DNA from: Escherichia coli
GTDB taxonomy: Bacteria > Pseudomonadota > Gammaproteobacteria > Enterobacterales > Enterobacteriaceae
Assembly (NCBI RefSeq): GCF_050920415.1
Contig: NZ_CP169309.1
Direction: 5' to 3' (one strand)
DNA length: 64,000 nucleotides
A program made the position numbers and the translations under genes. How positions within the stretch are numbered: position 1 is the first letter of the stretch; every line of letters starts with the position of its first letter. The notes under the pieces are model-generated. The model had not been told where the DNA came from. It worked only from the letters and a program-made list of their open reading frames with translations, and ran no database searches. This document shows positions 1 through 64,000 of this stretch, piece after piece.

Positions 1-39
1 GGTTATCAGCAGAACGGGAAGGCCCACGGCGGCAATCCG

Positions 40-549
40 TTAGTTGCCCCGCAGCAGACGCATCATGTCTTCTTGCTTCTCGTCTTCTTCCTCTTCTTCG
101 TCATCGTCATAAGAGAGGCCGAGTTTCTGCATCAACTCATCAATACGATCCAGTTTGGCATCCACCCAGGATTGCTCTTCGGCGCTCAGGGTTTCGCCTG
201 CCTCCAGACGTTCCAGCAGCGCATCCAGACGCTCATCCGTTTCCAGTAACTCCAACTCCGCCTGCGGTGAAAGCATAGGTTTCTCACTCTTCGGTTTGTG
301 CTGTTTGGTGACTTTTTCAGTCACGCCCAATGGAATAGGGGTTTTACTGCCAATACGTGGATCTTTCGGTGCGTTCTGGCCTTTGCTGCCTGACGTGGTG
401 TTACCGCCCGCTGCGCGGCTGCCCGGCGCATGACCACGACGTTTTTTCTGACGCTTACGGTCACGAGCTTCCTGATCCAGCTCCTCGCGTGTTTTTCGAC
501 GCGCTTTTGCATGACCTTTGCTGCGTGAGTTTGAAGATGATGGTTTCAT
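40..549 (-). CDS. yihI: Der GTPase-activating protein YihI (start moved to internal MKPSSS Met; track ORF 40..612 is an upstream extension)
   Basis: Highly basic N-terminus and acidic [11 protein letters not shown]-terminus matching my memory of E. coli YihI; ATG (cat on plus) at 547-549. Confidence 0.85.
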
Positions 550-617
550 AATGGTTCGTCTTTTAGCCGTTTTATTCAGTATAGATTTGCGGCGGAATCT
601 AACAGAAAGCAAGCAAA

Positions 618-860
618 GAAAAAAGGCGACAGATTACTCTGTCGCCTTTTTTCCTGACTCATAACCCTTAACGGGTCTTACAATCCTTGCAGGCCGCCAA
701 CACACCCTGTTTTTCCATTAGCCGGAACAATCCGTGTTGATTCCATTTCCGTTTAATTACGTCTCCGGACGTTTGTCTTCCTGACAATCCTCTGTCTTCG
801 CCTCCTGGCGCTCCTGACCCTCATCCTGAGTCATTGTTCCTGTTAGCGTCCTCGCTCTAT
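618..860 (-). ncRNA. csrC: CsrC small RNA (CsrA-sequestering)
   Basis: Reverse complement begins ATAGAGCGAGGACGCTAACAGG, carries multiple GGA-containing repeats, and ends in a GGCGACAGAGTAATCTGTCGCC hairpin plus U-run; sits in the yihI-engB intergenic region as in K-12. Confidence 0.75.
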
Positions 861-1130
861 GGGTGCTACTTTACGCCTTTGCTTTAAACAAACAATCAAC
901 CGCCATCAGTATTTGCACATTTTCAGAGTTTTATATAAAAGCAATTAACTGATTTATATAGTTTATTTGACATGCATCGCAGAATTTTCTCTGCTATTTC
1001 GCATAAAGACTATCGGCAATGTCTCACAAAGCGTATGGCTTTTACTTACAACGCTCACGCCGAAAAATCCGCCTTTTATTATGGTTCAGGTATAATCGCC
1101 GCAAAGCTTTGACTGACGGAGACGACCGCT

Positions 1131-1763
1131 TTGACTAATTTGAATTATCAACAGACGCATTTTGTGATGAGTGCGCCTGATATTCGCCACCTACCTTCCG
1201 ATACCGGAATTGAAGTGGCTTTTGCAGGCCGTTCCAACGCAGGTAAATCCAGCGCGCTGAACACGCTGACTAACCAGAAAAGCCTGGCGCGGACCTCAAA
1301 AACCCCAGGGCGCACCCAGCTTATCAACCTGTTTGAAGTGGCTGACGGCAAGCGTCTGGTTGACCTGCCCGGCTATGGCTACGCGGAAGTCCCGGAAGAG
1401 ATGAAGCGCAAATGGCAACGCGCGCTCGGCGAATACCTCGAAAAACGTCAGAGCCTGCAAGGCCTGGTGGTACTCATGGATATTCGCCATCCGTTGAAAG
1501 ACCTCGATCAGCAGATGATTGAGTGGGCGGTAGACAGTAATATCGCCGTACTGGTGCTGCTGACCAAAGCGGACAAACTGGCAAGCGGCGCACGTAAAGC
1601 ACAATTGAATATGGTGCGTGAAGCAGTGCTGGCGTTTAACGGTGATGTGCAGGTTGAAACGTTCTCTTCGCTGAAGAAGCAAGGCGTGGACAAGCTGCGG
1701 CAGAAACTGGATACCTGGTTTAGCGAGATGCAGCCTGTCGAAGAAACGCAGGACGGCGAATAA
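1131..1763 (+). CDS. engB: Ribosome biogenesis GTP-binding protein EngB/YsxC (TTG start)
   Basis: 210 aa ORF with P-loop GRSNAGKSS and the rest of the GTPase fold; length matches E. coli EngB. Confidence 0.9.
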
Positions 1764-1779
1764 TTTTCTTGCCTTAATG

Positions 1780-1866
1780 CTTGTGCCGGATGTGGCGTAT
1801 CCGGCCGGTAAATTCAATAGATTACAATTCTACCGTTGGCCTGATAAACATGGCGCATCAGGCATT
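1780..1866. repeat. REP-like palindromic units downstream of engB
   Basis: gccggatgtggcgtatccggcc and ggcctgataaacatggcgcatcaggc palindromes. Confidence 0.4.
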
Positions 1867-1888
1867 ACAGATCTTTTCTTTCGCCCAA

Positions 1889-1997
1889 TAAAAAACGCCC
1901 CAGTCATTACTGACTGGGGCGGCTAAAATATTCAGCCAAATCCGATTACGTGAAGTAAAAGGTCTGAAAGATAGAACATCTTACCTCTGTACCCTAC
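1889..1997 (-). ncRNA. spf: Spot 42 small RNA
   Basis: Reverse complement reads GTAGGGTACAGAGGTAAGATGTTCTATCTTTCAGACC...CCCCAGTCAGTAATGACTGGGGCGTTTTTTATTGGGC; matches the Spot 42 sequence and terminator from memory, between polA and engB. Confidence 0.85.
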
Positions 1998-2144
1998 GCG
2001 ACTAACTTTACTCTTTTTTGTTCAGTTCAGAAAGCATTTTTTGTAATTTTTTTTCAGTTGTTGCATAGGAATTTCTAATAGCCATCACAAAACGTGACAG
2101 CTTATGTTGCTTACTTACGAAAAAAGGGCATGTTCAGGCGAATC

Positions 2145-4931
2145 TTAGTGCGCCTGATCCCAGTTTTCGCCACTCCCCACTTCCACCAGCAACGGCACAT
2201 CCAGACGAGTACAATTCTCCATCAGTTGATGGATTTTCTTCGCTACCGCCTCAAGATCATCTTTATGAACTTCAAATACCAGTTCATCGTGTACCTGCAT
2301 AATCATACGCACACGCGGTTGCTCAGCTTGTAACCACGCATCAACGGCAATCATCGCTCGTTTGATAATGTCGGCGGCGGTTCCCTGCATTGGCGCGTTA
2401 ATGGCTGCACGTTCAGCCGCTGCACGACGAGCACCATTGCTGGATTTGATATCCGGCAGATACAGACGGCGTCCGTCCAGCGTTTCAACGTAGCCCTGCT
2501 CTTTCGCCTGAGCACGGGTGCGTTCCATATACTCCAGCACGCCAGGGTAGCGTTCGAAGTAAAGGTCCATGTACTTCTGCGCTTCTTTACGCGGAATGTT
2601 CAATTGTCGCGCCAGACCGAAAGCACTCATGCCATAAATCAGACCAAAGTTGATCGCTTTCGCGCTACGGCGTTGCTCGCTGGTGACGGTTTCCAGTGGC
2701 AAACCAAACACTTCTGCCGCCGTAGCCCGGTGGATATCTTTTCCTTCCGCGAATGCGGTCAGCAAGCCTTTGTCACGCGAGAGATGCGCCATAATGCGCA
2801 GTTCAATCTGCGAGTAGTCCGCCGAGACAATCACATAATCCTCTGGCGCAATAAACGCCTGGCGGATACGACGACCTTCTTCGTTACGCACCGGAATGTT
2901 TTGCAGGTTAGGATCGGTTGACGATAAACGTCCCGTTGCGGTTACTGCCTGGTGATAAGAGGTATGTACACGCCCGGTTTTCGGGTTGATCATCAGCGGC
3001 AGCTTGTCGGTGTAGGTCGATTTCAGCTTCGCCAGACCACGATACTCCAGAATCACTTTTGGCAACGGATAGTCCAGCGCCAGTTCTTCCAGTACCTCTT
3101 CCGACGTTGACGGCGCACCACCCGGCGTTTTCTTCAGCGGTTTAATGCCCTGTTTTTCAAACAGAATGGTTTGTAACTGCTTGGTGGAAGAAAGGTTAAA
3201 TTCTTCACCTGCAATTTCATGCGCTTTCTTTTCCAGCTCAGCCAGACGTAGAGTGAGCTCTTCAGAATGATTATGAAGCACTTTCGGATCGATCTTCACA
3301 CCGTTACGTTCAATGCGTGAAAGCACCGGCACCAAAGGCATTTCGATATTCTCGAAGACGTTCAACGGCCCTTTGTGTTTTTGCAGATCCGGCCACATTT
3401 TCAGATGCAACTGCAAGGTGACATCTGCATCTTCGGCGGCGTAACGTCCGGCCTCTTCGAGGGCAATCTGGTTAAAGGTCAGTTGATTTTTGCCTTTACC
3501 AGCAATCTCTTCAAAAGTGATGGTTTTGTGCTTCAACCAACGTTCCGCGAGGCTGTCCATATCGTGACGTCCGGCAACGCTATTGAGAATGTAGGACTCC
3601 AGCATGGTATCAAACGCAATCCCACGTAGTTCAATGCCGTAGTTCGCCAGAATACCGCGATCGTATTTCAGGTTTTGCCCGACCTTCAGCGCCTTTTCAT
3701 CTTCCAGCAGCGGTTTTAGCAACTCGAGTGCACGCTCGCGAGAGATTTGATCGGGCGCATCAAGATAATCATGAGCAACCGGAATATATGCCGCTACGCC
3801 TGGCTCGATAGCAAAAGAAAGCCCGACCAGGTTAGCAGAGATGTTATCAAGGCTGTCGGTTTCGGTATCAAATGCAAATACCGGCGCTTTTTCCAGCTTC
3901 GCAATCCACTCTTTCAGTGTTTCTTCATCAAGGATGGTGACGTAGTTGTCATAAGAAATCACCGTTGCCGTCACTTCTGGCGCTTCGTCTACAACACTGG
4001 TTTGCTGCGGCTTCGCGGCTGGTTTTTCCCCTTTGGCCTGTAGCCATTTTCCCGCTTCGACATCAGCAGTCCAGCGTTTGAACTCATACTTTTTGAACAG
4101 CCCTAACAACTCTTCTGCCGCCGGTTGCTGCACTTCCAGTTGTTCACAGGTCAGCTCCAGTTCAACGTCGGTTTTAATCGTCGCCAGCTGGTATGAGAGA
4201 TAAGCCACTTCTTTGTTTTGCTCGAGCTTCGCCGCCATTGTTTTCGCGCCACGGAAGCTTAGGCCAGCAATTTTTTCCGGCTCGGCATACAGCGTATCCA
4301 GCCCGCCAAGACCCTGCAGCAGTGCCTGCGCGGTTTTTTCACCAACGCCCGGTACGCCAGGAATGTTATCAGAGGAGTCCCCCATCAGCGCCAGGAAGTC
4401 GATGATCAGTTCTGGCGGTACGCCGTACTTATTCACCACCTCTTCCGGGCCGAGGATGGTATTCGTCATGGTATTGATAAGCGTAATATTTGGCGTCACC
4501 AGCTGCGCCATATCTTTATCGCCTGTGCTTATCAGCACCGGACGTCCGGCTTTTTCGGCTTCCCGCGCCAGAGTACCGATAACGTCGTCCGCTTCTACGC
4601 CAGAAACCGCCAGCAGCGGCAGTCCCATCGCTTTAACCATCGCGTGCAGGGGTTCGATTTGTGCTCGCAGATCGTCCGGCATTGGCGGGCGATGTGATTT
4701 GTAATGTTCAAACAGTTCATCACGAAAGGTTTTTCCCTTGGCGTCAAAGACCACCGCTGCATGCGTCGGTTTATATTGCATGATCAGACTGCGCAGCATG
4801 TTGAGGACACCATACATCGCACCGGTCGGCTCGCCTGCGCTGTTAGTCAGCGGGGGAAACGCGTGATATGCGCGATAAAGATAAGATGAACCATCTACAA
4901 GGATAAGTGGATTTTGGGGGATCTGAACCAT
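2145..4931 (-). CDS. polA: DNA polymerase I
   Basis: 928 aa ORF; 5'-3' exonuclease N-terminus, 3'-5' exonuclease and polymerase domains recognisable; length equals E. coli PolA. Confidence 0.97.
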
Positions 4932-5294
4932 AATGTCCGTGCCTGTTTATCAGATTATGGGTAAAGGATGCCACAGACAGGATGAAAACATGAGTTTTTC
5001 ACCGCTTTTCGTGAAAATCTTTTGTAGATCTTCTGGATCGCTCGCAAATCGTCATGTGGATAACTTTGTGCATAAATTATTTACATCGCTTTTAATTTAT
5101 TATCATGCTTTTTACAGCATGATGTTTGTCTTTGCTTTTCATACAGTTAAATATAAAGCCATCCCTAATAATTGTGATAATGGGATTTTTTCTAATGTGG
5201 ATAGATATGAATTATTTTTCTCCTTAAGGATCATCCGTTATTTGGGGCGTTTTCTGCTAAAATCGGCGCCTTGCGCTTCTTTAGCGCACTGTCT

Positions 5295-6227
5295 ATGGCT
5301 AACCTTTTGAATAAATTCATTATGACGAGAATACTCGCTGCGATAACCCTTTTGCTGAGTATCGTATTGACCATTTTGGTCACTATTTTTTGCTCCGTCC
5401 CGATCATCATTGCCGGGATTGTAAAACTATTGCTACCTGTGCCAGTCATTTGGCGAAAGGTTTCGCGTTTTTGTGATTTTATGATGTATTGCTGGTGTGA
5501 AAGTCTGGCGGTATTACTGCATCTGAACCCACACCTGCAATGGGAAGTTCACGGGCTGGAAGGGTTAAGTAAGAAGAACTGGTATCTGCTTATTTGTAAC
5601 CACCGTAGTTGGGCAGATATTGTCGTACTGTGCGTGCTGTTTCGTAAGCACATTCCGATGAATAAATATTTCCTCAAGCAGCAGCTTGCCTGGGTACCAT
5701 TTCTTGGCCTGGCATGCTGGGCGCTGGATATGCCGTTTATGAAGCGTTATTCCCGCGCTTATTTATTACGTCATCCGGAACGACGTGGTAAAGATGTTGA
5801 AACCACCCGGCGTTCTTGTGAAAAGTTTCGCCTGCACCCCACCACCATTGTCAATTTCGTTGAAGGCTCCCGTTTCACGCAAGAAAAACATCAGCAAACC
5901 CACTCCACTTTTCAAAACTTGTTGCCACCAAAGGCAGCAGGCATTGCGATGGCGCTAAATGTACTGGGTAAACAATTCGATAAACTGCTTAATGTTACGC
6001 TGTGTTATCCGGACAATAACCGTCAGCCGTTCTTCGATATGTTAAGCGGTAAACTGACGCGAATTGTCGTACATGTGGATTTACAGCCTATTGCCGATGA
6101 TTTACATGGCGACTACATCAATGACAAAAGCTTTAAGCGCCATTTTCAGCAATGGCTGAACTCACTGTGGCAGGAAAAAGACCGACTTCTGACGTCGTTG
6201 ATGTCATCACAGCGTCAGAATAAGTAA
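5295..6227 (+). CDS. yihG: Putative acyltransferase YihG (PlsC family), start at internal MANLL Met
   Basis: N-terminal TM segment, NHRSWADI acyltransferase motif; conserved position next to polA. Confidence 0.8.
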
Positions 6228-6267
6228 GTTTTACTCGCCTCTGAATGAGCAGAGGCGAGTGAGTATT

Positions 6268-7698
6268 TTAATGAACAAAACGTCCGGCACGAGACATAAA
6301 TTCTTCTTCGCTCATTTCCTGTCCGTTAAAAACAACTTTACCCGGTGTATAACGCAGTTGCAGCGAGGCGGTATTGTTGTCAATCGTGATTAACTGAAAC
6401 ATCTGACCTAATGTCATCATCCCGCTGATTTGTTTATCAGCCCGCTTTTGCGCTTTTTCAGCATCCATGCCTTCAGATAAATTAAGCTGTTTTGCGGTTT
6501 CTGTGACAACATTAAGCGGTAACTTCACGTCAAAATTGAGCGATTTAATATCTTTGTTTGTGGATGATGAAGATTTGGCTGGGTCGGCAATACTGATATC
6601 CAGATTGGCATTTAGTTCGCCGAGTGCGTTCTTCCATCTTACCGGTTGTTTAATGGTCGGCTCACTTTTTTGTAATAATGGTAAATACTCTTTGAACAAT
6701 GCAGCATTCACTTCTTGCAGAGCAACTTCATCGTTTGCTAACTCAGGGTGTGCAGCAAGCTGCTTCTGCATCGCAATGTTATACTGAATGATAAATTGGC
6801 GCACCGCTGAGGGATCAATAGATTCCGCAATCAAGGACCACTCACCACTACCGAGTTGCTGATTTCCTTTTGTTAACTTATCAAGTTCGTAGGTCAGATT
6901 GACATTGATATAATCTTTGTCTTTAACGCGATCCAGCCTGGTTTTTGCAACGAAAGCATCGATTTGGGCAACGTCTTCTCCCTGATTGATAATGTTAATC
7001 TGATTGAATTTCGACTCGCTTTCGCCAACCGGAAATTTCTTTTCTTCTAATCGCGTCAGAGAATCAATGGTAAAACTTTTCGCCGTTACTTTGTTCAATG
7101 GCGATAATTCCAGAACAATATCTTCGACTTTGCCTTCAATATCCAGGTTAGACAATGAGCTACCATCACCATTAAAAGTAAACTGGCCTTCACCAAAAGA
7201 AAACTTTCCATATTTTGCAGGGGCAACATCTAATGTCGTGGAGAATGAGCCACCAAACGCGAATCGCAATGTCGCTTCCACGGGCGATTTATTTTTTGCG
7301 GCGATAAATAGCGGTTGTGTCAGTTCATTATTCACTAAGTTCACTTTTGCCGCTGCCAGTGCGGGGATGACATTACCACGCATTAACATTGTGATGGGCA
7401 ACGGACCGTGCTCAACATCCACATCAAATGCAACTTTCTGGCCTGGCTTGATATTGAGATCGGGTGCACCGTTATCAAATGTCATTTGCATTTGAAAATG
7501 AGAATTAAAAAAGCCTTTGTCAAAGTTTTTATAACTTAACGTCATATCGTAGGCATGTTCACCTTTCTTTTTAGCATCGTTAAAATCTTTAATGAACTTT
7601 TCGACACCAGGCTGAATTTGCGTACCTGTGTACCATGTGCCACCACCCCAGATTACGGCTAACGCAACAATAACACCTGTAGCTGACTTACGTATCAT
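6268..7698 (-). CDS. yihF: DUF945-family protein YihF (start at internal MIRKSATG Met, 476 aa)
   Basis: Signal-anchor N-terminus, size and position between yihG and dsbA as in K-12. Confidence 0.75.
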   Translation of the reverse strand: MIRKSATGVIVALAVIWGGGTWYTGTQIQPGVEKFIKDFNDAKKKGEHAYDMTLSYKNFDKGFFNSHFQMQMTFDNGAPDLNIKPGQKVAFDVDVEHGPLPITMLMRGNVIPALAAAKVNLVNNELTQPLFIAAKNKSPVEATLRFAFGGSFSTTLDVAPAKYGKFSFGEGQFTFNGDGSSLSNLDIEGKVEDIVLELSPLNKVTAKSFTIDSLTRLEEKKFPVGESESKFNQINIINQGEDVAQIDAFVAKTRLDRVKDKDYINVNLTYELDKLTKGNQQLGSGEWSLIAESIDPSAVRQFIIQYNIAMQKQLAAHPELANDEVALQEVNAALFKEYLPLLQKSEPTIKQPVRWKNALGELNANLDISIADPAKSSSSTNKDIKSLNFDVKLPLNVVTETAKQLNLSEGMDAEKAQKRADKQISGMMTLGQMFQLITIDNNTASLQLRYTPGKVVFNGQEMSEEEFMSRAGRFVH

Positions 7699-7801
7699 AT
7701 AAATATTCCCTGATAAAACAGCAAAACTTTGAATATCCACTTATGCTGAAATAATGTCCAGCGGCAGGACGCATTATCAGAATGTATTTATATTTATTAA
7801 A

Positions 7802-7835
7802 TAATAAAAAAAGCCCGTGAATATTCACGGGCTTT
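7802..7835 (-). terminator. Intrinsic terminator downstream of dsbA
   Basis: Perfect hairpin gcccgtgaatattcacgggc flanked by A-run and T-run, immediately 3' of the dsbA stop. Confidence 0.55.
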
Positions 7836-7852
7836 ATGTAATTTACATTGAA

Positions 7853-8479
7853 TTATTTTTTCTCGGACAGATATTTCACAGTATCAGCATACTGCTGAAC
7901 AAAAACATCCATATTGCTGGTATCCATACCCTGCGGATTCAGCTGATATTTACCATTAACAAACATCGCCGGAACGCCACGCAATTGCACGTCAGCTGCA
8001 GCTTTTTCCTGCTGAGCGACCAGGGATTTCACCACGAAGCTGTTCCACGCCGCGTCGTACTCTTCACCTTTAATACCTGCGTTGATAAATACATCGCGGA
8101 TATCAGATGCTGAACGAATGGTCTGGGTTTTCTGTACGCCTTCAAACAGCGGAACAGTGACTTTGTCTTCCACGCCCAGTGCCATCGCCACTGCCCATGC
8201 CTGAGTCAGATCTTTGCCCAGGTCACCCCCCATGAAGTTGACGTGGTATTTAGTCATCTTCACGCCTTCCGGCAGTTTTTTCTTCACGTTATCAGAAATA
8301 TGCAGAACTTCTTCAAACTGATAGCAGTGCGGGCAGAAGAAAGAGAAAAACTCCAGCACTTGCGGCGCGCCAGCTACCGGTTTTTCCAGGGTAGTGTACT
8401 GTTTACCATCTTCATACTGCGCCGCCGATGCGCTAAACGCTAAAACTAAACCAGCCAGCGCCAGCCAAATCTTTTTCAT
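7853..8479 (-). CDS. dsbA: Periplasmic thiol:disulfide oxidoreductase DsbA
   Basis: 208 aa, signal peptide, CPHC active site ([12 protein letters not shown]). Confidence 0.95.
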
Positions 8480-8495
8480 GATCTACTCTCTCCGA

Positions 8496-9482
8496 TTAAT
8501 ACATAGGTGTTAATTGCAAAGGGGGTTCTTGTAGAACTTTTGCCTGTTCTATAAAAGTCGCCGTCTGTCGCAGCCAGTAATCTTCCCCGGTTAACCACGG
8601 GAAATTTTTCGGGAACGCGGGATCAGCCCAACGCCGCATTAGCCAGGCAAGATAATAAACCAAACGCATGGCGCGTAAAGGTTCAATCAGTCCGATTTCA
8701 GCGGTGTCGAACTCGCTAAATTCTTCATAAGCTTCAATAATAGTTTCCAGTTGCATCCGCTGCTCGGCTTTATCGCCATTGAGCAACATCCACAAATCCT
8801 GAATAGCCGGACCATTACGTGCATCATCCAGATCAACAAACATTGGACCATCGCGCCAGAGGATATTCCCGGCGTGGCAGTCTCCATGTAGCCGCAGAAC
8901 GGTGAAATCTTCCCGCCAGTGTGCTGTAACGGCGGCGATCAGCTCATCTGTCGCTTTCAGGAATGCCGCTTTCAACCCGGAAGGTATCAGTGTAGCGTCC
9001 TCAAACAGCTTGCGTGGCTCAATGAGATATTCATTCAGACCGATGGTCGGGCGATGGATAAAAAGCTGTTTGCGCCCCGTCTGGTGCATACACCCTAAAT
9101 AACGCCCAACAGCTTCCATCTGATCGATATTATCAGCTTCGAACTGGCGACCACCGACGCTTGGAAAAACAGCGAAATAAAATCCCTGATGATTCAATAA
9201 AGTCTGACCGTTAAAGGCCACAGGCGCTGCGACCGGAACTTCATCGTTAACCAGCTGCAACGCAAATTGATGTTCTTCGAGGATTTGATCGGCTGTCCAA
9301 CGTTCAGGGCGATAAAATTTGACGACAAAACGTCGACGATCTTCGTCCTGAAATTGATAGACACGGTTTTCATAGCTGTTAAGCGGGGTAAGACCGGAAT
9401 CCACCCGGATCCCATGCTCAAACAGAGCGTCCATGATGGTATCCGGGTGTAGTGTCTGGAAAGTAAAAGCGCTGTTGTTCAT
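8496..9482 (-). CDS. srkA: Stress response Ser/Thr kinase SrkA (YihE)
   Basis: 328 aa, kinase-like fold with HGDCHAGN motif; position downstream of dsbA. Confidence 0.9.
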   Translation of the reverse strand: MNNSAFTFQTLHPDTIMDALFEHGIRVDSGLTPLNSYENRVYQFQDEDRRRFVVKFYRPERWTADQILEEHQFALQLVNDEVPVAAPVAFNGQTLLNHQGFYFAVFPSVGGRQFEADNIDQMEAVGRYLGCMHQTGRKQLFIHRPTIGLNEYLIEPRKLFEDATLIPSGLKAAFLKATDELIAAVTAHWREDFTVLRLHGDCHAGNILWRDGPMFVDLDDARNGPAIQDLWMLLNGDKAEQRMQLETIIEAYEEFSEFDTAEIGLIEPLRAMRLVYYLAWLMRRWADPAFPKNFPWLTGEDYWLRQTATFIEQAKVLQEPPLQLTPMY

Positions 9483-9558
9483 CCCATCATCCGGAAAACA
9501 TTACGAATGATGAAGGATATCATTTCACGATGATTTTGGTGGCACCGCTTACAAGCTT

Positions 9559-9828
9559 TTACTCTTTAATTACGCCGCGAGCGCGTAACAGCGCCGTTTT
9601 GAAATCTTCTTCATAATCTTTCTGCAAACCCGGGATCACCGCACCTTTCGCAGAATCACGCATTTTCAGGTGATAGATCAGAATGTCATCCGTCAAATCC
9701 GCCAGTTCGCCGTCAAAACCTGACTCTTTCGCCAGTTTCTGCAAAAATTGCAGCAGGTTAAGGTCTGGCTCTTTTTGCCAGGCTGGCTGGAGGAGTTCAA
9801 TAACTTCATTCAGACGTTTACATTTCAT
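9559..9828 (-). CDS. yihD: Small protein YihD (start at internal MKCKRL Met)
   Basis: 89 aa ORF in conserved position between srkA and mobA. Confidence 0.8.
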
Positions 9829-9897
9829 AGTAATGCTCCTTACTCTTGAGACAGACACGTTAGCAGGGTCAATCCCACAATAAAAGAGGCGATATCG

Positions 9898-10482
9898 GTG
9901 AATCTGATGACGACGATAACAGGCGTTGTGCTGGCGGGCGGTAAAGCCAGACGAATGGGCGGCGTAGATAAAGGATTGCTTGAATTAAACGGCAAACCAT
10001 TATGGCAACATGTCGCTGACGCGCTTATGACGCAGCACTCTCACGTCGTGGTTAATGCTAATCGTCATCAGGAAATCTATCAGGCAAGCGGTCTGAAAGT
10101 GATTGAAGATACACTGGCGGATTACCCAGGCCCTCTGGCAGGAATGCTTTCAGTAATGCAGCAGGAAGCGGGGGAGTGGTTTTTGTTTTGCCCATGCGAT
10201 ACGCCTTACATTCCCCCTGATTTAGCTGCCCGGCTTAATCATCAGCGCAAAGATGCGCCTGTCGTGTGGGTCCACGACGGTGAACGCGATCACCCGACTA
10301 TTGCTCTGGTAAACCGCGCAATTGAGCCTTTATTACTGGAATATCTGCAAGCAGGAGAACGCCGGGTAATGGCATTTATGCGTCTGGCTGGCGGTCACGC
10401 GGTCGATTTCAGCGATCATAAAGATGCATTTGTAAACGTGAATACGCCAGAGGAGCTTGCCCGATGGCAGGAAAAACGATGA
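9898..10482 (+). CDS. mobA: Molybdenum cofactor guanylyltransferase MobA
   Basis: 194 aa; [14 protein letters not shown] nucleotide-binding motif. Confidence 0.9.
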
Positions 10483-10991
10483 TACCGTTACTCGCCTTTG
10501 CCGCGTGGAGCGGCACTGGAAAAACTACGCTGCTGAAAAAACTGATCCCGGCATTATGCGCCAGAGGGATCCGTCCAGGGCTGATTAAGCATACGCACCA
10601 TGATATGGATGTTGATAAACCGGGCAAAGATAGCTATGAGCTGCGCAAGGCTGGCGCGGCACAAACCATCGTTGCCAGCCAGCAGCGATGGGCCTTGATG
10701 ACGGAAACACCAGACGAAGAAGAGCTGGATCTACATTTTCTCGCAAGTCGAATGGATACCTCAAAGCTGGATTTGATTCTGGTCGAAGGGTTTAAGCATG
10801 AAGAGATCGCAAAGATTGTGCTGTTTCGCGATGGAGCCGGACATCGACCGGAAGAATTAGTGATAGACAGACATGTTATTGCTGTAGCCAGTGATGTGCC
10901 GCTTAATCTTGATGTCGCGTTACTGGATATTAATGATGTTGAGGGGCTGGCTGATTTTGTGGTGGAGTGGATGCAAAATCAGGACGGATAA
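10464..10991 (+). CDS. mobB: Molybdopterin-guanine dinucleotide biosynthesis adapter MobB
   Basis: 175 aa; Walker A GTGKTT; overlaps mobA 3' end. Confidence 0.9.
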
Positions 10992-11047
10992 GCAAGAGTA
11001 GTCTGGATCAGACGCGCCAGCGTCGTATCCGACCTTTTTCTGCACCA

Positions 11048-11080
11048 GCGCAAAAAGGCCCAGTCTTCCGACCGGGCCTT
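11048..11080 (-). terminator. rrn operon T1-like terminator downstream of 5S rRNA
   Basis: Hairpin aaggcccagtcttccgaccgggcctt; on the minus strand it is followed by a T-run. Confidence 0.5.
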
Positions 11081-11092
11081 CTGCTTAATTTG

Positions 11093-11212
11093 ATGCCTGG
11101 CAGTTCCCTACTCTCGCATGGGGAGACCCCACACTACCATCGGCGCTACGGCGTTTCACTTCTGAGTTCGGCATGGGGTCAGGTGGGACCACCGCGCTAA
11201 GGCCGCCAGGCA
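11093..11212 (-). rRNA. rrfA: 5S ribosomal RNA
   Basis: 120 nt; reverse complement starts TGCCTGGCGGCC and ends ...GGGAACTGCCAGGCAT. Confidence 0.9.
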
Positions 11213-11305
11213 AATTCTGTTTCATCAGACCGCTTCTGCGTTCTGATTTAATCTGTATCAGGCTGAAAATCTTCTCTCAATCCGCCAAAACATCTTCGGC
11301 GTTGT

Positions 11306-14208
<2,903 letters not shown>

Positions 14209-14391
14209 TCACAACCCGAAGATGTTTCTTTCGATTCATCATCGTGTTGCGAAAATTTGAGAGACTCACGAACAACTTTCGTTGTTCAGTGTTTCAATTT
14301 TCAGCTTGATCCAGATTTTTAAAGAGCAAAACTTCGCAGTGAACCTTTGCAGGTACACTCTGAAGTATTTTTTATTTAATCACTACAGAGA

Positions 14392-14467
14392 TGGTGGAGC
14401 TATGCGGGATCGAACCGCAGACCTCCTGCGTGCAAAGCAGGCGCTCTCCCAGCTGAGCTATAGCCCC
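14392..14467 (-). tRNA. alaT: tRNA-Ala (anticodon UGC)
   Basis: Reverse complement GGGGCTATAGCTCAGCTGGGAGAGCGCCTGCTTTGCACGCAGGAGGTCTGCGGTTCGATCCCGCATAGCTCCACCA, an exact canonical 76 nt sequence. Confidence 0.95.
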
Positions 14468-14509
14468 ATAACATGTAGTTAAAACCTCTTCAAATTTGCG
14501 GTGCAAATT

Positions 14510-14585
14510 TGGTAGGCCTGAGTGGACTTGAACCACCGACCTCACCCTTATCAGGGGTGCGCTTAACCACCTGAGCTACAAGCCT
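14510..14585 (-). tRNA. ileT: tRNA-Ile (anticodon GAU), apparently 1 nt shorter than canonical in the D-arm
   Basis: Reverse complement AGGCTTGTAGCTCAGGTGGTTAAGCGCACCCCTGATAAGGGTGAGGTCGGTGGTTCAAGTCCACTCAGGCCTACCA; canonical as I recall has GGTTAGAGCGC. Confidence 0.85.
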
Positions 14586-14653
14586 GTAGAGGTTTTACTG
14601 CTCATTTTCATCAGACAATCTGTGTGAGCACTGCAAAGCACAGTTCTTTAAGG

Positions 14654-16190
<1,537 letters not shown>

Positions 16191-16313
16191 AAAAGTTTGA
16201 TGCTCAAAGAATTAAACTTCGTAATGAATTACGTGTTCACTCTTGAGACTTGGTATTCATTTTTCGTCTTGCGACGTTAAGAATCCGTATCTTCGAGTGC
16301 CCACACAGATTGT

Positions 16314-16333
16314 CTGATAAATTGTTAAAGAGC
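16314..16333 (-). promoter_or_regulatory. rrn leader boxA antitermination element
   Basis: Reverse complement TGCTCTTTAACAATTTATCA in the 16S leader. Confidence 0.6.
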
Positions 16334-16365
16334 AGTGCCGCTTCGCTTTTTCTCAGCGGCGCGGG

Positions 16366-16400
16366 GTGTGCATAATACGCTTTCCCGCTCCAGAGTCAAG
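16366..16400 (-). promoter_or_regulatory. rrn P2 promoter
   Basis: Reverse complement TTGACTCTGGAGCGGGAAAGCGTATTATGCACACC (-35 TTGACT, -10 TATTAT). Confidence 0.6.
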
Positions 16401-16491
16401 CATTTTTTTGCTTTTCTCTGTCGAGATTCTCAGGAGAATCTCGCTGACCCGGCGGCGTGTTTGCCGTTGTTCCGTGTCAGTGGTGGCGCAT

Positions 16492-16560
16492 TATAGGGAG
16501 TTATTCCGGCCTGACAAGAGGAAATTTAAAATAATTTTCCGACCGCGCATTTTTTACTCT
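16492..16560 (-). promoter_or_regulatory. rrn P1 promoter with AT-rich UP element
   Basis: Reverse complement GGAAAATTATTTTAAATTTCCTCTTGTCAGGCCGGAATAACTCCCTATAATGCGCCACCACT (-35 TTGTCA, -10 TATAAT, GC-rich discriminator). Confidence 0.6.
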
Positions 16561-16566
16561 TTATGC

Positions 16567-17112
16567 TTATTTCAGCGTCGGTTTGTCGGTTAAATGGGCG
16601 ATTTCTCGGGCGAAATTCTCCACCTGCTGCCAATCGGTATAGACAACTTCTTTGCGCGTATCCGTTTCACCGCCTGACATCTTCATAATCAGCTTGATCA
16701 TAAAGCGGTCGTACCAGCGGTAACGTGGATAACGTAGCGCCCCGGCAATGACGGCACAGCGATCGGGACGCCATTGTGAACTCATCAGAAACTTCCGCGC
16801 GTAGCTGTTGGTCTGTGGAGTACGCTTCTCCGGTTTACGCGCCACCAGGTTTACGGAGTAAAAGGCGCTCGGCATCGAATTCAGCCGCGTCGCATGCTTT
16901 TTGACAAATTCCTGGAACGCAGAGTGGTAGTGACCATAGCGAATAGAAGCACCAATGACCACGCGATCGTAGTTTTCCCACTGGGGTTCTTCAATGCGAT
17001 GCACATTAGCGACATCTGCCTGGATCCCCAGTTCTTTCAGTTCCGAAGCCAGGTAGGCGGCAATCTCGCGCGTTTGTCCGTCCCTTGTTGAGAAAAGAAT
17101 TAATGTTTTCAC
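16567..17112 (-). CDS. hemG: Protoporphyrinogen IX dehydrogenase (menaquinone-dependent, flavodoxin-like)
   Basis: 181 aa flavodoxin-like ORF immediately upstream of the rrn promoters, as in K-12. Confidence 0.9.
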
Positions 17113-17123
17113 GTATTACTCCA

Positions 17124-18575
17124 TCATTCACGCCAGAAAGTCGGGGTAAAGAGCACCAGCAATGTAAAGACCTCGAGACGACCAAACAGCATGTTGGCAA
17201 TCAGGATCCATTTAGCCACCGGGTTCATACTGGTAAAGTTATCAGCAACCACGCCAAGCCCTGGCCCCAGGTTATTCAATGTCGCAACAACCGAGGCAAA
17301 GGCAGAAAAGTCATCCACACCCGTGGCGATAATCGCCAGCATACTGACAATAAACACCAATGCATAGGCGGAGAAAAATCCCCAAACGGCTTCGAGGATA
17401 CGTTCCGGCAGTGCGCGATTCCCCAGCTTAATGCTATACACGGCGTTCGGATGCACCAGTCGTTTCAGCTCACGGTTCCCCTGCTTAAACAGCAGCAGAA
17501 TGCGGATCACTTTCAGGCCACCGCCCGTAGACCCGGCGCAACCGCCAATAAATGCTGAACATAAAAGCAGTACCGGCAAAAAGAGCGGCCAGCGGGCAAT
17601 GCTGTCAGTCGTAAACCCGGCGGTTGTCGCCATCGACACCACCTGAAAAAACGCCTGGTTAATTGTCATCAGCGCCGAACTATAGACATTATGAAACCAC
17701 AGCACGAGGGTACAAATAACCACCAGCGTAAACTGTACGCCGATAAACATGCGAAATTCCGGATCGCGCCAATAAACCTTCAGACTACGCCCACTTAACA
17801 GCGAAAAGTGCAGACCGTAGTTACAGCCGGAGATCAGCAGGAAGATAGCAATGATGGTGTTAATAGTCGGGCTGTCGAAATAACCGATACTGGCATCATG
17901 TGTCGAGAAGCCGCCAATAGCGATAGTCGCAAAGCTATGGCCGATGGCATCAAAGGCATCCATTCCGGCAAACCACAACGCCAGCGCACAGGCGACGGTC
18001 AGCAAGACATAAATCAACCACAGGGTTTTCGCCGTTTCCGCAATTCGCGGGCGCATTTTGTTATCTTTCAGCGGGCCGGGCATTTCTGCGCGATAGAGCT
18101 GCATCCCACCCACGCCGAGGATAGGCAGTATCGCAACCGCCAACACGATGATCCCCATCCCGCCAAACCATTGCAGCATCTGGCGATAAAAGAGGATGGC
18201 GTGAGGGAGCGAATCCAGCCCCACCAGCGTAGTGGCTCCCGTGGTGGTCAGGCCAGAGAAAGATTCAAAAAATGCATCGGTAATCGTGAGGTTTGGGCTT
18301 TCCGAGAAGATAAAAGGGAGCGCACCGACGCTACCCAGCACGGTCCAGAACAGCACCACTATCAGAAACCCTTCACGGGATTTCAGTTCGCCCTTCTCTT
18401 TGCGGTTCGGCCACCACAGCATAGAGCCAATGGCGAGGGCGACAAAAAAGGTCTGGGTAAAAGCGCGGCCCGCTCCATCCCGGTAGATGAGTGCTACCAG
18501 CCCAGGGATAATCATGGTCCCTGAAAATAAGATGACCAGTAGTCCAACGATTCGGGTAATGGCGCGAAAATGCAT
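17124..18575 (-). CDS. trkH: Trk system potassium uptake protein TrkH
   Basis: 483 aa polytopic membrane protein of the TrkH/KtrB family. Confidence 0.9.
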   Translation of the reverse strand: MHFRAITRIVGLLVILFSGTMIIPGLVALIYRDGAGRAFTQTFFVALAIGSMLWWPNRKEKGELKSREGFLIVVLFWTVLGSVGALPFIFSESPNLTITDAFFESFSGLTTTGATTLVGLDSLPHAILFYRQMLQWFGGMGIIVLAVAILPILGVGGMQLYRAEMPGPLKDNKMRPRIAETAKTLWLIYVLLTVACALALWFAGMDAFDAIGHSFATIAIGGFSTHDASIGYFDSPTINTIIAIFLLISGCNYGLHFSLLSGRSLKVYWRDPEFRMFIGVQFTLVVICTLVLWFHNVYSSALMTINQAFFQVVSMATTAGFTTDSIARWPLFLPVLLLCSAFIGGCAGSTGGGLKVIRILLLFKQGNRELKRLVHPNAVYSIKLGNRALPERILEAVWGFFSAYALVFIVSMLAIIATGVDDFSAFASVVATLNNLGPGLGVVADNFTSMNPVAKWILIANMLFGRLEVFTLLVLFTPTFWRE

Positions 18576-18613
18576 CTCTGCCGCTTCCTTAGTTCTGCAA
18601 AACGAAGTGGGGA

Positions 18614-19231
18614 TTATTCTTCAATCGCTAACAATTGCAATGAACCACGGCTAAAATCCGCCAGCTTTGCGGAAAATTCAGCCACTTTCGCCGCCGGAAG
18701 CGCCACCCGCAGCAGAACGAATGCCTGATAATCACTGTTGATAATTTTGCCGCCACACTGCCCCAGCAACGCTTCAATGCCGGTTAACTGACTATATTCA
18801 CATTGCAAAGTATATTCGGTTAATGGCGTCTTGCGTTGGGTCGTTAGCTGGCGCAGTGCCTGATTCACGCCGCCGCCATACGCTTTCACTAACCCACCGG
18901 TGCCCAGCAATATGCCGCCGTAGTAGCGCACCACCACGGCGGTAATTTCCCCGACGCCGCTGCCCATAAGTTGGGCGAGCATCGGTTTACCTGCCGTTCC
19001 CGCCGGTTCCCCGTCATCAGAGAAACCCAGTTGTTGAGAATCATCCGGTGCGCCAGCTACCCACGCCACACAATGGTGGCGAGCATCGGGATGCTCTGCC
19101 CGCACCGATTCAACAAACGCTTTTGCCGCCTCGACGCCATCGGTATGCGCCAACAGCGTAATGAAGCGGCTTTTTTTGATCTCTTCAACAACCGTGACCG
19201 GTGCCGCAGGAATTAACCAGCTTTCCATCAC
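18614..19231 (-). CDS. yigZ: IMPACT-family protein YigZ
   Basis: 205 aa; overlaps pepQ stop; conserved pepQ-yigZ-trkH-hemG arrangement. Confidence 0.85.
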
Positions 19232-20559
19232 GCCAGTTTCAGATCCCGGGTCATGTTTTCCACGTTGTTTTCGTGGATCACCACGTTGTCTTCGATACGA
19301 ATGCCGCCGAACGGTTTCAGTGCTTCAATTTTCTGCCAATTGAAGTGTTTGCTGAACTGCCCTTCACGCCACGGTGCCAGCAGCGATTCGATGAAGTAGA
19401 TACCCGGTTCGATGGTTAAGACCATGCCCGGCTGGAGAATACGGGTGCAGCGCAGGTACGGATATTTTGCCGGTGCCGCGAGGTGCGTACCGCTATCATC
19501 CTGCATAAAACCGGCCACGTCATGCACCTGCAGGCCCAGCGGATGGCCGATACCGTGCGGCATAAACGGTCCGGTAAGATCATTTTCGACCATCGCCTCT
19601 TCACTCATATCGGTGATGATTTGATGTTTACGCAGCAGTTTGGCGATACGCTGATGGAACTGGATGTGGTAATCCACATAGCTGACGCCTGCTTTCATGG
19701 TAGCGATCAGCGCCAGTTGTTCATCATTTACGTCTTTCACCAGCTGTGCGTAGTCGTTGTCGCTTTTTGCCGACCAGGTACGGGTCAAGTCAGCCGCATA
19801 GCCGTTATATTCTGCCCCGGCATCCAGCAGGAAGCTGCGCATCTCTTCCGGAGCCTGATGGTCCAGTTTGGTGTAATGCAGTACCGCAGCATGTTCGTTG
19901 AGCGCCACAATGTTGCTGTAAGGCACGTCGGTATCACGATGACCGGTCGCGGTCAGATAGGCAATGTTGATATCGAACTCGCTCATGCCAGAACGGAACG
20001 CTTCTTCTGCCGCGCGATGACCGTTGACCGCCATTTTCTGCGCTTCACGCATACAGGCCAGTTCGTACTCGGTTTTGAAGGAGCGGTAGTAATGCAGGTA
20101 GTCGATCACCCCTTTCGGGTTGATATTGCTGGCCTCAATACCCAGTTGCAGCGCACGTTCCGGCACCGGGCCGATATACCCGATATTGCCGCGCGCAGCT
20201 GGCAACAGGCTACCAATGCCATCGGCTTTCGGCAGCGCAATTACTTCCACGTCCTCAGTCCAGAAGGAGGTCGGCAGTGGTTCGACGTTGTGCCAGTAAT
20301 CAACCGGCAGATAAAACCACAGTTTCGGCTTGTTCACGCCATCTACCAGCAACCAGCAGTTTGGCACCTGGGTTACCGGCACCCACGCTTTGAATTGCGG
20401 GTTCACTTTAAAAGGATAGGGATGATCGTCGAGAAAAACGTTGAACAGTTCGCCGGAGTGAATAAGTAACGCATCCAGTTTGAAGCGCGCCAGCGCATCG
20501 CGAGTCCGTTCCTGTAAGGTAGCTATATGATTTTTATAGAGCGAGGCCAGTGATTCCAT
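19228..20559 (-). CDS. pepQ: Xaa-Pro dipeptidase (prolidase)
   Basis: 443 aa M24-family metallopeptidase; divergent from fadB. Confidence 0.9.
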
Positions 20560-20705
20560 TTTTTACCCTTCTGTTTTTTGACCTTAAGTCTCCGCATCTT
20601 AGCACAACGTTAATACAGAGCGTGATTTCTGCCGAGCGTGATCAGATTGGCATTTCTTTAATCTTTTATTTGCATATTTTTAACACAAAATACACACTTC
20701 GTTTC

Positions 20706-20722
20706 ATCTGGTACGACCAGAT
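20706..20722. promoter_or_regulatory. FadR operator in the fadBA promoter
   Basis: ATCTGGTACGACCAGAT dyad about 25 bp upstream of the fadB start, matching the FadR box pattern. Confidence 0.6.
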
Positions 20723-20747
20723 CACCTTGCGGATTCAGGAGACTGAC

Positions 20748-22937
20748 ATGCTTTACAAAGGCGACACCCTGTACCTTGACTGGCTGGAAGATGGCATTGC
20801 CGAACTGGTATTTGATGCCCCAGGTTCAGTTAATAAACTCGACACTGCGACCGTCGCCAGCCTCGGCGAGGCCATCGGCGTGCTGGAACAGCAATCAGAT
20901 TTAAAAGGGCTGCTGCTGCGTTCGAATAAAGCAGCCTTTATCGTCGGTGCTGATATCACCGAATTCTTGTCCCTGTTCCTCGTTCCTGAAGAACAGTTAA
21001 GCCAGTGGCTGCATTTTGCCAATAGCGTGTTTAATCGCCTGGAAGATCTGCCGGTGCCGACCATTGCTGCCGTCAACGGCTATGCGCTGGGCGGTGGCTG
21101 CGAATGTGTGCTGGCGACCGATTATCGTCTGGCGACGCCAGATCTGCGCATCGGTCTGCCGGAAACCAAACTGGGCATCATGCCGGGCTTTGGCGGTTCT
21201 GTACGTATGCCACGTATGCTCGGTGCTGATAGTGCGCTGGAAATCATTGCCGCCGGTAAAGATGTCGGCGCGGATCAGGCGCTGAAAATCGGTCTGGTGG
21301 ATGGCGTAGTCAAAGCAGAAAAACTGGTTGAAGGCGCGAAGGCAATTTTACGTCAGGCCATTAACGGCGACCTCGACTGGAAAGCGAAACGTCAGCCGAA
21401 GCTGGAACCGCTAAAACTGAGCAAGATTGAAGCCACCATGAGCTTCACCATCGCTAAAGGAATGGTCGCACAAACAGCAGGGAAACATTACCCCGCACCC
21501 ATCACCGCAGTAAAAACCATTGAAGCTGCGGCCCGTTTTGGTCGTGAAGAAGCCTTAAACCTGGAAAACAAAAGTTTTGTCCCGCTGGCGCATACCAACG
21601 AAGCTCGCGCACTGGTCGGCATTTTCCTTAACGATCAATATGTAAAAGGTAAAGCGAAGAAACTCACCAAAGATGTTGAAACCCCGAAACAGGCCGCTGT
21701 GCTGGGCGCAGGCATTATGGGCGGCGGCATCGCTTACCAGTCTGCGTGGAAAGGCGTGCCGGTTGTCATGAAAGATATCAACGACAAGTCGTTAACCCTC
21801 GGCATGACCGAAGCCGCGAAACTGCTGAACAAGCAGCTTGAGCGCGGCAAGATCGACGGTCTGAAACTGGCTGGCGTGATCTCCACGATTCATCCAACGC
21901 TCGACTACGCCGGGTTTGATCGCGTGGACGTTGTGGTAGAAGCGGTTGTCGAAAACCCGAAAGTGAAAAAAGCCGTGCTGGCAGAAACCGAGCAGAAAGT
22001 ACGCCCGGATACCGTGCTGGCTTCCAATACTTCAACCATTCCTATCAGCGAACTGGCCAACGCGCTGGAACGCCCGGAAAACTTCTGCGGGATGCATTTC
22101 TTTAACCCAGTGCACCGGATGCCGTTGGTGGAAATTATTCGCGGTGAGAAAAGCTCCGACGAAACCATCGCGAAAGTTGTCGCATGGGCGAGCAAGATGG
22201 GTAAAACGCCAATTGTGGTTAATGACTGCCCCGGCTTCTTTGTTAACCGCGTGCTGTTCCCCTATTTCGCCGGTTTCAGCCAGCTGCTGCGCGACGGCGC
22301 GGATTTTCGCAAGATCGACAAAGTGATGGAAAAACAGTTCGGCTGGCCGATGGGTCCGGCATACTTGCTGGATGTCGTGGGCATTGATACCGCGCATCAC
22401 GCCCAGGCAGTGATGGCAGCAGGTTTCCCGCAGCGGATGCAGAAAGATTATCGCGATGCCATCGACGCACTGTTTGATGCCAAGCGTTTTGGTCAGAAGA
22501 ACGGCCTCGGTTTCTGGCGTTATAAAGAAGACAGCAAAGGTAAGCCGAAGAAAGAAGAAGATGCCGCCGTTGACGACCTGCTGGCAGAAGTCAGCCAGCC
22601 GAAGCGCGATTTCAGCGAAGAAGAGATTATCGCCCGCATGATGATCCCGATGGTCAACGAAGTGGTGCGCTGTCTGGAAGAAGGCATTATCGCCACTCCG
22701 GCAGAAGCGGATATGGCGCTGGTCTACGGCCTGGGCTTCCCTCCGTTCCACGGCGGCGCGTTCCGCTGGCTGGACACCCTCGGTAGCGCAAAATACCTCG
22801 ATATGGCACAACAATATCAGCACCTCGGCCCGCTGTATGAAGTGCCGGAAGGTCTGCGTAATAAAGCGCGTCATAACGAACCGTACTATCCCCCGGTTGA
22901 GCCAGCCCGTCCGGTTGGCGACCTGAAAACGGCTTAA
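20748..22937 (+). CDS. fadB: Fatty acid oxidation complex alpha subunit (start at internal MLYKGD Met; track ORF 20550.. is an extension)
   Basis: 729 aa; enoyl-CoA hydratase N-domain plus 3-hydroxyacyl-CoA dehydrogenase; RBS aggag before the ATG at 20748. Confidence 0.95.
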
Positions 22938-24110
<1,173 letters not shown>

Positions 24111-24116
24111 CCACTT

Positions 24117-25600
<1,484 letters not shown>

Positions 25601-25670
25601 GATCTAAATGCCACTGTATAAAGTTTTAGTTGCCGTTCTTCCCGCCTGTCAGGGGCGGGTTTTTTATATC

Positions 25671-26372
25671 TCAGATAAACGCAAACGCATCGCCAAACAG
25701 GCGGTCTTCCCGCGCATTACGCTCACTGCAAAACAGGTCACGGGCAATTTTCGCCATCTCAAAACGCCCGGCAATGTAGATATCATGCTCTGCCAGGGTA
25801 CCGTGATCTTGCAATACCGCCGTTAACACGGTGCCAGTACGCCCACGCCAACCCGCTTCCGGTTGTTCAACCACCGGCACCACTTGCAGACCAGGATGCT
25901 TCAGCGAAAGCGCCTCAAGCTCGGAGAGATCATAAAGATGCTGCTCTTCACGCCCGCCCCAGTAAATGGTGATATCACGGTTTGGGTTACGCGCCAGCGC
26001 CGTCAGCAAAATCGAGCGCGCATAAGAGAAGCCTGTACCGCCCGCAATCAAAATCATCGGACGCTCTTCATCATCGCGCAGCCACGCTTCTCCGTGGGGA
26101 ATATCGACCACGATTTGATGATCTTTGAGGATGCGGTCCATGACTGCTTTCGCGTAAAGGTTGATTTCAGAAGCGCCAATATGCAGCTCGATAAACTCTT
26201 TTTCATCCGGCGTCGAAGCCATTGAGAATGGACGTTTATCGCGCTCATCCATCACCACCATCAAATACTGACCAGCACGAAAAGAAAAGGCCGCGTCTGG
26301 CACGATGCGGACACGATATACGGTATCGGTGATAGCTTCTACCGAGGTCACTTTACAGCTTAAGGTTGTCAT
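25671..26372 (-). CDS. fre: NAD(P)H-flavin reductase (start at internal MTTLSCKV Met)
   Basis: 233 aa ferredoxin-NADP reductase-like fold; conserved position next to ubiD. Confidence 0.9.
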
Positions 26373-26417
26373 GCGCTTTCTCTGTCGGATCGATAAATAG
26401 GGCAAAACAAACGCGCA

Positions 26418-27911
26418 TCAGGCGCTTTTACCGTTGTTAAAAATAGCCAGTTCATCCCAGATGGCGTCAATATGCGCGACAACATCCGGATCTTTTTTGA
26501 TGGGACGTCCCCATTCACGCTGGGTTTCCCCTGGCCATTTATTCGTGGCATCCAGCCCCATTTTTGAACCCAGCCCGGAGACAGGCGAGGCAAAATCCAG
26601 ATAATCAATAGGCGTATTTTCGACCAACACCGTGTCCCGCGCCGGGTCCATACGGGTGGTAATCGCCCAAATCACATCGTTCCAGTCGCGTGCGTTGACG
26701 TCATCATCGCAAACGATCACAAATTTAGTGTACATAAACTGGCGTAAGAACGACCAGACGCCCATCATGACGCGCTTCGCGTGTCCGGCGTACTGTTTTT
26801 TGATTGTCACTACCGCCAGACGATATGAACAGCCTTCCGGCGGCAGGTAAAAATCGACAATTTCCGGGAACTGTTTTTGCAGAATCGGCACGAACACTTC
26901 GTTCAACGCTACGCCCAGTACCGCGGGTTCATCTGGCGGACGCCCGGTATAGGTGGAATGGTAAATCGCATCTTCACGCTGGGTAATATGCGTCACGGTG
27001 AATACCGGGAAACTATCGACTTCGTTATAGTAACCGGTGTGGTCGCCATACGGCCCTTCCGGCGCCGTTTCACCTTGTTCGATATACCCTTCCAGCACAA
27101 TCTCCGCACTGGCGGGCACTTCAAGGTCATTGGAGATACACTTCACCACTTCGGTCTTGGTGCCGCGCAGCAATCCGGCAAACGCATACTCTGAAAGCGT
27201 ATCCGGAACGGGGGTGACTGCACCGAGAATCGTGGCGGGATCAGCACCCAGCGCCACAGAAACCGGGAAACGTTCGCCCGGATGCGCCGCACACCACTCC
27301 TGATAATCCAGCGCGCCGCCGCGATGCGACAGCCAGCGCATAATCAGTTTGTTTTTACCAATTAGCTGCTGGCGATAAATGCCCAGATTCTGCCGCTCTT
27401 TATGCGGGCCGCGCGTCACTGTCAGCCCCCAGGTAATCAGCGGCGCGGCATCTTCCGGCCAGCAGGTCATAATGGGAATGCGATTGAGATCGACGTCATC
27501 GCCAGAGACGATTTTTTGTTGGCAGGGCGCACCACGCAGTCGCTTTGTCGGCATGTTCAATACTTGTTTAAACTGCGGCAGTTTATCAAACAGGTCGCGG
27601 AAACCTTTTGGCGGCTCCGGCTCTTTCAGAAAAGCCAATAATTTACCCACTTCACGCAGCGCCGAAACATCTTCCTGCCCCATGCCCATCGCCACGCGCT
27701 TCGGCGTACCGAACAGGTTGCAAAGCACCGGCATTGAGTACCCTTTAGGGTTTTCGAATAACAGCGCAGGCCCACCGGCACGCAAAGTGCGGTCAGCAAT
27801 TTCAGTGATTTCCAGATGCGGATCCACCGGGAGCGTGATACGTTTTAGCTCACCCTGCTGTTCAAGCAGCGTCAGGAAGTCGCGTAAATCGTTATATTTC
27901 ATGGCATCCAT
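26418..27911 (-). CDS. ubiD: 3-octaprenyl-4-hydroxybenzoate decarboxylase
   Basis: 497 aa UbiD-family ORF. Confidence 0.95.
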
Positions 27912-28032
27912 TGTAGCCTCTTAGTCTGCGCCCATTATACGGCGTTCATCTTTGCGATGCTGTAAATTTGTTAAATTAGCGTGAACTCTGACGGTATAAC
28001 GCAAACCGGGGAATATAATTAACTTAGCGTAA

Positions 28033-29345
<1,313 letters not shown>

Positions 29346-29386
29346 CCTGTACTCCATATGACAACCGCCCTGACGGGCGGTTGAAT

Positions 29387-30163
29387 TTATTCTTCAGTTT
29401 TTTCGCTTTCTGCTTCAGCGTCGTTTTCCTCTTCCCGGTTTCGACCCTTACCAACGTAAAAGCGTGAGAAGAAGACACCGATTTCAAACAGGCAGTACAT
29501 CGGGATCGCCAGCAGCGTTTGCGAGAAGACATCCGGCGGCGTCAGCAGCATCCCGACAACAAATGCGCCAACCAGCACATACGGACGTTTTTTGCGTAAG
29601 TCTTCTGGCGAGGTAATTCCCATCCAGCACAGCAGCACAATTGCCACCGGCACTTCAAAGGAGACACCAAACGCCATAAACAGCGCCATAACGAAGCTTA
29701 AATAGCTGGCGATGTCGGTGGATACCTGTACCCCTTCCGGCGCGGTATTGGCAAGGAAGCCAAATGCCAGCGGAAAGACCACAAAGTAGGCGAACGCCAT
29801 GCCGATATAAAACAACAGAGAGCTGGAAACCAGCAGCGGCACCACCAGGCGACGTTCATGCTTATACAGCGCTGGGGCGATAAACGCCCAGACCTGATAG
29901 AGAATCACCGGCGCTGACAGAATCAGCGACACCATAAAGGTCAGCTTGATCGGCGTAAAGAACGGCGAGGCCACGTCAGTGGCGATCATCGTTGAGCCTT
30001 GCGGCAACTGCTTGATCAATGGCGCGGATACCAGGTGATAGATGTCATTGGCGAAATAGACCAGACACAGGAATATCACGATCACCGCGATAATGCAGTT
30101 CAGCAGACGCTTACGCAGCTCAATCAGATGCGTGATAAGCGGTTGAGTATCTTCTACAGACAT
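29387..30163 (-). CDS. tatC: Twin-arginine translocase subunit TatC
   Basis: 258 aa six-TM protein beginning [21 protein letters not shown]. Confidence 0.95.
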
Positions 30164-30175
30164 GTTTACGGTTTA

Positions 30176-30682
30176 TCACTCGACGAAGGGGGAAGGTGCA
30201 GCGGTTTTCGGTTCAGCGTCCGCAGCAGGTTTTACCACCGGCTCTGGCGTGGTTTCTGGCTTCTGTTCCGGCGAACTGGCCTGCGTTTGTGCAGCGGCAG
30301 GCGTTACGCCTTCATGCGCAGCTTCATTATCTTTCACCACCGGGTTATGGATGGTGTGCGCTTCATCGCTCGCCTTTTCAGGATCGTTTGCAACGTAGGA
30401 ACGCTTCATCGACTCCGCGGCCTGGCGTAGTTCATCCATCGACGCTTTCAGTTCGGGCGTCAGGTTAGTGAGGCTCGCCTTTTCAACCTTTTTCAGGCTG
30501 TCCTGAAACTCCTGGAGTTTTAACTCCTGGGTCAGTTCGTTCTGCACCGTTGTCGCCAGTGAACGCAACGCGCGAATCCAGCCAGCTACCGTTTTTACCG
30601 CCACAGGCAGTCGTTGCGGCCCCAGAACGACGAGGCCGATGATGAACACCAATAGCAGTTCGCTAAAACCGATATCAAACAC
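30176..30682 (-). CDS. tatB: Twin-arginine translocase subunit TatB (C-terminal tail differs from K-12 as I recall it)
   Basis: Begins [26 protein letters not shown]; ends ...APSPFVE instead of the remembered ...APSPSSSDKP. Confidence 0.9.
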
Positions 30683-30685
30683 GGA

Positions 30686-30955
30686 TTACACCTGCTCTTT
30701 ATCGTGGCGCTTCGCGTCTTCTGTTTTAGCCTGTTCCTGATTCGTATCCGCCTGCTTATCGGCGATAGTTTTCGCAGTAAAATCAGCATCCTGACTGGTT
30801 TTATCCTGCTTTGGTTCATCATCGCTCATTGCTTTTTTAAAGCCTTTGATCGACGCACCAAGATCGGAACCGATGGAGCCGAGCTTTTTGGTGCCAAAAA
30901 GCAGTACAACGATGACGGCAATAATCAATAACTGCCAAATACTGATACCACCCAT
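30686..30955 (-). CDS. tatA: Twin-arginine translocase subunit TatA (start at [10 protein letters not shown])
   Basis: 89 aa single-TM protein with the TatA hinge motif. Confidence 0.9.
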
Positions 30956-31033
30956 ACATGTTCCTCTGTGGTAGATGATGATTAAACAAGGCCGCATTAT
31001 ACGTTACACGGCCCGCCTTGAGCGATGAAAAAA

Positions 31034-33276
<2,243 letters not shown>

Positions 33277-33289
33277 TTCCGGTCTCCTG

Positions 33290-34045
33290 TCAGAACTTAT
33301 AACCACGATGCAGCGCCACAACCCCTGCCGTCAGGTTGTAATAGTCGACACTTTCGAATCCAGCATCCTGCATCATAGCTTGCAGGGTGTCCTGATCGGG
33401 ATGCATGCGGATAGATTCAGCAAGATAACGGTAGCTGTCAGCGTCGTTCGCGACCAGTGAGCCAATACGCGGCAGCACATGGAAGGAGTAAGCGTCATAG
33501 GCCTTACTTAACGGCTCGATAATCGGCTTCGAGAACTCAAGCACCAGCAGTCGGCCGCCAGGTTTCAGAACGCGATACATTGAACGCAGAGCTTTATCTT
33601 TGTCAGTGACGTTACGCAGACCAAACGAAATGGTGATGCAATCAAAGGTGTTATCCGGGAACGGCAGCGCCTCAGCGTTCGCCTGAACATACTCAACGTT
33701 GCCAATCACACCAATATTACGCAGCTTCTCGCGGCCCATTTTGAGCATGGATTCATTGATATCAGCAAGGACCACTTTGCCAGTTTCACCCACCAGGCGG
33801 GAGAATTTCGCTGTCAGGTCGCCAGTACCGCCTGCCAGATCCAGCACGGTCTGCCCGCGGCGTACGCCACTGCAATCAATCGTGAAGCGTTTCCACAAAC
33901 GATGTATGCCAAAAGACATCAAATCATTCATGACATCGTATTTCGATGCCACGGAATGGAAAACGTGGGCGACCATATCCGCTTTTTGTTCCTTCGCGAC
34001 GGTCTGAAAACCAAAGTGCGTCGTTTCTTGTGACTTATCCACCAT
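33290..34045 (-). CDS. ubiE: Ubiquinone/menaquinone C-methyltransferase UbiE
   Basis: 251 aa SAM-dependent methyltransferase with the LDLAGGTGD motif. Confidence 0.95.
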
Positions 34046-34139
34046 CTCAATGCCTGCTCATCAAAAAATTGTTCCAGAAGTGTAACAGATTGGGCGTCGA
34101 TGCCCTAGATTTCTACCCGGCTTAACTACCCCCAATGGG

Positions 34140-35567
34140 CTAGCGCGACTGCTGATTATATTCATCATCGCGTTGATAAGCTTCATCATTCGGCTGCTCC
34201 GGTACCGACCGCAGTCGATACTCTTCATCCTGGCTCACCGCTTGTTCAGCCAAATCCGGATTAATCTCGCGTTTAATTTCTACTCCTAAACCGCGAAACG
34301 CTTCTGCTTGCGCCAGCACATTTCCGCGACCTGAAGAGAGTTTTTTCATTGCCTGGCGATAGTTATCCTGCGCTTTGTCGAGACTTTGACCAATCGCGGA
34401 CATATCATCGACAAACAAGCGCATTTTGTCGTACAACTTGCTGGCACGATCGGCTATTTTCTGAGCGTTGCGGCTTTGATGCTCATAGCGCCAGAGGTTG
34501 GCGATAGTGCGCAGCGCCACCAGCAGCGTGGTCGGGCTAACCAGCATGATATTGTTTTTCAACGCTTCGGTGATCAGCTCCGGCTGGCGGTCAAGCGCCA
34601 GTAAAAATGCGGGCTCAACAGGGATAAACATCAGCACGTAATCCAGGGTTCGTAGCCCCGGCAGCTGTTGATAATCTTTACGTCCCAGCAAGCGGATGTG
34701 GTTACGCACCGACGCGATATGTTCCTGTAGCGAGCTTTCGCGGGTGTAGTCGTCTTCTGCGTTGAAATAGCGTTCATAGGCGACCAGCGTCATTTTGGCG
34801 TCGATCACCACATCTTTTCCGTGCGGCAACCGCACGATGACATCCGGCTGCATCCGCGAGCGGGCGTCATTTTCGATGCTGACCTGGGTTTCATATTCAT
34901 ACCCTTCACGCAGACCGGAAGCCTCCAGCACACGCGTCAATACTACCTCGCCCCAGTTGCCCTGGGTTTTATTGTCGCCTTTCAGCGCACGCGTCAGGTT
35001 GATCGCTTCCTGGGCCATTTGCGCGTTGAGCTGCTGGAGATTGCGTATTTCGTGAGTCAGGGTATGGCGTTCTTGTGCTTCTTTACCGAAACTGTCCTGA
35101 ACCTGACGACGAAAATCGTCCAGTTGTTCACGTAGTGGCGACAACAGGCTGTTCAGACTCTGACGGTTTTGCTCATCAACCCGGCGATTGCTGTGCTCGA
35201 AAATACGGTTGGCGAGGTTTTCAAACTGCTCACTGAGGCGCTGTTCGCTGTTGATCATTTGGCGAATTTTATCGTCAGCATGTTGCTGTACAGCCTCCAT
35301 TCGCGTGGTGACTTCACGCAGATCCGCCTCCAGCGAGGTGTTAATGCTTTGCAGACTGCGCACTTCATTATTGAGTAACTCGCACTCAGCACGCCAATGT
35401 TCGCTTTGGGTAATTTGTTGTTTTGCCGCACTTAACTCCGCGACCATCTCTTCACGTTCAGCGAATTGCTCGGCTTTTTGCTGCGCATGCTGATAACTGG
35501 CAATCAGCCAGCCAATCGCCACGCTCACCAACGCAATAACTGCGTAAACCATGATTGAGATATCCAC
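34140..35567 (-). CDS. rmuC: DNA recombination protein RmuC (GTG start giving 475 aa; track ORF extends further upstream)
   Basis: N-terminal TM helix, long coiled-coil region and RmuC C-domain. Confidence 0.85.
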   Translation of the reverse strand: MDISIMVYAVIALVSVAIGWLIASYQHAQQKAEQFAEREEMVAELSAAKQQITQSEHWRAECELLNNEVRSLQSINTSLEADLREVTTRMEAVQQHADDKIRQMINSEQRLSEQFENLANRIFEHSNRRVDEQNRQSLNSLLSPLREQLDDFRRQVQDSFGKEAQERHTLTHEIRNLQQLNAQMAQEAINLTRALKGDNKTQGNWGEVVLTRVLEASGLREGYEYETQVSIENDARSRMQPDVIVRLPHGKDVVIDAKMTLVAYERYFNAEDDYTRESSLQEHIASVRNHIRLLGRKDYQQLPGLRTLDYVLMFIPVEPAFLLALDRQPELITEALKNNIMLVSPTTLLVALRTIANLWRYEHQSRNAQKIADRASKLYDKMRLFVDDMSAIGQSLDKAQDNYRQAMKKLSSGRGNVLAQAEAFRGLGVEIKREINPDLAEQAVSQDEEYRLRSVPEQPNDEAYQRDDEYNQQSR

Positions 35568-35782
35568 AACGCCTCCAGCCTCATTACTTACCCGCACAAA
35601 ATAGAATTGTGCTGTACAAACGTCCAGTTTGAAAGAAGTTTCCTGCGAGGCGCTACGCAAAACGATCCTTAATTTTTATTATTTTATCCCACAATATGAG
35701 ACGTAGTTTATATTGTGGGATATATCACCTTTTCCCCACGTCATTATGTGGAACACTTCAGCAATATCATCAGGAGAAACGT

Positions 35783-36550
35783 ATGGCAGATACCTCTTCA
35801 ACCACCGCTGGCGCACAAACGTTATTACGCGGGCTGGCGGTTCTTAATGCTGTTTATAACGGCTGCCATGACCTGAAAAGTATCGGCGAGTTCACCGGCA
35901 CGACCCGGAGCACAACCCATCGTTTAGTCACCGTTCTGGTGGAACAACGCTACCTGCGCCACGTCCCAACGCAGGGCTACCAACTGGGCGCCAAACTGAT
36001 CGAATTCGGTGCCAGAGCGCTGGAAAGCACCTCGCTGTACGAAGTTGCGCTGCCCGTTTTGCAACGCCTTGCCCGTTACACCCTGGACACCGTGCATCTG
36101 GGGATCGTTGAAGGCGACGAAGTGCTGTATCTGGAGAAGATCAACAGCCAGCGCGGGCTGGAAATGCGCTCACGCCCAGGCCATCGCATGCCACTGGCAA
36201 TCACCGGCATCGGCAAGGCATTGATCCTCAACCGAACAGAAGAAGAGTGGCGCACGCTGTTTAAGACCTGTGGTGATGAAACAAAACTGGGCGCATTTAT
36301 TCAGAACATGCGTCGTTATGCCGCCAGTGGTTTTGCTTTTGATCTGGAAGAGAACGAGCCGACTATCCGTTGCGTTGCAGCGCCGGTTTACAACGCCCGG
36401 GATGAAATTGTGGCGGCTATTTCTGTCGCCAGTACCACTACGTATATGTCACTGGCGCGTCTGGAAGAACTGGCACCTTACGTCAAATCCTGTGCAGAAG
36501 AGATATCCGCTGAACTGGGCTGGGGTAAGCACGTTCACAAAAATAAATAA
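35783..36550 (+). CDS. IclR-family transcriptional regulator (start at MADTSS after an AGGAG RBS)
   Basis: N-terminal HTH (LLRGLAVLNAV...) followed by an IclR-type effector domain; first gene of an accessory cluster. Confidence 0.7.
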   Translation: MADTSSTTAGAQTLLRGLAVLNAVYNGCHDLKSIGEFTGTTRSTTHRLVTVLVEQRYLRHVPTQGYQLGAKLIEFGARALESTSLYEVALPVLQRLARYTLDTVHLGIVEGDEVLYLEKINSQRGLEMRSRPGHRMPLAITGIGKALILNRTEEEWRTLFKTCGDETKLGAFIQNMRRYAASGFAFDLEENEPTIRCVAAPVYNARDEIVAAISVASTTTYMSLARLEELAPYVKSCAEEISAELGWGKHVHKNK

Positions 36551-36573
36551 ACCATGACTAAAGGAAACGGCTA

Positions 36574-37578
36574 ATGTCGGGAAACACCTCATTTATTGCC
36601 CTGGACTGGGGAACGTCATCGCTTCGGGCATGGCGTTTTGGCGACTCACCCAATCCACAAGAAAAACGTGAATTCCCGTGGGGGATCATGAAATTACCCT
36701 CCCAGGCAGCAACACGTGAGGACGCTTTCCACGATACGTTTTTACGTGTCTGCGGCGACTGGCTGGCACAATCCCCATGCCCGATTCTGGCTTGCGGCAT
36801 GATCGGCAGTGCGCAAGGGTGGCAACCCGCAGCTTATTTACCTTGCCCGGTCACTCTCGAGGGTCTGGCAAAGCAGTTGACGCCTGTTATCTACCAGCAG
36901 CAGACAATGCTGCACATCATTCCCGGCGTGATTAAAGAAGGTGAAATGCCCGAAGTGATGCGTGGCGAAGAGACACAAATCTTCGGTGCTATCTCGATGG
37001 AACCGGCCCTGCAAAACGCGCTCCGCCAGGGTATGCCTGTGCTGATTGGCTTACCTGGCACACATGCGAAATGGGCGGTAGTTGAAAACAACACCATTAC
37101 CGATTTTCGAACCTTTATGACAGGCGAGTTATTTGATGTTTTATCCCGCCATTCGATTCTCGGTGCCACCATGCGTTCGGGAGATGAACCGCACTGGGAT
37201 GCCTTCGCCCACGGGCTGACAGCGGCACAAGAGCATCATCAGACCGGATTATTATCGACGCTGTTTTCGACCCGTTCGCGCCTGCTGACCAGTAATCTTA
37301 CGCCGTCCTCACAGGGGGATTACCTTTCAGGATTACTGATAGGCCATGAATTATGCGGTCTGGCATCCAGTTTGCTACGTGATTTACCCGCCACAACACC
37401 GATCGCCTTAATCGGTAGCGCCACTCTGAACAGCCGCTATTCACAAGCATTCAGCCACGTTTTTCCCGACAGACAGCTACACGCCATTCCTAATGCCACT
37501 GAACAGGGGTTATGGCGAATCGCCCACGCTGCCGGGCTACTCTCCACCAACGCCAGGGAATGTACTCATGCCATTTAA
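36574..37578 (+). CDS. 2-dehydro-3-deoxygalactonokinase-like sugar-acid kinase (DgoK family)
   Basis: Motifs IALDWGTSSLRAW, VMRGEETQIFGA, PGTHAKW, DFRTFMTGELF and LSGLLIG parallel E. coli DgoK. Confidence 0.7.
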   Translation: MSGNTSFIALDWGTSSLRAWRFGDSPNPQEKREFPWGIMKLPSQAATREDAFHDTFLRVCGDWLAQSPCPILACGMIGSAQGWQPAAYLPCPVTLEGLAKQLTPVIYQQQTMLHIIPGVIKEGEMPEVMRGEETQIFGAISMEPALQNALRQGMPVLIGLPGTHAKWAVVENNTITDFRTFMTGELFDVLSRHSILGATMRSGDEPHWDAFAHGLTAAQEHHQTGLLSTLFSTRSRLLTSNLTPSSQGDYLSGLLIGHELCGLASSLLRDLPATTPIALIGSATLNSRYSQAFSHVFPDRQLHAIPNATEQGLWRIAHAAGLLSTNARECTHAI

Positions 37579-38197
37579 TACGCTTTTGCAAAAAACCGGG
37601 TTAGTCGCCATTTTACGCGGCGTGAAACCGGATGAGATTGTCGCCATCGGTGAAAAGCTGTATGCCTCTGGATTTCGCCTGATTGAGATTCCCATGAACT
37701 CGCCGGAGCCGTTGCAAAGTATCAGTTTACTGCGCGACGCCCTGCCTAAGGACTGCCTGGTCGGAGCCGGAACTGTGCTTTCGGTGGAGCACGTCGTCGC
37801 GGTTAAAGAGGCTGGAGGCCAGATTATCGTGATGCCGCATTGCGATACTGCGGTGATCCGTCGTGCCCGTGCGCTGGGTATGTATTGTGCGCCTGGCGTC
37901 GCTACGCCCACCGAAGCTTTTGCTGCCATTGAGCATGGTGCTAATGCCATCAAGCTGTTCCCGGCTGAACAAATTACGCCTGAAGTCACCAAAGCCTGGC
38001 GTGCGGTTATTCCACAATCCGTTCCGATGTTACCGGTTGGCGGTATCACTCCGGAAACCATGGCGCGTTATCTGAGCCACGGTGCAAACGGCTTTGGTCT
38101 CGGTTCTGCGCTTTATCGCCCTGGCATGACGCCAGAGCAGGTCTATAAAAATGCAGTACTGTTTATGAACGCATGGACCAATTTAAACAACAACTAA
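37568..38197 (+). CDS. 2-dehydro-3-deoxy-6-phosphogalactonate aldolase-like (DgoA/Eda family; start at MPFNTLLQ)
   Basis: AILRGVKPDEIV..IEIPMNSPEP motifs of KDPGal/KDPG aldolases; ATG overlaps the kinase stop. Confidence 0.7.
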   Translation: MPFNTLLQKTGLVAILRGVKPDEIVAIGEKLYASGFRLIEIPMNSPEPLQSISLLRDALPKDCLVGAGTVLSVEHVVAVKEAGGQIIVMPHCDTAVIRRARALGMYCAPGVATPTEAFAAIEHGANAIKLFPAEQITPEVTKAWRAVIPQSVPMLPVGGITPETMARYLSHGANGFGLGSALYRPGMTPEQVYKNAVLFMNAWTNLNNN

Positions 38198-38221
38198 CTG
38201 ATAAATAAGGATATAAAAACA

Positions 38222-39196
38222 ATGATAAAACATCTTACCTTACCGAAAAAAATGGCTGCAATGGTACTCCTTGCCGGCGCTTCCCTCAGCACTGCGCCTG
38301 TGCAGGCGGCCTCCTACCCAACCAAACAGATCGAGTTAGTCGTACCCTACGCGGCCGGAGGCGGTACGGATCTGGTTGCCCGTGCCTTTGCTGATGCCGC
38401 CAAAAACCATTTGCCCGTCAGCATCGGGGTTATCAATAAACCTGGCGGTGGCGGCGCTATCGGCCTGAGTGAAATCGCCGCTGCCCGCCCTAACGGTTAC
38501 AAAATGGGTTTAGGCACGGTTGAACTGACCACCCTTCCCAGCCTCGGAATGGTGCGTTTTAAAACCAGCGACTTTAAACCCATTGCCCGTCTGAACGCGG
38601 ATCCGGCTGCTATCACCGTCCGTTCTGATGCGCCGTGGAATAGCTATGAAGAATTTATGACTTACGCCAAAGCGAATCCCGGAAAAGTACGCATTGGTAA
38701 CTCAGGCACCGGAGCAATCTGGCATCTGGCGGCAGCTGCACTGGAAGACAAAACGGGCGTGAAGTTTTCTCATGTCCCATATGACGGCGCAGCCCCTGCC
38801 ATTACAGGCCTGTTAGGCGGGCATATTGAAGCGGTTTCCGTAAGCCCAGGTGAAGTTATCAATCATGTGAAAGGCGGCAAGCTGAAGACACTGGTAGTGA
38901 TGGCGGATGAACATATGAAAACCATGCCTGACGTACCGACGTTAAAAGAGAAAGGCGTTGATCTCTCCATCGGCACCTGGCGCGGTCTGATCGTGTCGCA
39001 AAAAACGCCGCAGGATGTGGTTGATGTTCTGGCTAAGGCCGCAAAAGAGACGGCTGAAGAGCCTGCATTCCAGGATGCTCTGCAAAAGTTGAATCTCAAC
39101 TATGCATGGCTTGATGGTGCCAGCTTCCAGACCCAAATCAACGAACAGGAAAAGTACTTTGACGAGTTACTAACTCGGCTGGGCTTGAAAAAATAA
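38222..39196 (+). CDS. tctC: Tripartite tricarboxylate transporter substrate-binding protein (TctC/Bug family)
   Basis: 324 aa with signal peptide; Bug-family periplasmic binding protein features. Confidence 0.7.
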   Translation: MIKHLTLPKKMAAMVLLAGASLSTAPVQAASYPTKQIELVVPYAAGGGTDLVARAFADAAKNHLPVSIGVINKPGGGGAIGLSEIAAARPNGYKMGLGTVELTTLPSLGMVRFKTSDFKPIARLNADPAAITVRSDAPWNSYEEFMTYAKANPGKVRIGNSGTGAIWHLAAAALEDKTGVKFSHVPYDGAAPAITGLLGGHIEAVSVSPGEVINHVKGGKLKTLVVMADEHMKTMPDVPTLKEKGVDLSIGTWRGLIVSQKTPQDVVDVLAKAAKETAEEPAFQDALQKLNLNYAWLDGASFQTQINEQEKYFDELLTRLGLKK

Positions 39197-39212
39197 TCCC
39201 GAGGTACGGTCG

Positions 39213-39719
39213 ATGAACACAAAACAGTCTGTTGCTCAACTCGCCGTACCGCACCGCAAGCGCCTTTCATCCACTGTGGTGGTGGCGCTGTTACTTTGTG
39301 TGGTTGCTGGCGCGGTGATAATTAATGCCGCTGATTTTCCAGCAACTGCCATTGAAACGGATCCCGGTGCAAGTGCCTTCCCTACTTTCTATGCCTGCGC
39401 TCTGATTGTGCTCGCTGTCTTACTGGTGATACGCGATCTTTTGCTGGCAAAACCAGTCCCTTGCGCCAACGCACAGGAAAAACCGGCATTAAGGAAAACG
39501 GCAACAGGAATTGCGGCAACCGCGTTTTATATTGTGGCGATGAGCTACTGCGGTTATCTCATTACTACTCCTGTTTTCCTCATCGTCATTATGACGTTGA
39601 TGGGCTACAGGCGATGGGTACTCACACCGGGTATTGCGCTGCTGTTAACGGCAATCCTCTGGTTGCTGTTTGTCGAAGCGTTACAGGTGCCATTGCCTGT
39701 CGGCACATTTTTCGAATAA
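39213..39719 (+). CDS. tctB: Tripartite tricarboxylate transporter small membrane subunit (TctB-like)
   Basis: 168 aa, four predicted TM helices, located between tctC and tctA. Confidence 0.55.
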   Translation: MNTKQSVAQLAVPHRKRLSSTVVVALLLCVVAGAVIINAADFPATAIETDPGASAFPTFYACALIVLAVLLVIRDLLLAKPVPCANAQEKPALRKTATGIAATAFYIVAMSYCGYLITTPVFLIVIMTLMGYRRWVLTPGIALLLTAILWLLFVEALQVPLPVGTFFE

Positions 39720-39731
39720 CAGGGGCCTGCA

Positions 39732-41222
39732 ATGTTTGAAAGTGAACTTTTAACTCAGGGGTTTTCGACATTACTCAGTAATCCTCAGGCGCTGCTGTTT
39801 GCCACGTTTGGAGTGATGCTGGGTATTATGATTGGCGCTCTGCCTGGCCTGACAGCGACCATGGGTGTGGCGATTTTGCTGCCTTTCACCTACGGCATGG
39901 AGCCTGTTTCTGGCTTATTGATGATTTGCGGTGTCTTTTTTGGTGGTGTGTATGGTGGTTCTATCACCGCAATTTTGCTCAAAATTCCCGGTACACCTGC
40001 CGCCGCTGCCACCGCCATTGACGGATATGAGCTGACGAAGCAGGGAAAAGCCGGGCTGGCGTTAAGTGCCGCCACGTTCTCTTCTTTTAGCGGTGGAACG
40101 CTCAGCATTATCGTATTGATGTTTCTCTCTCCGGTACTTGCCAGTTGGGCGTTGAAATTTAGTGCCTCGGAGTCCTTCGCCCTGGCAACCTTCGGGCTAA
40201 GTATTATTGCCAGTATTTCCGGTGAGTCACTGATTAAAGGGCTGATTGCCGGGGTTGGCGGATTGCTGATCGCAACGATAGGCCTTGATCCAATGGGCGG
40301 TTTTCCACGCTTTACAGGTGGATTTGTGGAGCTGATGAATGTGCCATTTATCCCGGTGATGATTGGTCTGTTTGCTGCTTCAGAAGCATTCCGCTCTATG
40401 GAGCAAAACCAGCAAATTCGTCAGGGGGCGAAGGTGGCTATCGGCAGTCTGTTACTGCCCTGGCAAACACTACGCCGCATCGCATTAACCATTTTGCGCT
40501 CATCAGGATTAGGGGTTTTTATCGGCATGATCCCCGGTGCGGGGGCAGATATTGCAGCTTTTGTTGCCTATAACGAAACTCGTCGTTTCAGTAAGACGCC
40601 TGAAAACTTTGGTAAGGGTGAGATTAAGGCGGTGGCCTCCTGTGAGGCAGGCGCGAATGGCTGCACCGGTGGCGCATTGTTACCTATGCTGACGTTGGGG
40701 ATCCCAGGCGATGCGGTAACTGCCATCATGCTGGGCGCGTTAACGTTACAAGGGATGCAGCCAGGCCCACTGATGTTTACCGACCACGGCGATATGGTTT
40801 ATACGCTGTTTGTCGGCATGATCTTTTGTTACTTCATGCTGCTAGTTCTTGGACTGCTCTCTTTGAAAGTCATCGGTAACGTGGTGAAGATCCCCGGCAA
40901 TATTCTCACGCCGATGATCCTCGCGCTTTGTGTTGTTGGGACTTATGCGCTGAACAACAGCCTGTTTGATGTTGGCATTATGCTGATTGCAGGCGTGGTG
41001 GGCTATTTCATGCAAAAAGGGGGGTATCCGGCGTCACCCGTAGTGCTGGCATTGATTATGGGGCCAATGGCGGAAAGTAATTTTCGCCGTGCGCTGTCGC
41101 TTTCAGGGGGGTCACTCGACTTCCTGTATACCCGACCGATAACCCTGGCATTGCTGACTCTGGCAGCCTTTACGCTACTGACGCCAATAATACGCAAAAT
41201 TATGCGCTTACGGCGTCAGTAA
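39732..41222 (+). CDS. tctA: Tripartite tricarboxylate transporter large permease (TctA family)
   Basis: 496 aa polytopic membrane protein with glycine-rich TctA-like repeats. Confidence 0.75.
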   Translation: MFESELLTQGFSTLLSNPQALLFATFGVMLGIMIGALPGLTATMGVAILLPFTYGMEPVSGLLMICGVFFGGVYGGSITAILLKIPGTPAAAATAIDGYELTKQGKAGLALSAATFSSFSGGTLSIIVLMFLSPVLASWALKFSASESFALATFGLSIIASISGESLIKGLIAGVGGLLIATIGLDPMGGFPRFTGGFVELMNVPFIPVMIGLFAASEAFRSMEQNQQIRQGAKVAIGSLLLPWQTLRRIALTILRSSGLGVFIGMIPGAGADIAAFVAYNETRRFSKTPENFGKGEIKAVASCEAGANGCTGGALLPMLTLGIPGDAVTAIMLGALTLQGMQPGPLMFTDHGDMVYTLFVGMIFCYFMLLVLGLLSLKVIGNVVKIPGNILTPMILALCVVGTYALNNSLFDVGIMLIAGVVGYFMQKGGYPASPVVLALIMGPMAESNFRRALSLSGGSLDFLYTRPITLALLTLAAFTLLTPIIRKIMRLRRQ

Positions 41223-41276
41223 TTGATATCGCTCCCCGACGTTGGGGAGTATGAGACTGATGACAAACGCTAAATT

Positions 41277-41376
41277 GCCTGATGCGCTGCGCTTATCAGG
41301 CCTACCACAGAAATGCAATATATTGAATTTGCATGCTTTTGTAGGCCGGATAAGGCGATCACGCCGCATCCGGCAT
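41277..41376. repeat. RIP-type BIME: two inverted REP units flanking an AT-rich putative IHF-site spacer
   Basis: gcctgatgcgctgcgcttatcaggcctac ... tgcaatatattgaatttgcatg ... taggccggataaggcgatcacgccgcatccggca. Confidence 0.65.
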
Positions 41377-41407
41377 GAACAAAGCACACGTTAACAACAA
41401 TCGGAAT

Positions 41408-41440
41408 GCTCCCCGACGTTGGGGAGCGTTTTTTTATTTC
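41408..41440 (+). terminator. Hairpin plus T-run overlapping the udp 3' end; second copy of a duplicated 19 bp palindrome
   Basis: gctccccgacgttggggag followed by cgtttttttatttc; the identical hairpin also occurs at 41231-41249 just after tctA. Confidence 0.5.
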
Positions 41441-42198
41441 AGCAGACGACGCGCCGCTTCCACCACGATTTTCACCGCATGGCTTTCGGTTTGTTTCATC
41501 GTCTCAGCATTCGGGATCTCTTGCTGGGTACGATTGACGATAACGCCCGCCACCATACCCGCACGCAGGCCCTGGCTTGCACACATGGTCAGCAGGGTTG
41601 CAGATTCCATTTCATAGTTCATTACGCCCATCGCCTGCCACTCTTCCATAGAACCTTTAAAGTGACGGACTACACGACCAGAGTAAGTATCGTAACGTTC
41701 CTGACCTGGGTAGAAGGTATCAGAAGAAGCCGTCACACCAACGTGAGTGGTGGCACCAATTGACTTCGCCGCTTCAACCAGCGCGGTCGTACATTCGAAA
41801 TCTGCGACAGCCGGGAACTCCAGCGGAGCGAAGTGCAGGCTCGCGCCATCCAGACGAACAGACGCCGTGGTCACCAGCACATCACCCACATTAATATGCG
41901 GCTGGATAGCGCCCGTTGTACCGATACGCAGGAAGGTGCGAATGCCCAGCTGTGCCAGCTCTTCAACCGCAATAGAGGTAGACGGGCCGCCGATACCGGT
42001 AGAGCAGACGATAACAGGTTTACCATCCAGCTCTGCACGCCAGGTGGTGAATTCGCGGTGAGATGCCAGCTTAACCGGCTTATCCATCAGCGCGGCGATC
42101 TTTTCCACACGATCCGGGTCGCCAGGGACGATGGCAAGCGTAGCCCCTTGTAAATCGTTTTTAGTGAGGCCGAGATGAAAAACATCATACTTGGACAT
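41434..42198 (-). CDS. udp: Uridine phosphorylase (start at [10 protein letters not shown])
   Basis: About 254 aa PNP/UDP phosphorylase closely matching E. coli Udp. Confidence 0.95.
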
Positions 42199-42271
42199 AT
42201 ACAACTCCTCTGTGAATCGGTTTAGTCAGAAGAAGCAAAAAGACACTTTACCGAAGGGTTTGACATTTTTT

Positions 42272-42340
42272 CGTGACACTCATCACCTTGATGCAAATGC
42301 GTTGCATAAATTTACCCAGCAAAAGTGATGCGAATCACAT
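42272..42340 (-). promoter_or_regulatory. udp promoter region with two CRP-like dyads
   Basis: cgtgacactcatcac and agtgatgcgaatcacat resemble TGTGA-N6-TCACA; the udp promoter is known to be CRP/CytR controlled. Confidence 0.4.
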
Positions 42341-42459
42341 AAATCACTCTTCATTCTGCATGACTGCATAAAAGATGAGCCGATTCAGGCAATGTGATTT
42401 GTTGCATGCTGACTATAGTTAACATTGCGCAACATTTTTATAAGGGTACGGAGAATACC

Positions 42460-43272
42460 ATGGCAACAACACAACAATCTGGATTTGCACCTGCTGCATC
42501 ACCTCTCGCTTCGACCATCGTTCAGACCCCGGATGACGCGATTGTAGCAGGCATCACCTCTATCCCTTCACAAGGGGATAACATGCCTGCTTACCATGCC
42601 AGACCAAAGCAGAGCGATGGCCTACTACCAGTGGTCATTGTAGTGCAGGAAATTTTTGGCGTGCATGAACATATCCGCGATATTTGTCGCCGTCTGGCAC
42701 TGGAGGGGTATCTGGCTATCGCACCTGAACTTTACTTCCGCGAAGGCGATCCGAATGATTTTGCCGATATCCCTACGCTGCTTAGCGGTCTGGTAGCAAA
42801 AGTGCCTGACTCGCAAGTACTGGCCGATCTCGATCATGTCGCCAGTTGGGCGTCACGCAACGGCGGCGATGTTCATCGCTTAATGATCACCGGATTTTGC
42901 TGGGGTGGGCGCATCACCTGGCTGTATGCTGCGCATAACCCGCAACTGAAAGCGGCGGTGGCATGGTACGGCAAACTGACAGGCGATAAGTCGCTGAATT
43001 CACCGAAACAACCTGTTGATATCGCAACCGATCTTAACGCGCCGGTTCTCGGCTTGTATGGTGGTCAGGATAACAGCATTCCGCAGGAGAGCGTTGAAAC
43101 CATGCGCCAGGCGCTGCGGGCTGCTAATGCGAAAGCAGAGATTATCGTCTACCCGGATGCCGGGCATGCATTCAACGCCGATTATCGCCCGAGCTATCAT
43201 GCCGAATCTGCGAAAGATGGCTGGCAGCGAATGCTGGAGTGGTTTAAGCGGTATGGTGGGAAACGGAATTAG
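42460..43272 (+). CDS. dlhH: Dienelactone hydrolase-family protein (start at MATTQQSG)
   Basis: About 270 aa alpha/beta hydrolase with a GFCWGG nucleophile motif; position next to udp as for K-12 ysgA. Confidence 0.85.
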   Translation: MATTQQSGFAPAASPLASTIVQTPDDAIVAGITSIPSQGDNMPAYHARPKQSDGLLPVVIVVQEIFGVHEHIRDICRRLALEGYLAIAPELYFREGDPNDFADIPTLLSGLVAKVPDSQVLADLDHVASWASRNGGDVHRLMITGFCWGGRITWLYAAHNPQLKAAVAWYGKLTGDKSLNSPKQPVDIATDLNAPVLGLYGGQDNSIPQESVETMRQALRAANAKAEIIVYPDAGHAFNADYRPSYHAESAKDGWQRMLEWFKRYGGKRN

Positions 43273-43663
43273 TTTCCTCTTAGTCTATATTTGAGATGGT
43301 GAGTGAACGAATGCGTTTTGCTGCCATCTCTGTCCCCCAAAAAATAATCAGTATGAATTGATTGGAGAGCACGACTCCGCTATTTGACCTTAAGAAAGTC
43401 GGCAAGTCATAGTCATAAATGAGTCTCTTCACTGGCAGACACCTTAAAGATTTACCATCAACTCCCATTCTCAAACAAACATTAATTATTATCAACACAT
43501 TCACATTAATTATAAATTATCTCAGACCTTCCTGATAAAAAGATATTAAAGTGAAACATTTTGTTTTTCACATTTTAGTTCATCCCTATTAGGCGTAAAT
43601 AAAGGTAAAAAATAACAATACTATTTTTCTTTCACAAAAGAATTAACAAAAGGTTTTTCAAGG

Positions 43664-44062
43664 ATGAGTGATATTATTTACCTGACCATAACCGGAGAAC
43701 AACACGGATGTATTTCCTCTCGTTGTGGAACGAGCACATCAATAGGTAATCGCTGGCAGATTGGTCATGAAGATGAAATCTTCGCGTTCTCGCTCTCTAA
43801 TAGTATTACGAATACAGGAAAAGGGTCACATTTGCATGGCCTTAGTTTCTGTAAGTTGATTGACAAAAGCTCCCCGTTACTTATTAACGCTATTAACAAT
43901 AACGAGCAGTTGTTCATGGAGTTTGACTTCTATCGGATCAATAGATTTGGTCGATGGGAGAAATATTACAACATTCAACTCCGCGGCGCGCTCTTATCAG
44001 CAATCAATCACCTGTTTACGGAGAACAATCTGGATACAGAAACCATCACTGTCAGTTATTAA
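43664..44062 (+). CDS. Hcp-like type VI secretion tube protein domain (132 aa, shorter than typical Hcp)
   Basis: IYLTITGEQHGCISSRCGTSTSIGNRWQIGHEDEIFAF, IDKSSPLLINAI, FYRINRFG and ETITVSY follow the Hcp1-family pattern; RBS before the ATG; AT-rich context. Confidence 0.6.
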   Translation: MSDIIYLTITGEQHGCISSRCGTSTSIGNRWQIGHEDEIFAFSLSNSITNTGKGSHLHGLSFCKLIDKSSPLLINAINNNEQLFMEFDFYRINRFGRWEKYYNIQLRGALLSAINHLFTENNLDTETITVSY

Positions 44063-44107
44063 TATATACTCTCCAGGCATCTGATTGCTAATACTGAATT
44101 TAGTTAT

Positions 44108-44812
44108 TTGGCATTTCCCGATAACTACAATCGTCTGTTTATACCACGGCCAAAAACTAAAGATGATAATGGCCTCAAAACACTCAATAGTAAAGCTGTT
44201 GGCAGACTGCTTGCTGCTGGCGGCATATACAATGGGAATATCGAAGGATTCAGGGAAACAGCAAACAAGTTGGGGGGAGATGCACCTGCTGGTTACGATC
44301 AAGTTATGGATAACAAAGGGTTACTCATCGCTGGTGCTTCAATAGTTGCTGGAGCAGTTCTGGGGAGAATGAGACTCCCTGATTTGGAATCACTTGAGCA
44401 TTTCGGAGCCAGAGGAGCAGTATCAGGAAGACCATTTAATCCCGACCTTGCCGGTGGTCCAATAGAAAATCTGACGACAGATGGCGTAACAATCAACAGG
44501 GAAGGTATCGCTATTGTTGAAAAACACATAGCCAGATTTGGTCATGACCCTGTAAATGAAGTGATGATCAATAGACTGAAAGACATTGAGAAAGGAAAAA
44601 TCCCCCCAGAACAAGTAGATCTTAACTTCTATACTCATGAATGTCGGGAATATCAGCGTTACTGTAATCTTGGTTGGGAAACAGGACAACCTGATGGTGA
44701 CGCAGGCTATGCACTCTGGAATCATACGCATACTGCTACTCTAGAAGATTATAAACTTAAGGGAGAACTTAATGACTTATACCACCAGGATGCACTTGAC
44801 TATGATAACTGA
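44108..44812 (+). CDS. Putative toxin/effector domain protein of unknown class
   Basis: 234 codon ORF in the same frame as the Hcp-like ORF, open from the TAA at 44060-44062; no ATG or clear RBS near its 5' end; glycine-zipper-like GLLIAGASIVAGAVLG segment. Confidence 0.4.
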   Translation: MAFPDNYNRLFIPRPKTKDDNGLKTLNSKAVGRLLAAGGIYNGNIEGFRETANKLGGDAPAGYDQVMDNKGLLIAGASIVAGAVLGRMRLPDLESLEHFGARGAVSGRPFNPDLAGGPIENLTTDGVTINREGIAIVEKHIARFGHDPVNEVMINRLKDIEKGKIPPEQVDLNFYTHECREYQRYCNLGWETGQPDGDAGYALWNHTHTATLEDYKLKGELNDLYHQDALDYDN

Positions 44813-45047
44813 AACTGAAATTAACGTACTGAAAGTTATGGCTGAGAAAGATATAAACTGGAACTGGATGAATCTCGATCGCACACTATCTATAAGGCAA
44901 ATTCCAGGATTCGGTAATGTTGTTAACATTGTTAACAAATTAGCTAACGAGGGTTTGGTTATTATTGAGGATAGCGGACATAAGTCTATGCCTCACTACC
45001 ACGTTACTGAAAAGGGATACAATCTCGTGAAAAGTGAGAATAAATAA
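44802..45047 (+). CDS. Small winged-helix-like protein, candidate immunity protein or regulator
   Basis: ATG at 44802 overlaps the upstream stop (ATGATAACTGA); the ~81 aa product has an HTH-like LSIRQIPGFGNVVNIVNKLANEGLV segment. Confidence 0.4.
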   Translation: MITETEINVLKVMAEKDINWNWMNLDRTLSIRQIPGFGNVVNIVNKLANEGLVIIEDSGHKSMPHYHVTEKGYNLVKSENK

Positions 45048-45195
45048 CGTAGCGTTGATTACTGAACAAATCGCTCAGGATTATATTTTGCGAAAAAAAT
45101 GATTCGGTTATTTCTGTGTCTGAACGGCCGCAGATAGCAAAATGGCTTCCGGTGATGGAAGCCATCAGATTATTGGCAAAGTGCGTGTTGTTCAT

Positions 45196-45226
45196 GCCGG
45201 ATGCGGCGTGAACGCCTTATCTGGCC
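45196..45226. repeat. REP element
   Basis: gccggatgcggcgtgaacgccttatctggcc. Confidence 0.7.
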
Positions 45227-45333
45227 AACTAAATCTTGAAAATTCAATAAATTGAATAAATTATGTAGGCCTGGTATCAGGCAGTTTCGCCTCTTTCATC
45301 GTACTGCAATTTACAGTGACTCGTTAATACTCA

Positions 45334-47595
45334 TCATCCCCGACGCAAATTCTGCGCCGCCTGCACCATGTTCGCCAGTGCCGCGCGGGTTTCTGGCCAG
45401 CCGCGCGTTTTCAGGCCACAGTCCGGGTTGACCCACAGACGCTCTGCCGGAATGCGTTGTGCCGCTTTCTTCAGCAGGGACTCAATCCATTCCACGCTCG
45501 GTACGTTTGGCGAGTGAATGTCATAGACGCCAGGACCGATTTCATTCGGATAATCAAACTCTTCAAACGACTCCAGCAACTCCATGTCGGAACGCGAGGT
45601 TTCGATTGTGATGACGTCAGCATCCAGCGCCGCAATCGAATCCATGATGTCGTTGAACTCGCAGTAACACATGTGAGTGTGGATTTGCGTGTCATCTTTC
45701 GCTACGGCAGCGTTGATACGGAAAGCCTCCACGCCCCACTGGAGATAGGCATCCCAGTCGCTGCGACGCAGCGGTAAACCTTCGCGTAGCGCCGGTTCAT
45801 CAATCTGGATGATGCCAATTCCAGCGGCTTCCAGATCGGCCACTTCATCACGAAGCGCCAGCGCAATTTGTTTGGCGATGGTTTCACGGCTGACATCTTC
45901 ACGCGGGAACGACCAGCAGAGAATGGTCACCGGGCCAGTCAGCATCCCTTTCACCGGTTTATCAGTCAGAGATTGCGCATACTTCGCCCACTCCACGGTA
46001 ATCGGTGCCGGGCGGCTAACGTCACCAATAACAATCGGTGGCTTCACGCAGCGGGAACCGTAGCTCTGTACCCAACCGTTTTGCGTAAAGACAAAGCCAT
46101 CCAGGTGCTCGCCAAAGTATTCCACCATGTCATTACGCTCGGCCTCACCATGCACCAGCACATCCAGACCCAGACGTTCCTGCTCAACAATGGCCTGCTT
46201 GATATGTTCTGCAATGCCCGTGCGGTAGTTGTTGGCGTCGAGATTACCCTTTTTGAAATCCAGACGCAGGGTACGGATTTCTGTGGTTTGCGGGAAAGAG
46301 CCAATCGTGGTGGTCGGCCAGGCTGGCAGTTTAAAACGCGCACGCTGGGCTTCAGCACGCACTTCATAAACGTTCGCACGCTGGCTGTCCTGGGCTGTGA
46401 TCGCTGCCAGACGTTTTTCTACCGCCGGATTATGGACGCGGGTTGAGTGACGACGCGCCTGAATCGGAGCGCTCCACTCTGCCAGAGCTGCCGTGTCACC
46501 ACTGTTCAACGCATCGCGCAGCAGCGCCAGTTCATGGCATTTTTGCAGGGCGAAGGCAAACCAGCTTTTCACTTCCGCATCAAGACGCGTTTCCACACTC
46601 AGGTCGATAGGGCTGTGCAGCAATGAGCAGGAAGATGCCACCCACAAATCACGTTTGCCGACAATGTCCTTAATTTGCGCATATTTCTCGGTAAGATCGG
46701 CGCGCCAGACGTTACGACCATTGATAAGACCCGCAGACAGCAGCCAGTCAGAAGGCAGACGCTTGTGCAGTTCAGCAACGTCATCTTTACCATGTACGAG
46801 ATCGACATGCAGCCCCTGAACAGGCAGCGCAGTAATGGTGTCGAGGTTTGGCGTTACGCCTTCAAAATAGGTGGTCAGCAGCAGTTTCACCTGGCCCTGG
46901 AGCGCGTCGTAAGCGGGTTTATAGGCGTCCAGCCACGCCTGCGGCAGTTCCAGTACCAGAGCCGGTTCGTCGATCTGTACCCACTCAATGCCGCGTTTTG
47001 CCAGTTCTGCCAACACTTGCTGATAAACCGGCAGAATGTCGTTTAGCAGGCTCAGGCGATCAAACTGTTCACCTTTCACTTTACCCAGCCACAGGTAGGT
47101 AACCGGCCCCAGCAGCACGGGCTTGACCTTGTGGCCCAGCGCCAGCGCCTCGTCCACTTCCTCCAGCAGTTGCGTCCAGGTCAGTTTGAACTGTTGGCCT
47201 TTAACGAACTCCGGCACCATGTAGTGATAGTTGGTGTTAAACCATTTGGTCATTTCCGCTGCCGCCGCAGGTTCACCAGTCGGTGCACGTCCACGACCAA
47301 TACGGAACAGGGTGTCGATATCTACCGAACCATCTTTGTTCTGGTGACGCGCCGGAACGTTACCCAGCAGCAGGCTGGTGGTCAGGACATGATCGTACCA
47401 GGCAAAATCGCCCACCGGCAGCAGGTCGATACCTGCTTGCTTTTGTTGATCCCAGTGACGGGCACGTAATTCACGCCCAACCGCCAGCAGTTCTTCACGC
47501 GTGGAGTTCCCCGCCCAATAACTCTCTTGCGCTTTTTTCAGCTCGCGACGCAGGCCAACGCGAGGGAAACCGAGGGTGTGATTCAATATTGTCAT
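45334..47595 (-). CDS. metE: Cobalamin-independent methionine synthase
   Basis: 753 aa; N-terminus [29 protein letters not shown] matches MetE. Confidence 0.97.
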
Positions 47596-47747
47596 TTTTC
47601 TTCCTCTAATTATATGTAAATCCTATGGATTTTGAATTTAGGGAAGGCGGCAAGTTTATTCATCCCCGGGAGCTTACTGAAGTAAGTGACCGGGGTGAAG
47701 AAACGCAGCCAACGCACCATAAATTTAAAAGACGAAGGATTTTAGCC

Positions 47748-47770
47748 GTCCAGATGTTTACACATCCATA
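47748..47770. promoter_or_regulatory. Candidate MetJ-box-like repeats in the metE-metR divergent control region
   Basis: cagatgtttacacatcca resembles degenerate tandem AGACGTCT boxes; exact sites uncertain. Confidence 0.3.
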
Positions 47771-47830
47771 ATTGGCGGTTACTGTATATTCCTCAAGCGC
47801 AAATTATTCATGCCGAAGTGAAGGACTTTC

Positions 47831-48784
47831 ATGATCGAAGTAAAACACCTGAAAACGCTACAAGCGTTGCGGAACTGCGGCTCACTCGCAGCCGCTGCGG
47901 CGACGTTGCATCAAACGCAATCCGCCCTGTCTCACCAGTTTAGCGATCTGGAACAACGCCTTGGCTTCCGGCTATTTGTGCGTAAAAGCCAGCCGCTTCG
48001 GTTTACACCGCAGGGAGAAATCCTGTTGCAACTGGCGAATCAGGTGCTGCCGCAAATCAGCCAGGCACTGCAAGCCTGCAATGAACCGCAGCAGACGCGC
48101 CTGCGCATTGCCATTGAGTGCCATAGCTGTATTCAGTGGCTGACGCCCGCGTTAGAAAATTTCCATAAGAACTGGCCGCAGGTGGAGATGGATTTTAAAT
48201 CGGGCGTGACGTTTGACCCGCAGCCCGCGTTGCAGCAGGGTGAGCTGGATCTGGTGATGACCTCCGATATTCTGCCGCGCAGTGGCCTGCATTATTCGCC
48301 GATGTTCGATTATGAAGTGCGTCTGGTGTTAGCGCCTGACCATCCACTGGCGGCGAAAACGCGAATCACGCCGGAAGACCTCGCCAGCGAAACGCTGTTG
48401 ATTTATCCGGTGCAGCGTAGCCGACTGGATGTCTGGCGGCATTTTCTTCAGCCCGCAGGCGTTAGCCCGTCACTGAAAAGCGTCGATAACACCTTGTTGT
48501 TGATTCAGATGGTTGCCGCACGGATGGGCATCGCTGCGCTACCGCACTGGGTGGTGGAGAGTTTTGAACGCCAGGGTCTGGTGGTCACCAAAACCTTGGG
48601 CGAAGGCTTGTGGAGCCGACTGTACGCCGCCGTGCGCGATGGCGAGCAGCGTCAGCCGATTACAGAAGCGTTTATTCGTTCAGCGCGCAATCACGCCTGC
48701 GATCATCTGCCGTTTGTGAAGAGCGCGGAGCGACCCACTTACGATGCACCCACAGTGAGGCCAGGATCACCAGCGCGCCTGTAA
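47831..48784 (+). CDS. metR: LysR-family transcriptional activator MetR
   Basis: 317 aa with an N-terminal LysR HTH; divergent from metE. Confidence 0.95.
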
Positions 48785-49571
48785 TAAACGTTGGCCAGTG
48801 CGGCTGTTGGTGCCAGATAGCCAGGTTAACCAGCAGCCCTGCCGGAACGTGCATATTATTCATAATGCCCAGCGTTCCGGCGTCCACCTGCGTCGCGCCG
48901 TAGTTCCACATAAAGTAGCCAATTCCGGAGGCCACCACGCCAAGAAACACCAGAATGCCCCATTGCAGCGTGGTTTGCGGCATTTTCTGCGCATTTCCCA
49001 GCAAAAACCATGCAATCACTGCCACCAGAAACGCGCCAAGATAGAACCACGCAAAGGCGTTATGCTGTGGCATCGGACGAGTTTCCATCAGGCGTTTGTA
49101 ACCCACCATGCCGATGGCAAAAGTGATATTGGAGAGTTGCACCAGCAGCAGGCCAGTCCAGAAGTGGTCGGTGACCTGATCATAGCGAATAATCCCGGCA
49201 CCAATCACCGCCAACAAGGCGCTAAAAGCATAGCCCCAGCGCAGACGGCGCTTACTCATGATGTCATAAATCAGCGTGATGTAGAGCGGAGTCAGTACGG
49301 TGAACAGCAACAGCTCGGAGACCGTCAGGTAGAGATAGGCGCGAAAACTCAGCATATACATCACGCCAAGCTGCATCGCGCCCACCAGCATATACAGGCC
49401 AACCGTTTTCAGGCTATTGCCACGGGTACGCAGAAACGGCAGAAACACGAGTGCCGCCAGGCCAACGCGCACCAGCACTGCAAAATAGCTATCGACGTGC
49501 CCCGCAAGGTACTCGCCATAAAAGCTAAAGGAGAAGGCCCACAGAATCGTGGTGATGATAAGTAGCGCCAC
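48672..49571 (-). CDS. yigM: DMT/EamA-family transporter YigM (biotin transporter BioP)
   Basis: 299 aa ten-TM EamA-type protein; its 3' end overlaps the metR 3' end. Confidence 0.85.
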
Positions 49572-49646
49572 AATGGAAAACTCTTTGATTAACGAGTATC
49601 CATTGTAGCGAAGTATCAGGTTGACAACTGACCAAATAAAGAACGA

Positions 49647-50447
49647 TTACGATAAATAGAGTTTACGCAGATAATGCGGCACTGCATCCTCGGCGTTAGT
49701 ACCAATCACTTCCAGCTCCGGATGCAGATCTTTCAGACGCTGGTGCGCACTGCCCATAATGCAGCCTTTACCTGCCATCGACAGCATTTCGGCGTCGTTC
49801 ATCCCGTCACCAAAGGCAATACAATCTTTCAGACTGTAGCCCAGTTTCTTCGCCACCGCTTCCAGGGCATGGCCTTTTGAAACGCCGCCCGCCATCACTT
49901 CCAGACAAGTTAGGGTAGAGAAACTGACGTTGACGCGATCGCCCCAACGAGCGTTGATTGCCTGCTCCAGCGGCAGCAGTTGTTCATGAGAATCACAGGT
50001 GAAGAACACTTTGCTGACGCCTTCCGGATCCAGTAATCCTGGCTCATACAGCGCATATTTGAACACCGCTTCTTTAAAAAAGCGCATCTCTTCCGGGCGG
50101 TGGCGATTCATAAACCATTCGTCGTCGCGATAAACGTTAGTAATGATGTCCGGGTTGTCGTTGACCACGCCAAACAGATCGCTGGCAATGTCGCGATCCA
50201 GGTTATGAGCAAAAATCAGATTGCCATCCAGATCGTGAACGCGCGCGCCATTGGAGGTAATCATGTAAGACTTAATCTCCAGATTATCGCGAATTTGCCC
50301 CACATCAACGTGGTGGCGACCGGTCGCAAACACAAAGTTAATGCCGCGCGCGGTGAGCAGCTTCAGAGTTTCTTTGGCGTAAGGGGATAACGTATGGTCG
50401 GGAGAAAGTAACGTGCCATCTAAATCAGACGCAACAACCTGGTACAT
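49647..50447 (-). CDS. yigL: HAD-family Cof-like sugar phosphatase YigL (start at MYQVVASDLDGTLL)
   Basis: DxDGTL HAD motif I; 266 aa. Confidence 0.85.
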   Translation of the reverse strand: MYQVVASDLDGTLLSPDHTLSPYAKETLKLLTARGINFVFATGRHHVDVGQIRDNLEIKSYMITSNGARVHDLDGNLIFAHNLDRDIASDLFGVVNDNPDIITNVYRDDEWFMNRHRPEEMRFFKEAVFKYALYEPGLLDPEGVSKVFFTCDSHEQLLPLEQAINARWGDRVNVSFSTLTCLEVMAGGVSKGHALEAVAKKLGYSLKDCIAFGDGMNDAEMLSMAGKGCIMGSAHQRLKDLHPELEVIGTNAEDAVPHYLRKLYLS

Positions 50448-50454
50448 AAGAAAT

Positions 50455-51477
50455 TTAAACCTCTGTAGAGCGGTTTCCGCTGGGTGAGTTATGCCTGTTG
50501 AAAAAATCAACAATGGCGTGGAGCGCGACTGAGCGCATTGCGTCCTTTTCAAAAAGGATCTCATGGTACGCACCTTTAATTACCAGCGGTCGTCCTCCTT
50601 CGACAGGATGGCCCGCAGCGGTGCGGAGTTCACAAAAACGGTCGTGCATGCGGTTATCCACCACGCGTTCCTCTTCAGCCTGCAAGAGAAGCGTTGGCGT
50701 AGCGTCATCACCCGCTCCGGCTAACACCTGTTCGCCAGCCAGAATACTTTCGCGTACCCAATGGTAGGTCGGCCCACCGACGCGAATCGTTGGGTCATCA
50801 GCATAAAAGCGTAAGTTACGTCGATATCGCTGTCTGCTGTGGGTCAGTACGTTGATAGCAAACGGCAACGCGCGCCAGCGCCCGGTGCCTATTGCATAGC
50901 CATCACGGAAACGTGGATGTGCTTCGGCCCAGTTAAGGATCTGCCGCGCCATAAATGACGGCATACGAATCACGATCCCAAACATTGGTGCAGTTAGCGC
51001 AATGGCGTCACATACACCTGGATGGCGTTGCAGAAATAACGTGGAGATCGCACCGCCCATCGAATGTGCCAGTATATAGCGCTTACGCCACGGACCGGGC
51101 TGGACCTCCTGTTGCCAGAATGCCGCCAGATCATCAACATAATCATTAAAGCGATTAACATGCCCAAGATGCGGATCGGCTAACAGGCGACCGGAACGTC
51201 CCTGCCCGCGATGGTCGATGATTAAGACATCAAACCCCAAATGGAACAGGTCGTAGGCCAGTTCCGCATATTTTACGTAGCTCTCAATACGCCCCGGGCA
51301 GATGACTATCACCCGGTCATGGTGCTGCGCGCGAAAACGGACAAAGCGCACCGGAATGTCATCCACACCAGTAAATTCTGCTTCATCACGCTGACGCCAG
51401 AAATCAGTCAGCGGTCCCATGGTAAAAGCAGCAAACGCGTTTTCTCTTGTTTCCCAGTCTTTTTGCTGCTGAAACAT
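50455..51477 (-). CDS. pldB: Lysophospholipase L2
   Basis: 340 aa alpha/beta hydrolase with a GHSMGG nucleophile motif. Confidence 0.9.
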   Translation of the reverse strand: MFQQQKDWETRENAFAAFTMGPLTDFWRQRDEAEFTGVDDIPVRFVRFRAQHHDRVIVICPGRIESYVKYAELAYDLFHLGFDVLIIDHRGQGRSGRLLADPHLGHVNRFNDYVDDLAAFWQQEVQPGPWRKRYILAHSMGGAISTLFLQRHPGVCDAIALTAPMFGIVIRMPSFMARQILNWAEAHPRFRDGYAIGTGRWRALPFAINVLTHSRQRYRRNLRFYADDPTIRVGGPTYHWVRESILAGEQVLAGAGDDATPTLLLQAEEERVVDNRMHDRFCELRTAAGHPVEGGRPLVIKGAYHEILFEKDAMRSVALHAIVDFFNRHNSPSGNRSTEV

Positions 51478-51587
51478 CGGGTAATCTGCCTCTTAAACCA
51501 CGTAAAATCGTTTTTTTAAGCGTGCCTGACACAACGCTTCGACAGTAGCGTATTGTGGCACAAAAATAGACACACCGGGAGTTCATC

Positions 51588-52208
51588 ATGACCTTAGAAT
51601 GGTGGTTTGCCTACCTGCTAACATCAATCATTTTAAGCCTGTCGCCAGGCTCTGGTGCAATCAACACCATGACCACCTCGCTCAACCACGGTTATCGTGG
51701 TGCGATGGCGTCTATTGCTGGGCTTCAGACCGGACTGGCGATTCATATTGTGCTGGTTGGTGTGGGGTTGGGTACGCTATTTTCCCGCTCAGTGATTGCG
51801 TTTGAAGTGTTGAAGTGGGCAGGAGCAGCTTATTTGATTTGGCTGGGTATCCAGCAGTGGCGTGCTGCTGGCGCAATTGATCTTAAATCGCTGGCCTCTA
51901 CTCAATCGCGCCGACATTTGTTCCAACGCGCAGTGTTTGTGAATCTCACCAATCCCAAAAGTATTGTGTTTCTGGCAGCACTTTTTCCACAATTCATCAT
52001 GCCGCAACAGCCGCAAGTTATGCAGTATGTAGTGCTCGGCGTCACCACCATTGTGGTCGATATTATTGTGATGATCGGTTACGCCACCCTCGCCCAACGG
52101 ATCGCGTTATGGATAAAAGGGCCGAAACAGATGAAGGCATTGAATAAGATTTTCGGCTCGTTGTTTATGCTGGTGGGAGCGCTGTTAGCATCGGCGAGAC
52201 ATGCGTGA
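51588..52208 (+). CDS. rhtB: Homoserine/homoserine lactone efflux protein RhtB (LysE family)
   Basis: 206 aa LysE/RhtB-family membrane protein. Confidence 0.9.
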
Positions 52209-52217
52209 AAAATAATG

Positions 52218-52247
52218 TCGGATGCGGCGTAAACGCCTTATCCGACT
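52218..52247. repeat. REP element
   Basis: gtcggatgcggcgtaaacgccttatccgac. Confidence 0.7.
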
Positions 52248-52269
52248 TACTCTGATGACGCGTCTGGCA

Positions 52270-52890
52270 TCAACGCGAAATAATCAAATGAATACCAAAT
52301 CCGGCAAATAACGCCCCGGCAAAACCATCAATCCACTTCGCCAGACGTTGATAACCACGGCGCATTTGCGGCAGGGCAAACAGGCTGGCAACGACGGTAA
52401 ACCACGCCAGTGTTTCGACAATAATCAACGCGAAAATGCCCCAGCGCTCAGTGGTGCCGACGTTATCGCCGACAAACAGCGAGAATACCGAACCAAAGTA
52501 GATAATCGCTTTCGGATTGGCGAGATTGGTCAGTAAGCCTTTCAGGAAACTGCGCCCGCTTTTTGCCAGTTCTACCTGTGGCGCAGGCGCAGAAACGACC
52601 TCTTTTTTCAGTGCGCTACGCAGCATCTGATAACCCATCCAGCAGAGATACAGGCCACCGCCCACCATAATCAGCGTATGCAGCCAGGCCATTTTTTCGA
52701 TAATTAAATGCAGGCCAAGCAACGCGATCCCTGCCCAGACCATTACGCCGCAGGTAATGCCCAGCACGCCCATCATCGCTTCTTTGCGCGAACGGCTAAC
52801 GGCAGTCTGGGAGACAAAAAAGAAATCGGGACCGGGGCTCATAAGCGCCACGATATGAACCATGGCGACGGTGAGGAATAACATCAACAT
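52270..52890 (-). CDS. rhtC: Threonine efflux protein RhtC (LysE family)
   Basis: 206 aa LysE-family protein convergent with rhtB. Confidence 0.9.
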   Translation of the reverse strand: MLMLFLTVAMVHIVALMSPGPDFFFVSQTAVSRSRKEAMMGVLGITCGVMVWAGIALLGLHLIIEKMAWLHTLIMVGGGLYLCWMGYQMLRSALKKEVVSAPAPQVELAKSGRSFLKGLLTNLANPKAIIYFGSVFSLFVGDNVGTTERWGIFALIIVETLAWFTVVASLFALPQMRRGYQRLAKWIDGFAGALFAGFGIHLIISR

Positions 52891-52953
52891 ACAATTGACT
52901 CGCGGGGAAATCGTTTACGGAGTCTTCATCCTGGCACTTTTTTATGCTGCTGA

Positions 52954-54783
52954 CTACTCTTCGTCATCGCCATCGACATGCGCACGGATAAGTGCCATAA
53001 ACGGTTTGCCAAAGCGTTCCAGCTTGCGCATCCCAACGCCGTTAACGCTGAGCATTTCGCTGGCGGTGATTGGCATCTGTTCCGCCATCTCAATCAAGGT
53101 CGCGTCGTTAAACACCACATACGGCGGGACATTACTTTCATCAGCAATGGATTTACGCAGTTTGCGTAATTTGGCGAACAGTTTGCGATCGTAATTGCCA
53201 CCGAACGATTTCTGCATCGCTTTCGGTTTGAGCGCCACAATACGCGGCACGGCAAGTTGTAAAGAGGATTCGCCGCGCAACACAGGCCGTGCGGCTTCTG
53301 TCAGTTGTAATGCCGAATGCTGGGCGATATTTTGCGTCACAAGGCCGAGATGAATCAGCTGGCGGATCACGCTGACCCAATGTTCATGGCTTTTATCACG
53401 GCCCATGCCATAGACTTTCAGTTTGTCATGACCATAGTCGCGGATACGCTGATTATTAGCACCGCGAATCACTTCCACCACATAACCCATACCAAAACGC
53501 TGATTCACCCGACCAATGGTGGAAAGGGCAATCTGTGCATCGGTTGAACCATCGTACTGTTTCGGCGGATCGAGGCAGATATCGCAGTTCCCGCACGGCT
53601 CCTGCCGCCCTTCGCCAAAATAGTTCAGCAGCACCAGACGACGGCAAGTTTGTGCTTCGGCAAACGCGCCCATCGCATTGAGTTTATGACGTTCGATATC
53701 CTGCAACTGCCCTTGCGGCTTCTCTTCAAGGCAACGGCGCAACCACGCCATATCCGCTGGATCGTAAAACAGCATCGCTTCCGCGGGCAGGCCATCACGC
53801 CCGGCGCGTCCGGTTTCCTGATAATAGGATTCGATATTGCGCGGAATATCAAAGTGAACCACGAAGCGGACGTTAGGCTTGTTGATGCCCATGCCGAACG
53901 CTACCGTCGCCACCACAATTTGCAGGTCATCGCGCTGGAATTTTTCCTGCACGTCCGCACGGACATCGTTTTCAAGCCCGGCGTGATAAGCCGCTGCGCT
54001 GATACCCTTGCTTTGCAGACGCGCGGCGGTGTCTTCTACTTTCGCACGACTATTACAGTAAATAATCCCCGACTTACCGCGTTGTTCCTGCACGTAGCGC
54101 ATCAACTGATCGAGCGGTTTGAATTTCTCCATCAGCATGTAGCGAATGTTCGGGCGATCAAAACTGCTGATTTGAATCAGCGGATCGTTCAGCCCCAGCA
54201 GGCGCACGATATCCTGCCGCGTGGTGTCGTCGGCGGTGGCGGTTAGCGCCATAAACGGCAGAGTAGGAAAACGCTGACGCAGCTGACCGAGGGCAGCGTA
54301 TTCCGGGCGGAAATCGTGGCCCCATTGGGAGATACAGTGCGCTTCATCAACGGCTAATAACACTGGATTCCAGTGCGCCAGATGCTCAAGGAAGTTATCC
54401 AGCATCAGGCGTTCCGGCGCGATATACAGCAGGCGGATTTGCCCGGTACGGCAGCCTGTCATTACTTCAAGCTGCTGCTCGCGGGTTTGCGTCGAGTTAA
54501 GACACGCCGCCGCCACGCCGTTGGCTTGCAGTTGATCTACCTGATCTTTCATCAGTGAAATCAGTGGTGAAACAACCACGGTAAGGCCGTTTAGCAATAA
54601 GGCAGGAATTTGATAGCAAAGGGATTTTCCGCCACCAGTGGGCATGACGACCAGGCAATCGCGACCGGAAAGTACGGTGTCAATAATCTCTTCCTGCCCG
54701 GGGCGAAACTGTTGGTAGCCAAAGGTTTCTTGTAAAACCTGTTTAGCCCCGGACTCCAGATTCAACACTTCCGCCTGCGCCAC
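52954..54783 (-). CDS. recQ: ATP-dependent DNA helicase RecQ
   Basis: 609 aa; DEAH helicase motifs, zinc-binding region and HRDC C-terminus. Confidence 0.95.
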
Positions 54784-54801
54784 ATTAACCCCGATTGCCT
54801 G

Positions 54802-54832
54802 AAATAAAAACAGGCGCTATTTTCAGCGCCTG
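54802..54832 (-). terminator. Intrinsic terminator downstream of pldA
   Basis: Hairpin caggcgctattttcagcgcctg, followed on the minus strand by TTTTTATTT. Confidence 0.5.
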
Positions 54833-54914
54833 CGCGAGAAACTGCAATGCTTTTAGTCTCTGAGAGGGTAATCCTGGATGCTGGATTCCAGTTTTGCCTT
54901 TCAATCAACTCACA

Positions 54915-55784
54915 TTAGAACAAGTCGTTCAGCATAACCCCCACACCCACACGGGTCTGGTTAAAGTTATAGTCTATGAGCGATTCGCCATAACCGCTGT
55001 AAATCTGGGTATAAAGGCGCACATGCCTGGTGATCGGGTAACTTAAGCCTAACTCCGCACCACCGTAACCGGTGTTCCAGTTGTACTGTCCTTTCGCACT
55101 CAGCACCGCATCACCCAGGTGATAGCCGATTTTAAGCTGGTAGTAACCCATATATTTGGTGATATCTGGGTTATCGTCAGTATTCCCCACCACATACCAC
55201 GGCTTCACCTCTACCAGCCAGTTACCGTTTTCTGCCATCAGACGGGTATAAAGGCGGTTCCAGCTGCGGGAAGTCGGGTCTGAACGCCCGTTAGAGTCGT
55301 GGTTATAACCCATCTCCACATCGCGCAGCGTCCAGCCAGCAAAGCGGTAATCGGTGGCAAAGCCAAGGAACAATTGCGGTTCGTAGTTGGTTTCACGAAA
55401 CGGTGAAGACTCTTCGCTGTTGGACAGTTGCCACCAGGATTTTTGCGTGTAAGAAGCCCCCAACACCGAGTTTGGCCCCAATATTCCGCGCCACAGCGGA
55501 AATGCCAGGCTCAACTGGAATTTCACTTCATCCTTACGCGCATTTTCCGCCCAGTCGTAACTGGCAATCGCTTCTTTATTCAGATCGCTGGTTTGGGTGT
55601 AGATGAGGTAGTTGGTGTCATAAGGATAGAGCGTGAAAGGATTGTCATGCTCCTGCAGCATATTCGCGATAATACTGCCACGCACCGCAGGCGTGTCATG
55701 CACCTCTTTCACCGTTGCCTCTTGCGCATACACTGCCATTGGCAACATAAACACCGGCAACAACCAGCCCTGCAGAGTCCGCAT
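54915..55784 (-). CDS. pldA: Outer membrane phospholipase A
   Basis: 289 aa with signal peptide and beta-barrel OMPLA sequence. Confidence 0.95.
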   Translation of the reverse strand: MRTLQGWLLPVFMLPMAVYAQEATVKEVHDTPAVRGSIIANMLQEHDNPFTLYPYDTNYLIYTQTSDLNKEAIASYDWAENARKDEVKFQLSLAFPLWRGILGPNSVLGASYTQKSWWQLSNSEESSPFRETNYEPQLFLGFATDYRFAGWTLRDVEMGYNHDSNGRSDPTSRSWNRLYTRLMAENGNWLVEVKPWYVVGNTDDNPDITKYMGYYQLKIGYHLGDAVLSAKGQYNWNTGYGGAELGLSYPITRHVRLYTQIYSGYGESLIDYNFNQTRVGVGVMLNDLF

Positions 55785-55948
55785 CGGTCGTGTTCTCCGT
55801 AACGAATTATTGATTAGATGAATATTTTTCTGCGGGCTATTTTACATACTTAACTCCTTTGCCGTTAGTTATCCCTTCCTAAAGTAGAAACCAACAAAAA
55901 AGAAGCATAAAATCAACATTTCATTAACCAATGAAGTGTAAGGATGAT

Positions 55949-56416
55949 ATGTCTGCCGTACTGACCGCTGAACAAGCCCTGAAATTAGTGGGTGAGATGT
56001 TTGTTTATCACATGCCATTTAACCGTGCGTTAGGGATGGAACTGGAGCGTTACGAAAAAGAGTTCGCACAGCTGGCCTTTAAAAATCAGCCAATGATGGT
56101 GGGTAACTGGGCGCAAAGCATTTTGCACGGCGGGGTCATTGCGTCGGCGCTGGATGTCGCCGCAGGTCTGGTGTGCGTGGGAAGTACCTTAACCCGCCAC
56201 GAAACCATCAGTGAAGATGAACTACGCCAGCGGCTATCGCGGATGGGGACCATTGATCTTCGCGTCGATTATCTGCGCCCAGGCAGGGGTGAGCGTTTTA
56301 CTGCTACCAGTAGTCTGTTGCGTGCGGGCAATAAAGTCGCCGTCGCCCGCGTTGAATTACACAATGAAGAACAGCTTTATATAGCCAGTGCCACCGCCAC
56401 CTATATGGTAGGTTGA
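55949..56416 (+). CDS. yigI: Hotdog-fold acyl-CoA thioesterase YigI (start at MSAVLTAEQ)
   Basis: 155 aa PaaI-like thioesterase fold. Confidence 0.8.
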
Positions 56417-56467
56417 TAACGTAAAAGCAGGTAAACTGCTGTTACCAATTAAAAATGAGTATTCCCG

Positions 56468-57358
56468 ATGGATGCAAAACAAACGCGGCAGGGCGTATTA
56501 CTCGCTCTTGCCGCTTATTTTATTTGGGGTATTGCGCCAGCGTACTTCAAGCTGATTTACTACGTGCCCGCCGATGAGATCCTGACGCATCGCGTGATCT
56601 GGTCGTTTTTCTTTATGGTGGTGCTGATGAGCATCTGCCGCCAGTGGTCTTATTTAAAAACGCTAATTCAGACGCCACAGAAAATTTTTATGCTGGCCGT
56701 CTCTGCCGTACTGATTGGCGGCAACTGGCTACTGTTTATCTGGGCGGTGAACAATCACCATATGCTGGAAGCGAGCCTCGGTTATTTTATTAACCCACTG
56801 GTGAACATTGTGCTGGGGATGATTTTCCTCGGCGAGCGATTCCGCCGGATGCAATGGCTGGCGGTGATTCTGGCGATATGTGGTGTATTGGTCCAGCTCT
56901 GGACTTTTGGTTCGCTGCCAATCATCGCGCTGGGGCTGGCGTTTAGTTTTGCCTTCTACGGCCTGGTACGCAAGAAAATTGCCGTTGAAGCGCAAACCGG
57001 CATGTTAATCGAAACCATGTGGCTGCTGCCCGTGGCGGCGATTTACCTGTTTGCTATTGCCGACAGCTCAACCAGCCATATGGGGCAAAACCCGATGTCG
57101 CTTAATTTACTGCTGATCGCCGCCGGTATTGTCACCACCGTTCCACTGTTGTGTTTTACTGCGGCTGCGACACGCCTGCGTCTCTCAACGTTAGGCTTTT
57201 TTCAGTACATTGGCCCGACGCTGATGTTCCTGCTGGCTGTGACGTTTTATGGTGAAAAACCGGGTGCCGATAAGATGGTGACCTTCGCCTTTATTTGGGT
57301 GGCGCTGGCAATTTTTGTGATGGATGCGATTTATACGCAGCGTAGAACGTCCAAATAA
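56468..57358 (+). CDS. rarD: EamA-family transporter RarD
   Basis: 296 aa ten-TM DMT-superfamily protein. Confidence 0.9.
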   Translation: MDAKQTRQGVLLALAAYFIWGIAPAYFKLIYYVPADEILTHRVIWSFFFMVVLMSICRQWSYLKTLIQTPQKIFMLAVSAVLIGGNWLLFIWAVNNHHMLEASLGYFINPLVNIVLGMIFLGERFRRMQWLAVILAICGVLVQLWTFGSLPIIALGLAFSFAFYGLVRKKIAVEAQTGMLIETMWLLPVAAIYLFAIADSSTSHMGQNPMSLNLLLIAAGIVTTVPLLCFTAAATRLRLSTLGFFQYIGPTLMFLLAVTFYGEKPGADKMVTFAFIWVALAIFVMDAIYTQRRTSK

Positions 57359-57668
57359 AAAATAAATATATTCTGAAAAAATATGCCGACTCTTGCATGA
57401 GAGTGGGCATATTGCCATGCTGACAGGAGACTCACATAAGGAAAGGCAGAATTTCCAGACGTCGTTGTATATTTTCATTTGCTTTAATAAATTTCATTTT
57501 TGGTAAATTCAGCATTATGTTATTAGCGATGAGCAAGACCAATCATTAACCAAGTTCTCTTCAGAATGTAATGAAAAATGTGAAGTGCATTTCTTTTTTA
57601 AAATTTTTTTACCCTATTATTTCTTATCAAATTAACATTGCCCTTAATTATAAGAAAGGAGAATATAA

Positions 57669-58517
57669 ATGAACAACATATTAGGCTCATCAATTAATAT
57701 GCCCTGTACACTTTTCGAAACTATTACTTTATTCGATGATTTTTCTGCTGATGATATGCAGTATGGGGATATGGAAGAACAAGATTTTCTCTCACTCGGC
57801 TTAAGCGACATCTCTGCAAAAGTTGATCCTTACCGCCTCATTAAATACCATTTTCCTGGGCCGAATTCTACTTATGGTGCTTTTAGTGTTCCAACTTCTG
57901 GAACAAAAATATCACAAAGTGAATGTATTGATATTTTATTTGCAGAAATGAAAGATCTGGCAAAAATGTTTTCCTTTTTTGGACAATACAAAACACTCAT
58001 CCAGGATCTGATTGATCATTTTAGATATGGAAATGGCAACAGTTTCCATAGCCAGGAATTGAACTTATCTTTTCATGAACGAATAAACAAATATGATTAT
58101 AATAGCCCAATACGTGTAATCAAAGAATGTATCGAAAATGATATTTCTTCAACACCTACGATAGGATACCGGCCTCTTCTCCTACAAAAGATTAAGACCG
58201 AATTACTTTCATCAAGACTAAATAAATTCAATGATTTTAAAGATAATTTTAATGGCCTGGGAATCAGCATTCATGATATCTCAGCTCAAAAAATATCTCT
58301 TTTAAATTTTCAAAAATATCCTATGGGCTGGAGCGCTACCATTCATTTCATAGCACAAGACCACTTTGGTTTGGATGTGACTGATATAAAAAACAAGATT
58401 TACAACAAGTATAGATTTTTTCGCATATGGTTCTTTTTACAACGGCATAAAGACTTTGCTTTCAAACCTTTTTTTACCAATTTTAACACTATCGAAAGAA
58501 TCGAAAATTATCTATGA
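57669..58517 (+). CDS. Hypothetical protein (282 aa), AT-rich accessory gene
   Basis: ORF preceded by AGGAGA RBS; low-GC codon usage unlike neighbours; no family recognised. Confidence 0.45.
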   Translation: MNNILGSSINMPCTLFETITLFDDFSADDMQYGDMEEQDFLSLGLSDISAKVDPYRLIKYHFPGPNSTYGAFSVPTSGTKISQSECIDILFAEMKDLAKMFSFFGQYKTLIQDLIDHFRYGNGNSFHSQELNLSFHERINKYDYNSPIRVIKECIENDISSTPTIGYRPLLLQKIKTELLSSRLNKFNDFKDNFNGLGISIHDISAQKISLLNFQKYPMGWSATIHFIAQDHFGLDVTDIKNKIYNKYRFFRIWFFLQRHKDFAFKPFFTNFNTIERIENYL

Positions 58518-58942
58518 AAAGCAAACTCCAGAAAATTATATTATATTTATTTCTTATATGCTGCATCTATAATTTATGGACATTGCGTCCTGTACAGATT
58601 TTGTATACATACTCTGATGCTGGCAATTCAGTCTTTCTGGTCGTTGATCATCTGCCATGGACTGATAGCGATAAAATAAATTGGTATCTGAAGCATCAGG
58701 ATGAAATTAAAAGTCAAAATCCCCTACCAGAAGGTAGTTGGCATACCTGGTATGTTATTGATATCGGTAATGGCTTCACTGACTATAAAAAATATATCGA
58801 AGGGCTGTATGAAGATCTCTACTGTTTCCCGACGATTAAGAGCAATGATAATTGCATCGTAAAAAACTATTTAATGGTTATTAATGAATATCCTTACCGT
58901 AATACTCATTTTTTATTGCTGATAACAATGAGTATCAACTAA
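58514..58942 (+). CDS. Hypothetical small protein with N-terminal signal-anchor (142 aa)
   Basis: ATG overlaps the upstream stop (ATGA); hydrophobic N-terminus KIILYLFLICCIYNLW. Confidence 0.45.
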   Translation: MKSKLQKIILYLFLICCIYNLWTLRPVQILYTYSDAGNSVFLVVDHLPWTDSDKINWYLKHQDEIKSQNPLPEGSWHTWYVIDIGNGFTDYKKYIEGLYEDLYCFPTIKSNDNCIVKNYLMVINEYPYRNTHFLLLITMSIN

Positions 58943-59045
58943 CCCAGGAAAATAAGATAGAGCGAGTGTTCAACCCGCATGACTTTGAAAAAGACAATTT
59001 TCAGCAATAAGCCGGATAAAGAACAATCTTTACCCGGCATTTATA

Positions 59046-59996
59046 TTACAACCAGTTCTTCCGCTTAAAGTAAAGATACGGTGCCAGGCCCGCGAGGATC
59101 ATAAAGATAATCGCGCCTGGGTAGCCGAAGCTCCACTTCAGTTCCGGCATAAACTCAAAGTTCATCCCGTAGCTGGAAGCGACCAGCGTCGGTGGCAGGA
59201 ACACCACGGATACCACCGAGAAGATTTTAATGATGCGGTTCTGCTCGATATTGATAAAGCCCATCGCCGCCTGCATCAGGAAGTTCACCTTCTGGAACAG
59301 GGATTCGTTATGCGGCAGCAGGGATTCGATATCTCGCAGGATTTCACGCGCCTGCTCCAGTTGCCCACCCGGTAAGCGTGCTTTACGTACCAGGAAGTTG
59401 AGCGCGCGCTGGGTATCCATCAGACACAGGCGAACTTTCCAGCCGATATCTTCCAGTTCCGCCAGCGTGGAGAGCGCCTCGTCGTACTCATCGCCCTGAT
59501 GCCCTTCCATAATCACCCGGCTCAACTGCTCCAGGTCGCTGTAGATATTTTCAATTTCATCTGCCAGCTGTTCGATTTTGGTTTCGAACAGATCCAACAG
59601 CAGCTCGTAGGCGTTACCGTCCACCATTGACTGGCTACGGGCGCGCATACGATACAGACGGAATGCAGGCAGTTCACGCTCACGCAGAGTAAACAGACGA
59701 CCATCACGGATGGTAAATGCCACAGTGGAGTTACCGGCGTGATCTTCCGCATCTTCAAAGAAGAAGAAGGAGTGAATATGCAGGCCGTCATCGTCTTCAA
59801 AGAAACGCGCTGATGCTTCGATGTCTTCCAGTTCCGGGCGTGTTGCCAGGCTCTGGCCAAGTTCAGATTGTACGCGCAGTCGCTCGTCGTCGTCCGGTTC
59901 GACAAGATCAATCCATACTGCATTTACAAGGGGTTGTGACTCTTCGACTTCCAGCCGGGTCAGTCGGTTATTTTCCAGTTGAAATGCGCTCAGCAT
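59046..59996 (-). CDS. corA: Magnesium/cobalt transporter CorA (start at [10 protein letters not shown])
   Basis: 316 aa with YGMNF motif and two C-terminal TM helices. Confidence 0.95.
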
Positions 59997-60365
59997 GACC
60001 GGGACTCCCAATGCTTAAAATATCGGACAGTTCGGTGGGCACACAGAAACAAATTGGGTTTCAGACCATTAAACAGCCTGACTCAGCGCGACGGGAAAAA
60101 TTGAGGTCGCTGACAACCGCTAAGGCTATCAGCAAAAAGGGATAGCCTTAGGAGTTGATCCTGGATGACAGGATAATGAGCCAGTATCTACTGGGTGTGT
60201 CCAAGGCGAATGTCCTCTTAGAGTGATCGTGCGCGCATGTTACGCCAGCAAAATTTTGCCGTCAACACGCAACAGAACACCACAGAACAATAGTTGAACT
60301 TCGCGCTTTTTGGTACTCGTCAAGGTCGCTAACAGGATAAAAAAATCCCACATCCAGGACCTATA

Positions 60366-61130
60366 ATGGCGCATCGGCTACTCATTGGTAAAGGAATGAT
60401 CACCTTGAATCTCAAACGGATTTTTCTCGCCCTCACCTTACTTCCCTTGTTTGCTGTTGCCGCTGATGATTGCGCACTATCAGATCCGACACTGACCATA
60501 CAGGCGTATACCGTTAATCCTCAAACAGAGCGGGTGAAAATGTACTGGCAAAAAGCCAATGGCGAAGCGTGGGAAACGTTACATGCGCTGCTGACGGATA
60601 TTAATAGTCAGGGTCAGGTGCAAATGGCGATGAACGGCAGCATCTATGATGAAAGCTATGCGCCGCTCGGTTTGTACATCGAAAACGGTCAGCAGAAGGT
60701 GGCGTTAAATCTCGCTTCAGGTGAAGGGAATTTCTTTATCCGTCCTGGCGGTGTGTTTTATGTCGCGGGAGATAAAGTCGGCATCGTTCGTCTGGATGCC
60801 TTTAAAACCAGTAAAGAGATTCAGTTCGCGGTGCAGTCAGGGCCAATGTTGATGGAAAACGGCGTCATTAATCCGCGTATTCATCCCAACGTCGCCTCAC
60901 GCAAAATTCGTAACGGTGTTGGGATTAATAAACAAGGGAACGCCGTGTTTTTGTTGAGCCAGCAGGTGACAAATTTTTATGATTTTGCCTGTTATGCCAA
61001 AACGAAACTGAACGTTGAGCAACTGCTTTATCTTGATGGCACGATTTCACATATGTATGTGAAAGGCGGGGCAATCCCGTGGCAACGCTATCCTTTTGTT
61101 ACCATGATTTCCGTCGAGCAGAAAAGTTAA
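60366..61130 (+). CDS. yigE: DUF2233-family periplasmic protein YigE
   Basis: 254 aa with signal peptide; conserved position between corA and uvrD. Confidence 0.8.
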   Translation: MAHRLLIGKGMITLNLKRIFLALTLLPLFAVAADDCALSDPTLTIQAYTVNPQTERVKMYWQKANGEAWETLHALLTDINSQGQVQMAMNGSIYDESYAPLGLYIENGQQKVALNLASGEGNFFIRPGGVFYVAGDKVGIVRLDAFKTSKEIQFAVQSGPMLMENGVINPRIHPNVASRKIRNGVGINKQGNAVFLLSQQVTNFYDFACYAKTKLNVEQLLYLDGTISHMYVKGGAIPWQRYPFVTMISVEQKS

Positions 61131-61165
61131 AACAACCGTTTTGTGTCACTGAATATGGTGCAGAT

Positions 61166-61269
61166 GCCGGATGCGGCGCAAACGCCTTACCCGGCCTACA
61201 TGACATTGCAATTTATTGAATCTACATGATTTTGTAGGCCGGATAAGGTGCGCAGCACCGCATCCGGCA
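61166..61269. repeat. RIP-type BIME: inverted REP pair with putative IHF-site spacer
   Basis: gccggatgcggcgcaaacgccttacccggcctac ... tgcaatttattgaatctacatg ... taggccggataaggtgcgcagcaccgcatccggca. Confidence 0.65.
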
Positions 61270-61272
61270 ACG

Positions 61273-63435
61273 TTATACCGTCTCCAGCCGGGCGTAAGCC
61301 GCCACCAGCCATTTAATACCCTGGCCCTGGAATGCCACCTGCAAACGGCTATGCTCACCGCTGCCTTCCATATTGACGATGGTGCCTTCACCAAACTTGG
61401 CGTGGCGTACGCGCTGGCCGAGCTTGTAGCCGCTGTCGTTCTCGACCATCGGCGTACCCATCCGTTGATGGCTGACCGGGCGGCTTACCGTAGCGCGTAA
61501 ACGCACCTCTTCCACACACTCTTCCGGCAGCTCACCAATAAAGCGCGACGGGCGATGGTAAACCTCTTTGCCATACAGACGGCGGGTTTCCGCGTAGGTC
61601 AGTGTCAGTTTCTGCATCGCGCGGGTTACGCCAACGTAGGCCAGACGGCGTTCTTCTTCCAGACGCCCGCCTTCATCCAGCGACATCTGGCTTGGGAACA
61701 TGCCCTCTTCCATACCAACAATAAACACCTGCGGGAATTCCAGACCTTTCGCCGAGTGTAGCGTCATCAGCTGTACCGCATCCTGCCAGGTATCCGCCTG
61801 CCCTTCACCTGCTTCCAGTGCCGCATGGGAGAGGAACGCCTGCAGCGGCATTAAATCTTCGTCTTCTTCGTTGTAGCTGAACTGGCGCGTTGCCGTCACC
61901 AGTTCCTCTAAGTTTTCGATACGCGTCTGGCCTTTTTCGCCCTTCTCCTGCTCGTACATGGTGCGCAGGCCGGAGTCTTTAATTACCCGGTCAGTCTGTA
62001 CATGCAGCGGCATATCGGCAGTTTCTTGCGCTAAGGCGTCGATCAGTTCCATAAACCGTTGCAAAGCGCTGGCAGCACGCCCGGCGAGCGCTTTTTCCTG
62101 CAATAATTCGCGGCACGCCTGCCAGAGTGTTAACTGGCGATCGCGCGATGTCTGACGTACCACGTCCAGCGTCCGGTCACCAATACCCCGCGTTGGCGTA
62201 TTCACCACGCGCTCAAAGGCCGCGTCGTCGTTACGGTTGGCAATCAGGCGCAGATACGAGAGCGCATCTTTGATTTCCTGGCGTTCGAAGAAGCGCATCC
62301 CGCCATAAATACGGTACGGCATACTGGCTTGTAATAACGCCTCTTCCAGCACGCGCGACTGGGCGTTGCTGCGATAGAGAATGGCGCACTCGGCGAGCGC
62401 CCCGCCCTTGTCCTGCCAGGTCTTGATGCGGTTAACCACAAAACGCGCTTCGTCGAGTTCGTTAAAAGCGCAATAGAGGGAAATCGGCTCACCGTCCGCG
62501 CCATCGGTCCACAACTTTTTACCCAAACGCCCGTTGTTGTTTTCAATCAGGGCGTTCGCCGCGCTCAGGATATTGCTGGTAGAGCGGTAGTTTTGCTCCA
62601 GACGGATAGTTTCGGCACCGGGGAAATCATTGAGGAAACGCTGAATATTCTCTACCTGCGCCCCACGCCAGCCGTAGATTGACTGGTCGTCATCGCCAAC
62701 AATCATCACTTTGCCAGTATCGCCCGCCAGCAGGCGGATCCACGCGTACTGAATGTTGTTGGTATCCTGGAATTCGTCCACCAGGATATTGGTAAAACGT
62801 TCGCGGTAGTGTTGCAGGATATGCGGCTTGTTAAGCCACAGTTCGTGGGCGCGTAGCAGTAGTTCAGCGAAGTCCACCAGGCCCGCGCGGTCACACGCTT
62901 CCTGATACGCCTGGTACACCTTCTGCCAGGTCTGCTCCACCGGATTACCGTAGCTTTGAATATGATGCGGACGCAGCCCTTCATCTTTCTGGCTGTTGAT
63001 GTACCACATTGCCTGGCGCGGCGGCCACTGCTTCTCGTCGAGGTTCATGGCTTTGATCAGACGCTTAAGCAGGCGCAGCTGGTCTTCGCTGTCGAGGATC
63101 TGGAAATCCTGCGGCAGGTTGGCGTCCATATGGTGCGCACGCAGCAGACGGTGTGCCAGCCCGTGGAAAGTGCCGACCCACATACCGCCCTGGCTGGTAC
63201 CCATCAGTTGCCCGATACGATGGCGCATTTCCGCCGCCGCTTTGTTGGTAAATGTCACCGCCATAATCGAGTACGGCGAGCAGTTTTCCACGCTCATCAG
63301 CCAGGCGATACGATGCACCAGTACGCGCGTCTTACCACTGCCCGCGCCCGCCAGCACCAAAAGGTTGCTGCGTGGCGCGGCCACCGCTTCGCGCTGTTTG
63401 TCATTAAGGCTGTCGAGCAGGTAAGAAACGTCCAT
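61273..63435 (-). CDS. uvrD: DNA helicase II UvrD (start at MDVSYLLDSL; track ORF has a 62 codon in-frame upstream extension)
   Basis: 720 aa SF1 helicase with Walker A GAGSGKT. Confidence 0.97.
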   Translation of the reverse strand: MDVSYLLDSLNDKQREAVAAPRSNLLVLAGAGSGKTRVLVHRIAWLMSVENCSPYSIMAVTFTNKAAAEMRHRIGQLMGTSQGGMWVGTFHGLAHRLLRAHHMDANLPQDFQILDSEDQLRLLKRLIKAMNLDEKQWPPRQAMWYINSQKDEGLRPHHIQSYGNPVEQTWQKVYQAYQEACDRAGLVDFAELLLRAHELWLNKPHILQHYRERFTNILVDEFQDTNNIQYAWIRLLAGDTGKVMIVGDDDQSIYGWRGAQVENIQRFLNDFPGAETIRLEQNYRSTSNILSAANALIENNNGRLGKKLWTDGADGEPISLYCAFNELDEARFVVNRIKTWQDKGGALAECAILYRSNAQSRVLEEALLQASMPYRIYGGMRFFERQEIKDALSYLRLIANRNDDAAFERVVNTPTRGIGDRTLDVVRQTSRDRQLTLWQACRELLQEKALAGRAASALQRFMELIDALAQETADMPLHVQTDRVIKDSGLRTMYEQEKGEKGQTRIENLEELVTATRQFSYNEEDEDLMPLQAFLSHAALEAGEGQADTWQDAVQLMTLHSAKGLEFPQVFIVGMEEGMFPSQMSLDEGGRLEEERRLAYVGVTRAMQKLTLTYAETRRLYGKEVYHRPSRFIGELPEECVEEVRLRATVSRPVSHQRMGTPMVENDSGYKLGQRVRHAKFGEGTIVNMEGSGEHSRLQVAFQGQGIKWLVAAYARLETV

Positions 63436-63518
63436 TGGCACCGCCGCGTAAAAATAGGTTGGGCGGAGAAGCGCAACGCCCTCCGCCAAAAAGCTGGGTA
63501 TATATACAGATTTGCTGA

Positions 63519-64000
63519 TTATATCAGCGAGGTCAGAGATGCCAACCGGGAAATTTCCAGATGCGGGAGTAAACGGCTGTCCCAGGTTTGCATCAGATCG
63601 CCATTTTCCGGTCTGATCCAACAGGCCTGCATTCCGCTGCGAATTGCCCCACCCACGTCAGTGGTGAGATCGTCCCCGACATGTAAGATCTCGCCGATCG
63701 GCACGTTGAGTTTTTCCGCCGCCAGGAAGTACATATCGCTGAACGGTTTTGAGCGCCCGTGCGGGCCAGCACGCAGCACAAACTCAAAATAATCCCCCAA
63801 ACCAAACAGCTCCGGCTGGGCGTTACCGTTGGTGATCGCCACCAGCGGCCATTTCTTCGCCAGCTGTTTTAAGGTGTCGTGGGTTTGCTGCGGAACGTCG
63901 ATCCGGCTACGCCATTTGGCAAAGTTGATCATTGCCGCGTGTGCGCCTGCACTGGCTTCTTCTGCGCTCAGCCCGGCGTCAAGCATCGCTTGTTCTATTG
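63519..64000 (-). CDS. yigB: HAD-family phosphatase YigB, 3' portion only (5' end lies beyond the window edge)
   Basis: C-terminal HAD motifs ([12 protein letters not shown]); the ORF is open to the window end. Confidence 0.8.

What the first reader, a model, noticed from the sequence alone, without database searches (positions are those of the whole stretch)
14510..14585. tRNA-Ile in the rRNA spacer appears to lack one nucleotide in the D-arm
The gene reads ...GCTCAGGTGGTTAAGCGCACC... whereas the canonical E. coli tRNA-Ile(GAU), from memory, is ...GCTCAGGTGGTTAGAGCGCACC... This gives 76 rather than 77 nt and shortens the D-stem. The adjacent tRNA-Ala is exactly canonical. This is either a defective tRNA copy (tolerable given other rrn operons) or a local sequence error.
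Basis: partly seen in the sequence, partly recalled or inferred. Interest (0 to 1): 0.4.

Follow-up and report, generated by a model that had tools for sequence, protein, structure and literature searches.

The report
Likely sequencing error in tRNA-Ile gene
The missing base in this E. coli tRNA-Ile gene is really in the sequence, but it is almost certainly an assembly error, one of a cluster of small insertions and deletions confined to the repeated ribosomal RNA operon.

Summary
The tRNA-Ile(GAU) gene at 14510-14585 (minus strand) is 76 nt. It lacks the base that encodes G22, which is the missing C between window positions 14563 and 14564. The gene is ileT, in the 16S-23S spacer of the E. 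coli rrnA operon.

The deletion is most likely a consensus error and not biology:
- None of 16,299 tRNA-Ile copies in 5,407 complete E. coli genomes has it, and none of 100,044 species genomes has this D-arm.
- The same operon carries six more private lesions in 16S and 23S rRNA, including two 2-nt deletions in invariant 16S segments. Three of the four searched are absent from about 37,880 E. coli copies each.
- Against the closest genome (99.96% identical), 9 of 11 indel events fall in the 5.1-kb rrn operon (P = 6e-9). The other two are homopolymer-length changes.
- That sister assembly has its own scattered rrn indels, and some of the same ones sit in different operons.
- Five of 13 distinct indel events lie in or next to Dam or Dcm sites (P = 1.6e-4).

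This is the known pattern of long-read errors that polishing cannot remove from repeats. I cannot check reads. Interest is low.

The parts
14510..14585 (-). tRNA-Ile(GAU), the ileT gene of the rrnA spacer. It is 76 nt where the canonical gene is 77 nt.
   Evidence: ARAGORN; Rfam RF00005 at 58.5 bits against 66.3 bits for K-12 ileT.
14563..14564 (-). Site of the missing base. On the plus strand it reads cgct|taacc where the canonical sequence is cgctCtaacc. This is the loss of G22 in the 3' strand of the D-stem.
   Evidence: Pairwise and three-way alignments. Absent from all 16,299 E. coli copies and from the GTDB species genomes.
14392..14467 (-). tRNA-Ala(UGC), alaT. No difference from K-12 alaT.
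14654..16190 (-). 16S rRNA (rrsA). It has two private 2-nt deletions: AT of GGGGAATATTGCAC near 15826/15827 (16S positions 364-365), and TA of AACCTTACCTGG near 15211/15212 (positions 982-983). It also has a 1-nt deletion in AAA near 15045 (position 1150) that the sister assembly shares.
   Evidence: Rfam; alignments; population searches.
11306..14208 (-). 23S rRNA (rrlA) with private lesions. One nt is lost at 13523 in GGTGATCTAG (a Dam site, 23S position 687). A G is lost at 13320/13321 (position 891). There is an insertion plus a substitution at 11716-11719 (position ~2492). There is a G>A substitution at 13853.
   Evidence: Lesions 891 and 2492 are each absent from about 37,880 E. coli copies.
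11095..11210 (-). 5S rRNA (rrfA), the end of the operon. No private lesion.
24275..25253 (-). IS621 transposase gene (a repeated element), split by frameshifts. The private change is CCCGGG>CCCGG at about 24650. This is one of only two window-versus-sister indels outside the rrn operon.
58903..58909 (+). T7>T6 homopolymer change that truncates the DUF943-family gene to 142 aa from 165 aa. This is the other indel outside the rrn operon.
   Evidence: The T6 form is found in only 3 of 751 genomes that carry the gene.

Best explanation
The gene is the ordinary ileT tRNA-Ile(GAU) of the E. coli rrnA operon. The missing G22 is a consensus or assembly error in the deposited sequence, not a property of the organism. 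The rrn operon is a 5-kb repeat with seven copies. Noisy long-read consensus errors in such repeats (indels, often at Dam or Dcm methylation motifs and short repeats) cannot be corrected by short reads, because those reads map ambiguously. Such errors therefore survive there while the unique flanks are cleaned up. What is shown: the deletion, its uniqueness, the clustering of indels in the repeat, and their context bias. What is inferred: the sequencing and polishing history of the assembly.
For: (1) Uniqueness. The best match among 16,299 copies in 5,407 complete E. coli genomes is 99.0% (101 query bases against 102 subject bases), so no copy has the deletion. A 34-mer and a 21-mer spanning the altered D-arm have no exact match in 100,044 species-representative genomes.
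(2) Company. The same operon has six further private lesions in rRNA, including 2-nt deletions in invariant 16S segments. Three of the four searched are absent from about 37,880 E. coli rRNA copies each. The fourth is found only in the sister assembly. The Dam-site deletion at 13523 and the substitution at 13853 were not searched.
(3) Clustering. Against the 99.96%-identical genome NZ_CP169399.1, 9 of 11 indel events lie in the 5.1-kb rrn operon, which is 8% of the window (binomial P = 6e-9). The two outside are homopolymer-length changes, one of them in the repeated IS621 element.
(4) Spectrum. Inside the rrn operon, indels outnumber substitutions by about 9 to 2. Outside it the ratio is 2 to 6. 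This is the reverse of what conserved rRNA genes should show.
(5) The sister assembly behaves the same way. Its rrnA, rrnG and rrnH each carry private indels. The 16S AT deletion found in the window's rrnA sits in rrnG and rrnH of the sister assembly but not in its rrnA. Such a patchy recurrence points to a context-dependent error.
(6) Context. Five of 13 distinct indel events are in or within 2 nt of GATC or CCWGG, against 4.4% of positions expected (P = 1.6e-4). ONT consensus errors are known to concentrate in Dcm motifs and homopolymers (PMC6591954). Errors are known to persist in repeats after short-read polishing (PMC8812927).
(7) Rough odds. Six other private lesions in about 5,030 nt give a roughly 9% chance that a 77-nt gene catches one. 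A real allele has a frequency below 1 in 16,299.
Against: No reads or assembly metadata are available, so the error is inferred and not observed. The tRNA deletion itself is not in a Dam or Dcm motif or a homopolymer; its context is TTAGAGC. E. coli has three ileT/U/V copies, so a real loss of one would be tolerated. Lesions shared between the window and the sister assembly could in principle be real variants spread by gene conversion.
Confidence: 0.93

Rival explanations
1. The deletion is a real mutation. This strain's rrnA carries a defective or impaired ileT allele lacking G22. The cell tolerates it because ileU and ileV in rrnD and rrnH supply tRNA-Ile(GAU).
For: The sequence as given has the deletion. 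The gene still scores as a tRNA (58.5 bits) and keeps anticodon GAU, A73, C4-G69 and C29-G41. E. coli genomes have a median of three such genes.
Against: The allele appears in 0 of 16,299 copies and 0 of 100,044 species genomes. It coincides with six other private lesions in the same operon, at sites under far stronger constraint. The closest relative has the canonical gene at the same locus. The deletion removes the C13-G22 pair and sits next to the U12-A23, U20 and U21 isoleucine identity and editing determinants (PMC9976931). It would therefore be selected against or erased by gene conversion.
Confidence: 0.04
2. The whole rrnA operon of this lineage is a real, decaying (pseudogenised) rRNA operon. 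The tRNA deletion is one of several true inactivating lesions.
For: Several lesions cluster in one operon. Two of them, the 16S AT deletion and the A1150 deletion, also appear in the related strain's assembly.
Against: The window and its relative differ by only 6 substitutions in about 58 kb of flanking DNA. Seven lesions in 5 kb of the most conserved genes in that time is implausible. The shared lesions sit in different operons in the two assemblies, and each operon of the relative has its own private indels. That would mean several rrn operons decaying at once. The spectrum is dominated by indels and biased toward Dam and Dcm sites, which is a technical signature. The operon's promoter-to-5S architecture is otherwise intact.
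Confidence: 0.02
3. The error comes from collapse or mis-mapping of divergent rrn copies during polishing. On this reading a polisher introduced the error, and it is not an uncorrected long-read error.
For: The lesions are confined to repeats. Several are not in homopolymers or methylation motifs, including the tRNA one.
Against: All E. coli ileT/U/V copies are identical across the site, so mixing copies should not create a deletion there. This is a variant of the main explanation, with the same practical consequence, and not a true rival.
Confidence: 0.15

Closest known systems
E. coli ileT, the tRNA-Ile(GAU) of the rrnA 16S-23S spacer (K-12 b3852)
   Same: Same locus: hemG, then 16S, tRNA-Ile, tRNA-Ala, 23S and 5S, then mobB. 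Same sequence at 76 of 77 positions. Same anticodon, acceptor stem, anticodon stem, T-arm and encoded CCA end.
   Different: Lacks G22. The D-stem is reduced to three pairs plus a C13.A22 mismatch. The RF00005 score is 7.8 bits lower.
Residual long-read (ONT-type) consensus errors in genomic repeats after short-read polishing (Wick & Holt 2022, PMC8812927; Wick, Judd & Holt 2019, PMC6591954)
   Same: The lesions are mostly indels. They are confined to multi-copy sequence (the rrn operon and IS621) plus one homopolymer. They are enriched at Dcm and Dam motifs. The unique flanks are clean.
   Different: The sequencing platform and pipeline of this assembly are unknown to me. The tRNA lesion itself is in neither a methylation motif nor a homopolymer.
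rrn operons of E. coli MFDS1022581 (NZ_CP169399.1), the closest complete genome
   Same: 99.96% identical over the window. It shares the 16S A1150 deletion in rrnA. It shows the same kind of scattered rrn indels, including the identical 16S AT deletion.
   Different: Its rrnA ileT is canonical at 77 nt. Its AT deletion lies in rrnG and rrnH, not rrnA. It has an extra IS2 copy.

Membership tests
tRNA-Ile(GAU), rrn-spacer ileT/ileU/ileV | Anticodon GAU and a cloverleaf recognised by tRNA models | tested here: met
   ARAGORN calls tRNA-Ile (gat). RF00005 scores 58.5 bits against a gathering score of 29.
tRNA-Ile(GAU), rrn-spacer ileT/ileU/ileV | Position between 16S rRNA and tRNA-Ala(UGC) in an rrn operon; for ileT, the operon flanked by hemG and mobB | tested here: met
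   Rfam map; synteny with annotated genomes.
tRNA-Ile(GAU), rrn-spacer ileT/ileU/ileV | 77-nt sequence with a four-pair D-stem (G10-C25, C11-G24, U12-A23, C13-G22) | tested here: not met
   The gene is 76 nt and G22 is absent. Infernal marks C13.A22 as a non-standard pair. This is the only failing feature, and I attribute it to sequence error.
tRNA-Ile(GAU), rrn-spacer ileT/ileU/ileV | Bacterial isoleucine identity set: A73, C4-G69, U12-A23, C29-G41, G16, U20, U21, G34 A35 U36 A37 A38 (PMC9976931) | tested here: met
   All the listed nucleotides are present in the sequence (list). Whether U12-A23 and the D-loop geometry would survive the loss of G22 is not testable here.
Assembly or consensus error in a repeat | The variant is absent from independent genomes of the species | tested here: met
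   0 of 16,299 copies; 0 hits in the GTDB species genomes.
Assembly or consensus error in a repeat | Errors cluster in multi-copy sequence while the unique sequence is clean | tested here: met
   9 of 11 indel events lie in the rrn operon, P = 6e-9. One of the remaining two is in IS621.
Assembly or consensus error in a repeat | Co-occurring lesions hit positions under extreme purifying selection | tested here: met
   2-nt deletions in invariant 16S segments and lesions in 23S. Three of the four searched are absent from about 37,880 copies each. The fourth is present only in the sister assembly.
Assembly or consensus error in a repeat | The error spectrum is typical of the platform: indels, methylation motifs, homopolymers | tested here: met
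   Indels outnumber substitutions about 9 to 2 inside the rrn operon. Five of 13 events are at Dam or Dcm sites (P = 1.6e-4), and four are in runs of three or more identical bases, one of which also counts among the Dcm sites. The tRNA lesion itself falls in the 'other' class.
Assembly or consensus error in a repeat | Reads contradict the consensus at the site | not testable with these tools
   No reads or assembly metadata are available.
tRNA pseudogene or real defective tRNA allele | The lesion is reproducible in the organism's DNA and inherited in related strains | tested here: not met
   The closest relative (99.96% identical) has the canonical gene at the same locus. No other genome has the lesion. 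The strain's own DNA cannot be examined.

The most novel reading that the evidence does not exclude
The deletion is real. This E. coli lineage would then carry a truly degenerate rrnA operon: a tRNA-Ile lacking G22, plus small deletions in invariant 16S and 23S segments. That would be a natural example of an rrn operon being pseudogenised, or of a three-pair D-stem tRNA-Ile being tolerated in vivo.
Probability: 0.04. Interest if true: 0.4.

Novelty: not a real feature. Interest (0 to 1): 0.07.

Why it matters
There is little biological consequence. The gene is the well-known ileT, and the odd base count most likely reflects the assembly and not the cell. The practical point concerns data quality. 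The whole rrn operon in this window, and those of the closest public genome, carry uncorrected indels. Their 16S, 23S and tRNA sequences should not be used for variant calling, primer or probe design, rRNA heterogeneity studies, or tRNA gene censuses without checking reads. If the deletion were real, it would be a rare natural case of a tolerated D-stem deletion next to IleRS identity and editing determinants. The evidence makes that very unlikely.

Tried and rejected
- A normal alternative allele. I searched all complete E. coli genomes and 100,044 species genomes, with a 34-mer and then a looser 21-mer. Nothing was found, so I rejected this. The first attempt at the genome scan failed for lack of a free slot.
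- Errors on the other side. The window might have been correct and the closest relative wrong at the differing rrn sites. A three-way alignment with K-12 rrnA showed that each assembly has its own private lesions. At the tRNA site the window is the odd one out.
- One common sequence motif, such as a strain-specific methylation site, explaining all the lesions. Dam and Dcm sites are significantly enriched. About five lesions, including the tRNA one, fit neither a methylation motif nor a homopolymer, so no single motif accounts for all of them.
- Homopolymer errors across unique regions, which would indicate a long-read-only assembly. I found only one in about 58 kb (T7>T6 at 58909), so the unique sequence is essentially clean.
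- PMC10039527. I read it for an explicit statement on Dam and Dcm errors, but it only mentions modified-base miscalls in general terms. I used PMC6591954 instead.
- Technical note. Loci L003 and L006 were not written to the script folder. I re-fetched rrnH as L007 and compared L003 with DNA alignment.

Full report
**What is there.** ARAGORN finds two tRNA genes in the window, both on the minus strand: tRNA-Ala(UGC) at 14392-14467 and tRNA-Ile(GAU) at 14510-14585. Rfam places them between a complete 16S rRNA (14654-16190) and a complete 23S rRNA (11306-14208), followed by 5S (11095-11210), all on the minus strand. The flanking genes are hemG and trkH on one side and mobB and mobA on the other. 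They identify the operon as E. coli rrnA, so the tRNA gene is ileT.

**The observation.** The sense strand of the gene is 76 nt and reads ...GCTCAGGTGGTTAAGCGCACC.... K-12 ileT is 77 nt and reads ...GCTCAGGTGGTTAGAGCGCACC.... The single difference is the loss of G22, the 3' partner of C13 in the D-stem. On the plus strand, a C is missing between 14563 and 14564. Infernal aligns the copy with a C13.A22 mismatch. The score on the tRNA model falls from 66.3 to 58.5 bits, still well above the gathering score of 29. The tRNA-Ala shows no difference from K-12 alaT.

**Is it a known allele?** No. A 101-nt query centred on the gene finds 16,299 places in 5,407 of 5,426 complete E. coli genomes. The best identity anywhere is 99.0%, which is 101 query bases aligned to 102 subject bases, so every copy has the extra base. 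Exact-match scans of 100,044 species-representative genomes found nothing. I used a 34-mer covering the D-arm and anticodon stem, then a 21-mer covering only the D-arm.

**The surroundings decide the matter.**
- The closest genome is E. coli MFDS1022581 (NZ_CP169399.1). It is 99.96% identical over the whole window apart from one extra IS2 copy.
- The two sequences differ by only 6 substitutions and 2 indels in about 58 kb outside the rrn operon. Inside the 5.1-kb operon they differ by about 9 indel events and 2 substitutions.
- The chance that 9 or more of 11 indel events fall in 8% of the sequence is 6e-9.
- The two indels outside the operon are homopolymer-length changes. One is CCCGGG>CCCGG in the repeated element IS621. 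The other is T7>T6 in a DUF943-family gene, a form seen in only 3 of 751 genomes that carry the gene.

**Polarising the rrn differences.** Alignment with K-12 rrnA shows which assembly is the odd one at each site.
- Lesions private to the window:
  - a 2-nt deletion in GGGGAATATTGCAC (16S positions 364-365);
  - a 2-nt deletion in AACCTTACCTGG (16S positions 982-983);
  - the tRNA-Ile G22 deletion;
  - a 1-nt deletion in GGTGATCTAG (23S position 687);
  - a G deletion at 23S position 891;
  - an insertion plus a substitution near 23S position 2492;
  - one substitution.
- The relative has three private 1-nt deletions of its own in rrnA (16S position 708, 23S positions 35 and 1142).
- Both assemblies lack one A of the AAA at 16S position 1150.

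**Population checks on the rRNA lesions.** The 16S TA deletion, the 23S 891 deletion and the 23S 2492 lesion are each absent from about 37,880 E. coli rRNA gene copies. The 16S AT deletion occurs in only one other record, the same relative. There it lies in rrnG and rrnH and not in rrnA. The A1150 deletion occurs in the relative (rrnA and rrnH, not rrnG) and in one unrelated genome. I did not search the Dam-site deletion at 13523 or the substitution at 13853. Each rrn copy of the relative that I examined has further private indels.

**Interpretation.** The picture has these elements:
- small indels in the most conserved genes of the cell;
- clean unique flanks;
- an indel-to-substitution ratio that is the reverse of the one in the flanks;
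- patchy recurrence of the same indel in different operon copies of two closely related assemblies;
- an excess of events in or next to Dam (GATC) and Dcm (CCWGG) sites, 5 of 13 against 4.4% of positions expected (P = 1.6e-4).

This is the signature of long-read consensus errors that remained in repeats. Published benchmarks describe both halves of it. ONT consensus errors concentrate in Dcm motifs and homopolymers in Enterobacteriaceae (PMC6591954). After short-read polishing, most residual errors lie in repeats, because short-read alignment is unreliable there (PMC8812927). That this particular assembly was made that way is my inference. I have no reads or metadata.

**Rough odds for the tRNA site.** The six other private lesions in about 5,030 nt of the operon imply a roughly 9% chance that a 77-nt gene catches one such error. 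A real G22-deletion allele has an observed frequency below 1 in 16,299. The artefact reading is therefore favoured by about three orders of magnitude. The tRNA lesion's own context (TTAGAGC) is neither a methylation motif nor a homopolymer. That is the main reason I do not put confidence above about 0.93.

**If it were real.** The tRNA would lose the C13-G22 pair. The D-loop would shift next to U12-A23, G16, U20 and U21, which are listed as E. coli isoleucine identity and editing determinants (PMC9976931). All other determinants are intact in the sequence: A73, C4-G69, C29-G41 and the anticodon loop. E. coli genomes have a median of three tRNA-Ile(GAU) genes, so a defective copy could be tolerated. 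It would still have to explain the simultaneous lesions in 16S and 23S rRNA and their absence from the 99.96%-identical relative at the same locus. I give it about 4%, and about 2% to a truly decaying rrnA operon.

**Comparison with what is known.** The gene is ileT in every respect except the one failed feature, the 77-nt length with a four-pair D-stem. I attribute that failure to the data. The phenomenon belongs to a known class of assembly artefact.

**Verdict.** This is not a real feature. Interest is low (0.07). The useful outcome is a warning that the rRNA and tRNA sequences of this operon, and those of the related public assembly, contain uncorrected indels.

Noticed in passing
window 11306-16190 (16S and 23S rRNA, minus strand): about 15826/7, 15211/2, 15045, 13853, 13523, 13320/1, 11716-11719: Six further lesions private to the window, plus one shared with the sister assembly, in 16S and 23S rRNA. 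They include two 2-nt deletions in invariant 16S segments. Nearly all are absent from about 37,880 E. coli copies each.
   Followed up: yes
L001, L005, L007 (NZ_CP169399.1 rrnA, rrnG, rrnH): The closest public genome, E. coli MFDS1022581, carries its own scattered indels in at least three rrn operons. They include the same 16S AT deletion, but in rrnG and rrnH. Its annotated 16S genes are 1539-1540 nt where the normal length is 1542 nt.
   Followed up: partly
window 24275-25253 (minus strand): The IS621 (IS110-family) transposase is split into ORFs of 215 aa and 76 aa. One 1-nt deletion (C4>C3) is shared with the sister assembly. One (CCCGGG>CCCGG, about 24650) is private to the window.
   Followed up: partly
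window 58514-58942 (plus strand), change at 58903-58909: The DUF943-family gene is truncated to 142 aa (165 aa in the relative) by a T7>T6 homopolymer change. The T6 form is found in only 3 of 751 E. coli genomes that have the gene. It could be a real slippage variant or another consensus error.
   Followed up: partly
window about 44217-44220; L001 44225-45554: The relative has an IS2 copy inserted here, beside a tssD (Hcp) pseudogene and an HNH-endonuclease fragment. The window lacks this IS2, so the two are distinct isolates.
   Followed up: no
window about 35787-41226: By homology to the relative's annotation, a block of six genes lies downstream of rmuC, with udp following it. It comprises an IclR-family regulator, 2-dehydro-3-deoxygalactonokinase, KDPGal aldolase and a TctABC-type tripartite tricarboxylate transporter.
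   Followed up: no
window 14216-14324 (minus strand): An Rfam StyR-44 match (124.9 bits) lies in the spacer just upstream of 23S rRNA. It is an ordinary part of enterobacterial rrn operons.
   Followed up: no
window 1-25000: This region is 99.9% identical to one complete E. coli genome. Every other listed genome that covers it is at most about 97.8% identical, which suggests a sparsely sampled lineage.
   Followed up: no

Follow-up and report, generated by a model that had tools for sequence, protein, structure and literature searches.

The window analysed here, a 64,000-nt stretch of Escherichia coli DNA, carries the genes of the twin-arginine translocase (Tat) on its minus strand. tatB (30176..30682, minus strand) has a GTG start, 168 codons, and a TGA stop, and is located between tatA (30686..30955, minus strand), the first gene of the tatABC operon, and tatC (29387..30163, minus strand; 258 aa, ATG at 30163..30161). 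This tatABC(D) arrangement is evident both from the layout of open reading frames and from the PGAP annotation of a sister genome, strain MFDS1022581 (NZ_CP169399.1). The tatA, tatC, and tatD genes are intact, and the tatC product of the sister genome is WP_000109943.1, as in K-12. As far as can be judged from sequence, the gene between tatA and tatC is tatB by every available test: the TIGR01410 model (tatB equivalog) matches its product with 108.8 bits against a cutoff of 56.5, residues 2–80 corresponding to profile positions 1–79 of 80, and PF02416 (TatA_B_E) is recorded for the same 168-aa product. The transmembrane helix, hinge, and amphipathic helix of TatB (residues ~1–50) are intact and lie within the stretch that is identical to the K-12 protein.

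The gene departs from its K-12 counterpart at the 3′ end. The coding (minus) strand of window positions 30161–30200 reads ...GCA CCT TCC CCC TTC GTC GAG TGA TAA ACC GTA AAC ATG, and translation of the ORF gives a 168-aa protein ending in TAAPSPFVE, the altered C-terminus that the first-pass annotation of this DNA had reported. That annotation had given SPSSSDKP as the ending of K-12 TatB, in agreement with the translated tatB of MG1655, which ends in ...TAAPSPSSSDKP. Residues 1–165 are identical to K-12 TatB in a BLASTP comparison (165/165), after which the tail is F166-V167-E168 followed by a stop in the window versus SSSDKP followed by a stop in K-12, for total lengths of 168 and 171 aa, respectively. 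The frame shift begins after P165, the codon of which changes silently from CCT to CCC. When the tatB 3′ ends of the window, MFDS1022581, strain N96, and K-12 are aligned, one extra C is the sole difference in the stretch compared, which comprises the final 150 nt of tatB together with the beginning of tatC; the run is C5 in the window and MFDS1022581 and C4 in N96 and K-12. The C5 run occupies 30188..30192 on the minus strand (G5 on the plus strand), and the alignment to K-12 and N96 thus confirms the earlier attribution of the altered tail to a +1 in a C/G homopolymer at about this position. N96 differs from the window by a single-base gap only across 301 nt spanning the 3′ part of tatB. The new stop TGA lies at 30178..30176 (minus strand), with an in-frame TAA directly after it (30175..30173), and the ancestral stop TAA (30166..30168, minus strand) is out of frame in the window. 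The spacing between the tatB stop and the tatC ATG is 12 nt in the window versus 2 nt in K-12.

The frequency of the allele was assessed in a sample of 5,426 complete E. coli genomes. The 301-nt query matched tatB in 5,425 of them, with 100% identity over 301 nt in one match only, NZ_CP169399.1, from strain MFDS1022581, isolated in Korea from food of animal origin; the other matches listed aligned over 300 nt, that is, with a one-base gap. The run itself was probed with a 49-mer, AACCGAAAACCGCTGCACCTTCCCCCTTCGTCGAGTGATAAACCGTAAA, in which 22-nt flanks surround C5; megablast requires a 28-nt seed, which a C4 genome cannot supply from this 49-mer, so that only C5 genomes match. The C5 49-mer was found in one of the 5,426 genomes, again MFDS1022581, and the control C4 48-mer in 5,422, in 5,381 of these at ≥99% identity. 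No C5 run was found outside the lineage among the complete genomes, 5,381 of which have the C4 48-mer with identical flanks. On these 48-mer counts C4 is near-universal and presumably the ancestral state. A 20-kb query returned no further complete genome of the same lineage from this set, and the next best match to the window was N96, with 99.1% identity and a C4 run.

The perfect 301-nt match might suggest that the window is NZ_CP169399.1 itself, which is ruled out by the differences between the two: over the homologous 64 kb they are separated by 7 SNPs, 12 indels, and one IS2 insertion, and both carry C5. The IS2 element (~1.33 kb) is present in MFDS1022581 at window positions ~44217–44220, where it splits a tssD/HNH-endonuclease pseudogene region, and is absent from both the window and N96. 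The window therefore represents a different isolate from the sole complete C5 genome, and the two are sister isolates or assemblies. In the same region, a gene resembling tssD (type VI secretion tube protein; window ~43664–44800), which a small hypothetical gene adjoins, has an internal stop in the sister genome and in N96, and is apparently an old pseudogene that they share.

Other carriers were found by searching for sequences identical to the 168-aa protein. A third C5 run is present in GCA_015290155.1, on an 81.7-kb contig that is 99.985% identical to the window across 6.5 kb and 99.0% identical to N96. The exact protein is present in NCBI, UniRef, ENA, and Logan and occurs on 62 contigs, its accessions being EGB59579.1 (named E. 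coli M863), EGE62404.1, EGO6589012.1, and EGO7493063.1; the index of the assembly collection lists it in 95 blocks, 33 with contigs of 50–200 kb and 4 with contigs of >1 Mb. The DNA of the exact-protein carriers was viewed at one locus (GCA_015290155.1) out of this and 23 similar places, and the other carriers were judged by the adjacency of their accessions to the TatD and IclR alleles of the window. The window TatD allele, which differs from the K-12 and N96 alleles, occurs on 79 contigs, and the allele of the window IclR-family regulator on 100. By accession, TatD EGE62406.1 and IclR EGE62398.1 adjoin variant TatB EGE62404.1, and TatD EGO6589010.1 adjoins variant TatB EGO6589012.1, which places the variant TatB in the same genomes as the rarer TatD background of the window. 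Published work treats M863 as a strain of Escherichia clade I (PMC4182557); protein identity would place it in the C5 lineage, the link being the strain name on the protein record.

Taken together, these data make it highly probable that the extra C has been inherited within a rare E. coli lineage as a one-base insertion, which alters only the tail of TatB and leaves TatB and the TatABC translocase working normally. Replication slippage (slipped-strand mispairing) in the C4 run would have added one C, and the insertion would have arisen once, in an ancestor of the window strain, MFDS1022581, the isolate of GCA_015290155.1, and, by protein identity, M863. A single slippage origin is suggested because all inspected members of the lineage have C5 and the run is C4 in almost all E. 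coli, including N96, the closest outgroup. The first-pass annotation had offered strain variation and indel noise as readings of the altered TatB, and it is the former that agrees with the C5 run in distinct assemblies and with the deposited protein ending in PSPFVE, that of M863 included. It had also named TatB sequences of related strains ending in PSPFVE as the observation that would refute it, and this exact protein is deposited under several accessions.

The predicted consequences for the translocase are slight. The frame shift after codon 165 swaps the last six residues, SSSDKP, for FVE, and translation of tatB ends at the TGA 12 nt before the tatC start, not at the TAA 2 nt before it. 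The change is confined to the end of an unstructured and experimentally dispensable C-terminal coil, and both TatB and the TatABC translocase should function normally. From residue 96 onward TatB is predicted to be random coil; after loss of 50 or 60 residues from the C-terminus, its export and quality-control profiles are nearly identical to those of the wild type; and up to 120 TatB residues can be removed with retention of proper cell division, which is dependent on export of AmiA and AmiC (PMC9436932). Earlier truncation studies, as they are cited in that paper, put the portion of TatB that is enough for export of physiological substrates at ~50 N-terminal residues. The dispensability of the TatB C-terminal tail, already remarked upon in the first-pass annotation, is thus upheld by truncation data. 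Because the exchange of six terminal residues for three is far milder than the truncations tolerated in those experiments, TatB function is very probably intact and the allele neutral.

Alternatively, the frameshift could be real and yet have a functional effect, for example on the TatB:TatC ratio through the moved stop (12 versus 2 nt) or on TatB stability through the FVE tail. The position of the tatB stop relative to the tatC ATG does shift, and no strong Shine-Dalgarno motif was seen directly upstream of this ATG, such that some reliance of tatC on upstream translation is conceivable. However, a search of the available papers on tatB-tatC translational coupling found nothing relevant. Large C-terminal truncations of TatB in a tatABC expression plasmid also move the stop, and export and quality control in these constructs are like wild type (PMC9436932). 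Furthermore, many isolates retain the allele alongside intact tatA, tatC, and tatD, consistent with neutrality. An effect of this kind is therefore very improbable in our estimation, and a shade more so is its specific form, in which a stop 10 nt farther from the tatC start together with the FVE tail might change tatB-tatC coupling or TatB turnover and hence the TatB:TatC ratio. If it did, the allele would be a natural variant that tunes the Tat receptor complex and not a neutral marker.

Single-base and dinucleotide indels also occur elsewhere in the window. The rRNA operon (23S, tRNA-Ala, tRNA-Ile, 16S; window 11200–15900) has indels that are private to the window, being absent from both MFDS1022581 and N96: single-base indels in 23S at 11719 (+C), 13321 (-C), and 13523 (-1), and dinucleotide deletions in 16S at 15212 (-TA) and 15826 (-AT). 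Assembly errors left uncorrected in a multi-copy repeat are their probable source, and three rRNA indels are likewise private to MFDS1022581. The gene for tRNA-Ile(GAT) (window 14510–14585, minus strand) is 76 nt long with the D-arm GGTTAAGCGC in the window, versus 77 nt with GGTTAGAGCGC in MFDS1022581 and an annotated 77 nt in N96. The base missing at ~14564 is present in both of the other genomes, and its loss is likely an assembly error; ARAGORN still calls the gene. An IS621 (IS110-like) insertion lies between fadA and fre (window 24170–25445), and its transposase ORF is split into parts of 215 and 76 aa. A G is missing at 24650; this comparison is with MFDS1022581 alone, N96 being without the element, and the IS621 copy of MFDS1022581 is itself flagged as frameshifted by PGAP. 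In a gene of the DUF943 family (window 58514–58942, plus strand), the T-run at 58909–58914 is T6 versus T7 in MFDS1022581 and N96, and the protein is frameshifted and truncated, with 142 aa versus 165. Private to the window and situated in a single-copy coding sequence, this homopolymer indel is a better candidate than tatB for the indel noise that was suspected earlier. Private indels and private SNPs are about equal in number, and most of the indels are in multi-copy repeats, a pattern that would fit long-read errors beyond the reach of short-read polishing in repeats. Two further indels relative to N96 are common to the window and MFDS1022581 and have the look of ordinary differences between lineages: +G at 41428 and, shortly downstream of the fre coding sequence, an 8-bp deletion at 25612 that removes CACTGTAT, one unit of a direct repeat.

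Such errors raise the question of whether the extra C in tatB is likewise a homopolymer miscall of sequencing or assembly, either the window's own or systematic in related assemblies, with a 171-codon tatB as the true gene. The error-like private indels listed above (six in the rRNA operon including tRNA-Ile, one in IS621, and the T7-to-T6 change in a unique coding sequence) and the presence of C5 in just one of 5,426 complete genomes are compatible with a miscall. The mark of a homopolymer artefact would be privacy to one assembly; nevertheless, C5 is common to three distinct assemblies of the lineage (the window, MFDS1022581, and GCA_015290155.1), and the 62 contigs that carry the protein are of varied origin, with older draft genomes and assemblies made from SRA data among them. 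The demonstrable errors of the window are private to it and the tatB insertion is not, which favors inheritance. A systematic error driven by the sequence motif would be scattered over lineages, and the confinement of C5 to one lineage, with its absence from all 5,381 genomes having identical flanks, irrespective of how these were sequenced, again favors inheritance. Overall, the window differs from N96 by 585 SNPs and 20 indels, of which 14 are in the rRNA operon region and only ~5 are both outside it and common to MFDS1022581, and the SNP-to-indel proportion looks natural. A miscall is thus very unlikely to account for the extra C. The suspicion of indel noise in the first-pass annotation proves apt for the rRNA operon, tRNA-Ile, IS621, and the DUF943 T-run, and does not hold for tatB, where MFDS1022581 and GCA_015290155.1 have the same run.

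The annotation of MFDS1022581 points to a different reading, in that PGAP designates tatB (in NZ_CP169399.1) a "frameshifted" pseudogene, with a feature that extends to the ancestral TAA. Were tatB a true pseudogene in this lineage, Tat function would be lost or would be independent of TatB. A pseudogene in the functional sense would be recognized by loss of a required region or by further disabling mutations. Here, however, the change affects no more than the 6 terminal residues of 171, and the other 165 are intact, including the entire region covered by the TatB family model; no mutations have been added in tatB, given the lone gap relative to N96 over the 301 nt compared and the identity of the retained residues to K-12; and far shorter TatB proteins are functional in the truncation data (PMC9436932). 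Loss of TatB function has next to no probability in light of these findings, and we infer that the PGAP flag on tatB is a misleading annotation artefact. Phase variation at the tatB run was dismissed since C5 is too short and shows no length variation within the lineage, as was programmed ribosomal frameshifting, for which there is no slippery site or known precedent and in which the tail concerned is dispensable.

With heritable insertion as the preferred reading, the allele carries little biological weight, and the Tat translocase is almost certainly unaffected. The allele is already known, its protein having been deposited and its gene flagged by PGAP, and there is nothing new in kind. Its value is that of a clean lineage marker, C5 being confined to that one complete genome and to a rare lineage that would include M863 by protein identity. 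It also exemplifies a gene, very probably functional, that automatic annotation has labelled a "frameshifted pseudogene", and it warns those who look for errors that a noise-like homopolymer frameshift can be an inherited one, the true noise of this window lying elsewhere.

Compared with known systems, the window TatB is like K-12 TatB (WP_000459594.1, 171 aa), the TatBC receptor subunit of the twin-arginine translocase, in residues 1–165 and in its above-cutoff match to TIGR01410, and the locus has the same tatA-tatB-tatC-tatD order with ubiB and rfaH flanking; it is unlike K-12 in the extra C of the C4 run, in having FVE for SSSDKP and 168 aa, and in the gap to the tatC ATG of 12 nt, not 2. 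Engineered TatB truncations (1–161 down to 1–51; PMC9436932 and earlier studies) resemble the window allele in that the C-terminal random coil is altered and the transmembrane and amphipathic helices are untouched, whereas the allele is a natural frameshift that puts 3 residues in place of 6 and is milder than any truncation tested. Relative to the deposited 168-aa TatB allele (EGB59579.1 and others) there is no difference at the protein level, the two being identical from the first residue to the last, and the window is one more carrier of that allele.

What the first reader, a model, noticed from the sequence alone, without database searches (positions are those of the whole stretch)
35696..41230. 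Accessory sugar-acid catabolic island between rmuC and udp: IclR regulator, DgoK-like kinase, DgoA-like aldolase, TctCBA transporter
rmuC and udp are neighbours in K-12 as I recall; here six same-strand genes are inserted. The kinase and aldolase are overlapping and clearly DgoK/DgoA-like, but there is no dehydratase (DgoD) and no MFS DgoT. Instead there is a tripartite tricarboxylate-type uptake system and an IclR rather than GntR regulator. This suggests uptake and phosphorylative cleavage of a pre-formed 2-keto-3-deoxy sugar acid; substrate identity is an inference.
Basis: partly seen in the sequence, partly recalled or inferred. Interest (0 to 1): 0.5.

Follow-up and report, generated by a model that had tools for sequence, protein, structure and literature searches.

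The report
Keto-deoxy sugar-acid uptake and cleavage operon
About a quarter of E. coli strains (including BL21 and ST131, not K-12) carry this six-gene operon, which most likely imports an already dehydrated six-carbon sugar acid, phosphorylates it and splits it into pyruvate and a triose phosphate; the genes are well annotated but the substrate has never been identified.

Summary
Between rmuC and udp, which are 140 bp apart in K-12, the window has one same-strand operon: an IclR regulator, a DGOK-family kinase, a DgoA-type aldolase and TctC/TctB/TctA. It occurs at this site in 1452 of 5426 complete E. coli genomes, including ST131 and BL21(DE3). It has no integrase, tRNA or flanking repeats. 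All six genes are under purifying selection, with divergence similar to the flanks.

The same module recurs in Phytobacter (also next to udp), Enterobacter, Brenneria, Rhodoferax, Azospirillum and others. Of 31 loci with an orthologous binding protein and enough flank, 26 have a kinase plus an aldolase. None has a DgoD-type or IlvD/Edd-type dehydratase.

The aldolase carries both KDPGal-type stereo-determinants, so 2-keto-3-deoxy-D-galactonate is the best guess. Some relatives add a DEH-reductase-like SDR or KduI, which that guess does not explain. The closest characterised binding protein binds unsaturated alginate oligosaccharides. I found no experimental work on the E. coli locus.

Verdict: a real, ordinary-looking catabolic operon and a variant of known pathways, with an open and easily testable substrate. 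Modest interest.

The parts
35663..35782 (+). Island-specific upstream non-coding region. The left junction with K-12-type sequence lies at about 35662/35663. It presumably holds the operon promoter.
   Evidence: The K-12-type empty site and the window share sequence up to '...ggcgctacgcaaa' and then diverge. The region is 98% conserved among the window, ST131, BL21 and a metagenomic Escherichia contig. The consensus scan found no sigma-70 match on the + strand.
35685..35722 (.). Candidate operator for the IclR regulator: perfect 13-bp inverted repeat TATCCCACAATAT-N12-ATATTGTGGGATA, about 60 bp upstream of the regulator's ATG.
   Evidence: It is conserved in BL21 and L096, with one arm mismatch in ST131. 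CCCAC(A/T)AT-like half-sites recur upstream of the regulator in Spirabiliibacterium, Brenneria, Azospirillum, Skermanella and an Acetobacteraceae bacterium. Binding is inferred, not shown.
35783..36550 (+). IclR-family transcriptional regulator (255 aa), first gene of the operon.
   Evidence: NCBIfam hits to BhcR, KdgR, PcaR and IclR, all below the equivalog cut-offs. RefSeq annotation and start. Orthologues carry Pfam HTH_IclR + IclR_C. dN/dS 0.13 against ST131.
36574..37578 (+). DGOK-family (2-keto-3-deoxy-galactonokinase-like) sugar-acid kinase, 334 aa.
   Evidence: PF05035 1.6e-89 over the whole model. PDB 3r1x (Klebsiella 2-oxo-3-deoxygalactonate kinase) 7.9e-37. Only 34% identical to K-12 DgoK. 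The DWGTS, MRGEETQ and PGTH(A/C)KW motifs are conserved in those alignments. dN/dS 0.24.
37568..38197 (+). Class I KDPGal-type aldolase (DgoA-like), 209 aa; overlaps the kinase gene by 11 nt.
   Evidence: NF006600 319 bits against a cut-off of 207. PDB 2v81 (E. coli KDPGal aldolase) 5.5e-49. 46% identical to K-12 DgoA. Arg14, Glu37, Thr66 and Schiff-base Lys126 are conserved. Both stereo-determining sites are KDPGal-type (beta1 'A-I', Val154) (determinants from PMC4915726).
38222..39196 (+). TctC/Bug-family periplasmic solute-binding protein with an N-terminal signal peptide (…APVQA|AS).
   Evidence: PF03401 1e-53. PDB 4x9t (Polaromonas TctC, apo, ligand unknown) 1.6e-99. PDB 25hk (Vibrio sp. 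C42 TTT-C, binds unsaturated alginate oligosaccharides) 7.9e-64. dN/dS 0.09.
39213..39719 (+). TctB small membrane subunit.
   Evidence: PF07331 1.4e-20.
39732..41222 (+). TctA large permease subunit.
   Evidence: PF01970 2e-151. dN/dS 0.009 against ST131.
41230..41432 (.). Operon end. A GCTCCCCGACGTTGGGGAG hairpin occurs twice (about 41231-41249 and 41408-41427, the second followed by a T-run). The two copies flank a REP/BIME-type element of about 158 bp. ST131 has a single hairpin terminator shared with the convergent udp.
   Evidence: Sequence, ST131 comparison, terminator scan hit at 41403-41432. A short stretch of this region (about 41289-41376) matches on its own in another record and query pieces match several places per genome (median 5), as expected for REP sequence. 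The right junction lies at the udp stop codon: island-bearing strains have a 254-aa Udp ending in an extra Lys, K-12-type strains 253 aa.

Best explanation
This is a self-contained, autoregulated six-gene operon for scavenging a pre-formed 2-keto-3-deoxy-hexonate, with 2-keto-3-deoxy-D-galactonate (KDGal) the most likely substrate. The proposed mechanism has four steps. (1) The periplasmic TctC protein captures the acid with high affinity and hands it to the TctB/TctA secondary transporter. (2) The DGOK-family kinase phosphorylates it at C6. (3) The DgoA-type class I aldolase cleaves the 6-phosphate through a Lys126 Schiff base into pyruvate and glyceraldehyde 3-phosphate. (4) The IclR-family protein, encoded first in the operon, represses transcription at the palindrome upstream of its own gene until the keto-deoxy acid or its phosphate binds. 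What is shown: gene content, family membership, catalytic and stereo-determining residues, conservation of the module, purifying selection and distribution. What is inferred: the substrate, the direction of regulation, and the operator.
For: The genes are packed tightly on one strand with gaps of 23, -11, 24, 16 and 12 nt. One upstream palindrome is conserved among E. coli alleles and partly across classes. One terminator follows tctA. The module IclR-DGOK-aldolase-TctCBA is conserved as a unit in Phytobacter, Enterobacter, Brenneria, Rhodoferax, Azospirillum, Skermanella, Photobacterium, Spirabiliibacterium and others. Among 31 orthologous binding-protein loci with enough flank, 26 have kinase plus aldolase, 29 have an IclR gene, and none has a DgoD-like or IlvD/Edd-like dehydratase. 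Unbiased clustering of neighbours found no other recurrent dehydratase family. In Bacilli the kinase is replaced by a PfkB KDG/KDGal-kinase-like enzyme, but the 'kinase + aldolase only' logic is kept. The aldolase has both KDPGal-type stereo-determinants, as do all 27 DGOK-linked aldolases; the 14 other aldolases in the set, including all those linked to a PfkB kinase, have the KDPG type (PMC4915726). The closest characterised binding protein recognises 4-deoxy-unsaturated uronate ends, whose rings resemble 2-keto-3-deoxy acids; 7 of its 11 ligand-contact residues are conserved here. dN/dS is 0.009-0.34 for all six genes between alleles about 4% apart.
Against: I found no experiment on this locus. 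The ligand of the nearest structural homologue (4X9T) is unknown. A published genomic reconstruction assigned a similar dgoK + IclR + TTT cluster to D-galactonate uptake, not KDGal (PMC5507952). One relative (Marinicella) has dgoD next to the module. Nine proteobacterial relatives add an SDR that matches Sphingomonas DEH reductase at 6.5e-106. Six add an SMP-30-type lactonase-like gene. The clostridial variant adds a true KduI. None of these is expected to produce D-KDGal. A natural extracellular source of KDGal is not established.
Confidence: 0.55

Rival explanations
1. High-affinity D-galactonate uptake. The TTT system imports D-galactonate. The chromosomal DgoD, induced through DgoR, dehydrates it. 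The island's kinase and aldolase merely add capacity.
For: Leyn et al. 2017 predicted exactly this for a dgoK + IclR + TTT cluster in Salinivirga. Marinicella has dgoD and dgoA directly beside the module. E. coli K-12 carries dgoRKADT elsewhere in its chromosome. Some relatives carry an SDR plus a lactonase-like gene, which could be read as galactose dehydrogenase and galactonolactonase.
Against: None of 31 well-flanked orthologous loci carries any DgoD-type or IlvD/Edd-type dehydratase. That is unusual for a pathway whose committed step is dehydration. In E. coli the island's kinase and aldolase would be redundant with DgoK and DgoA, yet both are under purifying selection. The SDR is a close homologue of DEH reductases, not of sugar 1-dehydrogenases.
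Confidence: 0.15
2. A second KDG route linked to unsaturated uronates. The system imports 2-keto-3-deoxy-D-gluconate, or its precursors DEH, DKI or DKII released from alginate, pectin or glycosaminoglycans. The DGOK-like and DgoA-like enzymes actually work on the gluco isomer.
For: The closest characterised binding protein binds unsaturated alginate oligosaccharides and sits with DehR, KdgK and Eda. Nine relatives carry a DEH-reductase-like SDR. The clostridial variant carries KduI plus an SDR. The Bacilli variant uses a PfkB KDG-type kinase and a KDPG-type aldolase with a binding protein 53-66% identical to the window's. The regulator's second-best NCBIfam hit is KdgR.
Against: Both experimentally supported stereo-determinants of the aldolase are KDPGal-type. 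They co-vary perfectly with the kinase family. The aldolase passes the curated cut-off of the KDPGal-aldolase model, not of any Eda model. From general knowledge (not checked here), E. coli already has KdgT, KdgK and Eda. The E. coli island has no reductase or isomerase.
Confidence: 0.17
3. A different ulosonic-type acid. Candidates are 2-keto-3-deoxy-L-galactonate formed by direct reduction of DKI, or a longer 3-deoxy-2-ulosonic acid such as KDO. A diverged DGOK/DgoA-like pair would then have new specificity.
For: By stereochemical reasoning, aldehyde reduction of DKI gives the L-threo (L-KDGal) acid, and an alternative reduction of DKII gives the same. That would explain why DEH-reductase-like SDRs or KduI + SDR sit with 'threo-type' DGOK/DgoA-like enzymes. 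The kinase is only 34% and the aldolase 46% identical to the canonical enzymes. Enterobacter and Marinicella keep two different DGOK paralogues side by side.
Against: This is pure inference. It needs an enantiomer switch and would yield L-glyceraldehyde 3-phosphate. No recurrent gene for handling that product appears in the neighbourhoods. The E. coli island lacks the reductase.
Confidence: 0.08
4. A decaying or silent remnant with no current function in E. coli.
For: The island is absent from 73% of complete genomes. One genome (HS-02) has only a degenerate 1.2-kb remnant at the site. No consensus promoter was detected.
Against: All six reading frames are intact in the six annotated island-bearing alleles examined here (MFDS1022581, ST131, BL21(DE3), L096, Phytobacter, Enterobacter), and the island is full-length in 1452 genomes. 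dN/dS is 0.009-0.34 across alleles with dS 0.05-0.20. The module is conserved across classes. The catalytic residues are conserved.
Confidence: 0.05

Closest known systems
E. coli dgoRKADT operon (D-galactonate catabolism, lower De Ley-Doudoroff pathway)
   Same: It has a DGOK-family kinase followed by an overlapping KDPGal-type class I aldolase. The catalytic residues and both stereo-determinants match.
   Different: The island has no DgoD dehydratase. It uses a TctCBA transporter instead of the MFS symporter DgoT, and an IclR regulator instead of the GntR-type DgoR. The enzymes are distant paralogues, 34% and 46% identical.
KdgR-KdgT-KdgK-Eda system of enterobacteria (uptake and cleavage of pre-formed 2-keto-3-deoxygluconate). 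Named from general knowledge; it was not retrieved here.
   Same: The logic is the same: an IclR-family repressor, a dedicated importer for a keto-deoxy acid, a kinase and an aldolase, with no dehydratase.
   Different: Here the kinase is DGOK-family rather than PfkB. The aldolase is KDPGal-type, not Eda-type. The importer is a binding-protein-dependent TTT system. The genes form one operon.
TTT system of the Vibrio sp. C42 alginate utilisation locus (TTT-C, PDB 25HK; PMC13390454)
   Same: Its binding protein is the closest experimentally characterised relative (7.9e-64). Ligand residues G24, T25, D26, P104, G183, T225 and R227 are conserved. It is also linked to keto-deoxy acid catabolism.
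   Different: That system binds unsaturated alginate oligosaccharides and sits with lyases, KdgF, DehR, PfkB KdgK and Eda under GntR regulators. The window protein differs at F19Y, G20A, S164A and E165P. E. coli has no lyases or reductase in the island.
Polaromonas sp. JS666 TctC Bpro_3516 (PDB 4X9T)
   Same: It is the closest solved structure (1.6e-99) and probably belongs to the same orthologous group as the Rhodoferax-type modules.
   Different: The structure is apo and the ligand is unknown. I did not examine its genomic context.
Predicted D-galactonate TTT + IclR 'GalR' + dgoK locus of Salinivirga fredricksonii HL-109 (PMC5507952)
   Same: The combination is the same: an IclR regulator, a TTT transporter and dgoK.
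   Different: That assignment is a prediction. It assumes D-galactonate as substrate with the other pathway genes in the genome. It was not tested.

Membership tests
DGOK / 2-dehydro-3-deoxygalactonokinase family (Pfam PF05035) | Full-length match to the family profile | tested here: met
   1.6e-89, model positions 1-281 of 281. PDB 3r1x and 3t69 at 1e-35 to 1e-37.
DGOK / 2-dehydro-3-deoxygalactonokinase family (Pfam PF05035) | ATP-dependent phosphorylation of 2-keto-3-deoxy-D-galactonate at C6 | not testable with these tools
   Identity to K-12 DgoK is only 34%. No NCBIfam model matched.
KDPGal aldolase (DgoA; NCBIfam NF006600) | Score above the curated cut-off of the family model | tested here: met
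   319.2 bits against a cut-off of 207. All Eda/KDPG models score below their cut-offs.
KDPGal aldolase (DgoA; NCBIfam NF006600) | Catalytic residues Arg14, Glu37, Thr66 and Schiff-base Lys126 | tested here: met
   All are conserved in the alignment with E. coli DgoA.
KDPGal aldolase (DgoA; NCBIfam NF006600) | KDPGal-type stereoselectivity determinants (beta1 Ala11-Ile12, Val154) rather than KDPG-type (Pro19-Val20, Thr161) | tested here: met
   The window has 'LVAILR' and Val154. The determinants are taken from PMC4915726.
Canonical dgo (D-galactonate) operon | D-galactonate dehydratase DgoD encoded in the cluster | tested here: not met
   No such ORF lies in 35663-41436. None was found in 31 orthologous loci.
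Canonical dgo (D-galactonate) operon | MFS symporter DgoT and GntR-type repressor DgoR | tested here: not met
   The island has TctCBA and an IclR-family protein instead.
Tripartite tricarboxylate transporter (TTT) | TctC binding protein plus TctB plus TctA encoded together | tested here: met
   PF03401, PF07331 and PF01970 in consecutive genes.
Tripartite tricarboxylate transporter (TTT) | Transport of citrate or other tricarboxylates, as in the Salmonella TctCBA prototype | not testable with these tools
   The genomic context argues for a sugar acid. The family is known to be broad in substrate range (PMC5812351).
IclR-family regulators; KdgR equivalog | Score above the KdgR (NF011671) cut-off | tested here: not met
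   126.7 bits against a cut-off of 275. The protein is an IclR-family member but not an equivalog of any named regulator.
Mobile genomic island | Integrase or transposase, tRNA target, flanking direct repeats, deviant base composition | tested here: not met
   Only the six genes are present. GC is 0.48-0.56, like the flanks. The junctions show no repeats. dS is similar to the flanking genes.
Alginate-oligosaccharide TTT (Vibrio sp. C42 type) | Location in an alginate utilisation locus with lyases, KdgF, DehR, KdgK and Eda | tested here: not met
   None of these is in the island. Seven of 11 ligand-contact residues are conserved.

The most novel reading that the evidence does not exclude
The DGOK/DgoA-like pair of this widespread module may not be a duplicate galactonate branch. 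It may define an undescribed route for a keto-deoxy acid derived from unsaturated uronates, for example 2-keto-3-deoxy-L-galactonate made by direct reduction of DKI from pectin or host glycosaminoglycans. The TTT system would then let B2/ExPEC and B-lineage E. coli cross-feed on products released by polysaccharide-lyase-bearing gut bacteria. This reading would also give the orphan 4X9T binding-protein family its ligand.
Probability: 0.1. Interest if true: 0.65.

Novelty: new variant of a known kind. Interest (0 to 1): 0.35.

Why it matters
The operon separates major E. coli lineages: it is present in ST131, the APEC strain BEN2908 and BL21(DE3), and absent from K-12 and O104:H4. It would therefore be a lineage-specific nutrient-scavenging trait of possible relevance to gut or extra-intestinal fitness. 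It would also assign a ligand class to a large, uncharacterised branch of TctC binding proteins, including PDB 4X9T. Because BL21(DE3) carries it, the substrate question can be answered with routine genetics and binding assays. The perfect co-variation between kinase family and aldolase stereo-signature across phyla is a useful annotation rule for keto-deoxy acid pathways.

Tried and rejected
The ten literature searches found no study of this E. coli locus. The only mention was tctA as a differentially expressed strain-specific gene in an EPEC RNA-seq table. The CFT073 'dgoK' hit concerns the canonical operon.

The Rfam scan of 35400-41600 found nothing. The sigma-70 consensus scan found no + strand promoter.

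I looked for mobility signatures and found none.

I searched the neighbourhoods of 84 related loci for DgoD-like and IlvD/Edd-like dehydratases. The only hits were Marinicella (a true DgoD), one weak enolase-superfamily hit near a distant homologue, and one IlvD/Edd fragment at a locus end. I did not seed UxaA/UxuA/GarD-type dehydratases. Instead I relied on unbiased clustering, which showed no recurrent extra family beyond an SDR, an SGL lactonase-like gene, a PfkB kinase, KduI, a GhrB-like dehydrogenase and a chemoreceptor.

I first read the SDR + SGL pair as galactose dehydrogenase plus lactonase. I dropped that reading when the SDR matched DEH reductases at 6.5e-106.

I could not test whether genomes carrying the module have a galactonate dehydratase elsewhere.

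Full report
What is there. Between rmuC (34140-35567, minus strand) and udp (41434-42198, minus strand) the window carries six closely packed plus-strand genes. RefSeq annotates the same six genes in an E. coli genome that is identical over 35400-41500 (strain MFDS1022581).

The six genes:
- IclR-family regulator, 35783-36550.
- DGOK-family kinase, 36574-37578.
- DgoA-type aldolase, 37568-38197.
- TctC-type periplasmic binding protein, 38222-39196.
- TctB, 39213-39719.
- TctA, 39732-41222.

The kinase matches Pfam DGOK at 1.6e-89 over the whole model. The aldolase scores 319 bits on the NCBIfam KDPGal-aldolase model, whose cut-off is 207. The transporter genes match TctC at 1e-53, TctB at 1.4e-20 and TctA at 2e-151. 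The regulator hits only IclR-family models, best BhcR and KdgR, all below the equivalog cut-offs.

Two coordinates need correction. The regulator most likely starts at 35783, not 35696. The aldolase starts at 37568, which gives an 11-nt overlap with the kinase gene.

Is it accessory? Yes. In MG1655, udp and rmuC are separated by 140 bp. The island interior is found full-length in 1452 of 5426 complete E. coli genomes. In every island-bearing genome whose flanks I examined it lies between rmuC and udp. These genomes include ST131, the APEC strain BEN2908 and BL21(DE3). Genomes without the island show rmuC and udp directly adjacent.

The two alleles differ by a replacement. About 44 bp in K-12-type strains, including the udp terminator, correspond to about 5.6 kb in island strains. 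The right junction falls on the udp stop codon, so island strains have a 254-aa Udp with one extra Lys.

It is not a mobile island in the usual sense. There is no integrase, tRNA, flanking repeat or compositional deviation. The window's allele is about 4% diverged from the ST131 and BL21 alleles. That is about as diverged as the neighbouring core genes. The ubiB-ubiE segment is 96.3-96.6% identical to most E. coli. dS is 0.05-0.20 for island genes, 0.14 for udp and 0.37 for rmuC. Phytobacter massiliensis has the same six genes immediately beside udp. I therefore read the locus as an old presence/absence polymorphism rather than a recent insertion.

All six genes are under purifying selection, with dN/dS from 0.009 to 0.34. 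The operon is therefore maintained for a function.

Regulatory anatomy. A perfect 13-bp inverted repeat, TATCCCACAATAT-N12-ATATTGTGGGATA, lies at 35685-35722, about 60 bp upstream of the regulator's start codon. It is conserved among E. coli alleles. Similar CCCAC(A/T)AT half-sites occur upstream of the orthologous regulator in several other genera. It is the obvious candidate operator, but this is inference.

A hairpin terminator follows tctA and is shared with the convergent udp in ST131. In the window that hairpin is duplicated around a REP/BIME-type element of about 158 bp. No Rfam family matches the region.

Comparative genomics. The binding protein has thousands of relatives. I examined the neighbourhoods of 84 loci. 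Binding proteins above roughly 50% identity are almost always linked to the same functions. Of 31 loci with enough flanking DNA, 26 have a kinase plus an aldolase and 29 have an IclR gene. None has a DgoD-type or IlvD/Edd-type dehydratase.

Unbiased clustering of all neighbouring ORFs found no other recurrent dehydratase family. The only exception is Marinicella, where dgoD and dgoA sit beside a module that lacks its own aldolase.

The module comes in three versions:
- Proteobacteria: IclR-DGOK-aldolase-TctCBA.
- Bacilli: IclR-TctCBA, a PfkB kinase most similar to bifunctional KDG/KDGal kinases, and an aldolase.
- Clostridia: IclR-aldolase-TctCBA, a distant DGOK kinase, an SDR and a true KduI.

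A transporter that stays linked to 'kinase + aldolase' even when the kinase family changes, and is almost never linked to a dehydratase, is what one expects for import of an already dehydrated 2-keto-3-deoxy acid.

Which isomer? The aldolase is 46% identical to E. coli DgoA. It keeps Arg14, Glu37, Thr66 and the Schiff-base Lys126. Two sites have been shown by mutagenesis to control the stereochemistry of KDPG versus KDPGal aldolases: the beta1 strand (Ala-Ile versus Pro-Val) and Val154 versus Thr161 (PMC4915726). The window enzyme is KDPGal-type at both.

Across all loci this signature co-varies perfectly with the kinase family. All 27 aldolases next to a DGOK kinase are KDPGal-type. The 14 others, including all those next to a PfkB kinase, are KDPG-type. 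On this basis 2-keto-3-deoxy-D-galactonate is the best single guess for the E. coli operon.

What does not fit. Nine proteobacterial modules also contain an SDR, in some cases inside the operon. These SDRs are 58-100% identical to one another. They match the DEH reductases A1-R and A1-R' of Sphingomonas at 6.5e-106. Six modules contain an SMP-30/gluconolactonase-type gene. The clostridial version has KduI.

The closest experimentally characterised binding protein is TTT-C of Vibrio sp. C42 (PDB 25HK). It binds unsaturated alginate oligosaccharides and works with DehR, KdgK and Eda. Seven of its eleven ligand-contact residues are conserved in the window protein.

By stereochemical reasoning, natural unsaturated uronates give KDG or the L-enantiomer of KDGal, not D-KDGal. 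So one of two things must be true. Either the DGOK/DgoA-like pair has a specificity that its sequence signature does not reveal, or these accessory enzymes do something else. I could not resolve this. The E. coli island has none of these accessory genes.

The nearest solved structure, Polaromonas 4X9T (1.6e-99), is apo with unknown ligand.

Rivals. D-galactonate uptake with DgoD acting in trans was predicted for a similar cluster (PMC5507952). It is weakened by the systematic absence of dehydratases and by the redundancy it implies in E. coli. A KDG or unsaturated-uronate route fits the accessory genes and the characterised homologue, but it conflicts with the aldolase signature and model assignment. 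A new substrate, such as L-KDGal or another ulosonic acid, cannot be excluded. A decaying remnant is unlikely given the selection data.

Novelty and verdict. The genes are routinely annotated, and the architecture is a variant of two textbook systems, dgoRKADT and KdgR/KdgT/KdgK/Eda. The literature I could search contains no functional study of the E. coli locus.

The finding is real and correctly described, and its interpretation is reasonable. It is of modest interest: a lineage-specific nutrient operon whose substrate is unknown but easy to determine, since BL21(DE3) carries it.

Noticed in passing
window 41230-41432: The terminator hairpin GCTCCCCGACGTTGGGGAG between tctA and udp is present twice. 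The two copies flank a REP/BIME-like element of about 158 bp. ST131 has one hairpin and a 34-bp spacer. It looks like a REP-element insertion with duplication of the hairpin target.
   Followed up: partly
window 43664-45047: Between ysgA and metE, which are adjacent in MG1655, there is a low-GC (0.36-0.44) insert. It contains an Hcp/TssD-like ORF with an internal stop, an HNH-nuclease-like ORF (44108-44812) and a small downstream ORF. This looks like an orphan T6SS Hcp-toxin/immunity remnant. In strain MFDS1022581 an IS2 copy interrupts it at the position equivalent to window 44221. The window lacks that IS2, so the window comes from a close relative and not from that record.
   Followed up: partly
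L005 (E. coli HS-02, NZ_CP172818.1) 5001-6191: At the rmuC-udp site this genome has an unannotated 1.2-kb stretch only 78.8% identical to the 5' part of the island, and udp is annotated as truncated. It is either a decayed remnant of the island or an assembly problem.
   Followed up: no
L006/L027 (Phytobacter massiliensis): The same six-gene module lies between ubiE and udp. No rmuC gene is called there, so the module sits at the udp-side position in another genus.
   Followed up: no
L008 (Enterobacter hormaechei) 4079-6258 and 12239-13003: Here the module lies at a different locus. It is accompanied by a divergently transcribed second DGOK paralogue plus an iron-type alcohol dehydrogenase, and by a second IclR gene downstream. 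Two DGOK paralogues side by side suggest different substrate specificities within the family.
   Followed up: no
L010, L012, L016-L018, L020, L025, L029, L030: A DEH-reductase-like SDR (6.5e-106 to PDB 3afm and 4tkl) sits next to or inside DGOK-type modules. Six of the module loci also carry an SMP-30-type lactonase-like gene. Their role beside KDPGal-type aldolases is unexplained.
   Followed up: partly
window 31034-34045 (ubiB-ubiJ-ubiE): This core segment is only 96.3-96.6% identical to most E. coli genomes, and just 14 of 5425 genomes are at least 99% identical. Only one of those 14 has the island allele at 99% or more. The window therefore comes from a rare, divergent lineage, or at least this region does.
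   Followed up: no

Follow-up and report, generated by a model that had tools for sequence, protein, structure and literature searches.

MITEs are short non-coding elements that have terminal inverted repeats and direct repeats at both ends, one copy of which is found in empty sites; the DDE transposase that moves them gives each duplication a short, constant length (2-10 bp). A review has stated that REPs "do not display MITE signatures" (PMC3184786). BIME-1, also named RIP or RIB in E. coli, is defined by its y and z1 REPs and often bears an IHF site in its linker (PMC3333891), and its presence or absence among strains is already on record (PMC1187871, citing Bachellier 1997). The presumed model for the mobility of REPs and BIMEs, IS200/IS605-type Y1 transposition, involves no target duplications (PMC3333891, PMC2817692), and the dissemination of REPINs has been called "a central, but unresolved issue" (PMC3116915). 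Here we describe a BIME-1 between tctA and udp that is bracketed by two copies of a hairpin. The element belongs to the known BIME-1/RIP kind. In the accessible literature, a scope outside which the key papers of the 1990s fall, we found no description of a flanking hairpin duplication around a BIME, REP or REPIN, and we claim no priority for the general hairpin pattern.

The tctA-udp junction in the window and in other genomes

The window, the whole 64-kb stretch of DNA that was analysed, matches E. coli MFDS1022581 at this locus with 100% identity, and the gene names come from the RefSeq annotation of that strain. The final gene of an iclR-dgoK-dgoA-like-tctCBA cluster, tctA, ends in TAA at 41220-41222, and one BIME-1 unit sits between its stop and that of the convergent udp. 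The features are as follows, with the basis of each in brackets.

35663..41439, + strand: segment missing from K-12-like genomes, made up of the tct/dgo-like cluster, the hairpins and the BIME (comparison with strain N3)
39732..41222, + strand: tctA, tripartite tricarboxylate transporter permease (ORF list; RefSeq annotation of MFDS1022581)
41231..41249, + strand: left hairpin copy, type A (GCTCCCCGACGTTGGGGAG), without a U-run after it (sequence reading)
41250..41407, + strand: complete BIME-1/RIP, 158 bp, a 154-bp core at 41252-41405 with TA and AT spacers (whole-length homology)
41252..41269, + strand: left terminal inverted repeat of BIME-1, TGAGACTGATGACAAACG (kept in other copies)
41277..41305, + strand: y-type REP, inverted orientation, ending in CTAC (alignment of copies; nomenclature of PMC3333891)
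41316..41328, + strand: IHF-site-like sequence CAATATATTGAAT in the long linker (sequence reading)
41341..41375, + strand: z1-type REP, beginning with GTAG (alignment; sub-threshold Rfam match to the REP-derived naRNA4)
41389..41405, + strand: right terminal inverted repeat of BIME-1, CGTTAACAACAATCGGA (alignment of copies)
41408..41427, + strand: right hairpin copy, type A in the window strain (sequence reading and genome comparison)
41429..41435, + strand: T7 run, overlapping the udp stop codon (sequence reading)
41434..42198, - strand: udp, uridine phosphorylase (ORF list; RefSeq annotation of MFDS1022581)

The original prediction, made from the letters of the window, was of two identical 19-base palindromes 177 bp apart on either side of an inverted REP pair, and this layout was borne out. 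The 19 bases match exactly at 41231-41249 and 41408-41426 (177 bp from start to start), the y and z1 REPs lie between them, and a repeat finder returned a single direct-repeat family with a spacing of 177. A search of the window for further copies of hairpin A, or for the variant hairpin B described below, found none; the chance expectation for this sequence in 64 kb, with up to three mismatches allowed, is 0.01. The unit is a near-palindrome with a 7-bp G+C stem and inner G.T and A-T pairs, and the right copy together with C41427 makes a full 20-nt palindrome, followed by G and then by the T7 run. Two details required correction: the left copy, placed directly after the tctA stop, starts 8 nt past it, and the overlap with the udp stop (the complement of 41434-41436), attributed to the palindrome, is made by the T7 run.

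The REP pair was rightly seen as part of a REP/RIP element, the extent of which is larger than was thought and takes in conserved non-REP ends. Both REPs, y and z1 in inverted orientation, align with the REPs of other BIME-1s, the 35-nt linker is conserved among copies, and identity is about 87% over 41251-41408, non-REP ends included, to copies at fdhE-yiiF, agp-yccJ and other loci. The left terminal repeat matches the consensus derived from BIME-1 copies at 18 of 18 positions. The linker sequence is a candidate IHF site, agreeing at 12 of 13 positions with YAANNNNTTGATW, which we take to be the IHF-site consensus. Searched for in E. coli genomes, this BIME-1 has a median of 6 matching places per genome. 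Judged by its sequence, the 158-bp segment is a BIME-1/RIP, an element of the REPIN type with terminal inverted repeats of 17-18 bp. It resembles the BIME-1/RIP/RIB of E. coli in its inverted y and z1 REPs, its conserved long linker with an IHF-like site and its single unit of about 155 bp, and differs in that the tctA-udp copy is not at a K-12 locus. We found no mention of terminal inverted repeats outside the REPs in the accessible BIME-1/RIP literature.

Other sequences of this kind lie in the window. A second inverted REP pair at 61164-61270 has a linker resembling the IHF-site linker, as in BIME-1, is without outer terminal repeats and adjoins a coding region; a degenerate BIME-1 at 45140-45300 (minus strand), downstream of metE, has its right end abutting a terminator hairpin (AATCTGAT followed directly by GGCTTCCatcaccGGAAGCCATTTT). 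An Rfam scan gave sub-threshold matches at 41298-41380 to naRNA4 (CssrE) and ES036 (CssrF), which overlap REP or linker sequence and do not point to an sRNA gene; apart from these REP-derived sRNAs, the scan returned chance matches only.

A survey of 5,426 complete E. coli genomes found three states of the locus. Genomes of the first state, which are K-12-like (for example N3), have no tct cluster, a rmuC-udp spacing of 140 bp and an unrelated udp terminator. Those of the second, about 1,222 genomes, have the cluster and a single hairpin with its T7 run and no BIME; the hairpin loop is GAAG in ST131 and Nissle and GACG in 2014C-3075 and N96. The third state, in which cluster, hairpin, BIME-1 and second hairpin follow one another, was found in 17 of the 5,426. 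The junction measures 173-174 bp in the second state against 351 bp in the filled state, a difference of one repeat period, 177 bp, and the left copy of the window has the same sequence as the lone hairpin of the BIME-less genomes with loop GACG (N96 and 2014C-3075). Because BIME-less genomes that carry the cluster have one hairpin, the duplication belongs to BIME-1 and not to the tct cluster. An origin of the duplication either with the REP/RIP unit or with the whole island had been proposed, and the 177-bp-shorter, single-hairpin junctions uphold the first of these and not the second.

Identity of the two copies is not the typical state. The right copy is of type B (GCTCCCCTAAGCCAGGGAGC) in all nine of the other filled genomes whose sequence was read, and B differs from A at five clustered positions (8, 10, 12, 13 and 14). 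These nine represent every identity class among the sixteen other filled genomes, the remaining seven matching two of the nine in identity and bit score. Of the window and the nine, the window strain alone carries A on both sides; a single record reaches 99% identity. The explanation that we favor, with a probability of roughly 0.7, is that a terminator hairpin common to the convergent tct and udp was duplicated when BIME-1 entered at the hairpin foot, and that the identity of the copies in the window strain is secondary.

The proposal that the palindrome is a terminator hairpin holds for the tct operon, and only the right copy has the U-run. On the + strand, the right copy and the T7 run have the form of an intrinsic terminator and are the only such site predicted for the tct operon, so that in this model the left copy and the BIME would become part of the tct 3' UTR. 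Calculated hairpin energies are -19.3 kcal/mol for the right A copy, -15.2 kcal/mol for B and -13.5 kcal/mol for the left A copy. Read along the udp strand, an A7 run comes before the hairpin, and the tail after it, AUUCCGAUUGUUGUU, is only weakly U-rich. The minimum-energy fold of 41215-41445, an equilibrium prediction, joins the two copies into a stem of about 23 bp around the BIME (-96.8 kcal/mol, z = -8.4); they can pair in this way because the repeat unit is itself palindromic. The five B differences would be expected to interrupt this long stem in strains with an A-BIME-B junction.

Flanking hairpins at other BIME-1 loci

An alignment of seven BIME-1 copies revealed that the agp-yccJ copy is bracketed in the same manner, with CTCCCCCGCGAGAAGCGGGGGAG on the left, the element bounded as TA-TGAGAT...TTTGA-AA, and (G)CCCCCCCGCGTGAAGCGGGGGAG on the right. 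This site is filled in 89 of the 5,426 E. coli genomes (strain HS included; an example is NZ_CP019280.1, 390-594 of the extracted region), 88 of them at 99% identity or more. About 5,300 genomes, K-12 MG1655 among them, are empty, with a single left-type hairpin in a region that is 182 bp shorter, the length of the BIME plus a 23-24-nt hairpin. At agp-yccJ, insertion with duplication is clearly the derived state. The right copy here differs at 2 positions and 1 adjacent base, despite the identity of at least 99% among 88 of the 89 filled genomes. At uspB-pitA, 1,942 genomes are filled and the right copy is without the TAAA of the loop; empty sites are 173 bp shorter and have one hairpin, identical to the left copy. 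Downstream of fbp, a filled metagenome contig (L126) has a perfect 22-nt repeat where E. coli has one hairpin, and a search for a filled and empty pair within E. coli genomes found none. Direct repeats that abut both ends of the element, with one copy in empty sites, are thus found at tctA-udp, agp-yccJ, uspB-pitA and fbp.

To widen the sample, metagenomes were scanned with a BIME-1-specific 21-mer. The 113 usable instances fell into 30 clusters, which came to 28 distinct loci once orthologues had been merged and tctA-udp and agp-yccJ added. At each locus the 72 nt to the left of the y REP were aligned with the 75 nt to the right of the search pattern, and the null was built by setting the left flank of one locus against the right flank of another (756 mismatched pairs; mean score 12.9, 99th percentile 21). 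Scores above the 99th percentile (24-47) were obtained at 12 of the 28 loci, against about 0.3 expected, each with a direct repeat abutting both ends, and two further loci, the A-B form of tctA-udp among them, were weaker. The flanking repeats are 19-30 nt long, specific to the locus and hairpin-forming, and their length tracks the size of the local hairpin; a fixed duplication length is not what was found, and some loci have no duplication. Junctions lie 0-2 nt from the stem foot and involve the same element ends (TGAGAC...ATCTGA) in most loci, and the stems of the target hairpins have nothing in common in sequence beyond G+C richness. A simple stem finder placed a hairpin within 2 nt of the right end in 21 of 28 loci and of the left end in 15 of 28, and a run of at least four T lay to the z1 side at 18 of the 28 loci, compared with 4 of the 28 for the y side; both pairs of counts are descriptive.

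Not every BIME-1 conforms to this arrangement. The fdhE-yiiF copy has no flanking hairpin, and the artJ-rlmC copy has one on the right only, which is not duplicated. In the empty B2 allele of artJ-rlmC, 9 nt (GATTCAGAA) stand in place of T plus the 154-bp BIME-1, and this empty site without duplication indicates that duplication is not obligatory. The allele was seen in strain AR_0077 (118-140 of the extracted region); its 9 nt resemble the BIME end (TCAGA/TCTGA) and could be a candidate excision footprint. At yajD-tsx, 3,804 of 5,426 genomes have a BIME-1-like copy with a query coverage of 80% or more, and in at least one genome (PEC403) the match is confined to the yajD side, possibly another presence/absence polymorphism.

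The right copy is the altered one at all three E. coli loci with empty sites, either by clustered changes in the loop or upper stem or by the loss of 4 nt from the loop; the flanks there are 98-100% identical. A metagenome contig (L129), which on its left apparently has the same coding end as the degenerate BIME-1 downstream of metE, has an intact BIME-1 bracketed by CGGGTGGTAACACCACCCG and CGGGTGGCAACGCCACCCG, a repeat pair that differs by a compensatory pair. The fbp terminator of E. coli (CGCCGGAGCAATCCGGCG, ~410-440 of the extracted region) and the copy in the filled contig L126 (CGCCGGATTGCTCCGGCG, ~11758-11780) are exact reverse complements of each other, and the right and left copies at another locus (L204) are nearly so, with loop GCAA versus TTGC. 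Such hairpin flips suggest strand-switch events at terminator palindromes.

Possible routes of insertion

We propose tentatively, at a little under even odds, that integration of BIME-1 is structure-directed at the foot of G+C-rich terminator hairpins, so that the whole hairpin (19-30 bp) is duplicated, the orientation is fixed relative to the terminator and the downstream copy is mutated. In this scheme the target would be recognized by its structure, a G+C-rich stem-loop, and not by its sequence. The two strands would be cut or joined on opposite sides of the palindrome, giving a stagger as long as the palindrome itself, perhaps by an HUH/Y1 enzyme, for example a REP-associated transposase, that works on each strand at the 3' hairpin foot. 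Such an enzyme would leave a 3'-OH on the target and carry the 5' end of the element, and fill-in or repair synthesis would then duplicate the whole hairpin to give a variable 19-30-bp target duplication. The near-identical TGAGAC/TCAGAT start on each BIME-1 strand makes symmetric joining chemically conceivable, as a speculation. The orientation of the element was found to be fixed relative to the T-run.

With IS200/IS605 (Y1/HUH), BIME-1 shares hairpin-centered recognition, ends at a fixed distance from sub-terminal hairpins and a strand or orientation bias, seen in BIME-1 as the preponderance of T-runs on the z1 side; the IS200/IS605 target, in contrast, is short and sequence-specific and is not duplicated, whereas BIME-1 has a structure-defined duplication. 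The direct repeats and terminal inverted repeats are features shared with MITEs, as is the single repeat copy in empty sites, but the length of the BIME-1 duplication varies with the size of the target hairpin.

A symmetric fill-in would not by itself predict that the right copy should be the altered one at three of three loci. The altered right copies, the compensatory pair and the flips point to error-prone or strand-switching synthesis, or else to selective survival of diverged repeats, which would be favored among survivors because perfect repeats favor deletion. The main rival to the transposase model does without a staggered cut by a transposase: a replication fork stalled at the hairpin would copy BIME-1 from elsewhere, by template switching or in the course of error-prone break repair. 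This is an unlikely account. In its favor, the right-copy changes are clustered between flanks of 98-100% identity, and in the two flip cases the sequence between matching outer ends is reverse-complemented, the mark of a strand switch. However, junctions so close to the stem foot, together with constant element ends, look like defined end-processing and not like switching guided by microhomology, and we keep structure-directed integration as the preferred, tentative model.

History of the tctA-udp junction and meaning of the scar

The junction has a counterpart outside E. coli. In Escherichia whittamii (5501-5690 of its extracted locus), a hairpin A' with loop GAAG and an orthologous BIME-1 occupy the same position; the right hairpin and T-run are absent, and other sequence takes the place of the final 7 bp of the BIME and supplies the TGA that closes udp. 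Filled E. coli junctions are about 95% identical to that of E. whittamii over a 301-bp junction region, and no E. coli genome in the survey was found with the E. whittamii type of arrangement, a BIME without the right hairpin. Since its BIME is at the same position between flanks that are 94% identical, vertical descent fits, and the sequences suggest that the tctA-udp BIME-1 is at least as old as the split of E. coli and E. whittamii, or nearly so. Loop GAAG is common to B2 E. coli and E. whittamii and is likely ancestral. Hairpin B keeps A at loop position 10, as the GAAG hairpins do, and the derived C at this position is found in the left copy of non-B2 strains and in both copies of the window. 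The most economical history would have A'-BIME-A' at insertion, divergence to A-BIME-B, and homogenization of the right copy in the lineage of the window strain.

The perfect identity of the copies in the window strain is thus most likely secondary homogenization, a reading preferred on grounds of parsimony over a pristine duplication. The latter would mean that BIME-1 was inserted recently with an exact 19-bp duplication, and that the A-B genomes either derive from this product by mutation or go back to a separate event. It would account for the 19 of 19 matching bases, has a parallel in the perfect repeats of the fbp contig and finds an "empty" site with the same GACG hairpin in the nearest relative, N96. 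It is nevertheless improbable: the window BIME is base-for-base the same, and at the same position, as that of three A-B genomes (L006-L008) and is orthologous to the E. whittamii copy; B has the ancestral A at loop position 10 where both window copies have the derived C; and the A-B genomes, with a flank divergence of 1-3% among one another, are too widely spread to descend from the window strain given these distances. We also asked of B itself whether it is the reverse complement of A or A', a flip such as occurs at other loci, and it is not.

If homogenization is the correct reading, the right copy could have been converted by the left within the chromosome, or the allele could have recombined with a single-hairpin allele by an exchange whose end fell between BIME and hairpin loop. 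The allele closest to that of the window is found in N96 (3 differences over 1,700 bp to the right and 25 over 2,900 bp to the left), which has a single hairpin and no BIME and is the only single-hairpin genome with non-B2 flanks; N96 may have arisen by deletion from an A-A allele or may represent the recipient background. Perfect repeats would be prone to deletion, and N96 carries just such a single-hairpin, BIME-less allele. Deletions between short repeats are documented in E. coli (PMC5426353), and RecA-independent deletion between short direct repeats would explain the loss of the BIME and one copy in N96 and possibly in the B2 alleles, but it accounts for loss only and not for the origin of two copies. 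If the BIME predates E. coli, the roughly 1,222 single-hairpin genomes would need a deletion crossover within about five shared bases, unless the copies were then identical, and the single-hairpin tctA-udp alleles may represent either the state before insertion or the product of a deletion.

That the two hairpins began as separate terminators of tct and udp, alike by chance or convergence, with the BIME landing between them, is very improbable. In its favor, the two genes converge, tctA and udp are separated by two different hairpins in Klebsiella spallanzanii, and BIMEs are known at the 3' ends of transcription units (PMC3333891). Yet the copies agree at 13-19 of 19-20 bases, exactly one copy is present in BIME-less genomes with a length difference of one repeat period, and the same layout with locus-specific hairpins recurs at a dozen of the sampled loci where a fraction of one would be expected. 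No outgroup was found that has two such hairpins adjacent and no BIME.

Least probable, and in effect ruled out, is duplication of the hairpin by insertion of the whole tct island, through att-like repeats or an island target duplication, since for all that the right copy stands at the edge of a segment missing from K-12-like genomes, both copies are at the udp edge, 177 bp apart, with none at the rmuC edge (~35663) or elsewhere in the 64 kb, the island-bearing genomes of the second state have a single copy, island-less genomes have no copy of this hairpin, and tctA adjoining udp is kept in four other species or genera. Repeats of the att type would put one copy at each island end. The hairpin pair marks an island boundary, as had been suggested, only in the geographical sense that the right copy lies at the edge of a presence/absence segment, not as a sign of island insertion. 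Comparison with the rmuC-udp region of island-less genomes, offered as a guide to the ancestral state, proved uninformative, as there is an unrelated terminator there (AAGGCCGAACGCGTCGGCCTT) and no hairpin copy. In these genomes (strain N3 comparison), about 47 bp with a different udp terminator replace 35663..41439, and udp has 253 aa against 254 aa in cluster-bearing strains, which have an extra C-terminal Lys and a different stop codon.

A TctA search with one genome per species found the cluster in E. whittamii, with tctA adjoining udp, and found tctA convergent with udp in Buttiauxella, Phytobacter and Klebsiella (~5480-5570 of the extracted loci), with one or two unrelated hairpins between the genes and no BIME. 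The E. whittamii flanks reach 94% identity to the window over 5.5 kb and 1.8 kb, an ordinary between-species divergence. This synteny indicates that the cluster is old in its place next to udp, and it seems more likely that it was lost from K-12-like strains than that it was inserted in the window strain. A second variable spot lies beside the locus, between ysgA and metE (window ~43660-46380; 11515-14232 in the identical-strain record), where the RefSeq annotation describes tssD (T6SS tube protein) as broken, an IS2 as frameshifted and an HNH endonuclease gene as truncated; in other strains the spot holds an intact tssD, or a cysteine hydrolase gene and a DUF2877 gene, or nothing.

One consequence is that the hairpin pair no longer counts as evidence of island insertion at tctA-udp. 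For annotation and expression, insertion would leave the upstream gene with a 3' UTR that contains a hairpin and a REP pair, and would shift its true terminator about 175 nt downstream. Beyond this locus, the doubled hairpin has the look of a scar left where a member of a repeat family was inserted. If structure-directed integration is true, REPIN insertion would not be simple "peel and paste" of a single strand as in IS200/IS605, and duplicated hairpins would be a legible scar by which insertion events could be scored across genomes, along with the polarity and age of each. Such a scar would give a concrete target, the foot of a G+C-rich stem-loop, and with it a testable prediction for the REP-associated transposase, and it would allow insertions and losses to be dated and counted in thousands of genomes.

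Follow-up and report, generated by a model that had tools for sequence, protein, structure and literature searches.

The enterobacterial repeat reportedly named BIME-1 (Gilson/Bachellier) is said to have the further names RIP (Oppenheim 1993) and RIB (Boccard & Prentki 1993), and REPIN is reportedly the term for a hairpin-forming REP doublet (Bertels & Rainey 2011). According to published work on the family, a REP-associated Y1 transposase (RAYT, or TnpA_REP) probably spreads the copies; such work also describes REPs in 3' UTRs as RNA hairpins that stabilise the upstream mRNA or attenuate transcription. BIME-1 combines a y REP with a z1 REP, in single copy, around a long and conserved L linker that often contains an IHF site (PMC3333891, in agreement with PMC2817692); for the IHF site of the L linker, both sources cite Boccard & Prentki 1993, and the statement concerns the family, not the copies considered here. 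A size of ~140 bp and presence/absence polymorphism have been reported for the family (PMC1187871), and REPs were described as being without MITE signatures in a 2011 review (PMC3184786). BIME-2 and atypical BIMEs use the same REP types as building blocks; they are characterized, however, by tandem y and z2 arrays with short S linkers, by the lack of an L linker, and by reported gyrase binding.

We analysed a window of 64,000 nucleotides of the Escherichia coli chromosome, in which two REP pairs were observed, at 41276-41375 (element 1) and 61165-61269 (element 2). We are highly confident that both are copies of the BIME-1 repeat (RIP or RIB; equivalent to REPIN), a non-coding unit, ~100-155 bp long, in which a conserved L linker of 34-35 nt is enclosed by two REP hairpins of opposite orientation. 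Family membership by sequence, architecture and genomic position were established for both elements, and the y/z REP and L consensus, which was looked for as a check on membership, was present. The repeat family was described in 1991-1993, and its re-identification is as such ordinary, adding nothing beyond annotation of this strain.

REP pairs at the tctA-udp and yigE-uvrD junctions

Element 1 is located between a tctA-type permease gene (+ strand, stop codon at 41220-41222) and udp (- strand, stop codon at 41434-41436), and element 2 between yigE (+ strand, stop codon at 61128-61130) and uvrD (- strand, stop codon at 61273-61275). Both are intergenic and lie between convergent genes, in line with the 3'-end location given in an earlier sequence-only reading of this DNA, whose coordinates for the two elements proved correct to within 1 nt. 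The inverted REP pairs around a spacer that it reported were found at both sites, with linkers of 34-35 nt, and an inverted-repeat search showed that the REP arms of both elements pair across the linker at 84-94% complementarity. In element 1, the GTAG/CTAC ends face the linker (...GGCCTAC, linker, GTAGGCC...; 41299-41347), and the same arrangement was observed in element 2 (61193-61240). The spacers had been called near-identical; indeed, the two 22-mers quoted (41314-41335 and 61207-61228) are identical at 19 of the 22 positions. A degenerate pattern for both 22-mers, with up to three mismatches, matched three times in the window, versus 0.00 matches expected from 100 shuffles; the third match, absent from the earlier reading, corresponds to an additional, decayed copy. 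Only one unit per locus was present at both elements, with no tandem array; neither is of the BIME-2 or atypical BIME type.

By its sequence, element 1 is a canonical full-length copy, with a y REP, an L linker, a z1 REP and conserved flanks. It comprises, from left to right, a conserved left flank (GAGACTGATGACAAACGCTAAAT; 41253-41275, + strand), which agrees with the family consensus GAGACTGATGACAAACGCAAAAT and, as read from the sequence, forms an imperfect inverted repeat with the right flank; a y-type REP (TGCCTGATGCGCTGCGCTTATCAGGCCTAC; 41276-41305, + strand), with one mismatch to the family consensus TGCCTGATGCGCTACGCTTATCAGGCCTAC; an L linker of 35 nt (41306-41340, + strand), which holds the 22-mer and, on the - strand, an IHF-like core (ATTCAATATATTG; 41316-41328); a z1-type REP (GTAGGCCGGATAAGGCGATCACGCCGCATCCGGCA; 41341-41375, - strand), inverted relative to the y REP, with one mismatch to the family consensus GTAGGCCGGATAAGGCGTTCACGCCGCATCCGGCA and labelled z1 according to that consensus, z1 and z2 not being rigorously separable here; and a conserved right flank (TGAACAAAGCACACGTTAACAACAATCGGA; 41376-41405, + strand), which aligns to the family consensus TGAACAAAGCGCACTTTGTCAGCAATCTGA. 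The boundaries first given for element 1 thus hold for the REP-linker-REP portion; the full repeat unit is wider, from ~41253 to 41405. All features compared are shared with BIME-1: the inverted y and z1 REPs, the long L linker with an IHF-type core, the single unit, the extragenic location at the 3' ends of transcription units, and a size of ~140-155 bp with flanks.

The tctA-udp junction, as found in the window, was present in only 17 of the 5426 complete E. coli genomes; element 1 is part of a tctCBA/dgo-like island. All E. coli genomes matching the junction carry element 1, and no copy-free site was found among them. A relative with an 87% identical TctA was considered as a copy-free site and rejected as not clean: its 66-bp tctA-udp gap contains two unrelated hairpins and no element.

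Element 2, judged by its REP types and flanks, appears atypical, differing from the canonical y-L-z1 arrangement. Its left REP (TGCCGGATGCGGCGCAAACGCCTTACCCGGCCTAC; 61165-61199, + strand; GCCGGAT...ACCCGGCCTAC) is z-like and occupies the place of the y REP. Its 34-nt L linker (61200-61233, + strand) has three substitutions and holds the 22-mer as well as an IHF-like core on the - strand (ATTCAATAAATTG; 61209-61221). Its right REP (61234-61269, - strand) extends to within 3 nt of the uvrD stop codon, which accounts for the lack of the conserved right-flank motif. Escherichia coli K-12 has an ortholog of element 2; no REP or RIP features are annotated in the K-12 RefSeq record between 3997000 and 4020000, and the ortholog, at 4000146-4000291 of NC_000913.3, was therefore established by alignment.

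Two further copies in the window had been missed in the earlier reading. A third, decayed copy (45165-45283, - strand) adjoins the metE stop codon and consists of a truncated y REP, a linker (TTCAATTTATTGAATTTTCAAG), a degenerate z REP and the right-flank motif, followed by a hairpin at 45144-45163. A fourth, strongly decayed copy (1784-1864, - strand), in the yihA-polA gap, retains a y REP, a linker remnant (ATTCAATAGATTA) and a truncated z REP. An example of a BIME-2 or atypical BIME was also observed in the same window, at ~25444-25598.

Linker conservation and the putative IHF site

To sample the family, one genome per species was scanned with the pattern TATTGAATN{10,14}GTAGGCCGGAT, which gave at least 120 loci. 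This sample is biased, since the pattern itself fixed one half of the linker and required the z REP to be intact. With a relaxed y-N-z pattern, both strands of each element gave a match, so that no independent linker sample was obtained. Nearly all loci, among the matches listed, belonged to Escherichia, Pseudocitrobacter, Citrobacter and Klebsiella indica. The family consensus built from these listed matches is close to element 1 nearly base for base, flanks included. The linker consensus (AAGGTTTCTGCAATATATTGAATTTGCACGATTTT) equals the spacer of element 1, and the linkers of both elements match it. Among the matches listed, the left REP was y-type in ~98 of 121 copies and z-like, as in element 2, in only 4 of ~121; the linker measured 34-35 nt in 105 of 113 copies (35 nt, n = 83; 34 nt, n = 22); and the exact 13-mer of element 1 was found in 70 of ~120 copies and that of element 2 in 11 of ~120, these two cores being the commonest core variants. 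In the family alignment of the same matches, the AT-rich linker core was the best-conserved part outside the REPs. Tandem family copies exist at other loci (L008, L027, L042 and L101).

The sequence-only reading had assigned both elements to RIP-type BIMEs with a REP/IHF-site/REP architecture. The family assignment stands through the REPs and the L linker, with element 2 as an atypical member, and the IHF part is carried by homology. The linker core is of the ATTCAAT(A/T)ATTG type and differs by one mismatch from the IHF consensus WATCAANNNNTTR, at specified position 2 in both elements; the same mismatch is found in the family consensus. Scoring the spacers against the IHF consensus thus yielded no exact match and one single-mismatch site each (ATTCAATATATTG and ATTCAATAAATTG, both on the - strand), which is at chance level in the window: 62 one-mismatch sites were counted, versus 55.5 expected, so that the consensus scan has no discriminating power and speaks neither for nor against a site. 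The IHF site in both linkers is therefore described as putative, by homology with the family, in which, according to published family work, IHF would bind the L linker. No REP or BIME analysis was found in papers reporting IHF ChIP-seq, GeF-seq or ChIP-exo data.

Hairpins flanking full-length copies

Element 1 lies between the two copies of a 19-bp direct repeat that consists of a terminator hairpin. The left copy of this terminator-type hairpin (GCTCCCCGACGTTGGGGAG; 41231-41249, + strand) is an exact 19-nt repeat of the right copy (41408-41426, + strand) and is not followed by a T-run. The right copy is followed by a T-run (CGTTTTTTTATTT) and forms part of a terminator-like site at 41403-41432 on the + strand, next to the udp stop codon. 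In E. albertii, the ortholog of element 1 has diverged hairpin copies. The same kind of locus-specific hairpin duplication, defined as exceeding the 99th percentile of a permuted-flank null, was observed in 21 of the 45 full-length family copies. The duplicated repeats lie directly against both junctions, have folding energies of -9 to -16 kcal/mol, and are followed by a T-run only at the right copy. At metE-ysgA, yacH-lpdA and glmS-pstS, the copy-free allele has one hairpin and the element-bearing allele two.

These flanking repeats look like hairpin-sized target duplications. From these data, full-length copies would arrive beside intrinsic-terminator hairpins and duplicate the whole hairpin, with the terminator surviving distally, and element 1 (41231-41426) would be such a copy. 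The target duplication would be defined by structure and variable in length (~16-30 bp), with the T-run lost from the left copy and the right copy remaining a working terminator, and the insertion mechanism would recognise a DNA structure (cruciform or single-strand hairpin) and not a sequence. We infer the direction of the event: it could be an insertion with duplication, or a deletion between repeats that were already there. At glmS-pstS, each of the two hairpin copies corresponds to a different copy-free allele, so that simple duplication is no explanation for that locus. Taken jointly, the propositions that BIME-1 inserts at the base of a terminator hairpin and duplicates it entirely, that this is a true insertion signature, and that it is undescribed seem to us rather doubtful. 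No description of target or terminator duplication at BIME or REPIN elements was found in a literature search that lay outside the 1990s BIME, RIP and RIB papers, and the duplication around element 1 is absent from the published definition of BIME-1 as found in the literature covered.

Like REPINs, both elements have two inverted REPs that fold with their spacer into one long single-strand hairpin; the repeat is non-coding, polymorphic for presence/absence, and variable in copy number among species. For element 1 and its flanks, folded as single-strand DNA, the minimum free energy was -50.7 kcal/mol (z about -6.9 versus shuffles). REPIN and IS200/IS605-type Y1 transposition are, however, described without target duplication in the papers covered, whereas the full-length copies studied have a duplicated hairpin at their flanks. 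The annotation of the window's first 50 kb includes no RAYT (TnpA_REP) gene. The full-length unit also resembles MITEs in its size (<200 bp), its flanking direct repeats and its imperfect terminal inverted repeats (in the family consensus, TGAGACTGATGACAAA agrees with the reverse-complemented right end at 13 of 16 positions). MITE target duplications, in contrast, are short and of fixed length, and the flanking repeat observed here is variable (~13-30 bp) and coincides with a whole hairpin.

Function and significance of the repeats

At 22 nt, the spacers are short; they are also AT-rich and of low complexity, and differ at three of the 22 positions; a likeness arising by chance, or from a generic AT-rich spacer between GC-rich palindromes with no family beyond the REPs, was thus considered. 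It is almost certainly wrong: no match was expected in the shuffled windows, and more than 100 copies from several genera share this linker, with its length and its register to the REPs preserved, a family alignment that rules out the chance reading. Given membership in BIME-1, IHF may be irrelevant, and what counts may be an RNA-level role in the udp/tctA and uvrD/yigE 3' UTRs, through protection from 3' exonucleases, attenuation of read-through between the convergent genes, or slowed termination of uvrD translation. We regard this as a possibility worth keeping, below even odds. Both elements lie between convergent genes, no intrinsic terminator was found near element 2, and the uvrD-sense RNA of element 2 (61131-61290) folds into one very stable, long hairpin (-76.1 kcal/mol, z = -6.6). 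Moreover, a REP less than 16 nt from a stop codon is reported to lower translation (PMC12306157, citing its reference 17), and uvrD translation would be lowered in this way, since the REP of element 2 starts 3 nt after the stop codon. Genomes without element 2 keep a 32-nt REP-like hairpin at the same place, where a compensatory G/C change preserves the pairing. No Rfam family reached threshold between 40000 and 64000, which leaves the RNA role without independent support, and a role as RNA hairpin alone would leave the conservation of the AT-rich linker core unexplained.

The repeats may also be purely selfish or neutral mobile DNA, similar to MITEs or REPINs, without a host function, the linker being kept by recent spread or by a need of the mobilising enzyme. 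About 45% of E. coli genomes lack element 2 and have at this site an alternative allele with an extra SAM-hydrolase-family gene and the small REP-like hairpin; copy-free alleles exist at three other loci; decayed copies lie in the same window; and the unit is bounded by inverted flanks at its ends and by a duplication outside them. Element 1, however, has been kept by E. coli as well as E. albertii, the older hairpin pairs (L009 and L029) have diverged yet both copies are still hairpins, which suggests selection on the surroundings, and the family literature reports IHF binding. We find the absence of any host function rather unlikely. For the BIME-1 copies described here, an RNA-level role and an IHF role are not mutually exclusive.

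Located 3 nt past the uvrD stop codon, the REP hairpin of element 2 has the geometry reported to reduce translation, and ~45% of E. coli genomes have a different allele at this position. If the hairpin duplication is true, structure-guided insertion would explain why BIME-1 repeats are found at the 3' ends of genes, and the duplication would account for the terminator association of BIME-1 copies. If it is also undescribed, it would provide a concrete, testable signature of insertion for elements whose way of moving in E. coli has so far been inferred.

Genomic setting and family membership of the two elements

By megablast, both regions belong to the E. coli chromosome. The best match was strain MFDS1022581 (NZ_CP169399.1; 100% identity for both 701-bp queries), whose annotated genes run in the order yihI ... 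rrn operon ... fadBA ... ubiD ... tatABCD ... ubiE-rmuC, island, udp, ysgA, metE ... uvrD. Element 1, a REP-linker-REP unit, consisted of a left REP (TGCCTGATGCGCTGCGCTTATCAGGCCTAC; 41276-41305), a 35-nt linker (41306-41340) and a right REP (GTAGGCCGGATAAGGCGATCACGCCGCATCCGGCA; 41341-41375). Element 2, of the same build, comprised TGCCGGATGCGGCGCAAACGCCTTACCCGGCCTAC (61165-61199), a 34-nt linker (61200-61233) and GTAGGCCGGATAAGGTGCGCAGCACCGCATCCGGCA (61234-61269). The sequence-only reading had taken both for inverted REP pairs with near-identical spacers at the 3' ends of convergent or terminal genes, and this description was borne out. An inverted-repeat search found arms 84-94% complementary across the linker; the two quoted 22-mers had 19/22 positions in common, and a degenerate pattern covering both (at most three mismatches) matched three times in the window versus 0.00 expected. 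Both neighbouring pairs were convergent: a tctA-type permease gene (+, end 41222) and udp (-, stop 41434-41436) for element 1, yigE (+, end 61130) and uvrD (-, stop 61273-61275) for element 2.

The island between rmuC and udp (35783-41222) encoded an IclR-type regulator, a dgoK-like kinase, a dgoA-like aldolase, tctC, tctB and tctA. No more than 17 of 5426 genomes matched its tctA-udp junction, which reaches the udp stop codon, at a query coverage of 80% or higher. In many E. coli, tctA is a truncated variant (415 aa), and the udp product had 254 aa in the window (ending RRLLK) versus 253 aa in K-12. Between 41700 and 60900 the window was 1335 bp shorter than NZ_CP169399.1, which fits an IS2 copy annotated in that record (44312-45539 of the compared region) and absent from the window at about 44300; small indels were seen upstream of 41000. 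A pseudogene of an IS621 (IS110-family) transposase, which the matching record annotates at 24274-25253, has one REP (24117-24150) on one side and a BIME-2-like cluster of tandem REPs (25444-25598) on the other. REP sequences have been reported as the target of IS621.

BIME-1 (RIP or RIB) is defined as a single-copy unit of y and z1 REPs in inverse orientation around a long, well-conserved linker L, frequently with an IHF site (PMC3333891; also PMC2817692); it measures ~140 bp and its presence or absence varies among isolates (PMC1187871). Scanning one genome per species with the pattern TATTGAATN{10,14}GTAGGCCGGAT yielded at least 120 loci. The matches listed were nearly all in Escherichia (coli, albertii, whittamii, sp. 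E1V33), Pseudocitrobacter, one Citrobacter MAG and Klebsiella indica, with a few single matches in unrelated MAGs. A typical E. coli-type RIP element was also found on two very short contigs of non-enteric assemblies, L062 (262 bp, Desulfosporosinus sp. OT) and L093 (261 bp, Methylobacterium frigidaeris), which are probably contamination.

The five-block consensus of 116 copies among the matches listed was GAGACTGATGACAAACGCAAAAT, TGCCTGATGCGCTACGCTTATCAGGCCTAC, AAGGTTTCTGCAATATATTGAATTTGCACGATTTT, GTAGGCCGGATAAGGCGTTCACGCCGCATCCGGCA and TGAACAAAGCGCACTTTGTCAGCAATCTGA. Element 1 agreed with all five blocks, and its true extent is therefore ~41253-41405. Among the matches listed, about 98 of 121 copies had a y-type left REP and 4, element 2 being one of them, had a z-type one; the linker measured 34-35 nt in 105 of 113. 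Element 2 lacks the right-flank block because the uvrD stop codon is only 3 nt past the REP; its K-12 MG1655 ortholog, between uvrD and yigE, had a decayed right REP. Judged by sequence comparison, element 1 is a canonical and element 2 an atypical BIME-1 member. The sequence-only reading was correct and ordinary, describing two members of an already known repeat family. BIME-1 is usually described as single-copy; tandem RIP-type units (2-4 copies) were observed at four loci (L008, L027, L042 and L101).

IHF site, folding and 3'-end position

An IHF site had also been claimed for the spacers. Neither linker matched the consensus WATCAANNNNTTR exactly; the cores on the minus strand, ATTCAATATATTG and ATTCAATAAATTG, each had one mismatch, at position 2, and the three differences between the 22-mers fell at N positions or beyond the core. 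One-mismatch sites numbered 62 in the window versus 55.5 expected, so consensus scoring has no power to decide either way. Among the matches listed, the 13-mers of element 1 (70 copies) and element 2 (11) were the two commonest variants in a search whose pattern forced part of the core. IHF binding is reported for the BIME-1 family in PMC3333891 and PMC2817692. Since both elements are homologous to this family, they inherit its label, and their IHF sites are considered putative.

Either strand folded as a single long hairpin whose stability was far above that of shuffled sequences (element 1 with flanks as DNA, -50.7 kcal/mol, z = -6.9; uvrD-sense RNA of element 2, -76.1 kcal/mol, z = -6.6). 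The right edge of element 1 carried a terminator-like site; a search for an intrinsic terminator near element 2 found none. In the literature, REPs are described as stabilising the mRNA upstream of them, attenuating transcription and binding IHF, Pol I and gyrase (PMC3333891), and those less than 16 nt from a stop codon as reducing translation (PMC12306157). The uvrD gene has that geometry, with the element 2 REP 3 nt from its stop codon. Both elements would be 3'-UTR structures between convergent genes as well as IHF bending sites, and may have arrived by spread dependent on a REP-associated transposase.

The element 2 locus and decayed copies

Of 5425 E. coli genomes, only 3011 matched the element 2 locus over its full length, and about 45% of complete genomes were without element 2 (window locus 61131-61275). 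These carried a SAM hydrolase / SAM-dependent halogenase family gene between yigE and uvrD, and the position of the element was taken by a REP-like hairpin of 32 nt, TGCCGGATGCGGTGTAGCGCACCGCATCCGGCA, next to the uvrD stop codon (2420-2530 and 2450-2550 in two such loci, L132 and L133, respectively). Strain C4 had a compensatory G/C variant of this hairpin (TGCGGGATG...CATCCCGCA). The arms of this hairpin are identical to the outer arms of element 2, a possible reason for the unusual z-like left REP of the element.

Two further copies, missing from the sequence-only reading, were found in the window. The third (45165-45283, -) adjoins the metE stop codon. In this decayed copy the y REP is truncated and the z REP degenerate; the linker reads TTCAATTTATTGAATTTTCAAG, and the right-flank block is present, with a hairpin, GGCTTCCATCACCGGAAGCC (45144-45163), beyond it. 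At this site the K-12 metE-ysgA gap is only 40 bp. The fourth (1784-1864, -), strongly decayed and located in the yihA-polA gap, retained a y REP, the linker remnant ATTCAATAGATTA and a truncated z REP.

Terminator hairpins around full-length copies

Two copies of GCTCCCCGACGTTGGGGAG, at 41231-41249 and 41408-41426, bracketed element 1 exactly, with a T-run after the right copy only. To assess generality, we took 45 family copies with both flank blocks and scored the 40 nt beyond one end against the 40 nt beyond the other, using left and right flanks permuted between loci as the null. Observed scores reached 27, and 21 of the 45 exceeded the 99th percentile of the null (8; mean 5.1, maximum 16). 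In most high-scoring loci, the repeat abutted both junctions and was a GC-rich hairpin that differed from locus to locus (-9 to -16 kcal/mol), with an A-run before the left copy and a T-run after the right one. Loci with a bracketing hairpin repeat were L009, L020, L029, L033, L038, L040, L048, L052, L054-L056, L060, L061, L081, L083, L101 and L118. In older pairs (L009, L029), the sequences had diverged and both copies still folded.

Relatives searched for element 1 itself gave no clean copy-free site. Three orthologous loci were compared, and each had one hairpin without the element and two with it. At metE-ysgA, K-12 has CCGGGTGGTAATACCACCCGG and a T-run, and E. albertii has hairpin-element-hairpin; at yacH-lpdA, a single hairpin was present in ECOR29 and BL21 and two surrounded the element in E69; at glmS-pstS, two E. 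coli strains had one and E. albertii two. In the latter (L009), the left hairpin matched the E. coli NT1W22 allele (loop GTAA), and the right hairpin with its downstream flank matched the E. coli EC1515 allele (loop TTTC). Simple duplication does not account for two different E. coli alleles in one pair, and these sequences suggest that the allele with the element combines two lineages. Tandem element-hairpin-element-hairpin arrays also exist, with the same hairpin after each copy at L101, as expected from unequal exchange between copies.

One review describes REPs as being without MITE signatures (PMC3184786). We found no mention of a flanking hairpin duplication in the BIME/REPIN literature surveyed, the 1990s primary papers lying outside that survey. 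The duplication of a terminator hairpin around full-length copies is the sole part of this analysis that may merit more work.

Follow-up and report, generated by a model that had tools for sequence, protein, structure and literature searches.

A broken hcp-toxin gene beside an intact putative immunity gene: a very probable orphan Hcp-ET module between ysgA (dlhH) and metE of Escherichia coli

Proteins in which an N-terminal Hcp (TssD) domain is joined to a C-terminal toxin were described as the Hcp-ET class by Ma et al. 2017 (Virulence 8:1189), and the class is referred to here to the extent that it is summarised in PMC6730261 and PMC6099711; the names specialised Hcp and evolved Hcp are also in use (PMC8262886, PMC11148199). 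In Citrobacter koseri, the Hcp protein of the T6EC4/T6IC4 pair has an unannotated C-terminal domain and is toxic in E. coli (PMC11148199). For membership in the Hcp-ET class, we looked for a toxin lying in the open reading frame of Hcp itself, as a C-terminal extension of more than 60–120 aa. Injection by way of a type VI secretion system (T6SS) has reportedly been demonstrated for Hcp-ET1 to 4, in 2017 by Ma and colleagues, and the published Hcp-ET1 is said to require T6SS-2. Among polymorphic toxins, Rhs and CdiA systems are known, through the work of Zhang and Aravind and of Hayes and colleagues, for displaced C-terminal/immunity modules and for immunity genes left as orphans.

The locus described here lies in the window, i.e. 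the whole 64,000-nucleotide stretch of E. coli DNA that was analysed, between ysgA (dlhH), which ends at 43272, and metE, which lies on the minus strand and ends at 45334. It is very probably an orphan Hcp-ET (specialised Hcp) effector/immunity module of the T6SS whose effector is dead in this strain, and it represents a decaying copy of a known type of bacterial weapon and no new system. The gap between the two genes is 2,061 bp with a G+C content of 39.4%, compared with 53.9% and 55.7% in the flanking genes; only 39 bp separate the two stop codons in K-12 MG1655. The AT-rich DNA that the initial annotation had noticed between dlhH and metE is therefore real, but the end it had given, 45195, is the boundary of a spurious minus-strand ORF located partly inside a REP/BIME repeat, and the islet runs to 45333. 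A survey of the region agreed with the earlier view of it as accessory DNA that is not core to all E. coli, with the hcp-ET islet carried by 846 of 5,426 complete genomes (∼16%). The absence of any other T6SS gene from the window, also part of that view, is borne out by the PGAP annotation of the ∼99% identical stretch in strain N96. The following features were distinguished:

43273..43663, plus strand: upstream non-coding region, 32.5% G+C (by composition)
43664..44812, plus strand: hcp-ET pseudogene, a 382-codon frame with one in-frame TAA (single-frame translation)
43664-44062, within this frame: ORF1, 132 aa, the Hcp stump
44060-44062, plus strand: nonsense codon TAA, Glu133 to stop by a G-to-T change, next base T (GAA in intact alleles)
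44108-44812, within this frame: ORF2, 234 codons, TTG 'start'
43664..44104, plus strand: Hcp (TssD) domain, codons 1-147 of the fusion (TIGR03344 and Pfam T6SS_HCP)
44105..44398, plus strand: conserved linker, codons 148-245, with the hydrophobic G/A-zipper segment GLLIAGASIVAGAVLG
44399..44809, plus strand: C-terminal cytotoxic domain, codons ∼246-382
44802..45047, plus strand: putative cognate immunity gene (ORF3), 81 aa, WP_000627422.1, intact (PGAP on identical DNA)
45142..45165, no strand assigned: 9-bp inverted repeat ATGGCTTCC-N6-GGAAGCCAT, downstream of the immunity gene (read from the sequence)
45165..45276, no strand assigned: dispersed repeat of REP/BIME type, at the end of the islet next to metE

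The hcp-ET operon presumably has its promoter in the upstream non-coding region; a scan of the islet found promoter-like consensus sites no more often than expected by chance, and no promoter was assigned. The inverted repeat is conserved in an alignment with other alleles and is a possible terminator stem, which the terminator scan of the islet did not detect because it is not followed by a T-run. The REP/BIME-type segment alone matched 5,425 of the 5,426 genomes, with a median of 11 places in each, and had Rfam matches to naRNA4 and ES036 that were both below threshold. This repeat is missing from the RIVM and APEC alleles, where the alignment has a gap.

The initial annotation had described an orphan Hcp gene followed by a separate toxin ORF. 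However, ORF1 and ORF2 share one frame and are a single TAA apart, and intact alleles encode a single polypeptide. The alignment shows GAA at this position in RIVM_C036569 and APEC E12053, and intact genes at the ysgA-metE locus, annotated as TssD by PGAP, specify 382 aa in GF43 (WP_042003084.1) and 377 aa in RIVM_C036569. Full-length homologues of 377–383 aa number in the hundreds across E. coli, Citrobacter and Salmonella. For the allele in N96, which is identical to that of the window, the PGAP call is 'tssD, internal stop'. The toxin is thus fused to Hcp in one ORF in intact alleles of the same locus and is cut off from it in the window by the TAA at codon 133. With the frame broken here and whole elsewhere at the same locus, the window copy reads, on its sequence, as a pseudogene of an Hcp-ET family member, inactivated within the Hcp fold by a nonsense mutation. 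ORF2's TTG 'start' at 44108 is an artefact of mechanical ORF calling.

Such ORF calling yields three ORFs, which could be taken for as many functional genes: an orphan Hcp serving as carrier or chaperone, a cargo toxin translated from the TTG at 44108, and an immunity protein. Cargo effectors next to orphan hcp genes are indeed a known arrangement. We consider it barely credible in this case, as ORF1 and ORF2 lie in one frame with one codon between them that is GAA in 844 of the 846 carriers, fusions of full length are the rule across genera, ORF1 stops ∼15 residues short of the end of the Hcp fold, there is no Shine-Dalgarno sequence ahead of the TTG, and PGAP handles the locus as one pseudogene. 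There is equally scarcely any likelihood that the gene still works, the TAA being either a sequencing error or bypassed by readthrough or suppression. Although one base is the difference from intact alleles, N96 and MFDS1022581, whose complete assemblies are independent, have the identical TAA and were the only two of the 846 carriers to match a 79-nt probe for the nonsense allele exactly. The MFDS1022581 gene carries an IS2 element in addition, consistent with a gene already freed from selection. Furthermore, the TAA is followed by T, and TAA-U ranks with the contexts in which E. coli terminates most efficiently. The reading of the islet as an orphan T6SS effector/immunity cassette, put forward in the initial annotation, therefore holds for the type of cassette and for its position away from a T6SS cluster; the effector in the window is a pseudogene.

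HMM searches upheld the assignment of ORF1 to Hcp that had been made earlier from a sequence pattern, with matches to NCBIfam TIGR03344 (E = 2e-33; 115.6 bits, with the cut-off at 58.9) and to Pfam T6SS_HCP (E = 3.5e-14). In intact relatives, TIGR03344 aligns with residues 1-147 (model positions 1-161 of 167); in the truncated ORF1, the match is limited to residues 1-122 (model positions 1-131). With a 159-aa Hcp from the T6SS cluster at aspV in MFDS1022581, the Hcp domain shares 41% identity. Beyond it, the glycine-zipper-like hydrophobic segment first remarked upon in ORF2 was confirmed as G/A-rich and belongs to a linker that is common to Hcp-ETs with unrelated toxins (P0103, HNH; P0047, PF15644; P0107, PF21814) and is also present in carriers other than Hcp (P0084, P0120, P0088). 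The Hcp and linker parts are 73–75% identical to those of the 392-aa HNH protein, which is most likely Hcp-ET1. Like described Hcp-ETs, intact alleles encode one polypeptide in which an N-terminal Hcp is joined to an antibacterial toxin at the C-terminus, and have a putative immunity gene directly downstream, an orphan site away from the T6SS cluster, and a distribution largely limited to Enterobacteriaceae; unlike them, the window copy is a pseudogene.

The gene immediately downstream has a conserved ATG at 44802 and overlaps the toxin stop by 11 nt. A small winged-helix ORF overlapping the preceding stop had been proposed at this place, and both fold and overlap stand, but the start is at 44802 and not at the ATG at 44772. 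The winged helix was predicted by AF2 with a pLDDT of 91.5, and Foldseek aligned it best to RosR (TM 0.80) and then to MarR and PadR regulators. Homologues sit behind the toxin in Citrobacter and in Pseudomonas indica (29% identity, E = 5e-14). When the window was compared with the RIVM allele, residues 1-285 of the effector were 97.5% identical, and identity fell to 63.9% over residues 286-382 and to 61.7% in the adjacent small gene. The RIVM-type toxin end with its own immunity gene was found in 730 genomes; in those RIVM-type alleles that were read, it is followed by an orphan immunity gene of the window type (88.9% amino acid and 94% nucleotide identity), and ∼710 genomes matched only the orphan-immunity half of the window probe, at 90–95%. 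As judged from these sequences, one toxin/immunity pair has been largely replaced by another and the old immunity gene left behind as an orphan. The effector has been inactivated in at least four independent ways, and the immunity gene was intact in every inactivated allele inspected.

Given its position, its co-variation with the toxin end and the occurrence of orphan copies, ORF3 is most likely the cognate immunity gene expected immediately downstream of an Hcp-ET. As the immunity gene is intact and the effector dead, the strain has probably lost the weapon and kept the shield against relatives that possess the weapon. It is unlikely that ORF3 is instead, or in addition, a small MarR/PadR-like regulator of the islet, as its fold (TM 0.80 to RosR and 0.7 to MarR-family repressors), the name 'MarR family transcriptional regulator' given to some homologues, and weak HMM matches to HTH_45 and Lrs14 might suggest. 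These matches were not significant (HTH_45, E = 0.096; Lrs14, E = 0.021, 14.8 bits, with the cut-off at 90), and no significant MarR HMM was obtained. At 81 aa, the protein lacks the flanking dimerisation helices of the ∼140-aa MarR architecture, and only the winged-helix core aligns structurally. A role as regulator also fits poorly with a gene that runs over the toxin stop codon, has diverged in step with the toxin C-terminus, against 97.5% identity in the remainder of the effector gene, persists as an orphan behind a replaced toxin end, remains intact wherever the toxin is inactivated among the alleles inspected, and has a homologue behind the same toxin domain in P. indica.

The toxin class had not been recognised in the initial annotation; the domain can now be placed in a large family of polymorphic-toxin and bacteriocin cytotoxic domains. 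The family comprises 473 clusters at 50% identity, and a scan of species-representative genomes found relatives encoded in 207 genome stretches, with no P. aeruginosa, Pectobacterium or Yersinia among the best 80 loci. In 178 of 185 relatives the domain ends ≤18 residues from the C-terminus. The 81 family representatives carry as N-terminal partners Pyocin_S (19), PAAR (4), and also Cloacin, WXG100, LysM, PT-TG, RHS and TssD; as in polymorphic toxins, the domain is thus C-terminal to unrelated trafficking domains (Hcp, PAAR, RHS, WXG100, LysM, PT-TG, Pyocin_S). Its AFDB neighbours, at 42–48% identity, are annotated as S-type pyocins, colicins or klebicins, and a 698-aa Rouxiella protein combines Pyocin_S with a toxin domain of the window type. 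For ten relatives of pyocin size, the names of the cluster members were uninformative. Invariant residues of the family are R256, G281, H288, D319, Y323, H325, E326, E329, W352, H356 and A358. The predicted structure is a high-confidence, all-alpha model with no beta-hairpin-helix metal finger, and this fold appears, at the level of the model, unlike known bacteriocin nuclease domains. ORF2 and the toxin domain had no match in Pfam, NCBIfam or PADLOC scans, and PDB sequence searches, whether by single sequence or by a 44-sequence profile, returned chance matches only.

An HNH (beta-beta-alpha-metal) endonuclease, which would make the cassette the classical Hcp-ET1 of O104:H4/STEC, is suggested by gene names and by one published similarity: PGAP names the fragment 'HNH endonuclease' in MFDS1022581, 95-3192 and one Salmonella homologue, and the C-terminus of carocin S3 is similar to a protein annotated as H-N-H endonuclease (PMC7461348). 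This identity is very improbable. No HNH, Colicin-DNase or other Pfam/NCBIfam model matched the domain or 44 relatives at E≤0.001, the predicted model is all-alpha, and in the protein with a real HNH motif (P0103, 392 aa, NVHHKLSLDDGGTNDLENLVLIENEPYHK), which is most likely Hcp-ET1 as published, similarity is confined to ∼60% of the query, namely the Hcp and linker parts. A C-terminal HNH/colicin-type DNase domain like that of classical Hcp-ET1 (O104:H4, STEC004) was not found in the window protein.

Other candidate identities were considered. The 'non-HNH DNase' of pyocin S3 is less likely, given that the immunity sizes differ: the pyocin S3 immunity protein is ∼153 aa, against 81–96 aa in the toxin family here. 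The pyocin S3 DNase domain is also without a Pfam model (Sharp et al., S1 Table). Tde5, a beta-beta-alpha-Me protein (PMC13392607), and T6EC4, which is REase-like, were rejected. As an orphan Hcp-toxin fusion of enterobacterial origin, T6EC4 resembles the locus, which likewise has a small, putative immunity gene downstream and a probable target in the cytoplasm; the two differ, by description, in that T6EC4 is reported as Tox-REase-5-like, with an alpha/beta restriction-endonuclease fold, and the window domain is predicted to be all-alpha. The C. koseri Hcp-ETs P0075 and P0077 match only 60–65% of the query, i.e. the Hcp and linker parts.

By analogy, the toxin domain is probably of the pyocin G / pyocin SX2 / carocin D / carocin S3 type. 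The likeness to PyoG (ETV05907.1), SX2 (EHF11209.1) and carocin D (ADH95192.1) is one of immunity-protein termini and shared properties, and not of an alignment of the toxins. In the pyocin-like relatives of the window toxin, the next gene encodes a protein of 85–96 aa, usually with an ATGA overlap and with the consensus MIDxxx...KGPNWKEPxFVxEKKYGIx. The primers for ImSX2, an 87-aa protein, encode MLDLEG... and ...EKKYGIV (PMC10422930), and it is the fit of the consensus termini to these primer-encoded ends that suggests a link of the toxin to the SX2 type. Carocin S3I is a 90-aa protein, likewise with an ATGA overlap (PMC7461348). In common with these bacteriocins, the domain is ∼135–155 aa long and sits at the extreme C-terminus, has homologues behind Pyocin_S/IMT, lacks a Pfam model, is unlike known bacteriocin nuclease structures, and is paired with a putative immunity protein of ∼10 kDa from an overlapping downstream gene. 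The cytotoxic domain of SX2 was reported to bear no resemblance to known bacteriocin structures (PMC10422930), in agreement with the fold of the window domain. The differences lie in delivery, which would be by Hcp and the T6SS and not by receptor-mediated import, with no Pyocin_S in the window protein (a killing domain behind Pyocin_S, or IMT, occurs in 19 of the 81 homologues examined), and in the immunity protein, which in the window is of the winged-helix type with no demonstrable homology to the SX2 type (profile comparison, E = 0.017, probability 2.7%). Reported activities within this group conflict: the carocins are DNases, and SX2 inhibits protein synthesis and has no DNase activity (PMC7322526, PMC9040868, PMC10422930, PMC7461348).

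Pyocin_S (IMT), the domain for import into the cytoplasm, is specific to bacteriocins that act there (PMC5536347, PMC9040868). Since the family forms the killing domain of many Pyocin_S/IMT bacteriocins, a cytoplasmic target is most likely for the toxin too and, by the same analogy, would be nucleic acids or the translation apparatus. An intact protein of ∼382 aa would thus consist of an N-terminal Hcp, a ∼100-aa linker with a glycine/alanine-zipper helix, and a ∼135-aa C-terminal cytotoxic domain. Judging by its family, the Hcp domain would join the T6SS tube, and on firing of a T6SS encoded elsewhere, the tube subunit would be carried into a neighbouring cell along with the toxin covalently attached to it, which would act in the cytoplasm there; the 81-aa winged-helix protein of the overlapping gene would protect as cognate immunity. 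From the window allele, translation could yield only a 132-aa stump without the last strands of the Hcp fold; for the toxin part, there is neither a separate start codon nor a separate ribosome-binding site. We tentatively propose, at somewhat less than even confidence, that the all-alpha toxin with its invariant His/Asp/His-Glu/Glu/His residues may constitute a sixth, structurally novel class of cytoplasm-acting bacteriocin/T6SS toxin, and that the Hcp-ET linker may be a device for inner-membrane translocation, analogous to the absent Pyocin_S/IMT. If so, the E. coli Hcp-ET version with its winged-helix immunity would be a handy genetic tool for settling the activity of the toxin. The domain is in any event a reasonable structural and enzymological target, being widespread, without a Pfam model or solved structure, and the subject of conflicting reports on activity.

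The locus illustrates the turnover of interbacterial weapons within one species, and in this it resembles Rhs and CdiA systems: many trafficking domains share one toxin domain, identity falls sharply over both the toxin C-terminus and the immunity gene, and the older immunity gene is kept as an orphan behind the incoming module. It differs from them in that the recombination break lies inside the toxin domain (∼codon 286) rather than at a conserved pre-toxin motif, and in that the immunity gene alone was left behind, with no orphan toxin fragment. The effector of the window itself matters little, as it belongs to a known class and PGAP already flags it as a tssD internal-stop pseudogene in N96 and MFDS1022581. 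The latter strain, the nearest relative, is 100% / 99.97% identical to window positions 40273-48333 (∼8 kb compared), apart from the IS2 insertion, and its T6SS cluster at aspV is apparently complete.

Lastly, the Yersinia pseudotuberculosis DNase YPK_0952 (PAAR and Pyocin_S; PMC11237486) may carry a toxin domain of the window type, as a Y. pestis 'colicin' fragment shows 45% identity. As a separate observation, the residues that were mutated in YPK_0952 (F441, Y450; PMC11237486) look like the DPY motif of Pyocin_S and not like part of the toxin.

In K-12 MG1655 the convergent genes ysgA (named dlhH in the initial annotation) and metE lie only 39 bp apart, the gap resembling a single hairpin. 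The same gap in the window spans 2,061 bp at 39.4% G+C (32.5% in its first 391 bp, compared with 53.9% for ysgA, 55.7% for metE and 50.9% for the whole window), and this islet is therefore real accessory DNA, as had been supposed. A survey of complete E. coli genomes recovered the islet gene in 846 of 5,426. The features are:

to 43272, ysgA, left flank of the islet
43664-44062, plus strand, ORF1, Hcp-like (132 aa, mechanical ORF call)
44108-44812, plus strand, ORF2 (234 aa, TTG start, mechanical ORF call)
44772-45047, plus strand, ORF3, winged-helix-like (91 aa, mechanical ORF call)
45334, end of metE, minus strand, right flank of the islet
Hcp domain, residues 1-147 of the 382-codon intact frame (fusion numbering)
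44105-44398, highly conserved linker, residues 148-245
toxin domain, residues ~246-382

A REP/BIME-type dispersed repeat occupies the metE edge (45165-45276); it was matched in 5,425 of the 5,426 genomes (median 11 places per genome), gave sub-threshold Rfam matches to naRNA4 and ES036, and is missing from the RIVM-type (as in RIVM_C036569) and APEC alleles of the islet.

The initial annotation described a separate Hcp gene followed by a toxin-like ORF; this did not hold. ORF1 and ORF2 share a frame, and 43664-44812 translates to 382 codons with one internal stop (TAA, 44060-44062). At the same locus RIVM_C036569 carries an unbroken 377-aa gene annotated tssD, with GAA where the window has TAA, and between ysgA and metE GF43 carries an unbroken 382-aa gene (WP_042003084.1); the distal 521 bp there (toxin C-terminus and immunity gene) are 100% identical to the window. 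The same TAA was present in two close relatives: N96 (∼99% identity across 64 kb; annotated 'tssD, internal stop') and MFDS1022581 (two flanking alignments at 100% and 99.97% identity), where hcp-ET also has an IS2 insertion near window position 44217. The 846 carriers were identified with a stop-centred 79-nt probe, which matched exactly in these two alone. No Shine-Dalgarno sequence was found ahead of the ORF2 TTG (44108), and this 'start' is an artefact. An HMM search confirmed ORF1 as Hcp, but TIGR03344 (167 positions) aligns over 1-161 in intact relatives (residues 1-147) and over 1-131 alone in ORF1, so that the stump lacks the last strands of the Hcp fold. ORF1 and ORF2 are a single gene, which is a pseudogene in the window's strain.

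Proteins in which Hcp (TssD) carries a toxin at its C-terminus, with an immunity gene next in line, are the Hcp-ETs ('specialised Hcps') that Ma et al. (2017) described for Enterobacteriaceae (summarised in PMC6730261, PMC6099711, PMC8262886 and PMC11148199); the published Hcp-ET1 is an HNH DNase. The window's gene is a member of this class; the earlier guess of an Hcp-linked effector with immunity was right. It has only Hcp and linker (the first ∼60% of the query) in common with P0103, an E. coli protein of 392 aa that carries a clear HNH motif (13,190 member sequences), and so represents another subtype. Full-length homologues (377-383 aa) occur commonly in E. coli, Citrobacter and Salmonella. 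The Citrobacter pair lies at a different locus, by a gamma-glutamyltranspeptidase gene and an ABC-transporter/glycerophosphodiesterase cluster (which we take to be ggt and ugp-like), and the module is therefore mobile. The Citrobacter immunity gene has the same 11-nt overlap with the toxin gene, and in some cases a second Hcp-ET stands in tandem with the pair. In two such Citrobacter stretches (L012 and L013, 3108-5660) the second Hcp-ET (384 aa) lies upstream with small genes of its own, including an Imm35-family protein, the whole forming a tandem Hcp-toxin array.

The linker includes GLLIAGASIVAGAVLG, and the glycine-zipper-like segment noted in ORF2 corresponds to its glycine/alanine-zipper helix. 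It is common to Hcp-ETs with unrelated toxins (HNH, PF15644, PF21814) and recurs behind other N-terminal domains, in DUF8093 proteins (Atlantibacter, Cronobacter) and 348-aa Pantoea proteins (proteins P0047, P0084, P0088, P0103, P0107 and P0120). Other T6SS nuclease effectors use a Pyocin_S/IMT domain, which the linker-bearing proteins do not have, and we therefore speculate that this ∼100-aa segment with its hydrophobic helix might serve delivery across the inner membrane.

The toxin domain had no match among Pfam, NCBIfam or PADLOC models, PDB sequence searches returned nothing, and no Pfam family was found at E≤0.001 in 44 relatives. Searching 1.84 billion cluster representatives exhaustively yielded 473 clusters at E≤0.001 (73 at E≤1e-30), and a one-genome-per-species scan found 207 stretches encoding a relative, in Proteobacteria, Cyanobacteria, Planctomycetes and Bacteroidota. 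The domain ends within 18 residues of the C-terminus in 178 of the 185 relatives that cover it, and its N-terminal partners among 81 full-length representatives included Pyocin_S (19), PAAR (4), Cloacin, WXG100, LysM, PT-TG, RHS and TssD. Family-invariant residues are R256, G281, H288, D319, Y323, H325, E326, E329, W352, H356 and A358 (fusion numbering). AlphaFold2, using the 44-sequence alignment, gave a confident all-alpha model (pLDDT 93.1, pTM 0.85); a Foldseek search of AFDB50, the fold search proposed earlier, returned only family members, many annotated as S-type pyocin, colicin or klebicin (42-48% identity). The PGAP label 'HNH endonuclease' is unsupported, given the missing HMM match, the all-alpha model and the own-family Foldseek matches. 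Interest now lies in the all-alpha toxin family, which is uncharacterised, and in the conserved linker; neither is specific to the window.

ORF3 had been noted as a small winged-helix-like ORF overlapping the preceding stop; both observations stood, though PGAP and cross-allele comparison place its start at ATG 44802, which gives an 81-aa product and an 11-nt overlap with the toxin stop. It is predicted to fold as a minimal winged helix (pLDDT 91.5; TM 0.80 to RosR, followed by MarR and PadR proteins), and no regulator HMM was significant. Gene context marks it as a putative immunity gene. The window and RIVM alleles share 97.5% identity over residues 1-285, compared with 63.9% for residues 286-382 and 61.7% for the adjacent small protein; in Pseudomonas indica an ORF3 homologue (29% identity, E=5e-14) follows the same toxin domain. 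The immunity gene was unbroken in all inactivated alleles inspected, and no signal peptide is apparent in its product. In the stretches downstream of the toxin match (loci L031 and L069-L096, ∼4400-4720) the family has two immunity types: a ∼80-aa winged helix (E. coli, Citrobacter, P. indica), and an 85-96-aa 'KGPNWKEP...EKKYGIE' protein behind pyocin-like genes.

Pyocin_S (PF06958, 'IMT') is confined to bacteriocins acting in the cytoplasm (PMC5536347, PMC9040868), and its frequent pairing with the toxin domain argues for a cytoplasmic target. One described bacteriocin killing domain, that of pyocin G, pyocin SX2, carocin D and carocin S3, resembles the toxin by description, in that it lacks both a Pfam model and a structural relative and is paired with an immunity protein of ∼10 kDa (PMC7322526, PMC10422930, PMC7461348). 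Pyocin-like genes ending in the toxin domain (Pseudomonas, Serratia, Rouxiella, Pantoea, Kosakonia) are followed, usually with an ATGA overlap, by the 85-96-aa proteins, whose consensus is MIDxxxxVKNE...KGPNWKEPxFVxEKKYGIx; published primers for ImSX2, the 87-aa SX2 immunity protein, encode MLDLEG... and ...EKKYGIV (PMC10422930). Profile comparison of the winged-helix and SX2-type immunity proteins gave E=0.017 at a probability of 2.7%. From the immunity termini and described properties, the toxin probably belongs to this family. Its reported activities are at odds: carocins have DNase activity in vitro, yet SX2 has none and blocked a transcription-translation assay (PMC10422930).

The window-type toxin end and immunity gene were found at ≥99% identity in 116 of the 846 carriers, the other 730 having the RIVM-type toxin end together with the 85-aa immunity gene that belongs to it. 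In the two RIVM-type alleles read (RIVM_C036569 and APEC E12053) that gene is followed by an orphan with 94% DNA and 88.9% protein identity to the window's immunity gene; ∼710 genomes matched the window probe in its immunity half alone (90-95%), consistent with such an orphan. Most simply, an incoming toxin-end/immunity module would have displaced an older toxin end, whose immunity gene stayed in place. Inactivation of the effector has come about independently in at least four ways:

Glu133 to stop: window, N96, MFDS1022581
IS2 insertion: MFDS1022581
Trp98 to TAG: APEC E12053, E. coli type strain ATCC 11775
IS3-family truncation leaving a 147-aa toxin fragment: O145 RM12367-C1, 95-3192

An 81-nt probe including the Trp98 TAG was exact in 257 of the 846 carriers, and UTI89 and APEC O1 have the protein in UniProt as fragments only. 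In APEC O2:K1 E12053 (L003 1-2713; L002 3001-5267) the left neighbour of hcp-ET is not ysgA; hxlB, a ptsG-like PTS gene and a transketolase gene lie there, and the sequence upstream of hcp-ET has also diverged.

Judged by the PGAP annotation of the matching N96 stretch, no T6SS apparatus lies within the 64-kb window, in agreement with the initial annotation. In MFDS1022581, the nearest complete relative, a T6SS island adjoins aspV, with tssA, B, C, E, F, G, H, J, K and M, an IcmH/DotU-family gene (presumably the tssL-equivalent), tagH, vasI and a VasL-domain gene, together with two hcp, three vgrG (tssI; one truncated, beside an IS21 element), PAAR genes and Tae4- and Tle1-type effectors. One of its Hcps is 41% identical to the fusion's Hcp domain. 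The island (L009 19567-40876) is eroded by IS21, IS2 and ISAs1 fragments and a group II intron, interspersed with its three vgrG/PAAR effector modules (Tae4-type, Tle1-type and metallopeptidase).

Elsewhere in the window, ∼1.3 kb directly 3' of fadA (24170-25445) is missing from the otherwise ∼99% identical N96; within it a minus-strand ORF (24606-25253, 215 aa) presumably represents an IS110-family transposase fragment. By N96 annotation, a second accessory islet (∼35961-41400) between rmuC and udp, neighbours in K-12, encodes an IclR-family regulator, 2-dehydro-3-deoxygalactonokinase, KDPGal aldolase and a tripartite tricarboxylate transporter (substrate-binding protein, TctB-family protein, permease), and ∼57669-59011, between rarD and corA, holds a 'YPO3983 family protein' and 'DUF943 family protein' pair.
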